Source of the DNA: Bilabrum cf. latius | Lineage: Eukaryota | DNA length: 64,000 nucleotides | Reading direction: 5' to 3' | Assembly (NCBI GenBank): GCA_965178125.1 | Contig: OZ237740.1 | Location: 992,001 to 1,056,000 of the forward strand | Shown: piece by piece, positions 1-64,000 of the stretch | How positions within the stretch are numbered: the stretch's first letter is position 1 | How the letters are laid out: the number at the start of each line of letters is the position of its first letter | Translations under genes and position numbers: made by a program | The notes under the pieces: generated by a model | Told to the model about the DNA's origin: nothing | Seen by the model: the letters and a program-made list of their open reading frames with translations, nothing else | The model's database searches: none

Positions 1-2793
1 GCGGCTCGTAGGGGTGACGCAATGGGGCCCGGCGTGCTGCAGCAGAGCAACTGGGGCGGAGACTTCGACCAGGACTCCACGGACGACGACGGGCCCGCCA
101 CCGATGAGCTGGCGGCCGCGCTTGCTGCTGCCCAGGGCAGCATGGGGGGCGGGCCTGTGCCTGTGCAGCGCAGTACCGGCGTCTTGGGTGATGCTCCTGC
201 GCCGGGCCAGAGGGAGTTTGCGTCGATGCGTGCAGTGTCCACGGTTGCAGCTCAGCTCATGCAGTCGGGTGCCAGGGCAGCGGCGGGTGTATCTGACGCC
301 AGGCAGCGCCACTTTGAAGCTGCATCCATCGGTGCCCTTGAGCGGGTTGGCGTGGTGGAGGCAGGGGATGCGGAGAGCAAGGAGGATACTGCCTCACGTC
401 AGGCGAAGAAGGAGCTCTTGTCCAAAGCCGCCGCGTTCATCGCAGCAGCCGACGAGCCCACAGAGCTGCAGGAGAGGCACGAGTACCGGCACGGGCTGGG
501 GAGCGGGAGACAGTGCTCTGGGCTTGGCCTTTGCGCTGAGGATGGGAGCTGTCGATGCTAGCCAGGGTATGGTGGGGACAGCTGCCAGCTTCGCCAGGTC
601 AAGCACGGCGTTTGCAGCGCGGCGCCCGAGCCGCTGGCGAGCAATATGTTTGAGCTTGCGCTGGACAAGGTCGCGCAGAAGAAGAAGGCCAACGCGTAGG
701 AATCGAAGGCCGGGAACGGCACCGCGGCTGCTCTGCAGGCAAGGGGGTCGGTGGCGCAGCGCAAGGACGAGGACGATGATGAGCCTCTCAGGCTAGTGTG
801 TCGTTGCGGTCTTGTGCCAGCACAGAAAGCTGCGTTCCCAGGGCAGCGATACACAGGGCCATCGTGTGACAAGCTCTCCTGTCCCAAGGATTGCAGCGGG
901 CGCGGCTCTTGCGGAGAGCACGGGCAGTGCCTGTGCCCGCCTGGATGGACGGGTGACGCTTGTGACAAGCCGTCGTGCGTGGACATGTGCGGCGGCCGCG
1001 GCAAGTGCATTGTAAAGCGTGTGCCCCTCGACGAAGTGCCGGAGGGCGCCGTGACGGCCCGCCCTCTCCGGGAGCTCCTGACGTCGGCTGACCGGGCCGC
1101 CGCTGGCGATGCAGCAGCGGCGATAGGCAGGCGATCGTCCGCCCTCGGCGAGACGCTCGGCAGCACAGCGGCAGCCAAGCAAGAAGATGCGCCCAAGGTG
1201 GGTGCAATCCTCGCCAACCACCAGGAATAGCCAACGGAAGGGAGGCCCAAGCTCGCTGCGATCGTCAGCGGTAGTGCGCAGTCGAGAGCAGAGCATAAGA
1301 AGCTGCAGCAGAGCAAACCGAACGCGGGCGCGGTTTTGGCGGGAGCGGGCGGGACCAAGGGATCGCCGAAGGCAGGCGCGGTTCTAGCCGGCACTTCCAA
1401 GAAACGGAGCAACAAGGCGGGTGCCGAGGCCTCGAAGACGGAGACCGCCTTGCTGCAGCGCAGCAGCTCGGTCTCAAGGCAGCGCAGCAAGGTGCAGGCG
1501 AGAAGCTACGGGAGGCTGAGGGCGTCCCATTCGGGTCGGCACGGAGCACAGCCTGCTGCAGGCGCCGGTCGCGACCCGGCCGAGATCGTATCCGATGCGA
1601 CCTCTGGAAGCAGGCAGGTCTCGCATGAGCAGCACGCCCGCAAGGCCTCTGCTGGAGTGTCGGCAACGAAGCAGCCTTTCAAGAAGGAGGACACTGTGGT
1701 TGCAGCATTCTGCGAGTGCGAGGCGGGGTACGCTGGCGCAGGCTGCGGCACGAAGGTGTGTCCAGTGGCCAACTGCAGCGGCCACGGGAAGTGCGACGAG
1801 GCGACCGGCACGTGCAAGTGCACCGGCCGGTGGTACGGCGCCGCGTGCGATAAGCACCGGGATAGGCAGTGCCCGGGTGCGTGCGGGGCCAAGCTTCACA
1901 GAGGCATGTGCCACGACGGCACGTGCTACTGCGCCAAGGGCTTCACCGGCCCATCATGCAGCAGCGTTCTGTGCCCGTCATCTTGTAGCGGGAACGGCGT
2001 GTGCAACATGACGACCGGTGCCTGCCAGTGCAACTCTGGGTGGGGTGGCGAAGCCTGCAGCAAGCGCACATGCCCTGTGGGCATGCCGCCCCCGCGGTAC
2101 AGGACGTCTGCGAACGTGACAGGCGCGGGGTCCAAGCCGCGCCCACCTCCGTGCTCGGGTGTGGGCGAGTGCGTGGATGGGCAATGCCACTGCCCTGCTC
2201 CCTACATCGGGCACGACTGTTCCCTGCGAGTGCTGGCCGTCAAGCCCTCGAAACCCAACGAAGCGATGCATCCCACCGTGCGGGCCGAGAAGACCGAGGC
2301 TCTCCGCATCGCCAACGAGTCGGTCGGAGCCGGGACCCACGACCCTAGCCCCAGCCAGCAGTCGGTCCACGGGAGCGCCGCGGACATCTTCGGATCTGAG
2401 CCGAAGGTGTCTCTGTCTCTCGGGGACTCGGGGCATCGAGACGTGCAAAATTCGTCCGCAGAGAATGAAAAGTAGGTGCAGCCCAAGAACGTGACGGAAA
2501 AGCCGTCTGCCGGTGGTGACGCAGCGGTGACCAACGGGGTAGTGGCCGGCAGCGAAGCAGCGCAGGGTGGCGAAGGAGAGAAGTCCTAGGCTGGCCTTGA
2601 AGGTGCTGGCACTGATGAAGACGATGCAAGGGCACTGGCGCGAGCCAAGGCCCAGCAGCACGTGGCATCGTCGATTGGGTCGTGGCTGACGGGATTCCGG
2701 AGAGGCAATCGCACTGCAGGCAACGAAACCGCCGTGCCTGTGGATCGGCGGCATTACAGCGCTACTGGGCCGATTGCGACCCTGTTCTTTTGA
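1..2793 (+). CDS. Tenascin/teneurin-like EGF-repeat protein (5' partial)
   Basis: ORFs 22-561, 751-1230 and 1336-2475 share a frame and are separated only by TAG (559, 697, 1228, 2473, 2587). The TAG at 559 lies inside an EGF repeat (CRC-Q-PGYGGDSC). Many tenascin-type EGF repeats (e.g. CSGHGKCDEATGTCKCTGRWYGAAC). First TGA at 2791-2793; frame open from base 1. Confidence 0.85.
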
Positions 2794-2963
2794 TTTGATC
2801 GTTTGTTAGACGAAAGCATATTCATCCATGCAACCGCGTGATGGGTGGGGTTTCCACCGGGGGATCTTCCCCGCAAGCAACTAAAATCCACACGCACATA
2901 ACCTGTCTGGACAACCTCGGCAGATGGATCCCTGGCCATCACACATAACCTTGCTCTGGGCCT

Positions 2964-4379
2964 TCAAGAATTCCCGCTGGACAGGACAATCATCGTGACG
3001 GCGCCAATGGCAAGCGCGAAGTTGGCGCACAGCAGCAGGTAGTTCCGGGTCCCCGAAATCTCACCGAAAAGGAATACGCCCCACAATGACGCAACCATGC
3101 CAGGGCCCAAACAGACGAGCGGGAAGCTCTCCGGGTAAGACAGGTTCTCGTTCGCAACGAACCACGCCGCCTGCGCAACCGCCCACAGAATCCCGCTCGA
3201 CACGGCCGGCGCGGTCGTCTACGGGAAGATCCTGGGCTTGTTGCAGGTCGCGACGCAGTAGATGAGGAAGTACACGAGCGACGTGAGCCAAATGCCGAGG
3301 AACTAGGAGAGGATGTAATCCGAGAGCGTGGCAGAGTCATCGACCCAGCGGTGCTGCTTGGCCTTGTGCCCGGCGTCGTTGGGGTGGTCGTGGATCCATG
3401 CGGATTTGTTGGCGTTGTACTGGGGCGGGTCGAAGCAGGAACCGTACAGGAGCCCCGAGGCCAGTGACATGACGATCCCCAGGATCCGCTGCACGGTCTT
3501 TGGGAGTGCATCGGTCACGAAGGACTCGTCCTGGCCTGCCGGGCCCTGCAGCTGCTGGACCTCTTTGGCGGCCTGCACTTCCAGCGTGCCAGGGGCAGCC
3601 GCTCCGTTGATGGCGCCCGTCTCCGCGGCCTGCCCGCCATACAGATCTCCATTGCCCTGCCCGAGACCGGAGTGGTCGATGGACGACGCCCCGCCGATGG
3701 AATCGATGATGGCCCCGGATCCTGCCCCGTCCCAGGACTGCACTCCCAGCAGGCTCTGCTCCTTGCCGTCGCCGCCCGCCCCTGCCTTCTTTTTGTCCTC
3801 CTCCTCGGACGATTCGGCCTTGCCCCCCGCGGTGTTGGACTCCACTAGCGAAGCCACCATGATGGACAACACAGCCACGGCGATGCCGGCACTGGACAGC
3901 CCGGGCTTGGCAGGCTCCTGAGCGTCGAGGCCAAACAGGCCAAACCTGCCGCTGAAGTAGCCGCACAGCAGGTTTGCGCTGCCCCAAATGACGAGACCGA
4001 GGGCCAGTCCAATGGTGCGCACGATGGGCACCACCATGATATTCCCTGTGCACCACAGGAATCCGCCTAGCATCGCGAAGGGGACGACCACAGGAGGCTG
4101 GTGGTCCGTGTAGTACTGATAGATGAACACGAATATGCCCACCATAAGCGTTCCGGTGCACTGAAAGAACTGGAACGCCATGCCGTCGCCCGTCGGGAAC
4201 ATCTTAGTGGGAAGGAAACTGCGGTACGAGTACGCGTGAGGCCGCATGGGCGCAAGCGACTGGGGTGGCAGCTTGAGCGATGCTTGACGCTTGCAGTCCA
4301 GTATTTGTCTGTCTCACTTGGATCCAAAGAATACCGTTGCAATTAAACAAGCCACATACCCTAACGCAACGTTCACCAT
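2964..4379 (-). CDS. TMEM144: Transmembrane protein 144 (DMT-superfamily sugar-transporter-like); exons 4379-4318, 4218-2964
   Basis: Splicing GTGAG...CGCAG intron 4317-4219 restores GYVACLIATVFFGSNFLPTKMFPTGDGMAFQ. Also MLGGFLWCTGN, GLALGLVIWG and AWFVAN...SFPLV..GPG motifs. In-frame TAG at 3303 and 3219; TGA at 2964. Confidence 0.9.
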
Positions 4380-4862
4380 CTGCGGTGAGGAATCGATCTT
4401 GCAGTGCGTGAAGCGCGTCACGGAGCAGACCCAACAGCAATACGCATCCAAAGTTCCACAAAATGCATCACACGTGCATGCTCCGCGTGAACTATTTATG
4501 CAAAGAACGATTCGTTCGTGAAGGTCGCAATTAAACTTGGGAAAGAGGCAGCACGAGATCAAAAGGTGTACAGTTGCCGTTCAGCGCAGACGAATGGCAA
4601 ATGAAGGACCAGGCTCAGCGTGATTGGATACAGCTTCGGTAGTGTAGGATCAGGCCAAAGCAAACAATGTATGGGCAACATCAATCAACCGTCTCACGGC
4701 AAATCCCTGCAGCTGTCAATAGCTTTGTTTGGCTGCTGCAGATCTGGTTTTTGCGACTTTGTTGCGAATGATTTCCACGTCAAAATGGCAAGAGGTGCTG
4801 GTGGCCAAATTGTGCCACAGCTTGAATGGTACCACCACTTTGAACCTGTGTGAATGGTTTGA

Positions 4863-6923
4863 ATGAAAGCAACTGTACGATTTTGGGATGTGGCAGCAGC
4901 CCTGATACCATACGCGGCTCTAGCTTCCACGGATTTTGCCGCCGGAGCTATCAATCCTCTCCTCACGTACCTCACCCCGAATGATTCTGCGTTCGCTAAC
5001 GTGTCAGCAGTACAGGCTGGAGCGGTGGCTGTTGGGAACGTCTTCAACGGCTGGCTCACCGGCGTCGTTCCGGCTCGGTTTCAGCTGGCAGTATCCTTGC
5101 TCATTTGTGGTGCTGCAAACGCGCTCACACCTGCCGTAGCGAAGTCATAGGGACTGTTGCTTGTAATCAGAGCATTAGCCAATTTCACCGACCCCTGGTC
5201 GCAAGCGCAGACACTGCTGGATCCCGACGGCTCAAGCCCAGGAGTGACGGGTCAGGCGGTGGCGGCGGTGCTTGCTGGCAGGGTGGTGGGCTCGCTCCTG
5301 GGCGGCTACATTGTCGACGCCGCCGGGGAAACTGGAACTTGCCTGGCCATCGGAGCGAGCATCGCGATCGTGGGCCTCTGCACGCTGGTGGCCCTCCCCA
5401 CCGGCACGGCCGAGGCCCAGCGCTCCATCGGCGCTGCCGGCAGCCTGTCGGAATGGGCCCAGGCGGCCGCGCTGGCGTGCGGGTGCGCCGCCGGCATAGG
5501 CACCGAGGAGCCCATCGGTGAAGACCAGGCCCGCGCGCTCAGTCACCCCGAATCGGTTGCAACCGCTCTCAGCCTCCCTCGGCTCGGCCCTGGCCCTGGC
5601 CCTGCAACTGACCATGATCCTGGTCCTGGTGCTGGTGCTGGTGCTGGTGCTGGTGCTGGTGCTGGTGCTGGTGCTGGTGCTGGTGCTGGTGCTGGTGCTG
5701 GTGCTGGTGCTGGTGCTGGTGCTGGTGCTGGTGCTGGTGCTGGTCTGGGCTCCAGTCGGGAGCGAGGGCGGCGCACTGGCGGTAGAAGCAGTGCCGGCGC
5801 TGATCGGGACTAGGGGGGCACGTCCACACCGCTGCTGGGCCCCGAGCAGGGCGGCGCCGCGGACGGCGCGAGCCTCAACGGAGTATCCAACCCAGGCATG
5901 GAGGCGGCTCGCAACCCAAGTGCCGCTGCTGCTGGTGCTGCCGAGCGAAGCCCAGATCCGGCTGAACTCGCCCACCCGTGGCCCTGGGCCCAGCAGACGC
6001 TGGGTCCCTACGGCTTCTTCCTCGCCAGCGGCTGGTGGATGCACTGTCTGGTGCTGGCCGGGAACGGTTTGGTGTGCGGCGCGTTCAACACCTCCGTGCT
6101 GTACGTGCTCAAGAGCAGCTACGGGCAGCCCCTTTCCACGAGCAGTGCCATTCTCGGGGCTGACACAGCAGTCAGAGCGCTCGGGGCAGGCTCCCTGCTC
6201 CCCATCGTGTCCGGGTGCATCAAGGAACCGAACTTGTCCAGCCTGGCAGCGGCGCTGCTGGCCGGATCACTCGCGGGCGTGGCTCTGCTGCGACCCCCGC
6301 TGCCGTCCAGCAAGCACGATGAAGCGGGAGACAGCGTCACAGATGGCCAGGACGGGCTCATGGGAGGCGCCGTCATGCTAGCGACGAGCCCGATGGTGCT
6401 GTACGTCCTCGTCACCGGCCTGGCGTACACGCTGCAGAGCATCCACCACTCCTCCGCGCTTGCGTGTGCCAATGCTTACGTGCACAGCGCAGATCCAAAG
6501 GTTCGTGGCTTGGTGAAGGGGTCTGCTTTCTTCGCCATGATGGTGGGCATCGTGGCGATGTCCTACTCGGCCTTGCGCGTGCTCAAGGTGGACTCCGGCC
6601 GCGAGGGGGAGGGTGGAGGCCCCGAGGCGCAGCGGGCCATGCGCGAGGCCGCAGACGGCAGGATGCGGCTGTTCCTCGGGCTGGCAGCCGCGATGGCCGT
6701 GTGCGGCGTCCTCGTGCGCAGACTTGTCCCCGTGGACTTCGACAGGGGCATCGCGTCACGGTCACGGTCATCGGTCGAGAGGCGGCCTGGCACACCGGGC
6801 ACGCCTGCTCTGATGCCCATTGGTGTGGAGGCACAAGCATCCGACACCGCCGAAGCTAAGGGTGGGCAGCACGACCGCAGGTACGATCAGCTGCCTCTCA
6901 CGGATGATGGCACCGGTCCTTGA
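4863..6923 (+). CDS. Multi-pass membrane protein, MFS-like, with central Gly-Ala repeat loop
   Basis: ORFs 4863-5150, 5157-5813 and 5898-6923 are in one frame, joined across TAG 5148 and 5811. Two hydrophobic halves flank a low-complexity loop; TGA 6921-6923. MFS assignment is from topology only. Confidence 0.7.
5628..5741 (+). repeat. (GGTGCT)x19 microsatellite encoding (Gly-Ala)n
   Basis: Perfect hexamer run inside the MFS-like CDS. Confidence 0.95.
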
Positions 6924-6957
6924 CCTCGAGGTGCAGCTGCTGAAGGACCTGTCGCAA

Positions 6958-7935
6958 TCAGGACACTACGCATCCGCAGAGCCAGCCCTTGCATGCGAGG
7001 TACGTGTCGGGCCTCTCCTCGAGCAGCTCCCTTCTCTCCGCCCTCAATCGGCTGATCTCTTCGCGGAGGGCGACTCGCTCCACGTCATAGGTCCGCACGA
7101 GGGCCTCGAGCTCGGCGTTCGCGGCCCGCACCCTCGCTAGGTCGAGCTGGTGCCTTCGCCTGCGCCTGCATGCCCACTGGATCATGCGGCAGGCCTGCTG
7201 GGCGGGGACTGGGATGACCTCGTCCAGCAAGGGGTTGTTCTCCGAGATGTCCATTTCTGTGAGTTTGTGGCAGTCCGCCACTTCGGCGGGGAGGTCCCTG
7301 AGGTCGTTGCGGGCAGCCGTCACGACACGCAGCTCGGGGAGGCGGAACAGCGAGGCGGGCAGCTGCTTGAGGCGGTTGCCGTCGACGTACAGCTGTTCCA
7401 TGAGGCGAAGCTCGCCAATTTCCGTTGGGAGCTCTCGCAATCGATTGTCTTGCAGTCGTAAAATGCGTATGCGTGAGCATTGGCTGAGCTCTGGCGGCAA
7501 GTACTCCAAACGATTGGATTGGAACGCCAGCTCGCTGCGATGCCAAACAGGAAGCACTGCGCCAGATAACAGCGCTACGTCGAGACTCTGAGCGTCATTC
7601 ATTGCGTATCCAGAGCTCGTCTTACCGAAGCAGTTTGAGGGAGCCTATTGCCTTGGGAAGAACCGAAATGTTATTAAATGAGCAGGTTAGCTTTAACGTA
7701 ACTGCGTGGTAGTCAAACACTCTCTCGTCCAGCGTGACCCACCCGCTATGACTTAAATCAAGATGTCCCTGCGAAACCGTGCAGCTCGCTGACCAGTTAC
7801 CGATGGGTAGCCAGGTTGACCAGTTGGGTGCATTCCGTTGAAAAAGTGTGCGCAGGCCATCTGCACATGCACAACACTCTTAGCTACGCTTACCTCCTCA
7901 TCAGGGGCTGTGCTTTCATTGGCAACTACCTCCAT
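6958..7935 (-). CDS. Leucine-rich-repeat protein with C-terminal coiled coil; exons 7935-7894, 7768-7626, 7534-6958
   Basis: LxxLxLxxNxLxxLP repeats. Two GTAAG...CGCAG introns (7893-7769, 7625-7535) give continuous MEVVANESTAPDEE|GHLDLSHSGW...LKLLR|ELAFQSNRLEYLP. TGA at 6958. Confidence 0.85.
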
Positions 7936-8131
7936 GTGTGTCAGGGGTAGGCGAGAGTACCACCTGGTGGCTATACGGCCAAAAGAAATCCGAACGCATC
8001 AGCAACTCATTGGCGCGGCGCCAGTCACGGTGGTTCCGCTGCAACTCGCGCAAGAGTCAAAGTGCACCCGTGCTTTCGAGTAGCGCCGAGCAGCGATCCA
8101 AACGCACCGCGGTTTTGTTTTTATTCCTACA

Positions 8132-10435
8132 ATGGACAGCCATCCTCTCGATTCCGGCGAAGCTAAGTCCCGCAGCAAGTTGGAAGCAGGCTCAGGCCAG
8201 CCGCCGAACGGCACAGCAGCTGCACCGCAAGATGACGACAGAACACAGCCAGACAGCACAAATCAGTCAGCAGTGGCCCAAGGCCAAGACAAGTAGCTGC
8301 AATAGGGTACGGTGGATGCTACTTCGGACGGGACCCTGGCTCTTGTTGCTGGCAAGCAGCCAGAGTTGCGTGCGGAAGCTTCTGATGGAACTCCAGGCGG
8401 AGAAATTCGGGGAAACGGTACGTCAGAGGCTCAAGACATGCTAGAGTAGGCGTCTGCGGACGTAAGGCGGTATGCGACGCTTGCTGTGGAGGCCACTGGC
8501 CACAGCGCCGAGCGGTCAGCAGCAGCTGCGCAGGTACAGACTGAAAACGAGGCCTTGAAAACGAGACTGGCCCACCTGCAGACCCGCATCATGCAGTTGG
8601 AGACGCAGTCGTTGTCAAGCCCGGACCGCAGCAAGAGCCCCAAGCACTTGGACGCGCTTCATGCTGTGAGACGCGCTTCTACCAATCCCATTCCGCCGCC
8701 TGCGTCTGATCCCATCGTGCACTGCTGCTCACTTTCTTTCCTTCCCATGCAAAGTTCACACGCGCCGCAGACCGCCACCCGGCAGCTGGAAGCCATAGAG
8801 GCGTAGCAGTCTCTCATCGCCGACCTGGAGCAGGAGCGAGACGAGGCGCAGAGGCAGAGGGACGAGGCAGCCAGGCAGAGGGAAGAACTCAGGGCCAGAA
8901 TGGCCGCGGCTGCGGCAGCGCACGCCAGGGAGAAGACAGAGCTGGCCAGGAAGGCGCGTGCGGGCGCGGAGGACGGCGGTGCCGGCATTGAGGCAATGCA
9001 GGCGTGCATCGACGAGCTGACGGGCACGCTGGAGACCATGCACGGCGAGCTGGACGCGGCTGCCAAGAGGGCGGCTGCGGAGCGGGAGCGAGCAAACGAC
9101 CTGCAGCGGCAGGTGGAGCGGCTCGAGGGTGTGACGAGTGACCTGTCGGCCACGCAGGAGCTCCTCGAGAGGAGCAGGAGGGAGGCTGCGGCCGCCAGGC
9201 GGGACGCCGAGGAGCTCCGGGCCAGGGTCAGGCAGGCCTCGCAGTCCGCCGCGGACGCGCAGGCGGAGTCTGCAGCAACTGCGGGGGAACTGGGCAGCGC
9301 GCGGTCAACCCTCTCTGCGATTCGGGCGCAGCTGCGGCAGGCCCACGCCACTGGTGCAACGGCCCAGCAGGCCGCCAACCAGATCTACGTGGCGCTCGAG
9401 TCTGCCAGGGCAAGAGACGCTGCCATGCGGGCGGCGGCAGAGGCTGCTGCGGGCCTGCGGTCCGCGGCGGCGAGGGATGCAGCAGCCGGGTCCGGGGCTG
9501 GTGGAGCCCTGGCGGTGCCGGCGCTAGAGAACGGAAACGGGTCTGGCGGGAGCAGCTCCTCTGGCAGGGCGGAGGAGGGTAAGGAGGGGGAAGGTGGGGA
9601 GAGTGGGAGGGCGCTCGTGCCGTCGAGGGGGACACCGGTCGCTGCAATGAGGGGGAGTGGGGCATCGGGCGGCGGGTTCCAAGGGGCGAGCAGCATGGGT
9701 GGGGGCTCGCCGGCAGAGGGGCCGCCAGCCGATGCCGCTGCGCTTCGGGCGGCGGTGCGGGCCGCGTTTGCGGGCGCGGCCGCATCCGATGTCCGGCTGC
9801 AGGAGGCAGAGGGCAGGTGCGGGCAGCTGCAGGCGCGGGTGCACCGGCTGGAGGAGGAGCTCGATGACTCGAAGAGGTAGCACGCGCAGGCTGTGGCCGC
9901 GCAGCGAGGCCTGCAACGACAGGTGGATGACATGCGATGGAAAGCCACCATCGACAGGCGGTTCGGGAGCGTCGATCCCGACGTGTTCCGCGACGCTGCC
10001 GGCGCCGGCGCTGGTGCCAGCGGCGGGATTCAGCTAGCAGCAGGCGGTCATGGCCAGGGAACACCACACGGGATGGGAGGGGCGGAGGCTTCAATCGGTG
10101 GCATGCGGCGGCCCTCGGAAGTCGCGGCGGAGGAGCCGCCGGCCATGCGGGGGCCGAGCGGTGGGCTGGCGGCGGACGGCGCGGAAAGCTGGGGACAGGG
10201 GGCCAGCAACACCGCGGGGGGACTCCCAGGAACGCCGTATGGAGCTAGGTTTGCCGACGCGGCCTTGTCGTCGTCTGGACCTTCCTTTGCGGAGAGCGGC
10301 GGCGGGAGGGGTGTTCCTGCTGGCAGCGAGGGCCCACCGCAGATGCTCGGCTCGCTGCACGGGGTGGTGTTTCGGTCCAAGGTGGGACAAAGGGCCGCTG
10401 CGCTGGCGGCCGCGTCTCCGCGGACAATGAGGTAA
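8132..10435 (+). CDS. Long coiled-coil protein of unknown function; probable intron 8666-8770
   Basis: One frame from ATG 8132 through ORFs 8486, 8900 and 9893, broken only by five TAGs. Heptad-rich E/A/R/Q sequence. GTGAG...CGCAG 105-nt in-frame intron candidate. Ends TAA 10433-10435. Confidence 0.75.
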
Positions 10436-11030
10436 ACTTGTGGTGCCGCTCAGACTTTGAGCACTTTGTTGTGTTGCATGTGACGCCTTTTTTCGTGGGC
10501 CGGTGATGCCGCACTCACTGCTGTGAATCTGTCAAGTATTCACCGGTGGTACGGCCTCTTGCTAGGTCTCTTGTCATTCGCAGAAGATCTGCCGACTTCT
10601 GGGTGGTTGCTTGCCGGCTTGGCCACCGCAAGAAGCAATGGGGTGCTCGGCATGTAGCATCGGCGCGGGTGGCGACTGTCGAGCACAGGGGCGGGTAGAC
10701 TACTCTGGCATCGGCTCCGGATGGAGCGGCCTCATGTCGTCGACCAAAAGGAACAAGGAATAACACTCGTGTACCCCATGCTTGAGGAGTACACGGTCCC
10801 GCCGCCTCCCGTTGAGCCAGCGGGGGACGCACCCACAGTCACTTCGCGCTGCATCGGCGACGGCGATCCGGTTCAGACCCAGGGAGAAGCTGCGGCTCAG
10901 CTGTAGTTGACCTCGAGGTCGAGGAAATGCCGCGCGAATCTGTATGGTCCCATAGTGAGGGGTTGACATGAGTATTCTGATTCGCTGACATAGTCCTGTG
11001 CATATTCAGTCAGAGTATCATCGGTACGCA

Positions 11031-11419
11031 TCAGTCGTCGTCGTTGCCCTCTGCGGTACCCCTTGTCCTATATGCGTCCGGAACCCTATACAACGCCGCT
11101 TTCTGTTTCTTTGCTAGCGAGGCCGCCATGCACTTGTCGTATGCTTCCATCTGTGTCTTGCACTAGGCCAGCGCTTCGTGTATCACGGAGCTGCTCTGCG
11201 ACGCAGTGCACCAAAAACTGTACGACACAAACATTATACTACAACAAGAGGCAGCGATGCTTGTATCCGCAATGCTTGCGTCAGCTGGCTTACACCTTCC
11301 TCTGGCTGCTTGCTCTTGATCCCGAAACACTCAAAGAACGGAGTAGCAACCGGCCTACATTCCTTTGTTACCTTCGGGAAGAAGTCCTATAATCGCAAAT
11401 CGTTGCCTGCAGCCGCCAT
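11031..11419 (-). CDS. Small twin-CX9C (CHCH-like) protein, 96 aa; exons 11419-11294, 11195-11031
   Basis: Absent from the ORF track. With two TAG=Gln and a GTAAG...CGCAG intron (11293-11196) it reads MAAAGNDLRLQDFFPKVTKE-CRPVATPFFEC-FGIKSKQPEEG|SSSVIHEALAQ-CKTQMEAYDKC-MAASLAKKQKAALYRVPDAYRTRGTAEGNDDD-TGA, with two exact C-x9-C motifs. Confidence 0.8.
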
Positions 11420-11570
11420 GATTGTGTCCAGAAGGGGGGAAAGTGTAGCTTGTTTCCAGCTCCGGGCGAATATGATACATCACGCTACTTCAAAATATGA
11501 TAAATGTTTCGCCGGTTGAGACGAAGCCTCCCGCGACGATCCACTTGCACTTACAGACACAGTGGAGAAA

Positions 11571-14500
11571 ATGAGCACCGCTGCAGCCGTAGTAAGCAGC
11601 GAACAGGATGGATCGGTACCAGAGGACCTAGTTCAGAAAGTTATCATGAACCCGTACGGGCTGGTGGAGCACAAGTTTCAGGCCGCGATGCAAGCCCGCC
11701 AATCCCAGGCGGGTGACATGTCGCGTAGAAACCCTGACGGCATTCCAGAAGGCGACTGGGGAATACCTGATGAAGTTCGGAGGGTTTTTTCTACACCCGG
11801 AGCTCTGGCCAAAGTGAGAAACCTGCACAAAGTATATCCAGTTGACGTGCTCCGTTGTCGATGCCGCAGTTCTAGCGTCTCAGCGCGTCGCTTTGATGAT
11901 CATTCGGAGTTGAACGCTAGCCGTGCAATAAAATCATTTCGCAGATTCCAATCATGAAGCGCTCAACGCTTGATCGGCTCCGTCCTGGGCAGCTCGTGCG
12001 GTTCAGGGGCATGGTGCAGGATCTCATCGAGTACAACATGTATTGCCCGGCCATGTGGCGTAAGGAGCGGAGCGGGCCAAACGCAGGCAAGAAATCTCTT
12101 GTGTGTGCCAAGTATCGAGATGTTCCCGCGCGCCCGGACGACGAAGCCACGAGTGCCAGCAGCCTGGCCCGTCGATTCTCAGCTTACCTGGTGCCAATCC
12201 CGGGTGAATCTGGCTGGGCCCGCTCCGCCAGCCTGGGCGCGGACCGCCCCAAGTCTCGTCGATCAGAGGAAGATATTAAGAAGGCCGCCGAGATGCTGTC
12301 GAAGCGAGGCAGTAGGAAGCGCAAGGCGCGCGATGGCGAGGACGAGCTGGAGGAGCACAGGCGGTCCGGCCCCTCGGTCGCAACTGCCAGTGGGGCCGCC
12401 ACGGGAGCCGGTGAGAAGAGCAGCACGAGCGCTAGCAGTGCCGCTATGACGGCCTCTGACGCCGACGGAGGGGAGGAGGGCGCCAGCAGCGCAAAGCGAG
12501 CCCGCGGGGACTGCTGCTCGCACGGCGGCAGCTGCTCGCGCTGCGATGGGCACGGGTGCTCGCACACGGGTCCGAGCGACAAGGTGGACGCCCCCCTGCC
12601 ACTCGAGGCCTTCAGCCCTACGCCGGGCTCCGAACGGGAGCTCCCCTGTCTCGCGCGCATGTACGACGCAGATGTCGAGCCGACCCCGCTGAGGATCGGC
12701 CAGGTTGTGGAGGTGATCGGCATCTACACCTATGACCCCTTGCTGAGCACAATGGGCGCCCCGGGCCAGACCAGGGACGCCTCCTCCTCCGCCCCCGTGG
12801 TGTCTAGCGGCAGCGAGTCTGCCCACCTCAAGATGAAGGGATACTGGGAGGCCCCCAACGAGGCCAGCATGCACGAGGAGGCCACCTTCAGAGGCATCCC
12901 TGTGGGCAGCCTTGTTCCCCGGCTGCAGGTCATGTCGTGGAGGAACCTCTCTTCCGCCTTCCCCGTGCTGTAGCCAGCGCCTGGTGCAGTCCCGGCGGTC
13001 CCCGCAGTACCTAGCGAGGAGCTGGCCAAGTGCAAGACCACCGAGGACGCCGCGAGGATCCGCCTGCCCGCCTCAGCGCACGCCCCCTTCTACAGCTTCC
13101 AGCCCGCGAGGCAGGACGACCCCGCCAAGCGGGCCGCGGAGTTCGTCAAGGCCGGCGGCGAGCGTGTCATGAAGGCAGCGGAGAGGACGGGCGGCATGCC
13201 CCGGGCCCTCATCCGCAGGAGCGGGATGGAGGAGGAACAGGCCACGGCCATCGCGGCGGCGAGGTCGCTGGTGCAGGCGCCCTAGATGCCGCAGGCTGCT
13301 CTGCGGAAGGTGCGCGACGAGTCCATCCGCGTGCTTCAGGCTGCGGTGGGCGGAGACTCGCTGGCTGCAGAGTTCCTTCTGCTCAATCTGATCTCCAGGG
13401 TGGTGAGCAGGCCCACCTCTGGTCCCGTGGGCGCTCTGCCCCTCAACATCATGGGCTGTCCCGAGCTCCCGGTCGACTTCGTGCCCGAGGGCATGGGCAA
13501 GGCAGACGAGCCATCGGGCAAAGGTGAGATGCCTTCCTCCGGCGCCGGGCAGGGCGGGGAAGACGAGGAGGGCGCGGACGACCCGAGCAACTACGCCAAG
13601 CCGGTGCTGCCCCTGGACAAGGGCGCGTCCCCCGCCGGCCGGCGCGTGGCCATGATCATCAAGGCCATCCGGCCTCGCGCCAGCCTCATCCCCATGAGAC
13701 TGGACAACATGAACTCGCTGCGGCTGGCGCCGATGAAGGACCACGTGGCGGAGAGGTTCCTAGCGGGGGCCCTGCAGCTGTCCGAGGGAACAAGCGTGGT
13801 GCTGGACCAGACCGTGATGGGGAGGGGCCCCGTGGGCAGCCGAGCCAACGGAAACCTCGTGGTGCTGCGGAAGCTGGCGGCTGAGGCGGTGCTGTGCTGC
13901 GACTGCGGGTTCGGATCCTCCGTGGAGCTGCCCGTGGACTTCCCTACGGTGATGCTGTCGGGCCCCCGCGCCATGCTGCACGAGCATTTCACCGTGGTGG
14001 GGCTCTCCGAGGTGGCCAGGACGCGGCTGGCCGAAGAGGCCAAGGCAGGATCGCAGGCGCCTCCAGCGCCACCGGCCGAGGTGCTCCGCCGCGTGCGCAA
14101 ATACCTGGCCATCGTGCGGAGCCTCCCCTTCCACATCAGCGAATCGCTGGACGAGAAGATCCGCAGCGACATTGTGGCGATCCGCGGCGCGGACAGGACG
14201 GTGCAGGCCGAAGACCTGCACCGGCTCATGACACTGACCCGGCTGATCTCCGCGAGTCTCGGGGAGGAGACCGTGTCCCTCGAGGCTTGGAAGCGCGCCA
14301 ACGCGATGGAGAGGGCGAGAAGGGCCCGCCTGCCTGCTTATGTGCAGAGGCAGATGCGGGAGCAGGCCGCCAAAGTGGCCAAGCAGGCAGCCGAGGCCAA
14401 GGCAGCCATTGAGGCCATGAAGAAGCAGCAGGGGGGGCTGCTTGCCGGCGCATCTGCCTCTGCCGGTGCCGCCTCCTCTTCGTCCGGCAGGGACGGCCTG

Positions 14501-14923
14501 AGCCTTTCTGCCGCGGAGGAAGAGCTCCTCAAGAGCGTGATGGAGGGCCGGCCCGTGGAGCCCGAGAGCAAGGGCAAGGGCAGCGGCAAGGCTAGCGGTG
14601 CCAGCGCGATGGCGGGGGATGAGAGCGACGACACGGACGACGAGGACGAAGCTTTCGGCAGCGCGGCGACACCCAAGCCCGTGGGCAGGGCAGGGGCCGG
14701 AAGTGCTCCCGCTGGCGTGTCGGTGGGGCGAGGGGGGCCGCGCGGAGCTCCCATGGGACGCAACCTGACCCCGGAGGAGGCCTTCTTGCTCGGCCGGCAG
14801 AGGAGACAGGCCAGAGCGGGTGCGGGTGTGGCCCAGCGGCCACCGGCCAGCGGTGCCTCGTCTGCGAGGCATGAGGCAATGCTGCGGGGTGCGGGCGAAG
14901 CGGGCGCGGTGATGCGGGATTGA
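11571..14923 (+). CDS. MCMBP: Mini-chromosome maintenance complex-binding protein; exons 11571-11813, 11945-14923
   Basis: LRPGQLVRFRGMVQD, VVEVIGIY, LVPRLQV, GGDSLAAEFLLLNLISRV, PMKD...LAGALQL motifs. Intron GTGAG 11814 to CGCAG 11944. TAG at 12971 and 13283; TGA 14921. Confidence 0.9.
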
Positions 14924-15165
14924 GCCTCACACGATACCAAGCTGCTTTGGCAATAACTTGTACTTCGACTGTAGCAGCTAGCACACATGATATGCATTTT
15001 TTGATGGTGTGATATTTTCTACTCCACAGTGTGTGCACTATCAATACATGCGTGCCAATTTCGCCCCCAAGCCGCCGACTAGCCCGTGCCCCCCGAGCCA
15101 GAAGCCCGACGCAAAGATCCGAGCAAGATGGCCTGGCAGGACCAGTCATAGCAAACAGGGGCGGG

Positions 15166-17568
15166 TCACACCTCGTCGGCGGGGTTGAGCTCAGCACCAC
15201 TGCGGGAGACTCCAACTTCGATGGCGCGAATGGACTTCACCGCGGTGGCCTCCCCCGTATGCGCCGTGGCACTTCGCGGGGTACCAGTCGAGGCTGCGAC
15301 CACTGGAGATCCAACCGTCCCCGCCTCCTCGCTGGTCTTATTTCCCCCCGGCGACAATGACCCTCTCTCCGCACCGCCCTCCTCCTCCTGCAGGGCCTTC
15401 TCCTGGGCCAGCGCGAACGCGGCGCAGTCCGCCTTGCCCTGCCTCAGGTCCACCGTGGCCAGCACGCACAGGCCCGTGATGAGCATGAAGATGTTGTACA
15501 CGACGATCCACCTGGGCTGCCCCGTGGCAGTCTGCAGGGCGGAGAAGACGAGCGGCCCGATGAAGCTGCTGCCTTTGTCGCTGACCTCGTAGATGCCCAT
15601 GAGCGCCGACTCGAACCCCAGCGGGATGAGCGTGCTCATGATGGACCGAGAGTGGGCGATGAAGGGGCCAATCGCCAGGCCCAGCACCACGGCCATTCCG
15701 ATGAGCTCCGTCCCCAGCTTGAGTCCGATGGTGGTCCCTGGGAACAGCCCGATCCCCCCCCATGCGGCGAGCAGCATCACCACGACGATGCTGACCATCA
15801 GGTGCGACTTGGGCGAGGTGCCACAGGACTGTGACAGGAACAGGGACAGCTGGGCACCGGCGATAGACAGCAGCGGCACGATGAGGAAGAGCACCGTGAT
15901 GCCTATCCCCGGCGGGATGCAGCCCCAGTCCACGAAGCTGTTGGCGAACAAACCGGCCAGCGAGGAGATGGCGAACACGCCGTCGCTCGTTAGGAACCAC
16001 GCAACCATGTACCGGGCCGTCTGCGGCAGGGCACACAGCACCCGGAACGTCTCGACGAGCTCCACGCACGACTGATTGACGTATCCGGTCCCCGGCGGCA
16101 GCGGGGGCCCGGGCCTGGGCCTCAGGCGGAGGAAGGGCAAAGCGGAGAACCCGATCCACCAGATGCCCCCCAGCATGGTGGCCACGCGGTAGGAAGTCAG
16201 GGTGGCCAGTAAAAAGGCGAAGGGGATCACCAGTATGATGGACAGGGTCCCAGCGACCTGGCCGCAGATGAACCCGCTGACCGAGAGCTCGTCGCTGAGG
16301 AACAGCTCGTAGGCGTACAGCGCCATGCTCTTGTCTTTGGAGGGCCACAGGGCGGACTTCTTGCTGAGCTCGCCCACGACCTCGCTGTGCTCCTTCTCCT
16401 GGTCGGAGGGGGCGATCACTAGCCGCTCGTTGGAGTTGGACTTGGCAGGCGGCGAGTCGGCGGCGGGGCTGCGCTGCGGCTGCCCCACCACCGGGGTGTC
16501 GCCTGGGGCGGGGGGCTCGTTGGTGGAGTCGAATGCTCGCTCCCGCAGCAAGAGACCCCCTGAGGTCGCTCTGACCGTGAAGCCCGCGGGCGCGGTGAGC
16601 CTGTCTCTATCGTGGGCGTAGCTGGCCAGCATGAACGTCTCGACGGCTTTGGGCGGGAGGGGCTGCTGCGTGTCGGCTGCGAACTCGGCGTCTCGCATCT
16701 CGGGGCGAGCCTTGGTAAGAACACCCAGGTATGCGTTAAGCATCATCATGCCGGCACCGAACGCGGCGTTGCTGATGAGGAGCAGAGGCCCGCCGAGCCA
16801 CCAGGTGTCGGCAACCACAAAGATGCCGAGAATGGAGGCAATGCCACCGATAAGAGTGGCAGCCATCATGCATGTTCTTCGGAGATTGTTGTAATCTCCC
16901 ACAGCACCGAGTGTGAGAAACATAACTGCCTAGATCCCGACGCTCACGCTGATAAACAGAGTAGCGTACGCTGTTGGGTCAATCCCACCAGAGCCCCCGC
17001 CGGCTCTAAGCTGGAAGCGGCCGCTCCCGTCGCTCTCTCTGCATTGTTCTGCCAGCGGCACTTCTCCCCGACAAAAGTCTCCGACGCAGATGGGGTCCAC
17101 GTCCTGGCCGCAGTCGGGAGTCTTGATCGGGTCGGAGGTTACATACATGAACTCGGGCAAATCGTCTACACCACCGGCTGTAGAGTTCAGGAAAACATCC
17201 CGGATCTAGACAGGATCACTTATCTGATTGGGGCAGATCCCTGGGAAGCCGCTGCTTTCTAATGCAGCCTGCTGCAGAAGCAGCGGAAAGAAGCCCACAA
17301 GCGCAGACTGAACCCACCCAGAACTTGCAAAGTCCCACCACTTCCATGCGGATAACTCTTCCGGAGTAGCATCGGGGTGTAACTTGCGAACGCTGGCAGA
17401 GCTTTTGCGGTGGGGAGTTCCGTCAGCAGGAGAGGCCCCGCGAGCCGGAGCTTGAGCAGACTCAGACGCTGCCAGGCACGGGCAACAGCACTCGCTGGCT
17501 TCCTTCCACGGATCAAATGGTATTCCAAGAATGGGAGGTCGCCGCAGGCTTCTTGTCGGGGCGGCCAT
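15166..17568 (-). CDS. Atg22/UMF1-family MFS transporter (vacuolar effluxer-like)
   Basis: ELSAWKWWDFASS, SVSVGI-Q(TAG 16930)-AVMFLTLGAVGDY, AWFLTSDG, SRSIMSTLIPLGFESALMGIYEVSDKGSSFIGP motifs. Second TAG at 17206; TGA at 15166. Confidence 0.88.
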
Positions 17569-17922
17569 GGTGCGAGAAGGGCGACTAAATTAACCCAGAA
17601 GCAACGGTTGCTTCTGGTCCAAAGAATTAAGAATGGTTCGCTACTCGCGGTTAACCTTGCAGAAAGTAGGGCCACAATGTCACTGCTGCAGAAGAGGCAA
17701 CCAATCGAAACGGATTTGGTCCAAGTAATGATCCATTGTTATTCCGCGGGTCACAGTCATCACACACGGGTGCCAGTGGCCACAAGCGGGACGCCGAGCT
17801 TGTGCTGGGTTGTTAGATTGCCGCGCGCCCACGGGTGCGCATACTATAGTGCGCGAAGCTTTTCACGCCTGACCACTGCCCAGGAAGACCAGGCAATGGT
17901 CCAGACTCGCAGTCGCCACTTC

Positions 17923-19062
17923 TCACGTGGACCCACCGCGAGGACCTCTCAGCGGGTCCTCCCAGCCGACCACACTGGCAGGCACCCGATGCGAGGGGAG
18001 GAGTGGTTCCAACCCCCCCGTGGTACCGCCACCTACCTCCTCACCCCTTCTATCGCCATGCCGACGGAACGTGCAGAGGCTGTACCCGATCGGCACGCCA
18101 GGCCCCAGTACGCCAGGGCTTGCAGGGTCGTCACCACCCACTGCCACTGCAGGTGAGGGGGCCGAGGCTGAGGCCGAGGAGGAGGCTCCACCGGCGCTAC
18201 TCGCTGACCCTGCTGACGCACCAGCAGTTTTCGTCCCATTGCCTGCACCGCTGGCAGCATTCGACTGGGGCCGGAAGCCGCCGGTCTCCTCCTCTCCCGC
18301 GATGTCCTCCCCTGTCGGGTGGAAGAGCTCGAATCTGCAGGCCTTGAGGAACACCTCGCCCGCCGACTGGGCGTCTAGACCCATCAGTGATTCTTCGCAC
18401 ACACCGACGAGCTCATCGCCGACTTGCAGCCTGAGTTTCCGAGCGATGGCAGAGGCCGGGTCGATCGAACCGATCGTGAGGTACGGGCTGCCTGGCGTGT
18501 CGTGCAGCGAGATGCCGAGCCTGCAGCGAGCGGTGCTTCGAATGGTAGCAGCTCGCATTTCAATGGGCTCTCGTTTTACTTTGCCGGCCACGGCTCCGCC
18601 CTCCGGGATCCCCGAGTACCTTGGCACCAGCACCCGCACGCTCAGCAGCGTGTGCGAGCTTGCCAACGCCCGGCTCGTAGATCTACCCTGGCGTTGCGAT
18701 TCCAAAGCAGAAAACCAAGAAGCGGGGCACGGGACGACCAGTCCATCTCCCGGGATTGTGGACGCGGAGCCTTCGGATCCGACCGACTCCACCGCTGGAC
18801 TGCGCGATACGCCGGCGGTTGATTCCCGCACAGGCAGCAGATCATCCCCATCTATGCTACGAGATACACCTATCGAGTACCCGATTCCAAGCTTGAATGA
18901 CCTGTCGGCGAAATTGCTTGAGTACTTCGATGAGGTCCCAAGCCAGGACAACCCAAACGACTAAACGCCTATCGATCTGGCACTCGTGGCAGGTTTAGAC
19001 GAATCGTGACTGGGCTAGCGTGCAACTGTAATTTCATCAACTCGAACTGCTTTCCCTGCCAT
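17923..19062 (-). CDS. PDZ-domain-containing protein
   Basis: RLGISL...LTIGSIDPASAIARKLRLQVGDELVGV PDZ signature. Frame extends through TAG 18961 and 19015 to ATG 19062; TGA at 17923. Confidence 0.7.
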
Positions 19063-19239
19063 TTCGACTCAAGCGCTGGTTTGTGTGGGCCGAACGAATC
19101 CATACTTGGCAGTGCAGTGCATCTCAGTTTGCCGAACAATTCCGTACGGTGCCTGGCCTGGTTGATAGAGACGCACACAAGTGATACTTTCGATTTGAAT
19201 CACCATTACCATGCCAAGCTTGCCGTGGTCACCGGCAAA

Positions 19240-22050
19240 TCAGTCCTCATCCTAAGCAACAAACTGCTGGACCCCGACCTGCACCAGCGTGTGCCTGCAC
19301 TCGCCGCGCGGGCCGCTGCCACTGCCACTGCCGTCGGAGGCCCGCACTCGCAGGGATAGCCCCCTGCCCGCCAGTGGGACAGAGCCACCGGGCCGAGCCT
19401 GAGGCTGCTCCACCTCGAAGGCGACCACGTGCCTGCCACTCACGCCCGCGAGATGCCCCGCCCGCAGCAGTCCGAACCCGTTGGCAGCCAGAATCAGCTC
19501 ATCTGTCTTGCCACCCCCGCCGATGTCAGCCACCCGTGCAGAACTAGGGGCGCACGTGGTGTCGACGAGCGCGAGCACACGCAAAGTCTAGCCCGTGGCC
19601 GCAACTGCAGCGGACGGGATGAGCGCCTCGCCCGCACTGCTTGCGTTCAGGACGAGGGCACGCCTCTCCTCTCGTTCATCGATGCTCAGGGCCAGAGACT
19701 CGTACCCCGCGCCGATGGGGGCGAAGCCAGCGACGGCCCGCGCAAAGTCCAGCTTGGCGTGAACGGGGAGCAGGAAGGAACAGGACTTGCCAGCTGGAGT
19801 AGCTCGGCACAGCGCCTCTCTCGTGACGCTCTTGGGGACCCCTCCCACGCACCGGAATCCAACGGTCCCTGCCCTCTCGTAGCTGTCGTCCCACAGGATC
19901 AGCTTGTTGTGGTAGTCGAGGCGCATGTCCTTGGGCTGCGGGAAGTACCACTTTGATCCCTGCGGCTGGTAGTTGCTGCCCCCCTTCAGCACAACTCCCC
20001 TCGAGTGCTCGTCCTGAAACTCGCTCGTGTACTGCCACACGTTGCCCACGAGCGACACGAGCCCAGAGGACGAGTTGCAGTAGCCCGGCATTGCGTCCAC
20101 ATCGCTCGGGCCCGGCAATGTCCTTCCCCTGCCAACCTGCGGAAGGCAGCTGGCGTTGTTATGCGGCCCCCACGGGTACGGGTTGAGGTCTGTATTGTTG
20201 GGCCGACCCATGTCTACCTGCGCTGCCCATTGCCACTCATACGTCAGCGGGAGGCGCATGCCGCTCCACTCGCAGTAGCGCTCGGCGTCGCGAAGGCTGA
20301 CGTAGGTGACGGGCTTGTTCTTCAGCTCGGCGGGAAGGACCGGCTGGCCGCTGTTCCAGTCCCAATTCTTCAGGAACGAGGACGAGTCCGCTGGCTTGTA
20401 GGATGATTCCGAGAGGAATTCGGCGTACTGGGAGCACGTGGTGGGCGCCACTTGCACATCGAAGGCCGGCATGGTCATGGAAGCCTGGTGCTCCCGCTGG
20501 GGGTGCGACTCCCACGGGAACTGCACGTCCACCCCGCGGTCGTCGTTGCCCTCGATCTCCATCCCCTGCGTCTCGAAGTGGTACAGGCCGGCGGGCAGGC
20601 GCGTGGTGCCGGGCCGCGGTTGCGCTCTAGCAGTGGTCAAGCCGGTGTAGGACACCATCTCCTGCAGCGTGTACCTCCAGGTAGCGTCGTACGAGGCCAA
20701 CGCTCGCTTGGACATTGAGCTCATCGTGCGCAAGAACCCCGCTAGGCTAGGTGAGGATGCCTCCGTGAGTGTCGTAAGAAGCACGCACCCGAACGCACCC
20801 GCCTCTACGTCCAGGCTGATGGCAGCGCCAGACGAAATGGGGCCGAGGGACTGGCCATGGTAGCAGTCGTACGCAATTGTTCCCTGAGGATGACCTGACG
20901 GGTCGAGCTGCAGCACAGGACCGCTGTAGTTGCGGCCGTCCCAGGACACGAGCGTGTAAGCGGTCGCCGAGCCGTCCTCGGCAGGGAACACGGAGCCGAA
21001 GACGCCCGCTTCGTCCGCCTCCTGCGCGAGCACAACGTAGGGTTCCCACGAGCGAGAGCGCAGAAGGGGCGGGATGGCGGGTCCGGAGGATGGTGCCTTC
21101 CTCCCGAGGTAGCGCGCCATGGTGGCGAAGCGGCGCGTGGCTTCCGAGTCGCGGGCCGTCATGCGGTTGTACACCGTCCACACGTTCTGCCACGATACGA
21201 ACGCGATCCCGTTGAACCACGCGTGCATTAGATCAGCCGTGTGGTTCTGCGCCCATCGATTGCAGATGCCCGTGACCCGTCGCCCGTCGAGCCATTTGTA
21301 CCCATCGACGGGAGGACCCCTGCCGAGCTGAAAGGGCCAGTAGCCCCAGCCCTGCGTGGACCACTTCATGGTGGAGTGATTTCCGCCCAGCTCTGGCTCG
21401 ATGCTGATGTGCTTGCCGTACTTGGTGGCGGCGGTGTAGAAGGTTTGGTTTACAAACGACATGGTGTCGCCATTGAAGCCGTCAGCGTCGAGTTGCTCCA
21501 GAAGGTCGGCCATGGCCACCGGATCGCTCCGGCCCTCGTACCGTGTTCCTTGGTCCCATGGGTTGTACGGCATGAGCACGCGAACGCCTTGCGCTTTGAG
21601 CGCTTGGATAGCCGTCGCCAGCGCCTGGATGCCGCCCGAGGGAGCGGCACGCCACAGATCGAACTGATTGCGATCATCGACTCCCGTCATCGGGTAGGTG
21701 GGCCACAACAGCACAGAATCTACGCCACCGTACTGCTCCTTCAGGTAGTCAACGTACAGCTCAGGCGTGTATTGCGCTGTGCTGTAATTGTAAAATTTCC
21801 GGTCAAATGGATGCATCTACGGCTGCACAAAATTAGACTGCGTCCACTCCAAACCAGACACATTGTAAACACCCTATCCATCCCATCCAATACCAACAAG
21901 GGTCCTGCTCCGGTTCAACTTGATCTACGCCAGCCATTCGCTGCGCTGCGATCTTGACGCCGGGCCAGCGAACACTTCATCCTGCTGCCAATCGTCCGCC
22001 AGAGTCCCACTTGTGCTTGCGAGCACTGCAGCTAGAGCTACTAATTGCAT
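19240..22050 (-). CDS. Secreted protein with N-terminal TIM-barrel/GH-like region and FGE-sulfatase (SUMF1-like) domain
   Basis: Signal peptide MQLVALAAVLASTSG. KPVTYVSLRDAERYCEWSGMRLPLTYEWQWAA, YPWG, LVGNVWQYT, KGGS and TVGFRCV are FGE-fold motifs. TAG at 21925, 21874, 21817, 19588, 19252; TGA at 19240; no intron needed. Confidence 0.85.
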
Positions 22051-22346
22051 TTTTTCCCGGTGCGCTGGAGCCCCAAAGCAGTGGGTTGAAGGCAGGAAAC
22101 GCTTCGAAAGATCCGACCTTCAACTAGCGTGCAGTGCGCAAGCCGCCGGCGTGCACCGTGCCGTTTGCGTGCCTTGTGCTAGGCGCGAGCCTGGAGTTGA
22201 CTTTGCAGTGCTAACACAAGCCGTTTGTCTCTGTTCAAGGCCGTGCTATATTGATCACATCAGCGCTGCTTGAGGTCGGACCATATGCCAGTGAAGAGAA
22301 GGTTCAAGTACAACAGGCGGCACTCCAGCCAGTTCACGCGATGCGT

Positions 22347-23381
22347 TTAACCCGATCCTCCCCCATCGGACGGAGGCGGCTACGCGCCAGCAAGAGGGCT
22401 CCTTGCAGACTGCCCCTCCCCCCGAGCTCCTGCCCCTGCTCCTGCTCGCCCCTCGGTCTCGTCCTCTTCTTCCTTGCCCTGACCCGCCCCCTCCCCCGCT
22501 CGACCCCCGCTACCTGGCGTCCCACCACCTTCACCGTGCTCACCCTAGCCACCATTGGTTCCGGCCGCGTTGCCACGTTCCTCCCCATCCCCGCCCCCAG
22601 CCCCAGCCGCTTCTCCCCCGCCCCCTCCTCGGCCCCCTCTCCTCCTCAGGTGCCCCAGCGATTCAATCCGTTCCAATTCCGATATACCCACGCTATCGCT
22701 GGCTACAACTGCCCCACTGTTCCTAGGCTGCTTACCAGCAGCTTCAGTACCAGCCCTGCCATTCCTTGGAGCAGCTGCCCCGTGGCCGCCCTTGCCGTAC
22801 TTATCGTGCCATCGCACCAGCCTACCCTCACCATCGTACGTTAGCCAATCTTCAGGATAGGGCACTTTTGGAGCCTCTGGCTGCTATCTTGAGGCTACTG
22901 GGCTCGATTCTGGGTCCCGACTGACTCGAAGTAGCTCCGTGATTGCTGCTCGTTTCGCCTTCTATTCAGCGATCTGCCGCACGTGCTCCCTTTGCGCTTC
23001 AAAATCGCTGTCTTGCACATCGCTTCCACCGCTAGGACTGGTTGACGAGCTGCGGCGGCAGCAAGTACAGCATTCACAAGACGTTGAAGCAACAGCCGAA
23101 CCGCCACCTGCAAACATGGGAGATACGCACGCCATGCCACACGAGTCCAGCATACCGACTATTATGTCGCTTCCTAGATACAAGATGACTGAAACTACCA
23201 GCATAACGATGCCTGCAATCAGCATAGGCTCATTTCCGCCCTACAAGCTGAGGTTCTTGCCTGCACTCTCGTCATGCCGAGCCACCTGCTCGATCGCAAC
23301 CAATACAGATCCAGCGAGCAGGGCCAGAATGCACGCTATTGATGGAAACCAATAATTGCACCCTTGCATCGCGGATACCAT
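22347..23381 (-). CDS. Hypothetical membrane protein (2 TM segments, Cys-rich patch, Gly-rich tail)
   Basis: ORFs 23241-23432, 22962-23225 and 22545-22865 are in one frame, joined across five TAGs. ATG 23381 in gcagccATGG context; ends TAA at 22347. Start uncertain. Confidence 0.6.
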
Positions 23382-23527
23382 GGCTGCGCACGGCTGCTTG
23401 TCGAAGGGTGCAAGGAGTATTGCCGTGCCCAAATCTGCCCAAATTGCACGTTACTACCACATACAAAATCAGTTGCAGAGAACCCATTTGCACCCACCAA
23501 ACAGCACCTCCTGCGGGAATTTTCCCC

Positions 23528-29362
<5,835 letters not shown>

Positions 29363-29563
29363 TACGTGATACGTGGAGTTTGAATTGGTCGGATCGATCC
29401 GATCCGCACTCGTCACTGCACCCAGGCGCTAACCACGGTTTTTTGTCCGTAGCTCACTGCATTACCATTGGGTCCGAATAGAAATCGATGATATTATCGA
29501 CAAGACGTTAATAAATTAAACGTACCCAACTGCTTGCTGGTGGGAAAACCGAGATAAAATACA

Positions 29564-32500
29564 ATGGAGGTTCCAACCAGGATCGAGCAGGTCCTTACCC
29601 CCCGGGTTCGCTTTTCCTTGAGTGAAGAGGAGGATGTTGACCTTAAGCTAAAATACGACAAGGGTTTGCGTTCCTATGCACGCTCCTTGGGCTTCGTGAG
29701 TTCTGGATCCGGGAAATATGCCCATGTATACTCTGTTCTCGTTTGAATCTAACAATGCCCGTTGCCTGAGCCGCATGCAAACGCAGAGTAGCAAGACGCC
29801 GCTCGGTCTGCCGGAACCAGAATCTAGGGAGGCTAAGGCGTAGGATATAGGAGATGATGACGAAGACGAGGATGAGGACGAGGCTGGCGATGGCCAGGAC
29901 GCGAAGAAGTCGAAAGACAAGGATGAGCCAGGCCCCGTTCAGCTCACCAAGGATTCCGAATCCTATGGACAACAAAAAATAGCTGATGTCATCGCAAAGT
30001 GGGAGAGGCGGCTTGCTCTTGAAGGGCGCTGGGCCGAAGACTAGGAGGACGCCGACTACGATGGAGCGAGCTCGGTGGCTCAGAGCAGCGTGGCTTCGAC
30101 TGGATCTCCGGGCAATCGGAGCTTTGGCGGTGCCGACCTCGACGCGAGCAATCTACCGGAGCCGGGCGAAGACGCCGCGCCCGCCTCGGGTGGCGAGCCC
30201 AGTTCTAAGCCGAGGCGGGGCCCGAAGCCCAACACCGAGGAGTGGTACGAGAACGACGACGGCTTTGTGATGGAGGAGGACGAGCGGCCCGACATCGCCT
30301 ACATGCTCAAGCAGCTGCTGCTGAAGGGAAGCTCCGTCGTAGCGTACGCGGACAGGCTCGTGGATTTCGAGGCGCAGGAGGGTGGCAGCGAGGAGGGTGC
30401 ACTGCACGGTAGCGCGCTCGCATCCGATGCGGGGGCGTAGGCAGAGAGCCCCAGCAAGAAGAAGCGCGGTCGACCAGCCGGCAGCAAGGACAAGGCGAAG
30501 CGAAGGAGCAAGAAGGACAAAGAGAGGGAAAAGCAAGGCGGTGATGGCGACGCACCCGCACGGTCTGGCTCGGTGGGTCACCTCGTGCCCTACTGGGACG
30601 ATGAGGACACGCCCATCTCAAGGATCAGGGACGAGATTGCCCGCCTGCGGGGGGGAGGGGCGCCCACCAACGCGGCGGGTGTCCCCCTGGGTCAGGGACG
30701 AGATCAGGGTGGGGGGAGCGGCGGCGTGGGCGAGTCCTTGACAGCGCCTGCTGGCGGTGCCACCGCAGCGTCTAACAGCAGCAGCAGCAGCAGCAGCAGC
30801 AGTACCGGCGGCGGAATGGAGGGGACAGCCGAGAACGGACTCGGGATCGGTGCGAGCCAGATGCCAATGGAGTAGGTAGGCAACTCGCCTGAGGAGCAGC
30901 TGAGGGGTAAGGCGGCTCCGAAGAAGCGGAAGAAGAAGAAGAAAGCCAAGCGGCTGGCACCAACGCTGCTCACCAGCGCGGATACCTCAGCCGGGGCCGC
31001 CTCAGGTGCTGGTGGTGGCAATGGGGCCCAGGAGCAGGCGCAAGGCAGCAATGGCGAGGGCAGTCCGTCCGCTGGCATGAAGCGAGCTCGGTCTGAAGCA
31101 GGCGATGGCACGATCGAAGGCTTCGGGATACTCGATGATGACACGGAACAAGGCGGCCAGAACGCGATGGAGGACGGGGACGGTGATGGGGCGGGGGCGG
31201 ATAGCGACGTTGAGGTCGTGCACAAGTCATCGTCGAAATCATCGTCGTCAGGCGGGAGCAGAGGGCAGTCTGCACCTCCTGCGAAGAAGCGCCGCAAGGG
31301 TTCCACGTCGTCCGCATCGTCTGACAGTCAGGCAAAAAAAATGCCGGCGCCATCTAGTGGGGCAGGCCCCTCCTCCTCCTCGTCCTCTTCCTCGTCCTCG
31401 TCGGGCGGCAGCGGCCGCGGTGGTGGCAGCAGGAGCAAAGGCACAAGTCCTAAGGCGAGCGATTCGCCCAAGCGGGCCTTGGGCGCCCCGGGGGTTACCT
31501 GCCTGCCCGACGATTGCCTGGCGTTTGCAGTTGCTGCTGCTGTCAGCCAGGCCGCTCCAGCCGGCAGCGACCCCATCAAAGTAATCTGGGACACCGTCCG
31601 GTCCATTCCTGTGTTCCTCACGGCGCTCACGGGGCGGCTGAGCAGCCCCCCCGAGGAGACAGAGGGCTCCGACGTGGTGCTGGCCCAGCAGTCCGACATC
31701 GCGACTATCCAGCAGATGCTGGGATACATACAGAGCGAGCGGGGCGCCGTGGGATACCCGCCGATCCTGGAGCTGCCCGCCGACCAGAGCACGTGGGTGC
31801 AGCAGGGAACAGCGGATGCCCAGCGGCTCGAGGCGGTGACCCGCACCCGATCCCAGCCAGAGCTGGCGAGCGACCGAGCCACCCACGAGGAGTGGCACTA
31901 CAGGCTGGACTTCGTGGTGGGGCCGTGCACGGAGTGGGCGAGGAACGCCGGCATGGACATCCAGATGGACGTAGACAAGGGGGGCTCGTCGGGACTGCCA
32001 CCGCCACGCTCGCAGACGGCGGCGTGGCTCTCTTTCGTGATGCTCTTTGGGTGCCACTGCTCCCCCCTCCAGTCCGTGCGACACGTCACGCGCAGCCTGC
32101 TGGGACACGAAGCGCACTCGTCGATCGACGCAGCCGCTAAACTGGAGGAGGGTCTGCTGTCCGCCATCGCGCAGCTGCCGGACAAGAGCGTCCTGCAGCT
32201 CCCGCTGAAGCAGAGAGACCACAGCGCCATCCCCCCGGCTACCGCCGGTGCCATCGCTCGCGTGTATGTCTGCTGGCAGCAGGCCGCATCCAGCGGGGCT
32301 GCCTACCGCAAGCAACTCAGTCTCGCAGACCGGAAGGCGCTGGCGCCAATCTACTGCGCCAAGTGCCTGCCCGGGCAGCCAAGCCAGCTGTTTGCGCTTG
32401 ACATCGTGCGCGGGCTGGGGTTTTCGGACGGCGGGGGTGCGATCGTTGGCGGCTCTGGCAATGCGGCTGCTGTCAAGGCCGTGCTGATGGGGCTGCGGCC

Positions 32501-32675
32501 GAGCGGGTACGTGCAGCGGGTGGTGCTGGAGCAGCTTGCGCAACGATTGGCCACGGGAATCGGCGGGGGCGTGAACCCTGCCGACGTGATTCATTGCGCT
32601 ACCGCGCTGAAGCAAAGCGCAGGGCGAGCCGGTGGGGACGGGCGGGGTTCTGCCAGCGGCGGGGGGTCTTCCTGA
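29564..32675 (+). CDS. Large low-complexity nuclear protein, possibly ubinuclein/Hpc2-like; exons 29564-29695, 29787-32675
   Basis: GTGAG...CGCAG intron 29696-29786, then one frame with four TAGs to TGA 32673. NLS-like KKRKKKKK. IADVIAKWERR and WYENDDGFVMEEDE loosely resemble the HPC2/ubinuclein HRD region (weak). Confidence 0.7.
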
Positions 32676-32784
32676 GACGGAGCGATGCCGCGGCGCCGAC
32701 CACTGCGTGATTTTCATTGCGAGCATACACATAATGCTTACGCTATCGGAGCGCCGCCCCCTTGAGACAATTATTGTACATACC

Positions 32785-34458
32785 ATGCTCGGATTTTTGC
32801 TGGCAGCGATGGTTTGTTGTGGCAGCAGCAGTGGTCAGGCTCTCCCCACTCTAGCAGTCATCGGGGAGCCCGAAATCGTATGGAACCAGTCGAGAGACGC
32901 GTGCCCGGGCTTCAACAGGTTTGGCCACGTTGGCGAATAGCCAGATTCGATGTTTGCAGCATGGTACAATCCTACTCAGAACCAAAGCTACATCATCGCG
33001 TCTACTTCCTGGGGCACGTACGCTTCCGTTGGAAAACGGCTGGATGAGCTACACCACGACTGCAGCGACTAGGTGTACAAGGCATAGAATCTCACTTAGC
33101 CGTGGACATATCTGAACCACCAGTGGCTGCAGGCGGTCAGAGTAAGACCCGATGGGACCGGCGCAGCTCTAATTCACAACGAGTTTCACGCCGAGCAGGC
33201 TCCTCACAACCTGTCGTGGTGCACCCACAACAGGACCGATAACCCCAACCATGAATGCATCTAGTGGTCTTCGGATTTAGGGGCGACAATCAACGGGGGC
33301 GAGTCGTGGAATTGGACCGAAGCTCCGCTGTTCGCGCTGCCTCGCTAGTACTTTTTGGACGCGCCCCAGGAGGGCTACGGGGCCATTGGACAGATCCTCG
33401 AGAAGGGAAACTTCCATTTTGGACACGTGTCTCGCATTTGCGCCGAAGGAACTGGCGCGTGCGCACCTGGCAGGGCTGGCGAAGGGATTTGCGCTTGGCG
33501 GGCCACAGACGTGAGCGATGCGTCCTCGTTCAGATTCTGGAATGGGAGTGCCTACTCGGTCTAGTCCATCAACCCATACGAGCAGCCAGTGCCCAAACCC
33601 AGCGATTTGGATGCGTACACCTGTCAGCCGCTGGATTTCGGGTACGATACCATGCATTTCTCGGCGCGACGCCTGGCGGGGGAGTGGGTGCCGAAGGACT
33701 GGCCCACCTACGTGGCGGCTGCCTGGCCCACCCCTGAGAATGGTGACACCGTGGCCATTTCTGCCCTCAGCGCCGGCGGAGATGAAGGCGAAGGCGCCTT
33801 CACGCGCTGGGAGCAGTGGCCACGCCTAAACCTCAGCGGGTGGTCAGACCCTCACACGCTAGCCGGGCTTGGCTCGTACATGTACCCGTCCCTGATCGAC
33901 CACGACTCGCCCTTCTCCCTCTCCGATTGGGCGAAGCGCACCGCCAGTAGTTCTGGTTCCAGCGCTGTGGACGCAGCCGCTTCGGACGGCCTATCCTACG
34001 GCCTAGTGGGAAATTCCTCCTTGTATCTATACGCGGTGTATCGCCGAGCCTACTGGGTCAGATTCCCTGTGGCTTGGATGCCGCCGGGAGTCAGCCCACC
34101 CACACCCCCTTACCCGCCGGTACCGCCCGTGAACGCAAGCTGCTAGCGATTACTCGTAGAAGGGGCTGGTGTGGCGGGCGTGAACGGCGTGTACGAGCAG
34201 ACTGGAGCATCTGCCTGGCAGCTGGACGCGGAGCACCAGCTGTACCGGGTGTGCGCGTCACCCCGGGGACAAGGCAGCCGGAGGGAGACACCAGAGTGTC
34301 ACTGGACCATGGCGCACCAGGGGCACCCGCCTGAGTACTATCAAGCCGAATTAGTCGCGGGCAAGAGCTAGGCCGGGAAAGTGCCTGGTCAGGGCTGGAG
34401 CCCCATGGGAGGGGTGTTTCCGGTACCGACCGTTTCCTGCGCGACAGAGGGCGAGTGA
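32785..34458 (+). CDS. Secreted hypothetical protein, possible beta-propeller glycosidase-like fold
   Basis: Signal peptide MLGFLLAAMVCCGSSSG. Single frame with nine TAGs (32938, 33070, 33085, 33097, 33262, 33346, 33562, 34144, 34369) to TGA 34456. Motifs LIHNEFH, Asp-box-like TINGGESW, CAWRATDVSDASSFRFWNG, YMYPSLID. Confidence 0.8.
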
Positions 34459-34754
34459 TCAGACGCCGGGATATTTTCCTTGAAAATTTGATCATGCATG
34501 AAGAGCTAAAGTTTGGTTCATTGAAGACGTGAGCAAACAACGCGCCCGTCCCGCCCCCTGCAATGTCTGCAAGCGATACCTGGGCCGCGTAGAACGACAG
34601 AACTTCCGCAAATCACGCCACCTGGGAGTTGTTTGGAGTACCTCCGTGAGGGCAAATCGAGTAAGGATACTCATCCCTCCGTGGCCCCAGCCGACGAGAT
34701 GGAGACTCGGAGCCGATACCGACGGGCGACGTGGCACCACATTTGGACGACCAC

Positions 34755-36900
34755 ATGGCGACAGGTGGCCCGCTTGGACACATTCCTCACGAATCTGCAG
34801 CCCATGTATTGAGTTTTCTTCCAGCTGAGGAGCTTGCACGCGCCGTTAGTGGCCAGCTAATATTCAGAATTCTGTCACGGTGCGGAATGTCTTTTTACAT
34901 CCTCTCTTTTTCGTCGTTCCGTTCGCTTACTGCAGTCAGAAGTTAGCAAGACTTTCCGCGGAGTATCAAGGCAGGAGGAGCTGTGGAGAGGTCTTGCTCA
35001 CAGCACATTTGCACCTGGCCTCTGGAAGTATATTGATCGGAGCTCGCGGGTGTTTGAGCCCAGGGCCGGCTGGCGCACCGTTTTCAGCAGGACGCAGTCC
35101 TTATTGCGGGACCAGTCGCAGCACAAGGCGTCAGCGAGGAGAGTATGCAGCCCAGGGGTATCAAGTCTCGGGTAGGGAGCCGTGTTTGGATGCTCACTGT
35201 ACTCGTGCGGGGTTGCCACCTCGCGGCTGGCCACCTCCAAGCCTGGGATGGACGACGACCTTTTCCTGGCAGCGACGGGGTCCGGCACAATCGCAGTTGT
35301 CTCTTCGTCTGGGGCATCCGTTGATCTCAACAATCCGGCGCACCACGGCCAGGGTGACGGCATCCTCGGGTTCGATGCCGACCCTCGAACTGGCGTGATC
35401 GTCACGGGTTCCTTCAATGGCGCAGTGAACGTAATGTCTGTGAATTTCCGGGAGCACCACAGCTTGAGCGAGACGCCTGTCCGCACGCTGCGGAAAATGC
35501 TCGCGCGGCGCGGGGCAAGCGCAGCCGGCTGCATCGAGAAGTCGGACATCGTCAAGCGGGTGCGAGCAACTGGCGCCTGTCCCCTGATCCGGCTGGAGGC
35601 GACACTTCCCCGGCATGGAGCCACTGTGGTGAGCACTTCGATATGCGGCAGGATGTTTGCCACGGGGAGCAACGACGGCACGGCAAAGATAGGCAGGATG
35701 GACCCGTCCGTCCTGTACAGGTTTCAAGACCCCCCCGAGGAGGACGGGGGTGAGGAGGGGCGGAAGAGAGAGGGCGTTGGGAAGGCGGCAGGAGCGGGGT
35801 TGGGGGCATCGGCTGCGAGCGGGAAGCACGATAGATCCCCAGGAGCCTCCGGCAGCAAGCGGGCGGAGATCGTGCGCACGATCGATCCGCAGGTGAGCGC
35901 CAGCAGCACCGAGGCAGGCGCCGCTGCCGATGGGGAGTCACCGGCGATTGACGTGGTATTTTTGCAGAAAACCGTCATGCACACGGGCGACAAGGCCTCG
36001 TTCCTGAAGAGGTACGACGTGGAGACGGGTGCGCTGCTGCAGTCCTGGGACACCGCGCACGGGTGGGTCTGGTCGGTGTGTCCCACCGAGACCACGTACA
36101 GAGAGTTCGAGGATCCCCCAGAGGACTGCAGAGTGGTGCTGACGGGAGGCACGGACGCTGTAGTGCGCGTGTGGGACTCGCGCGTGTCCGTGCGGCACAG
36201 CCTTGAGGCTGCTAGGAGCGCTGGCCTGGACCGTGTCGCCAGCCGGCCAGTCACCCAGCTGAGGCTGAGTTCTGGTTCCCAGGCACCCGTCGCCGGCATG
36301 CAGGTTTGCTGGAGCAAGAACACTGTGTATGCGGCCTCGTTCGACGGGAATCTGCACGTGCTGGACGTGAGGGCTCCCGGTAGCTGCGTGCCCTCTGTCG
36401 CGGAGGAGTGGTGGGGGTATGAACGACCGAGCGCGTCGGGGAAGGCGCCAGCAGAGTCTGCAGCGACGGGTAGCGCACCGGCCACTGGCTAGAGCAGTGG
36501 GAGCAGCGTAGCTGGCATGTCTACCAGTGGATCATCATCAGCGGCGGCAATGGCAATGGGCGGCCCAGCGGGGGGTTCAGCTGCGATGCGAGCAGCATGC
36601 AGCGAGCCAGGTGCTGGTGCTGTTGAAGATGTGACTCTGAGTCCCCTGTACAAGCTTCAGGGGGTTCCCTTGCCCGCAGCAACCCGGCAGCTCCTGATCC
36701 AGCAGCTGGGTGTGCCCAACGAGAGGCTGTGTAGGGTGGGCGTGTCGCCACGGTCGGTTGCGGTCGGCAGCTTCGACGGCAGGGTGCACCTGTTTACGTA
36801 CGGCAGCAACTTGTGGGAGCACAGCACCCTGGACGATGAGGCGAGGGAGAGGGTGGCGGACTAGGACAGAGTGGATAGAGATGGAGATGGGGACAGGTGA
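34755..36900 (+). CDS. F-box/WD40-repeat protein; exons 34755-34844, 34936-36900
   Basis: Splicing GTTAG...TGCAG (34845-34935) restores the F-box IPHESAAHVLSFLPAEELARA|SEVSKTFRGVSRQEELWR. WD motifs FATGSNDGTAKI and LTGGTDAVVRVWD. TAG at 35173, 36490, 36862; TGA 36898. Confidence 0.88.
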
Positions 36901-36990
36901 CCTGTGTGGTCGTGGACATTTAGTCTTGGTGTGTGCGTGGCAAGTATCCAACAAAGCAAGGCAGCCTCATCGCATTCGTATTAACTCCAT

Positions 36991-37989
36991 TCATGTACCT
37001 GCGTCACCCACCGATTCTGCCCCCGCCGCATTATCCCTCGGCTTGACCACGAAGCAGCCCGTCTCCTCCTCCCACGACTTGGTCTGCACATCCCTCCCTG
37101 CCCCAGCCCCTGCCAGCCCGCCGCGGATATCGCCGGCCGTCGAGCCCAGGGCGATGGCTCCTGCTCGCCCCAAGGCGATGCTCTCGTGCATGGCTCGCAC
37201 CGCCTCATCGTCCTCGTCATCCGAGCTGTCGGACCCCGTCCCAGCCGGGTTGAGCTGGGTCACCGCAGCGATGTCGTCCCGCAGAGCCTGCGCCTTCCTG
37301 CGCTGCTCCAACGTGAGTCGCTTGTAGGTGCCAGGAGCACGAGCAGGAGGAGGCCTCTCTCCGAAGCCCAGCAAGCGGGCCTCGCCGGCATCGGCGGCGC
37401 CGCGCCCCTGCTTGCGGCGCAGCAGCTAAGGCTCGGGGTTGAAGCCGCCAAAGTTGCTGCCAGCCAGCACGCCACCCCCGCTTGTGTAAAAGCCTGGCTC
37501 GTACTCTGCTGCAGCAAGCAGTTTATCTCCTGGCTTGGCCTCTCCAATCCCATTTCGCACTGTTGAGCGATCAGCAAAATCGATTCTACGCTTTCTGCCC
37601 ATCTCCAGACCAATATCTCGCTCACCGTGCTCCGCATATCTCGCAACGTTCCCATCGGAATCCAGCGGTTTCGATTTGCAACCTAATGTTGCACCGCACG
37701 CAAACTCTGATTCGCTCGACGACTTCGCGTTGAATTTTCCCGAGTGCACTCGTTCCGGCCTGCGCCGCGCGCCTGCCGCGAGTGTGGCTGCCACGTCTGC
37801 TTCTGTCCTACCACCGATTCCCCCCTATCGTGGCTCCTACGGCAATACCGGGAGGACCCGTTTGCTTGGTCGCCACTCACCAGCACCATGAAGGATGGGT
37901 GCGGACCCCCTGCTTTGCTACACAGCTCGCTTCTACCTTCTGAATGCTACATCCCCGCCTTTTTCTCCAATTCCGAGAGCAATTGACAT
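36991..37989 (-). CDS. Hypothetical protein, SPATS1/SASRP1-like motif
   Basis: Frame open from ATG 37989 to TGA 36991 across five TAGs. RNGIGEAKPGDKLLAAAEYEPGFY resembles, from memory, the conserved motif of SPATS1-family proteins of flagellated eukaryotes. Confidence 0.65.
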
Positions 37990-38102
37990 ATTAATACCGC
38001 TAAAACACCTTTATTTCAGGATAATTGCCGATTATTGTCGTAAAATTGGCACATGAAGAATCATTCCGTTGGCAACTCGGAGCTGCAAAGGTATCCGAAA
38101 CC

Positions 38103-38409
38103 TGCGGTAGTCACGCCCCGCTCTCCACCAGTCATACGATCGCTCGCTACCCTGCGGCTCGGTACGACCATAGCACAACTCACCCATCCCACGCCTCGTC
38201 TTCCCTCTTCGAGGCCACGTCTCACTACTTGGGCACGCCTTGCTGCGGCAACGCCCCTGCGCCCAACCACTGCTCCTGCAGCCTCTCCTGAGGCTCTGCT
38301 CGTCGATAGGACTCTATTCCGTGGCGCTATGGTAATCGGTGTTTGTTCCTTGGGGAAGCTGTACCTCAGCCCCGGTTGGGACCTTGCAGGTCGCAACCCA
38401 TAGATCCAA
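38103..38409 (+). repeat. Split direct repeat A1 (307 bp)
   Basis: TGCGGTAGTCACGCC...CCCATAGATCCAA; no difference seen versus 39532-39838. Confidence 0.95.
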
Positions 38410-39412
38410 ACACCTGGGCCCCCGTTGGGCGGCATCCACAGAAAAGAAAAAATAGGCGGGCTCCCCCTGGTCGGAGCCTACCCTGAGCATGTATCTCGCT
38501 CACGGCAAACCTCTCCGTCAAGATCCCACGCCGTCCCCGCTTGCGCATTGGCATAAGCCTCCGTCGCTCCTGGAGACCCTTGACATCTGATCCCTCACCG
38601 CTCGCGGCACCGACAGGACGCCAACCCACCCCCGACATTATGACTCTCTGGCCAGACCACCGAACACGGTGGGTGCTTTACTAACCGCCCTTATAGGATT
38701 TGTCGTCCCACAAAGGGGTAGCAGGCTGCGTCCTGCGAAATGCCCCGCTGTCCGCAGGGGCCCCAAATGGGCCCCCGCGCCAGGCATCCCCTCTGGCTGC
38801 GCCGATTCACATCTACCCTATCAGTGCCTGTGGACCTATCCAATCGGGAGATGTGATTCGGGCTGATGACGACTGGAGTGAAATGCTAACCGATAGGTCC
38901 GGCGGGGACCTGTGGTACCCGCTGGCCTGGCCCTCACCAGCCCTGTTCCCTTCAGGTACTGGCATCGCACCTCCCCCGAGGACCTCACCACCGCTAGCAA
39001 GCCGCATCTAAAGATTGCGTGAGGCATCGCTACCTGCTAAACGGCTTTTGCTTGTCACAGCCTCTACTCCCCCATCACCACTTGGTTTCCCCCTCAATCA
39101 GTCGCTGCTGCTTCACCCGTTCGGGTGCCCGAGGGGCAGCCACCCCTGCCAAGGACACTCACCGTGAGGCCCGGGCAGCGGCTGCCACTCCGTTATATAC
39201 GGTTGTGGCGCTCCATCAATCGGCGTTGACCGGGTGCGGGTCGAGTCTGCACGTTGTCGTCCAGGAGCGTGGTTTGGGCGCGGTGTTGACAGCGCGGCGA
39301 GACCATCACGTGGTTCGACTACACGTCAGCTTGCCCCGAGGTGCCTCGCGAGAAGTAAGGGGAAAGAAAGTATCAAACAAGGGGGCGGGAAAGAAGGGGT
39401 TGCAAACCAAGA

Positions 39413-39531
39413 AAAAGAAAAGAAAACGAGCAGGTCCCGAAGATGTGGTGGTAGTTCTCGGCTCCCAATCGCCCGATGGTTACAACCGGAACTGCAACGA
39501 CCCCACTATCTCATGCCTCACCAGTATACCA
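39413..39531 (+). repeat. Split direct repeat B1 (119 bp)
   Basis: AAAAGAAAAGAAAACGAGCAGG...CCAGTATACCA; no difference seen versus 42364-42482. Confidence 0.95.
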
Positions 39532-39838
39532 TGCGGTAGTCACGCCCCGCTCTCCACCAGTCATACGATCGCTCGCTACCCTGCGGCTCGGTACGACCAT
39601 AGCACAACTCACCCATCCCACGCCTCGTCTTCCCTCTTCGAGGCCACGTCTCACTACTTGGGCACGCCTTGCTGCGGCAACGCCCCTGCGCCCAACCACT
39701 GCTCCTGCAGCCTCTCCTGAGGCTCTGCTCGTCGATAGGACTCTATTCCGTGGCGCTATGGTAATCGGTGTTTGTTCCTTGGGGAAGCTGTACCTCAGCC
39801 CCGGTTGGGACCTTGCAGGTCGCAACCCATAGATCCAA
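39532..39838 (+). repeat. Split direct repeat A2 (307 bp)
   Basis: Copy of A1, immediately following B1. Confidence 0.95.
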
Positions 39839-40140
39839 GTTGGCCATGGTACAGCCCCGCTGGCTGCTGCAGACAGCGAACCACACCAATGCAAAACTTG
39901 GCCCGTTTCGCAGTTTGGTCTTTTAACGCGCATCAGACGACCAGTACTCTGTGCATTTACGAACTAGGGGAGGGGATGAAGAAACCGACAAGCGACAACC
40001 TAGTCGGGAAAGAAACACCTCCCCTGCGTGCCCGCCCTTCTCCAACCGTAGTTGAGGTGACGAGTGATCGCATGCACATAGTACTGGCTCCTGCTGTAGA
40101 CGCCCTTCATGGTTCCCCAATGAGGGGGAGTTGAAAGCTA

Positions 40141-41781
40141 GTGCTGGTGCTCGGACTGCTGGCTCCTGCCGCGGCCGCAGGCCGATGGCTCCTGCCACAG
40201 CCCGGTCTGCCGGCTCGTGCTGGTGCTCAGACTGCTGGCTCCTGCCGCAGCCCCAGGCCGATGGCTCCTGCCACAGCCCGGACTGCCGGCTCGTGCTGGT
40301 GCTCGGACTGCTGGCTCCTGCCGCAGCCCCAGGCCGATGGCTCCTGCCACAGCCCGGACTGCCGGCTCGTGCTGGTGCTCGGACTGCTGGCTCCTGCCGC
40401 AGCCCCAGGCCGATGGCTCCTGCCACAGCCCGGACTGCCGGCTCGTGCTGGTGCTCGGACTGCTGGCTCCTGCCGCAGCCCCAGGCCGATGGCTCCTGCC
40501 ACAGCCCGGACTGCCGGCTCGTGCTGGTGCTCGGACTGCTGGCTCCTGCCGCAGCCCCAGGCCGATGGCTCCTGCCACAGCCCGGACTGCCGGCTCGTGC
40601 TGGTGCTCGGACTGCTGGCTCCTGCCGCAGCCCCAGGCCGATGGCTCCTGCCACAGCCCGGACTGCCGGCTCGTGCTGGTGCTCGGACTGCTGGCTCCTG
40701 CCGCAGCCCCAGGCCGATGGCTCCTGCCACAGCCCGGACTGCCGGCTCGTGCTGGTGCTCGGACTGCTGGCTCCTGCCGCAGCCCCAGGCCGATGACTCC
40801 TGCCACAGCCCGGACTGCCGGCTCGTGCTGGTGCTCGGACTGCTGGCTCCTGCCGCAGCCCCAGGCCGATGGCTCCTGCCACAGCCCGGACTGCCGGCTC
40901 GTGCTGGTGCTCGGACTGCTGGCTCCTGCCGCAGCCCCAGGCCGATGGCTCCTGCCACAGCCCGGACTGCCGGCTCGTGCCGGTGCTCGGACTGCTGGCT
41001 CCTGCCGCAGCCCCAGGCCGATGGCTCCTGCCACAGCCCGGACTGCCGGCTCGTGCCGGTGCTCGGACTGCTGGCTCCTGCCGCAGCCCCAGGCCGATGG
41101 CTCCTGCCACAGCCCGGACTGCCGGCTCGTGCTGGTGCTCGGACTGCTGGCTCCTGCCGCAGCCCCAGGCCGATGGCTCCTGCCACAGCCCGGACTGCCG
41201 GCTCGTGCTGGTGCTCGGACTGCTGGCTCCTGCCGCAGCCCCAGGCCGATGGCTCCTGCCACAGCCCGGACTGCCGGCTCGTGCTGGTGCTCGGACTGCT
41301 GGCTCCTGCCGCAGCCCCAGGCCGATGGCTCCTGCCACAGCCCGGACTGCCGGCTCGTGCTGGTGCTCAGACTGCTGGCTCCTGCCGCAGCCCCAGGCCG
41401 ATGGCTCCTGCCACAGCCCGGACTGCCGGCTCGTGCTGGTGCTCGGACTGCTGGCTCCTGCCGCAGCCCCAGGCCGATGGCTCCTGCCACAGCCCGGACT
41501 GCCGGCTCGTGCTGGTGCTCGGACTGCTGGCTCCTGCCGCAGCCCCAGGCCGATGGCTCCTGCCACAGCCCGGACTGCCGGCTCGTGCTGGTGCTCGGAC
41601 TGCTGGCTCCTGCCGCAGCCCCAGGCCGATGGCTCCTGCCACAGCCCGGACTGCCGGCTCGTGCTGGTGCTCAGACTGCTGGCTCCTGCCGCAGCCCCAG
41701 GCCGATGGCTCCTGCCACAGCCCGGACTGCCGGCTCGTGCTGGTGCTCAGACTGCTGGCTCCTGCCGCAGCCCCAGGCCGA
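40141..41781 (+). repeat. 76-bp tandem array, 21 full copies plus 45 nt
   Basis: Unit GTGCTGGTGCTCGGACTGCTGGCTCCTGCCGCAGCCCCAGGCCGATGGCTCCTGCCACAGCCCGGACTGCCGGCTC; only scattered single-base variants; no spacers. Confidence 0.97.
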
Positions 41782-42363
41782 CGGGTTTTTGCATTCGCAT
41801 TTGCCAATTGTACTCACGCAGCTCCATCCAATGCCAGAACCACGTTCATGGCCCGCTGTAGTGTCAAGTTGGCGTCGTCGGTGTAGTTGTATCCCACAGG
41901 GTATTATCCCCCGTTTTCCCGTTCCGGGGTTCCCCACCCGTGGGCCACGCTGCCCGTGTAGCTTGTTGCTCGCGCACCAGGCCCATTAGTCACCGGTGGG
42001 GAAAGGTATCAATACGAACCATGAACAGTGCCATACTCTTGGGTAGGAAGTGCAGCAGGGGTAACGGAATGCCCAATTCCGTAGTCGCGGGAACGGCGCG
42101 ACTGGTGAAACGCAACCACGGTGTGTTAGCATGTCGTAGCCGGTGCCAAGAATCCTCCTCGTACCGATGAGACATGCCCAGTCAAATTCTAATCCGATGC
42201 TTGGAGTGTGAAAACTCGACTCGGTCCGGGGTCGCGTGTTCCTACGTGCCAACAAGGATATGGCCAATCAGACCAGCAATCCCGTGGGCCACACGTTCGG
42301 AGGGGCGCCCGGCAGACCTGCCGGTCGAATAGGTGTAACATGTGGTCCTAGTAATGCATTGCT

Positions 42364-42482
42364 AAAAGAAAAGAAAACGAGCAGGTCCCGAAGATGTGGT
42401 GGTAGTTCTCGGCTCCCAATCGCCCGATGGTTACAACCGGAACTGCAACGACCCCACTATCTCATGCCTCACCAGTATACCA
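42364..42482 (+). repeat. Split direct repeat B2 (119 bp)
   Basis: Copy of B1 forming the right terminus of the element. Confidence 0.95.
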
Positions 42483-42812
42483 CGCTGGAAGCCGAAGAAA
42501 CCGCCGAAGAAGTGTCTCGCCGGGCGTTGGCAGCGAACAAGCTAAATCCAGCGAGCCCCACCTGACAGCGTCGCTGCATGAACAGCATCGACAAGGTTCC
42601 AGCGGCCCACTCGAGGCGAAGAGATACTAGTGTCCCAGCTGCACGAAGGGAAACACAAAGGTCGCGAGTCGCTTAGTCTGGCTGCTTGCACCCTCGACAG
42701 GCACTTCATGCAGCTGGCTGCAGTGCCAGCCATCCCGAAGCCGAGGCTCGAAGTTGCAGCCACCGACACCGCATGCATGACGGTGAATGGTGCGTTGGAG
42801 CGTTTTTTCACG

Positions 42813-44174
42813 TCACGTCGCACCACTAGCGCCAGCACTCGCAATGACGTACACGAATCCATCAGCTGCCCTGCCGCACGTCTCCGCAACATCCAGTCGC
42901 ATGAGAGGAGACACCTACACGCCATCCAACATCAGCTGGAACGGAAACGCATCGCACAGACTCGCATGGCAGCTGCTGCTGCTGCTGCCCCCTACAGCAT
43001 CCCCGTCCCCATCCCCCCCACCCTCGCTTACCCCCCCACCCTCGCTTACCCCCCCACCCTCGCTTACCCCCCCACCCTCGCTTACCCCCCCACCCTCGCT
43101 TACCCCCCCACCCTCGCTTACCCCGCTACTCGGCGGCTACTGCTACTCATCAACAACGCCAGCTGATGCACCGCCAGCTGATGCGCCGTCTCCCGTCCCG
43201 CTTCCCCGCTTCTCCCCGGGCACTGCTGCTGCTTCGGCCGATGTCCCTGTCCCTGCGCCTGCGCCTGACGAGGGGCCTTTGTCCGCCGCACTAGCTGCCG
43301 ATGCACCGCTCGATACCGCACTGGACGATTTGGATTCCCGATCCGCACCCCCTGTCTCCATTGGCAGGGCCCCCGAGGCCGCCAGGGCCCGCAGGACCGT
43401 CCTCCCAATGGTGCCCTCCCACGGGTCAGCCCCTTCCGATGGACCCGCGTCGTGGGACGCACTACTCGATGGGGGTATAGATGAGGATGATGCGGCTGAA
43501 TCGGCTCCGGATCCCGGCGCAGGCCTCGGCTCTGCCCACTGGAACACCTTGAGGCCCTCGGCGCTGAAATCGTCGCGCGCGAGGACTACCCTGACTGAGA
43601 TCCTGTCCTTGTGACAGTCTTTGGCACGCTGGGCGTCCTCGTGCTTGATGACAGTATCCATGAGCTTGGTGGAAGCGCTCCGAGTTTCTCGTCTTGTGGC
43701 TTGGGAACCGCAGGCGTGCACTAGGCGGGTGAGTCCGTTTGTAGTTGACTCTGACATTGTCAGCAGCTCGCTGCAAGACCCGAATCTCGTCAAGAATGAG
43801 CCCCGTAACTAGTAGAAAAACCAATCACCAGGCCGTTCTGTGGCTCTTCGGCTGCCAGCAACTGACGGGGTCGATGATCGAAGAACGCATCGGAGCATCC
43901 CGGTGCTTGCGCAAACCTTGCGAGCGCTTGATGCAACCGAATCTGCCAGCACTCCAGAGGGTAACTCAAGCGGGAGCAATCGGTCGCTTTCGTCGGAGAT
44001 GGCCCAGTATGACGGCTCAAGCCGCATCCTATCGAAAGCATCGTGAACATGAGCTTCAATCGCAGTACCGAGCGGAACGCTCCTAGCGACCCACATCATC
44101 TGTGGCCGTTCTGTGTCATCAAACAGATCATCGCCTGCATGTATAAGCAGATGAACTGCGATTTCACCCTACAT
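42813..44174 (-). CDS. ATG5: Divergent autophagy protein ATG5
   Basis: Frame open from ATG 44174 to TGA 42813 across five TAGs. Colinear ATG5-like blocks: M-Q-GEIAVHL, LPLELPSGVLAD, WFFY-Q-LRGSFLTRFGSCSELLTMS, RISVRVVL, TIGRTVL, LMLDGV-Q-VSPLMRL...AADGFVYV. Confidence 0.62.
43014..43121 (-). repeat. 18-bp tandem repeat x6 encoding (VSEGGG)n in the ATG5-like CDS
   Basis: CCCCCCACCCTCGCTTAC repeated six times on the + strand. Confidence 0.93.
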
Positions 44175-44303
44175 GGCTGGCGTGAAGGCGAAAGTAAAAA
44201 TCGCGAACGAGCTACTCAGATGTGACGAGTGCACTCATCACATGTCAAAGTCGACCGAAGGAACTGCAACTGTATTAGGTCGTGTCTGCAGCACCGAGTG
44301 AGT

Positions 44304-46224
44304 ATGTCTGGCAAAAAACGAGGAAGGGAAGGGGGTGATGATAGAAATTCGAAGCGAAGAGCCGATGAGAGCCGATCCACAGCGCCAAGTGGGGCTTCGA
44401 AAGAGCTCGAGTACGAGGATGCATTTATGGATGAATTTGAGGATGAGGACCGGGTGATGCGGGACGACGACGATGAAGAGGCTGTTGTGGGCGTCCTTGA
44501 TGGCGGTGCACTGAAGCCGGTGGGCAGTGCGCCAGCTGATAGTTCGGGCGACGGAGTTGCTGCAAGTGCAAGCTCGGGTACGTCCGCCGCTATGGACGAT
44601 GGGGATGGTGCGGACGGTGAGGTTGAGCCCCCGAAGGAAGCAATTGAAGAGGCAAGAAAACGAATTTAGCAGATGGAGGACGACGATGCTGCTGCGGAGG
44701 GAGGGTACGACACATCTACCTAGGTGAGAATCGCTAGTCGATCTTGGCTTGCCAGCCTCCAGCGCTGCACCCTGCGCGCAGCGGCGAATTTACTACCAAG
44801 TAGTACCATGTGTATTTTTTGTTTCGTATATAATGATTGAATCGAGTGCCGCCGCATCGCCGCCATCGCAGGCCTTCCGACCGGGGGTGGACGAGCTTGG
44901 AGAGGGCGAGCAGCTCGACTACTAGCCAGAGGCGTACAAAATGTACCACAGCATGCGGCCCGAGTGGCCGTGCCTGTCCATTGACATCATGCCCGACATG
45001 ATGGGCGCCTCGAGGACGTCCTTTCCAATGACCGTGTACATGGTGGCCGGTACGCAGGCAGACCGAGCCGACAAGAACCAGCTGCAGCTCCTCAGGGTCT
45101 CGGACCTGCACAAGACCCAGCAAGACGACGACGACGTGGCACTGCAAGGGGACGAGATGGACGACGACCCGATCATCGACGCGCAGAGGATTCCCTACCG
45201 CGGCGGGATCAACCGAGTCAGGGTCATGCCCCAGGCCCCCCACGTGGTCGCCTCCATGGCCGACACGAGGATGGTGCACCTCATGGACGTCAGGCCCAGG
45301 CTGGCCGCACTTGATGCATCCAACCCCGAGGCACCCGGCGTGCTTGGGTCCGCCCGGGCGGCCGCGGTGGCCAGGGGAACAAAGAGTGCCGACGTGCCGG
45401 TGGCCTCCTTTGCTGGTCACACCAAGGAGGGCTTCGCGCTCGACTGGTCTCGCAAGGTGAGGGGGCGGCTGGCGACCGGTGATTGCGCGGGGCACATTCG
45501 AGTGTGGGACGCGGTCGCCGGGAAGGCGGCGGGCGCGGCTGCCACGGGCAAAGGCGACCTGCAGACGCGGGTGGCGGTGGATGGTGCGGTGTGGAGGACG
45601 AGCCCGAAGCCATACACGGGGCACACGGCCTCTGTGGAGGAGCTGCAGTGGTCTCCGAGGGAAGCCGCGGTGTTTGCGTCCTGCGGTTGCGACCAGCAGA
45701 TCAGGATCTGGGACGCGCGAGACCTCAAGGGCTGCAAGATGGCGGTCAAGGCGGCCACGAGTGACATCAACGTGATGAGCTGGAACACTAGGGTGAACTT
45801 CCTCCTGGCCTCTGGCAACGACGACGGCAGCTTTAAGGTGTGGGACCTGCGCATGTGGAGGAAGGGTCCGAGCCACGCCAAGCCCGTGGCCTCGTACACG
45901 TGGCACAGGGGGGCTGTGACGAGCATTCAGTGGGACCCCCACGACCCCAACTGCCTGGTGGCTGCCTCCGAGGACGACACAGTCTCGCTCTGGGACTTTA
46001 GTCTCGAGGCAGACGACGACGTGGCCAAGCCGCCTGCGGCTGCCAGCTCGGGATCCGGAGCGGCGGCGGGCGGCGACTCCCGAGACTTCCCGGCGCAGCT
46101 CTTGTTCCTCCACTCCGGGCAGAGTTCGATCAAGGAGGCCACGTTCCACCCGCAGATCCCTGGGCTGGTCATCAGCACAGCGGGCGATTCTTTCAATTTC
46201 TTCAAGCCCGACGTGCAGCTGTGA
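44304..46224 (+). CDS. GRWD1: Glutamate-rich WD40 protein GRWD1/Rrb1; exons 44304-44723, 44872-46224
   Basis: LEYEDAFMDEFEDE N-terminus, WPCLSIDI, VYMVAGTQA, EGFALDWS, SVEELQWSP, DINVMSWN, PAQLLFLHSGQ..IKE..FHPQIPG. Intron TAG|GTGAGA 44724 to CGCAG 44871. TAG at 44667, 44721, 44923; TGA 46222. Confidence 0.93.
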
Positions 46225-46391
46225 GCCGGGGCTGCGGGAGACGAGTCTGGGCGGGTGCGCGGTGCGGTTTGCGGGTCCGGAGCTCTGATGAATGCATGTC
46301 CATAACCTGCAGTCTCGAATCAGCTACTGTTACTGGTTTTGCACACTATCGAATATCTCAGCAAAAAGCTTTCAAGCGCATCGTGATTGTT

Positions 46392-47005
46392 TCACTGGAG
46401 CGCTGTCTCGACCAAGAAGAGGACGAAGCAGCCGAGCGCCGTTCCCGCGATGTGGTACCCAGCGTGGATGAAGAAGAGAGCCTGGGGCCTACTCTCAAAA
46501 AATGCGTGGCAGTGCCAATTTCCTTGCCCCACAGCCACCATGACCGTGCATGCGAGCACTTTCGTCGGCAGGGTCTGGTCCTGTAGCCAGAGCGCCGCGA
46601 GCTGCTGGATCGCAACGAACAGCAGCAGCCATGCCACCATCGAGGATGCGACGCCCTTGATCTCGTTGGCTGCACCCTTTCTGCGCAATGACGATTACAC
46701 CCAAAGGGTCTTGCCAGAATGGTCAAATTGGAACGGCCAAGTTGCAGCTTGTTGGGTCTCACTCCTGAACAGCGGCTGGCAGCCGTGGGGCCCCGTATGC
46801 AGCCGTGAGGAAGGCTTCGCCAAAGCTATAGGCACCCAGGGCATACCTGCAAGTAAATATTCCCAACATGAGCGCGTACCTGTCTTCATGGTGTTCTAGA
46901 TCCGATTCTCGCCGGTGGGTATCTTGAGTGTATGTCTCACCACCATGCCCCAAGCCCGCCACCAATCATTGTAGCAGCAATGATACCTGCAATCGAAGCA
47001 ATCAT
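46392..47005 (-). CDS. DUF1761-like small membrane protein, 145 aa; exons 47005-46941, 46846-46763, 46680-46392
   Basis: Two GTGAG...GCAG introns give MIASIAGIIAATMIGGGLGAWWYALGAYSFGEAFL...HAFFESRPQALFFIHAGYHI, matching DUF1761 LGxxWY..FG and FE.RP..LF.I..GY motifs. TGA at 46392. Confidence 0.82.
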
Positions 47006-47663
47006 GCCGGCAGAATGGACTTGAAACTGCTTATTTTCGGCTGGATATGTGATGGCTCGGAGCTGGAACAGCTTGCCGCAGCGCGCTGCGGCACACTAAT
47101 ACAACTCGGAGAGTCTGTCTGTCTGTTCGGCATTCTTGCAGCCAGCTGACGACTTCGTGCTGTACGCCGTTAGCGTACTTCATCTGCTGGTGGCTGTTGC
47201 GCCTGCCAGTCACCGGTATCACCCCGAAAAAATCAATGCAGGTCCCGCGGGCCGGCTAGTAGTCGGCCTGAATGCAGGTTACGCCCATTTCACCATCCGC
47301 TCAACTAGTAGCTTCGTCGAAGTATTGCTCTCCGCTTCCCATCCTGCTTCCCATCCTGGGACTCCTACGGGCAGGTGCCTGCGCCGTCACGTTGGGTCAG
47401 ATCCTGTACCCCTTCCTCATGCTCTAACCACAGGTTCTGGCCGACCCGAGATGCGACCATCTACCCTCGGTGGCCTTGTTTGCGCGCTGCTAGCCGCACA
47501 GCCTGCTGACACCCGGGTCTCTCTTGTGCCTTGCTCCATGGGCCATGCCCCCCCCCCCTGATGAGGTCACAGCCGGTTTTAATCTTCTTCTTGAAAGTTC
47601 ACAGCCGGTCGCAACCTCGTCTCTGCACACATCCACTCAAATCATAGTACCTCAAAGCTAGCC

Positions 47664-49109
47664 ATGGCTAGACCGGCTGGCACATCATCAAACATGTTTG
47701 ATAATGACGACGATGAGGAAGAGGAAGAGGAATATCGCCCAGAAACAGACATGGATGAGCTGCGAGAAGCTGCGGCCGATGCCGAATTCGCTGGCGGCTC
47801 AAAGCAGCAGTCAGACCAAGATTCTAGCAAGGAGGCAGGCAGGGCTAAAATTGAATAGATAAGACAGCAGGAAGAGCTGGATCGTCTCGTGAGTGGGCTA
47901 CAGAACGAGGAGCGCCGCTGGGTTGCTCGATCGAAGCATTGGCTCAGTGAGCTCCCGAGCAAACGAAGCAGTAGGGGGAGCACTGGGCATGCCCTAGCTG
48001 CATCACAAAGTAATCTAGCAGTTCCTTGCGCTCTTGGCAAGACAGGTGGCCTGCTGCCCAGCTCAGGTATGGATGGAGTGTACCGAGAGTTGCAACGATC
48101 ACTGCGGCCTGCTGGCGTACGCATGAACCACCGCGTGCTATGGCGGGCAGGTGGGTACACGGCAGCCAGTGGCCTAGAATTCTCAGGCGTGCCCCCAAAA
48201 GGAAAGCTCGTCCGTAGCCTCGCGTCAAATCCACCCTCTGCTGGGGCGAAACGCGTTCGGGAGAGTAGTGCTCAAGTCCACGATGTGCTGGCTACGCTAT
48301 ACAGCCGTAGAGACTCCAGGGGTGTTGCCGCCCAAGACCGAAAGCGACGAAGAATATCTCGCGTAATTCGGGAGTGGGATCCCGTGACTGGCGCCCCGGT
48401 TTTGCTGCACGTAGAGCGGGCGAGCGTGCGAGCAGCAGGCGCTCGTGGTTTGGCGGCGGGGACGTGCGCCGGCCGAGCAAGCACCAAAGTGAGCAGCAAA
48501 GCAGCAGTTAGACCGTCCCCAAGTGCGTCGTCGGCTGCGTAGTTGCCACCATCGCCGTTGCCGAAAGCCTTGGGGAGCAGAGCAGCTGGCAGCTCGGACG
48601 TCCAGCCCACGCCGGGCGGCTCATTAGCAGGCAAGGTGGTGTCTTTGAAATCTTTTCGTTAGAAACTCAAGGCTGAGTCAATGGAAGCATTGGTCAGGCT
48701 AGGCATGGCGCGCAGAGTGGGGGCGGATGGAGCTGCGGGGGGCGGGCAACCAGGCAGAGCAAGTGCGCCTGGCGGGAAAAAGTCCAAGAAAGTGCGCGGA
48801 TTCGCATAGTCCAAGGGCCGTTTGGGCAGCGCAACGGCAAGTCTTCGCGCGGTGGCCGCCGCCGAGGGCGACATCGGCGCGGCAGAGGCGTAGGAGAAGG
48901 GCCCGTCTACGGTTGCAACCAGCGGCGGGGATTGGGCCAAGTTCAAAGAGGAGCAGATGGGCCGGGAGGAAAGGGCGGCTTTGGAGAGGCAGGCTAGGCA
49001 TGGAGAAGCAGCTAAGAAGGAATTCCTGGACCAGGCACGCGCCAACGAGGAAGATGGAGTTAGGGCCATGAAAGCAGCTAGCTCGGCGAAACGAAGGCGA
49101 GGCCAGTAA
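47664..49109 (+). CDS. CFDP1: CFDP1/BCNT/Swc5-like protein
   Basis: Acidic N-terminus DDDEEEEEEYRPE; C-terminal BCNT-like block STVATSGGDWAKFKEE...KKEFLDQAR, reached only by reading through five TAGs. Ends TAA 49107-49109. Confidence 0.75.
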
Positions 49110-49293
49110 CTCGAAAGAAATGAAGTGGACGACCTTTGAGTCATTCCATGCGTTAACTAGATCTGATGACGAAGGTATCTGCTGCTCACGATTTGCTCTC
49201 CTCTAAGTTAGTGCATGGTTTTCGGATGCGCGCCCAAGTGCAACTCCGAATGGACTGCCGCGAACTCTCATTCAGGACAGCACAATCGTACGA

Positions 49294-51162
49294 ATGAGGC
49301 AAGACAGCACGTCACATACTAGTAAAACTACCAATAGTTCCTTGGATTACACGATAGGCGATGCAATGGTGGGGTTTCGATAGGTTGTTGATACGAATTT
49401 GCGAAATCTCCGGAGGTTGTTTGTAGGCACGGTCGCCTGCGCTGGTATCATTGGGCTGCTGAGGTCCCCATTAGTTCGAAGACGTGGTCAAAGGCTAGTG
49501 TATGACAAACATAACGAGCAGTGGGCGATTCGATCCCGGGCACTGCATCGTGGCGGGATAGCCTACTGGTGGCAACGTGCTGAGGCTTCGTACGACCGGA
49601 GCAGCCTAGCATCAATGGCAAGGAAAGGGGTTTGGATGCGTGGTACATTGTTAGGAGTTGAGTCAGTCTCGTTACCGGGCAAGTCTTGCCAGGACACGCT
49701 TGAACAAGTTGCACTGTTCCGTCACGATACGCCGTTGCCACGCCTGTTTCCTGGCTAGGCCCACATCAACCGATCCGATAGAGCACACGTTCGATCAATT
49801 AGCAGGTAGTGGTCGCACGAGGGGTGCACTGCAGTAGACGTCTCCCGTCACCCAGTCATTGCGGTTCGAATGCCGTCTCTTCCACTGTCGGACGCCGCAG
49901 CAGCATCGTGGCTGTCTCGGTCTGTTGCGCCGCCAGGACTGATCACTCGCAGCAGAGATTTATAGAGAGCTATACTATCACGCAGTAAGCGTGATTCCGG
50001 CGCTAGCGACGGCGCGACTCGCCAGTCTCCTGGAGGGGGGTGCACAGACACAAACACTGATGAGCTGCACGAGCCTGATGATGGTGACCACGACGAGCCC
50101 GAGCCTGATGAGGCAAGGAAGGACGTGTACCTCCAGGTGCTGGCAGTGGAGCCTCCTGACGCAGTGGGAGCGGGCCGCGTGTCTAGGTAGATGCATACCG
50201 GCGCCGTGGGCGCTTCGGACGGCGAAATCTAGGAAAGCATGGGTATGAAAGCGGCCAGGGAAGCAGACGAGTGCGTGGTGCTCGTGTCTGGCATCCTGCA
50301 CCAGGCAGCGCCACGCGGCACCAGCAAGCATGTGCCTACAGGAGACTACGAGTCGGTCAAGGGCACCGACCTAGCCCTGAGGTTCATACGAGAAGCTGCC
50401 CCCTTCATTGAGTGGAGAGACGCCGACCACTGGAAACGAAAGGCGGATAGCAGCCTAGGCATCGCCCTGGAAGCCGATCGAATCAGCAGGGAAGATGGTT
50501 ATGAACGGGCGCAAGCCACTAGGGTTTCCAATGGCCCGATGCAGGGCAGCACTGGCGCAGAAAGTGACGCCGTGGATGCAACAACCCAGCACAATTCGGG
50601 CAAGCAAGCAGACCAGCATCAGGCTGAAGTGATGGGATCGGCAGCCGCGCCTCATTGGAGCGACGAGGCCATCGCAAGGCACGCCTTGCTGTGGAAGGTA
50701 GCCGCCAGCAGGGACGAGGAGGAGGCTGCAGACGAAGCCGCGGCAGAGGCTGCGGCTCGAGCGGTAGAAAGGGCCGAGCGAGCGGCAGCCTTGCTCTCGA
50801 CAGCGGCAGCAGCTACTGCATCGGCAGCTAGAACGGGGTACGCCGCGGCTTCCAGTGCCGTCAAGACATCCGCGCCCCATGCAAAGCGGATCGCCGAAGG
50901 GCTAGGAGGGGTACTGTCAAGCGCGGGGACTGCTTGGTCCAGCGCCTCGAGCGCGGTGTCGGCCTCGAGGCGAGAGAGGCAGGACCGCGGCAGGGAGAGC
51001 GAGCCGAAGGAAGGTGCTGATGAGGGGGGTGGTCGCGATGATCCGGATGGCTCAGCGAAGTCGGGCGCACGCGGGCAGGCCGTCGAGGACAGCGAGCAAA
51101 GCTCGCCAAGCCGATCGGGTGTGTCGGCTTGGGGGGACAGCTGGTTCGGTGGCAGGCAATGA
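49294..51162 (+). CDS. Hypothetical protein with N-terminal TM segment (loose resemblance to C3orf33/SNase-like proteins)
   Basis: Single frame across six TAGs to TGA 51160; start at ATG 49294 or 49366. Family resemblance is weak and from memory. Confidence 0.65.
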
Positions 51163-51286
51163 CTGAGCACAACAAGGTTACTGCTAGCTCCACGACGGAC
51201 GAACCCACTCACACGAAAGCGAATTACCGTCTGCAACTAATGCATGCAACTCAGACACCACCTGTCGGGTGTGAACGACCGGCGCT

Positions 51287-54091
51287 TCAGTCCATGCCGC
51301 CGCCAAAGTCATCCAGGAAATCATCAGACGCGCCCCTGGGGGCACCTCGCGCCAGCCGCTCGAAGCTGGGGTCCCCCGTGTTCCCTCCAGCAAACCCTCC
51401 CATCCCTCCTCCGTACGACCCGCCTCCCCTCCCGCCCCCCATGCTACCGTTTGCTGACATTTTCCGCATCAGCTGAGCCAGCTCTCGCTGGTCGGCGGGG
51501 CTGAGTTCGTCTCCAGGCGGGCCACCCCTCCGGCCCTTGCCACCACGTGAACCTGACAGAAGCTCGGATATCGCCGATGCCCTGCCCTTGCCTGCCAACC
51601 CGCCCGCCCCTCCGAACCCCAGCTTGCCCAGCATGCCCTCCACAGCCTTCTGCACGTCGCCTCCATTCCTGCCCTTGAGCGTCTGCCACAGCACCACCAG
51701 TCCGATCCCCACCACGATGACGGGCGTGCGCACCCAGGAGATGTCCCACGGCTCGGGAGGCGAGTACGGCAGCAAACTCTGCACGACCTCGATGCTACCA
51801 GTCGTCGCGTCCAGTACCGCGATCATAACCTCGCCGGTACCCTGCCCCCGGCTTGTCTCAGTCACCACTGCGACAGTGGGAGCCAGCCCGGTCGCCCCGC
51901 CATCTGTACCAGAAGCACCAACAACCTCCCCATTCTGCGCGATCAAGCGCGGTGGCATGGCAAGCACGGCGGATGTGTTGAACACGCGATAGGATCCGAC
52001 CCCCCTGGCCACGATAAGGAACCCAGGCACGGTGACGACTGCCGGGATGCTCCGGCCCGGCAGGGCGGGCACGCTGTGCTTGAGCACGCAACGGGCCCCC
52101 ACCCTCGAGGAGGACCTGCCGTCTCTGTGCCTGGTGTTGAAGGCGAAGACCTGTCCCTCCCTCGTCCCAGCATACACCACATGCGACGACAGCACATCCC
52201 ATGCGAGGGTGACGACTTGCCCGTCGCCGGGCACATCGCAGGTAGGGTTGTTGTACGCGCGGCGGGACACCGACAGCACGCGAATGGTCGGGCCGTGCGC
52301 CACTGCCACCGCGGCAGAGGTGCGAGCCATGGCCGTGACCGCGCCTTCAATGAACCCATTGTCGCCAGCACCGGCGGTGGGCGCTACTTGATCCGATGAT
52401 ACAGACGTGGTCGCGCCACTGCCGCTCGTCCGGGCTCCCTGCTTGGATGGCTTTGCGTGCGGCTTGCCGTCCTCGGCAGCCGAGGCGTCCTCCAGCAGGG
52501 CATCAGGACGATGGATCCTTGCCCTGATCCTGCCTGTGTTGGACAGAGCAGTCACCGAGCCGGAGCTGTCCCCCAGCAGTATAAGCTTGCTGTGACGGAA
52601 GGCAACGGACTAGACAACGGTGATGTCCTGCCTAGGATGCGAGTCATCCAGCGCCTCGGCGCCCAGCGCGCTGTCCTACGCACCATCAGCGGCATCCTCA
52701 GCAGCGTCAGGATCGACGAAGAGGTCCTTGTCGGCCGATCGCGAACCGATGCGTGCCTCCTGCAGGTCCCATTCCTCTACCGCCAAGTGGTACTGCACGA
52801 TTGCGCGGATGTAGAAGGCCACTTCGACGTCGTCCGGCCGTCTCGTGCGCATCTGTAGACCGACATCTTCCTGGTCAGCGGATGCATATGCGCTTCCAGC
52901 GCCAGATAAACTCTTGTCAGTGACAGGCTGCTGCTGCTGATCCTGCGTTCTCTCTGCCGACCCGGTGCCGCCACCGTCGAGTGGCTCCGCGGAGCCGTCG
53001 AGCTCAACCAAGTACGTGGCACCATCTCCACTGGTAGACTCGCTGCTTGCATCAGATTCATCGTTAGAGCCCCTTTCATTCCTTTCCGTGGACGCAGTCG
53101 ATCCAGCCCGGCCCTTCTCTTTCTCCTCCTCCTACTCCTTCTTCTCCTCCTACTAGCTGCTGCTGCTGCTGCTGCTGCTCTGTTTGCGCCTCCTGGCCCG
53201 CTTGCCCGATATCCGCCGGCCGTTCACCCAAGCCTGCAAATCATAGACGCGCACTACCCCCCATGAATCGGCCGCGACCACAAATGGCTACTCCCCCGTG
53301 GACACGGACAGGTGCTGCAGCTCGGGTGCCTCCTGGACGCCCTCCTGCCCCTCGTGTTCCGGGCCCTCGTCTCCTGCTGGGGTCGAGGCATCCATGGACT
53401 CGTTCCGTGCGATCCCCGGCACGCTAGCAGCGGAGAACATGCCGTCGAAGGTCGTTTCCTGCTCGTCCCAGTACTTCTCGGCCTCCTTGGCAACGAACAC
53501 GCTCAGGTCCTGCAGGACGTTCCGGCAGGTGAGGAGCCGGCCATGGATGGACACGGCGCACACGTTTCCGTTTCGCATGGCGACAATCACGACTTGGGCG
53601 ATCGGACCCCCGCTGTTTGGCTGCTGGCGCCTCGAAGCGCTGCCTCGAGGCACGAACTGCGCAAGAGCAATCCCGACAACGTCCAGGTTTGACGTCGTCG
53701 ACCTCCTGACCAGAAAGTCTGCAGCAGACCGAACCGTTGCCCTATCAATCTGCTTAGACTTTCCGCTGTCGGAGGAAGATTGGTGCGCAGGCGACCGATT
53801 CAAATGATCCAGCCATGGGGTGAGTTGCTGTTTGGCCTTTTCATCAGCCTCTCGGAGACCATCAAGAATATTTTGCGGAAGCTCCGCATCTAACTTATCC
53901 AGTAGTGCATTCCGTAAGCGCTGCAACTGTTCGGCGCGAAGTGCCAAGGCAGCCTGCGCTCCCCTCGTCGCTTCGAGCTCTGTCTCGAGCAGCTAGCCGA
54001 TAGTGTCCGTCTTCGTTTCACTTTCTCCTCCAGCCATGTTTGAAATTATGAAGGTAAGTATCAGAGCCAATGAACAGGGCAGGCGGGACAT
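51287..54091 (-). CDS. Type-I membrane protein: signal peptide, coiled coil, beta-rich (propeller-like) ectodomain, TM, Gly-rich tail
   Basis: ORFs 53993, 53288, 52676 and 51287 are in one frame, joined across seven TAGs. Signal MSRLPCSLALILTFIISNMAGG; TM TPVIVVGIGLVVLW; TGA at 51287. Confidence 0.75.
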
Positions 54092-54214
54092 AATTGGCGA
54101 TGTGTGGGCAAAAAATACAAACGTCCGCCTTCGCCCTGCAAACCGGAAAACACCCGAGACTTGCGGTGCCACAGTGAGCGCGCGGACGCGCTCCGTTCCC
54201 ACCACACAAAGCAG

Positions 54215-56200
54215 ATGGAGGAATCTTTCTCAGCTGGGCCTAAGCGAAGGTGGCGACTTTGCCGAGCTGGCACTGGCGTGCTGCGAGGCGCTGCGACATA
54301 GCGGAGACGGTACAAGACACCGAGCACTCCATCACAACCGATAGATGGTTCTGCTGCTCAAGCTCGCGGCAGAACGGACGTGCATGAAGCCAAACACAAC
54401 GACTCGCACTTTTATTCTTCCAGTGAGGCGCCCGCCAGGCGCTTGCATTCTAAGGTGGCTGAGAGAATCAACAGTAAGTTCGGGGCCCGTCAACGACCCC
54501 CGAAATCAGTAGTATCAGGGAATTTGACAGCCCGAAGCAGTGAAACTAGTAAAAGCAAGGAGTCCAAATCGTCTGGTAGCAGTGGGGAGTAGGAATACTA
54601 GAAAACTGCGCTGCAGCTCGCTGCGGCACACCTCCCGTCGTTGTACGGGCAAGCGCCGAAGGAGCAAACGAAGCCAACCCTGCCAACGGTGAGAAAACGG
54701 CTTGGAATCGGAGCATCATTGAGTCTTCATGAGGTATCGGATATCAATAGGGAACACGGGAGGATGATGTTTGGTCCGGACATGGATAACCCGGACCCTC
54801 AGTACGTGCCAAAGCTCATGAAGGAGACGGGCTATTCAAGGCGCCAGCTCTACGAACTGTTCATGCAATTCAAGGCTTTGTGTGCAATGAGTCCATCGAC
54901 AGAAGGGATCGATCGGGAGACGTTTCGAAGGGGGATTCCCGTGCTCATGGCAGAAGACCACGGCTTCGTGGAGCGCGTATACGACCTGCTGGACGAGGAC
55001 GGGTCTGGCACCATCGAGTGGGATGAGTTCATCACCGCAATGGCAAAACTCGACAAGGGAACAAGACGATAGAGGGCCAGCTTCTTGTTCGACGTGTACG
55101 ACCTGGACGGCGGGCAGACTCTGGACACGGACGAGCTTCTCGAGATGCTGCTCTTCAGCCTGCACATCAAGCCGGAGGATGCTAGCAAGCAGCTGCTCGA
55201 TTTCCTAACAGAGATGACCGAAAAGATACTCGCAGATGTTGATGTTAACCACGGTGGGGAGCTTGCCAGGCACAAAATCCTTGACTTCGTGGAGCAGCAC
55301 CCGGAGATAGAGGACGTCTCGAAGATTTTCGGGCGGGGGATGATCCCCACGTCCGGGTTCCTGGAGATGCAGCAGCTGTTACGGCATTCAGAGGGGAGAA
55401 AACGGATTCGTACATTTACGAAAGCAGTGCAGGACTCGGACCAGGAGATAGAGGCATCGCGGTCCCTCTTGAACTCGCAGCGGCCCAGCTTCCGGTTCGG
55501 AGACCACATCGCGCGGGTGGCCTCCATGCGGCTCAAGCAAGCCCGGTTCGCGGCTGATACGACCGACGACGAAAAATCAAGCAAAGAAGAATCGAGGCCC
55601 TCGACATCGCGGGAGGGCGCGTCCTCGGGAACAGGAGGAGCACAGGATCCACCCGAGGGACCCTTGGCCGCTCGCGGCTTGGGGGAGCGCAAGCCCAGCA
55701 AGAAGGCCCTCCTGCAGGCGGCTGGTCTGATGTCTCTTGGAGATATTGATGGGAAAACACCGCAGGTGCGCATATACTCGCGGCCGTCGGTCGATCCAGA
55801 ACCAAGCAAGACCCTGGGCAGGCGCAAGCTCTCCAAACAGCAGATCCTCGCCCGCAATGACCCGAGGCGGGCAAGCACCGACATCCTCATGGAAGGCTTC
55901 ATCCGGCAGTCATCGAAGACTTCCATCAAGGACGTGTTGCCCGCGGAGTTTGAGAGGCGTGACAGCAAGAGGAATCTCTCCGACATGAAGCCGCCCCCAA
56001 CTCGGCCCGGGGGACGCGCTCCTGGCACTGCGCCATCCTCGTAGGCTGACGTGCTGAAGAGCGCAGAAGGTGCCGCAGACGGTGGGATGGAAGGCATTGA
56101 AGACCTCATTGACACGGTTCTCGAGCATGACGAGGGAGTCAGTGACAGCGATTCTTCGGACGAGGAGGACCTGCCAGAGGCGACCCTCGGCGATTTGTGA
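54215..56200 (+). CDS. EF-hand calcium sensor (calcineurin-B/NCS-like) with long disordered extensions
   Basis: ETGYSRRQLYELFMQFK; EF loops DEDGSGTIEWDE and DLDGGQTLDTDE. Five TAGs, one within GTRR-Q-RASFLFDVYD. TGA 56198. Confidence 0.85.
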
Positions 56201-56304
56201 CAGCGCCAACAAGATAGCACCACCGCGAACCTGATGCAATGGAAAGATTTCCTACTGTGAGCAAAATTCCATCAGTAAAATGTCTTGGCAATCGACAGCG
56301 TCGC

Positions 56305-58482
56305 TCACACAGCGCCGCCTGCGGCCGCAGACTTGGCGCCGCCGCCGGCTGCCTTCTTGCCCACCGCGAGCGGCCGGTTGGCCATGTATCGCTCCACGAC
56401 TTCGTCCGTCACGCTCGCCCTGGCCTTCTAATGCTCACCGACGATCTCCTGCAGAACTTGGACGAGCCTGCCCTTGACCTCGCCCGTGAGCATCTCCCCC
56501 GCCGCGTACTTGCGCCCGATGGCCTCGAGCTCCTCGTCGTCCTCCAGGAAGAACCGCAGGTACTGGTAGGCCACGTCGATCTCTATGTCAGCACCCTTTT
56601 CTCGCTGCTCCTCAACGCTCTCCTGCCCGCCGCTGAATGCACCGCCAACCTTTTTCTTGATCTGCTTGGCCGTGTCCGTGACGTAGATCGTGGACGACTT
56701 GGACGACGCCGACATCTTGGTCTTGGGGCCCTGCAGCGAAGGGAAGAACTTGGAGTGGATCAGCGCCGGTTTCTCATACCCGAGCCGAGGCGCCACGTCC
56801 CTCGTAAGCCGGAAGTAGGGATCCTGGTCGATGGCCTGGGGGATGAGGCAGAGCATGTTCTTGGCTCCGCTCAGCGCCGTCGGGAAGGACGAGGAGAAGC
56901 TCGGCGCTGCCTGGACCGCAGGGAATCCAATGCACCCAATGTTTGTGTGGTTGTCGAACCCGAAGACTCCCCTGGCCTGGTTGAACGTGACCTTCTTCCT
57001 GATCTTGCAGATGTTGGGGTACATGTGCCCGATGTAATCCAGGTCGCTGAAGATGAACGTGCTGTCCTCCTTGAAGCCGCAAGCGATGATATCCTTGGCG
57101 TTCTCCTTGCCTAGCTCGTGGCAGTCCTCCAGCTCCAGGTCCTTGAACAGGAACTTCTCGTCGTCAGTCAGCTGGATCACCAGTGGCACCCCGAATGCTT
57201 CCTGCAGGTACTGCGTGAACTAAAAGGGGATCAGGTGCCCCATGTGCAGCGAGGACGAGGAGGGACCTCTGCCCGTGTATAGGTAGAAGGGCTCCCCACG
57301 CTCGTACCGGTTCAACAGCACGTCCAGGTCGCGATGGGAGAAGAAGAGCCCACGACGCAGGAACCGATGCGCCCGCCGGTTCGTCAGGCGCTCCACCCTG
57401 CTGATCAGGTCCTCGGTGATAGCCATGCAGCCGAACTCTCGAATCAGCTTCCCGTAGTCGACCCCTTCCTCCCCGGCGTCCACTGCCCACGGCGTGATCG
57501 TCTGCCCTCCCGATGGCTCCACCGCACCACTCTCGTCAGATGCCGGTGCCGCCGCTACTGCTGCGGCCGTGGTCGCTGCTGCTGCCGGGGCACTGCTACC
57601 AGATCCAGGTGCCTCCGGTCCCTTGCCGCTGCCTTTGGCCTTGCCCTTCGGCTTGGCAGCCGCGCCGCCACCGGCGTGCGCCGCATCAGCCCCAGCCCCA
57701 GCCCCAGCGGCCGGTCCTTTCTTCTCCTTGACTGGGGGGGCGACAAACACCTCTGCGGCTTCCTCCTTCGACATGAGACCATCTGTGGGTCCGTCTTCCA
57801 CGGCAGAAGCGCCTTCGTTCTGTGATACCGAAAGTTTTAGCTGGAGCAGCTGCTTCTTAGCCTTGAAGCTGAAGGAGACCACCTCGACCTCGCCGATGCC
57901 GCTGGTGTTCGACAGGAGTGGGTCCGCAGCCCAAACGGATGTCAAGCCAGGAAAAGAGGCAATTCGAATCGTGTCGGATTCTTTCCCAAGAAAACGGTTC
58001 TGGAAGCAATGCGGAAGCCTCCCGAAGCGGTCATCGCTATCAGCAACTGGGATGGTAGCCGCACTAATGGGCTGGCCTGCTCGCGAGTACTCGACGGCAG
58101 CCTGGATTGCCTCTCGCACATCTGATTCATTACTACCGATCTCCTGCGAAGCCAAGCTGGATGGTAGCGCAGCAATGGACGGTCCAACTGCCAGCCCGGC
58201 AGCAGCGCTTGCACTCCTAGCAGGATCTCACTTTGCTTGGAGTTGTAATCTGTAGGGTAAACTTGTCACCCTTGTCGGCTTTCACCTGCTTGATTGCTCC
58301 GACAGAAGCTACCTTTAGTGCCTTTGAGAGAATTCCCTGCGACGAGAAAGGAGGCGCGAGCAAACACAAGGGGTACGTGACATACCTTAATGGTGAAACG
58401 CATGCCGGCTTGTTCTCACATGAAGAATATGAGCAAATGTTGACTATGCCAATGACAAACCGGCTGATGCTGCTGCTGCCAT
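56305..58482 (-). CDS. WARS1: Cytosolic tryptophanyl-tRNA synthetase with N-terminal AlaX-like domain; exons 58482-58420, 58336-58232, 58143-56305
   Basis: [54 protein letters not shown] at 58444, 57220, 56428. Two GTGAG...CGCAG introns; TGA at 56305. Confidence 0.95.
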
Positions 58483-58628
58483 GACGTAATTCGCGAATGA
58501 AACAAGGCTGTGGATCAATGCAGAATGCACTCATCACACTGGCTACTGGCATTCGCCGGAGTTTCATCGAATTCATTTGCATGAAGAAACATTCATTCCC
58601 TCTGCACCAACAACTAGTGTTTTGAAAT

Positions 58629-59504
58629 ATGGCTCAAGTTTCGTCTGACTCGGCTGCAGGGCCAGTCGGCTAGCATTCCCGGCCCGATCGGCTCGACACA
58701 AAAGACTTTGTTGCAGATGGATTTCCAAGCGACTCAGGCTTTTACGATTGGCATGCTATCTTTCCAGACCTTGTGGAATCTGTTGTTCCACACATTGGTG
58801 CCATGCGAGCCGAGGCGCTGAAGCTGGGTGATGTTTGGACCCCTTGGCCGGAAACTAAGCTGTACAAGGCAGCGGAGGGTGCTCAATGGAGGGTGATGCC
58901 GTTCTGTTACACGTTTCCTTCGAATGATCCGTCTGCAACACGGTGGGTAGAGCCGGCGGCGGGCCTGTGTCCGACTATCTGGTCGGTTCTCAAATCGGTG
59001 CCGGGCGTGCGAACCGCTCTCCTCTCAAGAATGGGGCCTGGGACGAAGCTTTCGTACCACTAGGGGTGGGCAGAGCTAGCCAACCACGTTCTTAGAATTC
59101 ACGTGGGTTTGGAAATCCCAGGCAACGGCAAGCAGTGCGGTGTGGCAGTGGACGACGTGCACCAGCACCACTAGCAGGGTGGCCTGCTGTGCTTTGATGA
59201 TTCGCGAAAACACATGGCATACAACACGACTGGAAAAGACAGGTACGTGCTCATTTTCGATATCGCACGGCCGTCCTACGTCCCGGGCGGCGTCGCGGTG
59301 CTGGGCAGAACGGATGAATTGGACGCGTTCATCGACTACTTTGAGGCCGGGATGCGAGCGGGTGCCTCGGCTCCAGCAAAATCACATGCCGTGGGGGCTG
59401 TTGATACGAAAGAAGCCAGCAAAGACCGTTCGTGCAGCGCAGCGTCGGGGTCCGAGGCGGTTGAAGCTTCTGACCGCCTAGCGGCCGAGCCCAAACTCTC
59501 CTGA
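58629..59504 (+). CDS. Aspartyl/asparaginyl beta-hydroxylase-family 2OG-Fe(II) dioxygenase
   Basis: CPT...RTALLSRMGPGTKLSYH-Q-GW...LRIHVGLEIP...FDDSRKHMAYN...RYVLIFDI.RP. TAG at 58671, 59061, 59172; TGA 59502. Confidence 0.88.
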
Positions 59505-59587
59505 TTGATCACTCCCACTACACGATCAGGTGAATACTCAAAATCTTGAATTCAATTTAGTATAGCGATAGCCCGACCGGCATGTAT

Positions 59588-60046
59588 TCACGTCCCTCGA
59601 TCATCCGCTGCACCACTGGCAACGCCATCGCTCGTACTCTGATTTGGCCGATCCGCGCTACTTCGGGTCTCGTCCTGCAGAACAGCATCTTTAACCTATG
59701 CAGCGTCTTGCCTACTGGGAACTCGGGAGCCATCCACGCGAGCGAATCCCCCCGGGGCGGGTATGGTGGTTGAACTCTGCTTCACATACATAAGCTCATG
59801 GCCCCTCCCCAGCTTTGTGTTGCCATCACCTGGCCGCAAAACTGTCAATGCGTGGCCCTTTACGCTAGATGGTCCTCCAACTGTGGGAACTACTCGATAC
59901 TTTGGGGTATCGCTGGACGGTGTTGAGTCGCTTCGGGGAGCTTGATACACTGCAGCCCCTGGGAGAGCTAGAACCGGCTCGTACTCTGGAACATGCACAT
60001 TCTACGGTACTTCAACCTTTCTGCTTGAACTAGATTGGGCACCCAT
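59588..60046 (-). CDS. Small hypothetical protein (152 aa) with N-myristoylation motif
   Basis: ATG 60046 gives MGAQSSSS (MGxxxS). TAG at 60002 and 59696; TGA at 59588. Confidence 0.6.
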
Positions 60047-60326
60047 CGTGACACCACGCAATGTGCACTGTTCAGGCTGTCATTCATCAATCACCGAAAC
60101 GGAAACCGCAGCGACCTCGTCACACCACTGCCAGTGGCGACCACCGCCGGAGGCGATGGCGGCGGCCAGATCCAGCCTCCGCCTTCCTTGGCAAGCTTCG
60201 ATGGCAACTGCAATGCTGCATGGTGTTGCTGCGCTTTGTGTCCCGCCGCCACTCTTGATTTTTGTCACTTGCCACTGCCGGCAGCAGCAGTCCGGACTGC
60301 TGCTGCCGACATCTTCTTCACCGGCT

Positions 60327-63300
60327 TCATTGCCTCCCTTCCCCCCACCGCGCCCTGATCCACCGCAACTCTCCCCTCTGCGATGGCCTCTTCTCCCCCT
60401 TGGCTCGGAAGGACCCGTCCTCCACCGGCCTGTCCCCCCTGTCCTCGTGCAGCCCCTCGAACCGGTCCTTCCCCATCTCGCCCTCTTCCTCGCCCCCACT
60501 GGCATGGGCAGACTCTGAATCGGAGCCATCGCGCCCAGCCCTGTCGGTTTGATTGTCCACGGGCCTAGCTGCATCAGATGCATCGCCTGGCTTGGCCGAG
60601 CCAGCACCTGCACCAGACGCAGACCCGTCGGTAGTCTAGGAACCGATCTCGCCTTTGGTCTCACCACCGGGGATCTGTGCCCCCTCTGATTCTCCTGTAC
60701 TTTTAGTTGTGTCTTCCCCATTTGCGGTACCTGCTCCTGCCCCACTTGCACTTGTCCCTGCTCTTGCTCTTTGCGATGCCGGCGCACCGCCCGCAGGCCC
60801 GGCTACTGCTCCGATGGCATCCTCAAGGCTCGGAGCAAGCCCGAAGTGGCTCAAAAGCATCGAAAGAGCAAAGCTCAGAAGCATCGTGGCGTCGTCGATC
60901 GCCAGCCGCCATCTGCTCTCGAACGCTGCCCAGGCCCCGTCCCGCCGAACGGCGGCCAGGACGCCGCTGCTGTCCTCGGTCTTGGGGAGCAGCGGCGCTT
61001 CGAGCGACTCGCTCAGCGCGTCCAGTTTTAAATCCCCGCGCGCATTCCTCAATACCTAGCTGGCACCCAGGACGCCCTCCACGGCCTCCTGGTCCGTTGG
61101 GAGGTTGAGCTCCGCCTTGGGACGAGCGAGACGGTGGGCAGAGTCCCGCTGCGCCTCCAGCTCCCAATCGATCACCGGAGGGTGCAATGCACTGCCGCGT
61201 GCGGCTGCCCTCTCGCATTGGGAGTGTGCGGGCTGTCCCGCTTCCTGCACGCGGTGCCGAAGACCCCCTGCGGCACCGCCCTCGCCCTCGCCCTCGCCCC
61301 CGCTGCCGCCGCTCTTCTCGCACAGCCTATCGTCGGCAGTCTCCTCCAAAGCCATGTCTAGGAGAAGCCGGACGGGACCGTCCAATTCCAGAACGCCGGG
61401 GACTTCCACCTCCTCCAGGCGACGGACAGGCTCTGGAGGCTCCAGACCCAGCTCTTGTTCCCTGGAAGCGGCGGCCTGGGTCAGCGCCCTCCCCCTCGCT
61501 GCAGCCTCGGCCATTGAGGCCAGCCTGTCACGGGTGGTGCCACCCAGCGTCTGGTTGACCGACCTCAGGATGCCGATGGACCGCAGCACGAGCAGCACGT
61601 CCCTAGGAAGTGCGCGGAAAAACGCCTTGGCCTGGTCCTCGTCCCAGCCCTCGAAGCGCTTGCGGAGCCGCTCCAGCTCCTTGATGGATAGCGCAAATCC
61701 AAGGCGGGCACCGGAAGATGCCGGCCTGTAGGTAAGTATGAGGCTTAGGACGTCGAAATAGTCCTTTGCCGTGAGCTTGGTGCGCGCGGCAAGTGGGACA
61801 ACCTCGGCTGCGGGATCGCTGTCAGGCGCAGCGTTGCCCCCGATGCCTGCACCTCTAGAAGCTCCATCGCCCGCTGCTGATGACGCGGCGCCGCCCGGCG
61901 AGTCCTCCGAAGGAGTCGCCTGGGCTTTGGCTAGGCCGTCTGTTTCTACGACACCTGCCTACGCTGCTGCAGATTCGGCAGCTTGCTGCACGTTGCCACT
62001 GCTGTCAGCAGCAGCACCCCTTCGTCCGACGCTCGCCGGTTCCTGCTCCTCTTCCTCTTCATCCTCCTCTTCATCAGTAAGCCCCATGCGCCGGCAAGCA
62101 TCGGCACCAAGCTCCATGTCGCCGTGCACGGCCGCGTACCACACGTCACACCACGCCCGTCGGAACGAAGGAGACAGCCTGCTGTACATGCCGTGGTCGA
62201 GCATCACGAGCTCGAACGGGCGGTCCACGCCACCGCGGTACATCTCCCCCGCGGCCTTCTTCGCGAACTCGCCCGCGGCCCGTGACATCTGCTGCCCGCG
62301 ATCGCCTCGACGCTTGGCTCCATCGCTCCTGCCAGATGCACGCTCTTCTCCTTCCCGCACTCGTGCGTCCGCGCCTTGCACGGCGGCATCGATGGCCTCT
62401 TTGGCCTCTTTGGCTCTCCTCTCCGCCTCTATTGCCTGCTGCCTCCAGGGCCCCTCCTCCCCGAGGGGCCGCACAAGGATGTTCCCGGGGTGAGGGTCGC
62501 AGTGCACCAGGCCTGCCTCGAACATGAGTGAGGAATAGGCAGCGATCACCCTCCGGGCCACCGTTTCGGGCCGCACGCCCCTCCTCTGCAGCTCTTGGTA
62601 GCCCTCCTTGGTGGGCTTGACCCCGCCCGCCAGCTGCATAGTGAGCACTCGGCGTGTCGTCAACCCCCAAGCCACGCCTGGCACCGCGACGGCTCCGTCC
62701 GCTGGACTAGATGTGAGCCAATCCCGCCACCCATCGGGGCCCCACCCGCGGCCACCAGCCGCATCGCTCCGCGACATCCACGAAGCAGACGGCGAAGACG
62801 ACGCCAACGACGAGGACGAGGCATCCGAGTCGTTGCCACCGCCCACGCTCGCCGCTCCGAACCGACGAGACATCGCCGCCCGGGCCCTCGCGGCGTTGTG
62901 ACCCTCCTGTGCGAAATCCAGCTCCAGCGCCAGCACCTGCTCGTAGTCGGGAAGCAGCCACTTGTAGTCGTGCTGCGGAAACAGCCAGGCAAGTGCCCCG
63001 GCGATCGCTCGCATGCCGAGGATGTCGCCCAGCGCCCGGCCGGCTAGCCCCGGATACTGGACCTTCACTGCAACCTCTTGGCCTGCGGCACGAGAGCTTG
63101 ATGAGCCACTGGCAGGCACACCGCCGTTGCGCAGCCTAGCTCGGTGCACTTGTGCCAGGGATGCCCGGCCCAGCGGCTCGGGGTCGAACGTCTCAAACAG
63201 GTCGCTGCAGTCCTCTGCACCACACCTTAGCTCTCTGCGGGCCACAGCCAGCGCCTCTGATGCCGTGATTCCCTTCGCAGCGTCGGTGAGCTCTGATAGT

Positions 63301-63848
63301 GTCTTGGTGTACTCATCTGGCAGAGCGTTCGACATGGTGCTCGCATACTGCCCTGCCTTACAGTATATCCCTCCCAGTCCTTTGCACATCCGCAGCACCC
63401 GTTTAGCAGCAGCCAAGTTCAACGCCTTTTCTTGGAGAGAGAGCGCCTCGGCTTGATCGCCGTGCCTAGATTCCATGGCGGCTCGCGCAGCTAGGAACAG
63501 GGGGTCGCGAACCAAGGCAGGTGGGAGCGGTGCGCGCTTTGGCGGTTTTTGTTTCTGCGCACGCTTACGCTTCTTGCCACTTGTGGTACTGTCCGCATCG
63601 GCGGTCGAGGCTGGTGACGTCCAGCCAGGCCCCAGCGCAACCCCAAGCCTCTCAGCATGGCTCAAAACAAGCTATCGAGCCTCTTCATCGCACAATTTCC
63701 GAGTGCTCTTGTGTTTCTAGTCGTGGAAGTAATACCCTGCCCCGACGAAAGCTGCGGTGGAACCGGCCCAGAGAAATCGCCGAGAGCCTGACCAAGCCAG
63801 CTGCAGGTTTCGCAGAACGGACTGCGGCCCAGAAGTAGATGATTCCAT
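60327..63848 (-). CDS. ABC1/UbiB atypical kinase (ADCK1/ADCK5-like) with long insertions
   Basis: GGIYCKAGQ, PLGRASLAQVHRA, VAVKVQYP, ELDFAQEG, VHCDPHPGNILV, MLDHGMY, LPRDVLLVLR..ILRSVN..LG. TAG at 63717, 63672, 61959, 61056, 60636; TGA at 60327. Confidence 0.9.
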
Positions 63849-64000
63849 GCGAATATAGCACAGAGATCGAGCTAGGTATTCTTGTTGTGACGCGGAGTTC
63901 AAATTTGAGATAGTTTTTTATTGCTGACGTGCCGTCAAACGAGAAGGAGAACAGATTATCAGTCTTGGATCATCATGCCACAGTGTGGACACACAAGCCA

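Follow-up and report, generated by a model that had tools for sequence, protein, structure and literature searches.

Does UAG specify an amino acid in a nuclear genome whose genes are interspersed with it, and if so, which one, and has UAA changed its meaning as well? This question is raised by a stretch of DNA of 64,000 nucleotides, referred to as the window in the following, for which a sequence-only reading had proposed that UAG is read as glutamine. The window is part of the nuclear genome of a protist with a high GC content (58–67%), densely packed genes and few introns. The best explanation for its reading frames, and in our judgement very probably the correct one, is a nuclear code in which UAG stands for glutamine and only UGA, the usual stop, or UAA terminates translation. 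We take this to be the code of NCBI table 15.

In the 64-kb window, 23 gene models could be defined, as 24 open reading frame (ORF) pieces with 16,215 codons counted from the first ATG. The gene identities assigned in the sequence-only reading agree with Pfam, which recognizes a DHX37-type DEAH helicase, a tryptophanyl-tRNA synthetase (TrpRS), an MCM-binding protein (MCMBP), an Atg22 protein, a GRWD1-like WD40 protein and an ABC1 protein, as well as TMEM144, BCNT, Asp/Arg hydroxylase and FGE-sulfatase fusion proteins and EGF repeats. Spliced contigs confirm three GT..AG introns of 91, 91 and 435 nt. In the following list, X6 and X7 are the runs that provide spliced contigs, and L001 is a 12,196-bp metagenome contig of a relative, which is syntenic with the window and has a TrpRS core 86% identical to that of the window.

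1..2793, plus strand: teneurin-type EGF-repeat protein, 5 in-frame TAG, 5' end beyond the window
2964..4313, minus strand: TMEM144-family transporter, 2 in-frame TAG
7820..10435, plus strand: coiled-coil protein, 6 in-frame TAG, stop TAA
11900..14923, plus strand: MCM-binding protein, 2 TAG after the first ATG, stop TGA (Pfam MCM_bind, 1.7e-99)
15166..17589, minus strand: Atg22-like vacuolar effluxer, 2 in-frame TAG, one at 16930-16932, stop TGA (Pfam ATG22, 1.5e-84, profile positions 2-481 of 482 within one ORF)
19240..22050, minus strand: FGE-sulfatase fusion protein, 5 in-frame TAG, FGE-sulfatase domain C-terminal (Pfam)
22347..23450, minus strand: protein without family assignment, 5 in-frame TAG, stop TAA
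23528..26349, plus strand: DHX37/Dhr1-type DEAH helicase, exon 1, 12 in-frame TAG (PDB matches to Dhr1/DHX37, E 4e-95)
26350..26784, plus strand: DHX37 intron, 435 nt, GT..AG, joint in contigs of X6 and X7
26785..29362, plus strand: DHX37 exon 2, 3 in-frame TAG, stop TGA (Pfam OB_NTP_bind and DHX37_C), covered by contigs
29696..29786, plus strand: intron, 91 nt, GT..AG, joint in contigs of X6 and X7
32734..34458, plus strand: secreted-looking protein, family not assigned, 9 in-frame TAG, stop TGA
34845..34935, plus strand: intron, 91 nt, GT..AG, joint in one contig of X6
44728..46224, plus strand: GRWD1/Rrb1-like WD40 protein, 1 TAG, stop TGA (Pfam CAF1C_H4-bd and WD40)
47595..49109, plus strand: BCNT-domain protein, 5 in-frame TAG, stop TAA at 49107-49109
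51287..54229, minus strand: conserved protein, family not assigned, 7 TAG including a tandem at 53150-53155, ortholog in L001
54074..56200, plus strand: EF-hand protein, 5 in-frame TAG, ortholog in L001
56305..58227, minus strand: cytoplasmic TrpRS, TAG at 57220-57222 and 56428-56430, stop TGA (PDB TrpRS match, E 3e-142)
58626..59504, plus strand: Asp/Arg beta-hydroxylase-like protein, 3 in-frame TAG, ortholog in L001
60327..63917, minus strand: ABC1/ADCK atypical kinase, 5 in-frame TAG

Each of the 23 gene models contains at least one in-frame TAG, and the total is 105 from the first ATG or 107 from stop to stop. The earlier claim that TAG is pervasive thus holds, while its figure of about 110 codons in 25 of 27 models is replaced by 105–107 in 23 of 23 definable ones. 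All ten coordinates that had been singled out are TAG in the coding frame: on the plus strand, in the first exon of DHX37, these are 25061 (within motif Ia, TxPRRVAA), 25232, 26270, 23840 and the tandem at 23705-23710, and on the minus strand 56428, 16930 and the tandem at 53150-53155. With the coding frame given first, the three frame positions of the 23 models hold 105/113/99 TAG, 0/31/59 TAA and 0/211/281 TGA. Therefore, TAG is equally common in and out of frame, whereas TAA and TGA are excluded from the frame; that no stop other than TAG occurs in frame had also been claimed before. TGA closes 20 of the genes and TAA the other three, so that no gene ends at TAG. Among the glutamine-type codons of the window, TAG (105) accounts for 15.4%, next to 465 CAG and 112 CAA. 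Conserved genes that are expressed thus use UAG often as a sense codon, and UAA and UGA are kept out of the reading frames and close genes.

Since TAA and TGA were used to set the limits of the ORFs, the absence of in-frame TAA is in part built into the models, and UAA might also be a glutamine codon that is scarce merely through GC-richness. Such a UAR=Gln code, of the NCBI table 6 type, would fit the overall rarity of TAA (180 trinucleotides on one strand of the 64 kb and 165 on the other), the fact that only three genes end in it, where reading on to the next TGA would add no more than 9 to 28 codons, and the TGA ends of all five complete ORFs in L001. However, if the ratio of TAA to TAG followed that of CAA to CAG, the window should hold about 25 in-frame TAA and L001 about 13, and none were found in either (0 in 16,215 and 0 in 3,805 codons), even though L001 is less GC-rich and has 16 and 31 TAA in its other two frames. 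Moreover, TAA interrupts no Pfam domain or homolog alignment of the window genes. In the BCNT protein, the Pfam profile is matched over positions 13-74 of 75 by residues 432-494 of 504, and the TAA follows 10 residues past this domain, which is C-terminal in its family; readthrough would add only 9 codons. We therefore consider a UAR=Gln code very unlikely and reject the table 6 type for this organism. UAG is uncoupled from UAA, as the sequence-only reading had it: UGA closes 20 of 23 window genes and 5 of 5 complete L001 ORFs, UAA closes 3 of 23 window genes, and neither occurs in frame.

UAG might also be ambiguous, read as glutamine inside genes and as a stop near some 3' ends, in the style of Condylostoma, karyorelicts or Blastocrithidia. 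Context-dependent codes of this kind are documented (PMC4967479; 10.1101/2022.04.12.488043), and the gene ends examined here are only 23 in the window and 5 in L001. None of this small sample ends at TAG, though, and the base that follows in-frame TAG shows no strong preference (G 36, C 28, A 24, T 17); with TGA and TAA, dedicated stops are on hand. Accordingly, a context-dependent code of the Condylostoma or Blastocrithidia type was rejected as very unlikely.

Which amino acid does UAG specify, then, if it is a regular sense codon? We compared codons with homolog profiles by a log-odds test over 2,109 columns of four genes: DHX37 exon 1 (150 homologs), TrpRS (119), the FGE fusion (120) and the gene with nine TAG at 32734..34458 (five homologs, 40–45% identical, which were aligned). 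Of the 59 sense codons that served as controls, 58 were decoded correctly. Over 20 columns, TAG scored +26.5 bits for Q, with E as runner-up at -14.9, followed by R (-15.5), K (-18.6) and S (-34.8); L reached -38.8 in a three-gene run. Glutamine won in 1,984 of 2,000 bootstraps and whenever a single gene was left out. Codon inference, the kind of test that the earlier reading had recommended, thus returns glutamine, and the columns taken together do not favour Glu or Leu, the residues it had weighed as competitors.

At individual sites, the picture is more varied. Q is found in 134 of 150 homologs in the TxPRRVAA column (TAG 25061), in 78 of 150 in the REAxSD column (25232), in 54 of 150 in the LGxK column (23840), where another 27 have a gap, and in 95 of 119 in the EHxK column of TrpRS (56428-56430), whose other TAG (57220-57222) stands in a PFxFT context. 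In the FGE fusion, the TAG at 21817-21819 lies within FVQPxM, in a column with Q in 114 of 120 homologs. At four of the sites where the family had been said to have glutamine, Q is thus frequent or in the majority, but a fifth, the RVFxP column (26270), is mixed, with E in 31, Q in 27 and A in 23 of 150 homologs. Among the 20 columns with TAG, Q scores highest in just 7, and this spread is at the level seen for true CAG and CAA codons, so that no single site counts as proof.

Independent evidence comes from relatives. L001 has 32 in-frame TAG in 3,805 codons, and its alignments with the window contain 21 TAG sites in well-aligned context, of which one is shared and 20 are not. Thirteen of the latter stand opposite CAG, a rate that matches those of the glutamine codons in the same alignments, where CAG is opposite Q in 62% and CAA in 59%; the other seven face CAC, GAG, TCA, AAG, GTC, TAT and CGC. 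In the gene at 51287..54229, for instance, CAG lies opposite 5 of 7 unshared TAG sites, and L001 also has CAG opposite TAG 57220 of the window TrpRS. P0008, a TrpRS fragment of a relative that is 97–98% identical, has Q at TAG 56428. Measured against protein families and against the relative's orthologs, UAG behaves as a glutamine codon.

A different residue, for example Glu, Leu, Ser, Lys or Tyr, would have parallels in other UAG-only reassignments (exLh, Scotinosphaera and some ciliates) and has some sites in its favour: single columns prefer I/V (position 118 of the nine-TAG gene), R/K (position 121 of DHX37), D (position 42 of the FGE fusion) or M and H (position 61 of TrpRS, M 31, Q 27, H 23), and GAG, AAG, TCA and TAT each lie opposite TAG at one ortholog site. 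Yet these are outweighed by the summed scores and by the CAG majority among the ortholog sites, and a residue other than Q was chosen in just 16 of the 2,000 bootstraps. We regard this alternative as extremely improbable.

The in-frame TAG codons could, in principle, never be translated as such, if they were edited to CAG in the RNA, arose from assembly or sequencing errors, or lay in decaying pseudogenes. Contigs of X6 and X7, two independent runs from two studies, skip GT..AG introns that the contigs of X1 and X5 cross; X6 is labelled ‘RNA? (probably DNA)’ and X7 ‘RNA?’, and their RNA nature is read from the spliced joints alone. In the DHX37 gene, the joint (26346>26782, cut +3) is found in contigs of X6 and X7, whereas those of X1 and X5 are of DNA type and contain the intron, and the spliced frame continues across the intron as ...TIPGIR|YVVDAG. 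The stretch from 15001 to 35000 has 42 in-frame TAG, and contigs of X6 or X7 cover 37 of these with 0 other letters, 15 of them in both runs. DHX37 exon 1, the FGE fusion (unspliced contig 19205-22150) and the nine-TAG gene (contig 32728-34464) are covered with 0 other letters, and the Atg22-like gene is covered by contig 15009-17701.

At these 37 sites, the spliced contigs thus keep TAG in place of the CAG that the earlier reading had named as a counterargument, which argues against editing or assembly error. In all, the contigs come from four runs, each of a different study, and the pieces listed, those of the spliced contigs included, show no letter that differs from the window; these are contigs rather than raw reads, and contigs drop minority variants, such as those from partial editing. 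The frames are otherwise intact over 16,215 codons, and the L001 orthologs are conserved and carry TAGs of their own at other glutamine sites, which also speaks against untranslated TAGs. We give this explanation next to no probability. The core claim of the sequence-only reading, UAG as glutamine, is thereby supported by four independent lines that agree: the profile columns with their controls, the codon comparison with L001, the Q of P0008 at 56428 and the spliced contigs.

In TrpRS trees, the window organism, P0008 and L001 form a clade with an SH-aLRT support of 100. The glutamine reading is common to this small clade, that is, the window organism, its 97–98% identical relative and L001. 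In L002, a neighbouring relative of this clade, 344 TrpRS codons contain no in-frame TAG, and the TrpRS ORF ends at TAG. As to the position of the clade with TAG, the trees give no firm answer. Its neighbours in the trees are sequences without taxon names, it stands outside the clade of the named ochrophytes, and the deeper branchings lack support. The best named TrpRS matches are ochrophyte stramenopiles (66–69% identity), and none of the 120 matches listed is named as a ciliate, which is consistent with the earlier view that the organism is not a ciliate. Long single-exon genes, introns of 91–435 nt and 62% GC are likewise un-ciliate-like.

The same codon table, with UAG alone reassigned to Gln and UAA and UGA as stops, is described for Iotanema spirale, a fornicate and thus also a non-ciliate (PMC5304391). 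Iotanema, however, is portrayed there as an anaerobic endobiotic metamonad with UAA as its main stop, unlike the window with its TGA (20 of 23); the window DNA has 58–67% GC, encodes an ABC1/ADCK kinase and places its TrpRS among SAR-type sequences. The window organism is not a fornicate, and its reassignment must have arisen independently of that of Iotanema.

Among ciliates, UAG-only reassignment to Gln is described for Protocruzia tuzeti and two phyllopharyngean lineages, again with UAA not reassigned to Gln and with repeated, recent origins within clades (PMC11687900); the window differs in its TrpRS affinities. The rhizarian exLh (UAG=Leu) and Scotinosphaera (UAG=Ser) are cited as further non-ciliates with a nuclear code that splits UAG from UAA (PMC5304391; PMC11687900), but the log-odds for Leu and Ser set their residues apart from that of the window. 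UAR=Gln codes, which are listed for many ciliates, Hexamita, Streblomastix, Ulvophyceae and Amoeboaphelidium (PMC11687900), share the change from stop to Gln, presumably via a mutated tRNA-Gln, whereas UAA is not a sense codon in the window or L001. The UAR=Gln code is a common one: besides many ciliates, it occurs in hexamitid diplomonads, some ulvophytes, oxymonads and aphelids.

As for the mechanism, UAG would be decoded by a tRNA-Gln with the anticodon CUA, which would pair with UAG and not with UAA, while the single release factor eRF1 would presumably have lost its affinity for UAG and kept that for UAA and UGA. The 64-kb window and L001 contain no tRNA genes, and the eRF1 gene lies outside the window. 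This putative mechanism matches the one proposed for Iotanema, a tRNA-Gln(CUA) together with a weakened eRF1-UAG contact (PMC5304391).

The sequence-only reading had considered that the reassignment may be undescribed, which is supported only insofar as our full-text literature searches turned up no earlier report for this kind of organism. The type of code is already known, while its use in such an organism seems to be unreported. A nuclear reassignment of UAG alone is a rare change of the genetic code.

When TAG is taken as sense, the window (58–67% G+C) resolves into 23 gene models, spread over both strands and built from 24 ORF pieces. For 16 of these models Pfam provides an identity; the other seven encode proteins without a family. 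The following features are referred to below.

Proteins encoded in the window and the searches that identify them
window: teneurin-type EGF protein (Pfam)
window: TMEM144 (Pfam)
window: MFS-like transporter (Pfam)
window: MCMBP (Pfam, 1.7e-99)
window: Atg22 (Pfam, 1.5e-84; profile positions 2–481 of 482 within a single ORF)
window: PDZ-like protein (PF00595, weak, under the Pfam cut-off)
19240–22050, minus strand: FGE-sulfatase fusion (Pfam)
window: DHX37/Dhr1 helicase (Pfam, and PDB search with E 4e-95; ~1,800 residues in two exons)
window: WD40 protein (Pfam)
window: GRWD1-like protein (Pfam)
47595–49109: BCNT protein (Pfam)
window: EF-hand protein (Pfam)
56305–58227, minus strand: cytoplasmic TrpRS (Pfam, and PDB search with E 3e-142)
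window: Asp/Arg hydroxylase (Pfam)
window: ABC1 (Pfam)

The housekeeping nuclear genes, the spliceosomal introns and the gene density together mark the window as part of a eukaryotic nuclear chromosome. An Rfam search of the 64 kb matched zero families, and no tRNA genes were found in the window or in L001, the syntenic metagenome contig of a relative.

Counted from the first ATG, the 23 models contain 105 in-frame TAG among 16,215 codons (107 when read from stop to stop), with at least one in every model, and neither TAA nor TGA occurs in frame in any of them, in agreement with the sequence-only reading, which had seen no other stops. Its hand count of about 110 TAG in 25 of 27 models was thus essentially right, except that 23 models rather than 27 could be defined; all of its coordinates are TAG codons in the coding frame, both tandem TAG-TAG pairs included, and the essential genes in which it had placed them (TrpRS, DHX37, MCMBP and a GRWD1-like gene) are identified by Pfam and, for TrpRS and DHX37, also by PDB searches. 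Over the three frame positions, the counts are 105/113/99 for TAG, 0/31/59 for TAA and 0/211/281 for TGA; selection on TAG is therefore no stronger within the reading frame than outside it, while TAA and TGA are excluded. Next to 465 CAG and 112 CAA, the 105 TAG make up 15.4% of the Gln-type codons, and the base following them shows no strong bias.

As a test of the code, ORF length proved uninformative: with TAG as sense, ORFs of 500 codons or more take up 59,355 nt instead of 19,245 nt, but with TGA as sense they take up 58,369 nt, which is as much lengthening. Since such statistics alone do not distinguish the two, we relied on homology. We also excluded from the gene models a 719-residue 'ORF' (39511–41670, minus strand), which is an artefact of a tandem array at 40137–41781 (76-bp unit, 21.6 copies, 99% identity); since 76 is not divisible by 3, several frames stay open across the array, and the weak Pfam matches of this ORF are meaningless. 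Two ORFs on the minus strand, 38061–38594 and 39511–39900, have ~100 near-identical residues in common (IYGLRPARSQPGLRYSF...GERGVTTA), which indicates that a segment of some hundreds of bases next to the array is directly duplicated.

To which amino acid TAG corresponds was scored over the family alignments of four genes: the gene at 32734–34458 (plus strand), which has nine in-frame TAG (5 homologs), TrpRS (119 homologs and one near-identical fragment), exon 1 of DHX37 (150 representatives) and the FGE fusion (120 homologs). Log-odds for all amino acids were added up, separately for the window's codon types, across the alignment columns with an occupancy of one half or more, 2,109 in all. As a control, 58 of the 59 sense codons with at least five columns were decoded as in the standard code, the one miss being AGT. 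Over its 20 columns, TAG scores +26.5 bits for Gln, followed by Glu (–14.9), Arg (–15.5), Lys (–18.6) and Ser (–34.8), and Gln is the top residue in 1,984 of 2,000 bootstraps and in all four leave-one-gene-out runs. The strongest columns bear this out, among them sites at which the sequence-only reading had recognized a family glutamine: Q is found in 134 of 150 sequences in motif Ia of DHX37 (TxPRRVAA; E in 16), in 78 of 150 in REAxSD, in 54 of 150 in LGxK (with 27 gaps) and in 95 of 119 in EHxK of TrpRS, and FVQPxM of the FGE fusion likewise has Q in 114 of 120. In just 7 of the 20 TAG columns does Q score best, I/V, R/K, D or M/H being favoured at some; on average, a TAG column scores 1.32 bits, between CAG (2.00) and CAA (0.44), as expected of a genuine Gln codon at moderately conserved sites.

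Two of these proteins have features of their own. The gene with nine TAG belongs to a very small family: of the 8,000 candidates that were scored out of 5.8 billion sequences, just five are homologs, one of these being filed under the transcriptome of the choanoflagellate Helgoeca nana. The encoded protein lacks Pfam domains and shows numerous invariant residues (Cys, Trp and His). The FGE fusion (19240–22050, minus strand) carries a conserved N-terminal part of ~540 residues without a Pfam family. Of the fusion protein's matches that carry an organism name, most are metagenome bins of bacteria (Bryobacteraceae, Verrucomicrobiae, Terriglobia; 38–41% identity); the best matches, at 42–46%, are from eukaryote transcriptomes, and one named match is Triparma. 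This may be a family common to the domains via transfer.

The second line of evidence comes from close relatives. L001 was found by a TrpRS scan of metagenome contigs; it spans 12,196 bp at 55.5% GC, its TrpRS core is 86% identical, and it shares with the window the Asp/Arg hydroxylase, TrpRS, the EF-hand protein and the gene at 51287, which has no known family. In 3,805 codons, TAG occurs in frame 32 times and TAA never, and TGA ends all five of its complete ORFs. Aligning the four ortholog pairs and keeping sites with at least 50% identity over the flanking ten residues yielded 21 TAG sites, of which one has TAG in both genomes. At 13 of the 20 others, TAG faces CAG, and the remaining seven face CAC, GAG, TCA, AAG, GTC, TAT and CGC, once each. 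As Gln stands opposite CAG in 62% and opposite CAA in 59% of cases in the same alignments, TAG and CAG are exchanged at the rate of a synonymous Gln codon. Likewise, P0008, a database fragment of 291 residues that is 97–98% identical to the window TrpRS, has Q at the position of the TAG at 56428. A fifth pairing, of the window's ABC1 with an ORF of L001, was rejected: ABC1 lacks an ortholog on that contig, the ORF being an FAD-dependent oxidoreductase by Pfam (only 50 residues aligned, 38% identity); it contributed no TAG sites to the tally. Synteny breaks here, at 341–3763 (minus strand) of L001, where the oxidoreductase stands in the position of ABC1; it has seven in-frame TAG, one tandem TAG-TAG among them.

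A word search with a DHX37 stretch located runs from several studies, none of them on record as RNA, and contigs of four runs from four studies (X1, X5, X6 and X7) were aligned to 15001–35000. X6 and X7 contigs are joined at 26346>26782 (GT..AG ends at 26350–26784), where the spliced DHX37 frame reads ...TIPGIR|YVVDAG, and at 29695>29787 (GT..AG), and X6 contigs alone at 34844>34936 (GT..AG); X1 and X5 run through all three. The run labels say no more than 'RNA?', and for X6 'probably DNA'; RNA status was taken from the joints and contig extents: spliced joints and single-gene contigs (15009–17701, 19205–22150, 32728–34464) identify X6 and X7 as transcript assemblies. The listed X6 and X7 pieces span 37 of the 42 in-frame TAG in 15001–35000, 15 of them in both runs, and retain TAG; letters other than those of the window are listed for none of the four runs. 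Editing to CAG or an assembly error is therefore very unlikely, as judged on contigs, in which a minority edited form would not show. The window DNA (15001–35000) occurs at low depth, about 2 in X5 and 3–13 in X7, in runs that are filed under other organism labels and whose deepest contigs reach 268–685; other cultures or samples may thus contain the organism as a minor companion.

The remaining two stops have kept their role. TGA ends 20 of the 23 genes, TAA three (7820–10435, 22347–23450 and 47595–49109) and TAG none. The BCNT domain is C-terminal within its family, and in the BCNT protein TAA follows ten residues past it. At the ratio of CAA to CAG, a TAA that encoded Gln should occur in frame ~25 times in the window and ~13 times in L001; the observed zero in both is partly circular, as the ORFs were bounded by TAA and TGA, and reading through the three terminal TAA, which adds just 9 to 28 codons, cannot alone settle the status of TAA. 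No domains or alignments broken by TAA were seen, and long unbroken domains, such as Atg22 (2–481 of 482) and the ~1,800 residues of DHX37, make it very unlikely that TAA is read as sense. In this code, UAG stands on a par with CAG and CAA as a sense codon, and the terminators are UGA and UAA; family columns, L001 orthologs, the Q of P0008, transcript contigs and gene ends all support the proposed reading of UAG as Gln, uncoupled from UAA.

The change seems confined to a small clade. In two quick TrpRS trees, with SH-aLRT as the sole support measure, the window groups with P0008 and L001 on a long stem, at a support of 100. The other loci examined (L002–L011 and L038; at most 72% identity) have no in-frame TAG in TrpRS, and in the neighbouring lineage L002 the TrpRS ORF (969–2789) closes at a TAG, beyond which a sense reading would add 15 codons; the code change is thus bracketed. 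The best named TrpRS matches, at 66–69% identity, are ochrophytes (Tribonema, Ectocarpus, Undaria, Chrysoparadoxa, Nannochloropsis and Ascophyllum) with the same long form of ~600 residues. The trees place the TAG clade apart from the named ochrophyte clade, their deep forks being without support. In sequence clusters, species names were attached to distant homologs alone, namely brown algae, Platysulcus and the transcriptomes of Bolivina, Helgoeca and Didymoeca. From TrpRS similarity, the organism is probably of SAR or stramenopile affinity, and it is not a ciliate-like candidate, nor a fornicate-like one. The TrpRS ORF (56305–58227, minus strand) has a ~275-residue N-terminal extension ahead of the catalytic core, resembling the ~600-residue ochrophyte and alveolate forms; its first ATG comes only at codon 151 of the ORF, so that the gene may have an upstream intron or start elsewhere.

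The prevalence of TGA as terminator, in 20 of 23 window genes and five of five in L001, suggests that UAG was already a rare stop by the time of its capture. Eukaryotes have one factor, eRF1, to recognize all three stops, for which reason changes in its N-domain would be expected for efficient reassignment. Iotanema eRF1, for instance, carries T32G in the GTS motif, according to a section of PMC5304391. On established knowledge, a tRNA whose anticodon is CUA would decode UAG but not UAA, and the same section cites the Tetrahymena tRNA-Gln(CUA) as reading UAG and not UAA.

The code itself is of the already known type in which only UAG is reassigned, to Gln. Nuclear UAG-only reassignments named in sections of PMC11687900 and PMC5304391 are those of an uncultured rhizarian (Leu), Iotanema spirale (Gln), Scotinosphaera (Ser) and, among ciliates, Protocruzia tuzeti and several phyllopharyngeans (Gln, Leu and others). 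None of these fits the window organism, and an independent origin is most likely. A full-text literature search, to which most subscription journals and the supplements whose taxon lists might name the lineage were out of scope, found no report of UAG as Gln in a stramenopile, such an alga or a GC-rich heterotroph; as the public runs are of 2025, a description may already be available or under way. We give roughly even chances to the full proposal, namely an independent, undescribed change of UAG alone to Gln in a clade of aerobic, GC-rich protists that are not ciliates and have SAR affinity, perhaps heterotrophic stramenopiles, with at least three members (one known from a metagenome only), after the split from a UAG-terminating sister lineage, and with UAG freed by UGA preference rather than AT pressure, as the GC-rich genome and the predominance of UGA at gene ends would imply.

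For annotation, the consequence is practical: standard gene callers cut short nearly every gene of this organism, so that its proteome is mis-annotated wherever the standard code was applied, and its TrpRS is in the database only as the 291-residue fragment. The wider relevance is to specialists in genetic-code evolution. Nuclear code changes are few and those that split UAG from UAA fewer still, PMC11687900 listing one rhizarian, Iotanema, Scotinosphaera and a few ciliates; each new independent case tests ideas of how one release factor can lose just one of the stops, and of why UAG and UAA usually change in tandem. This case matters because it is GC-rich and UGA-preferring, because close TAG-using and TAG-free relatives bracket the event and because DNA and RNA data are public; if the proposal is true, the clade would be a tractable system, with runs already at hand, for how eRF1 loses UAG yet keeps UAA.
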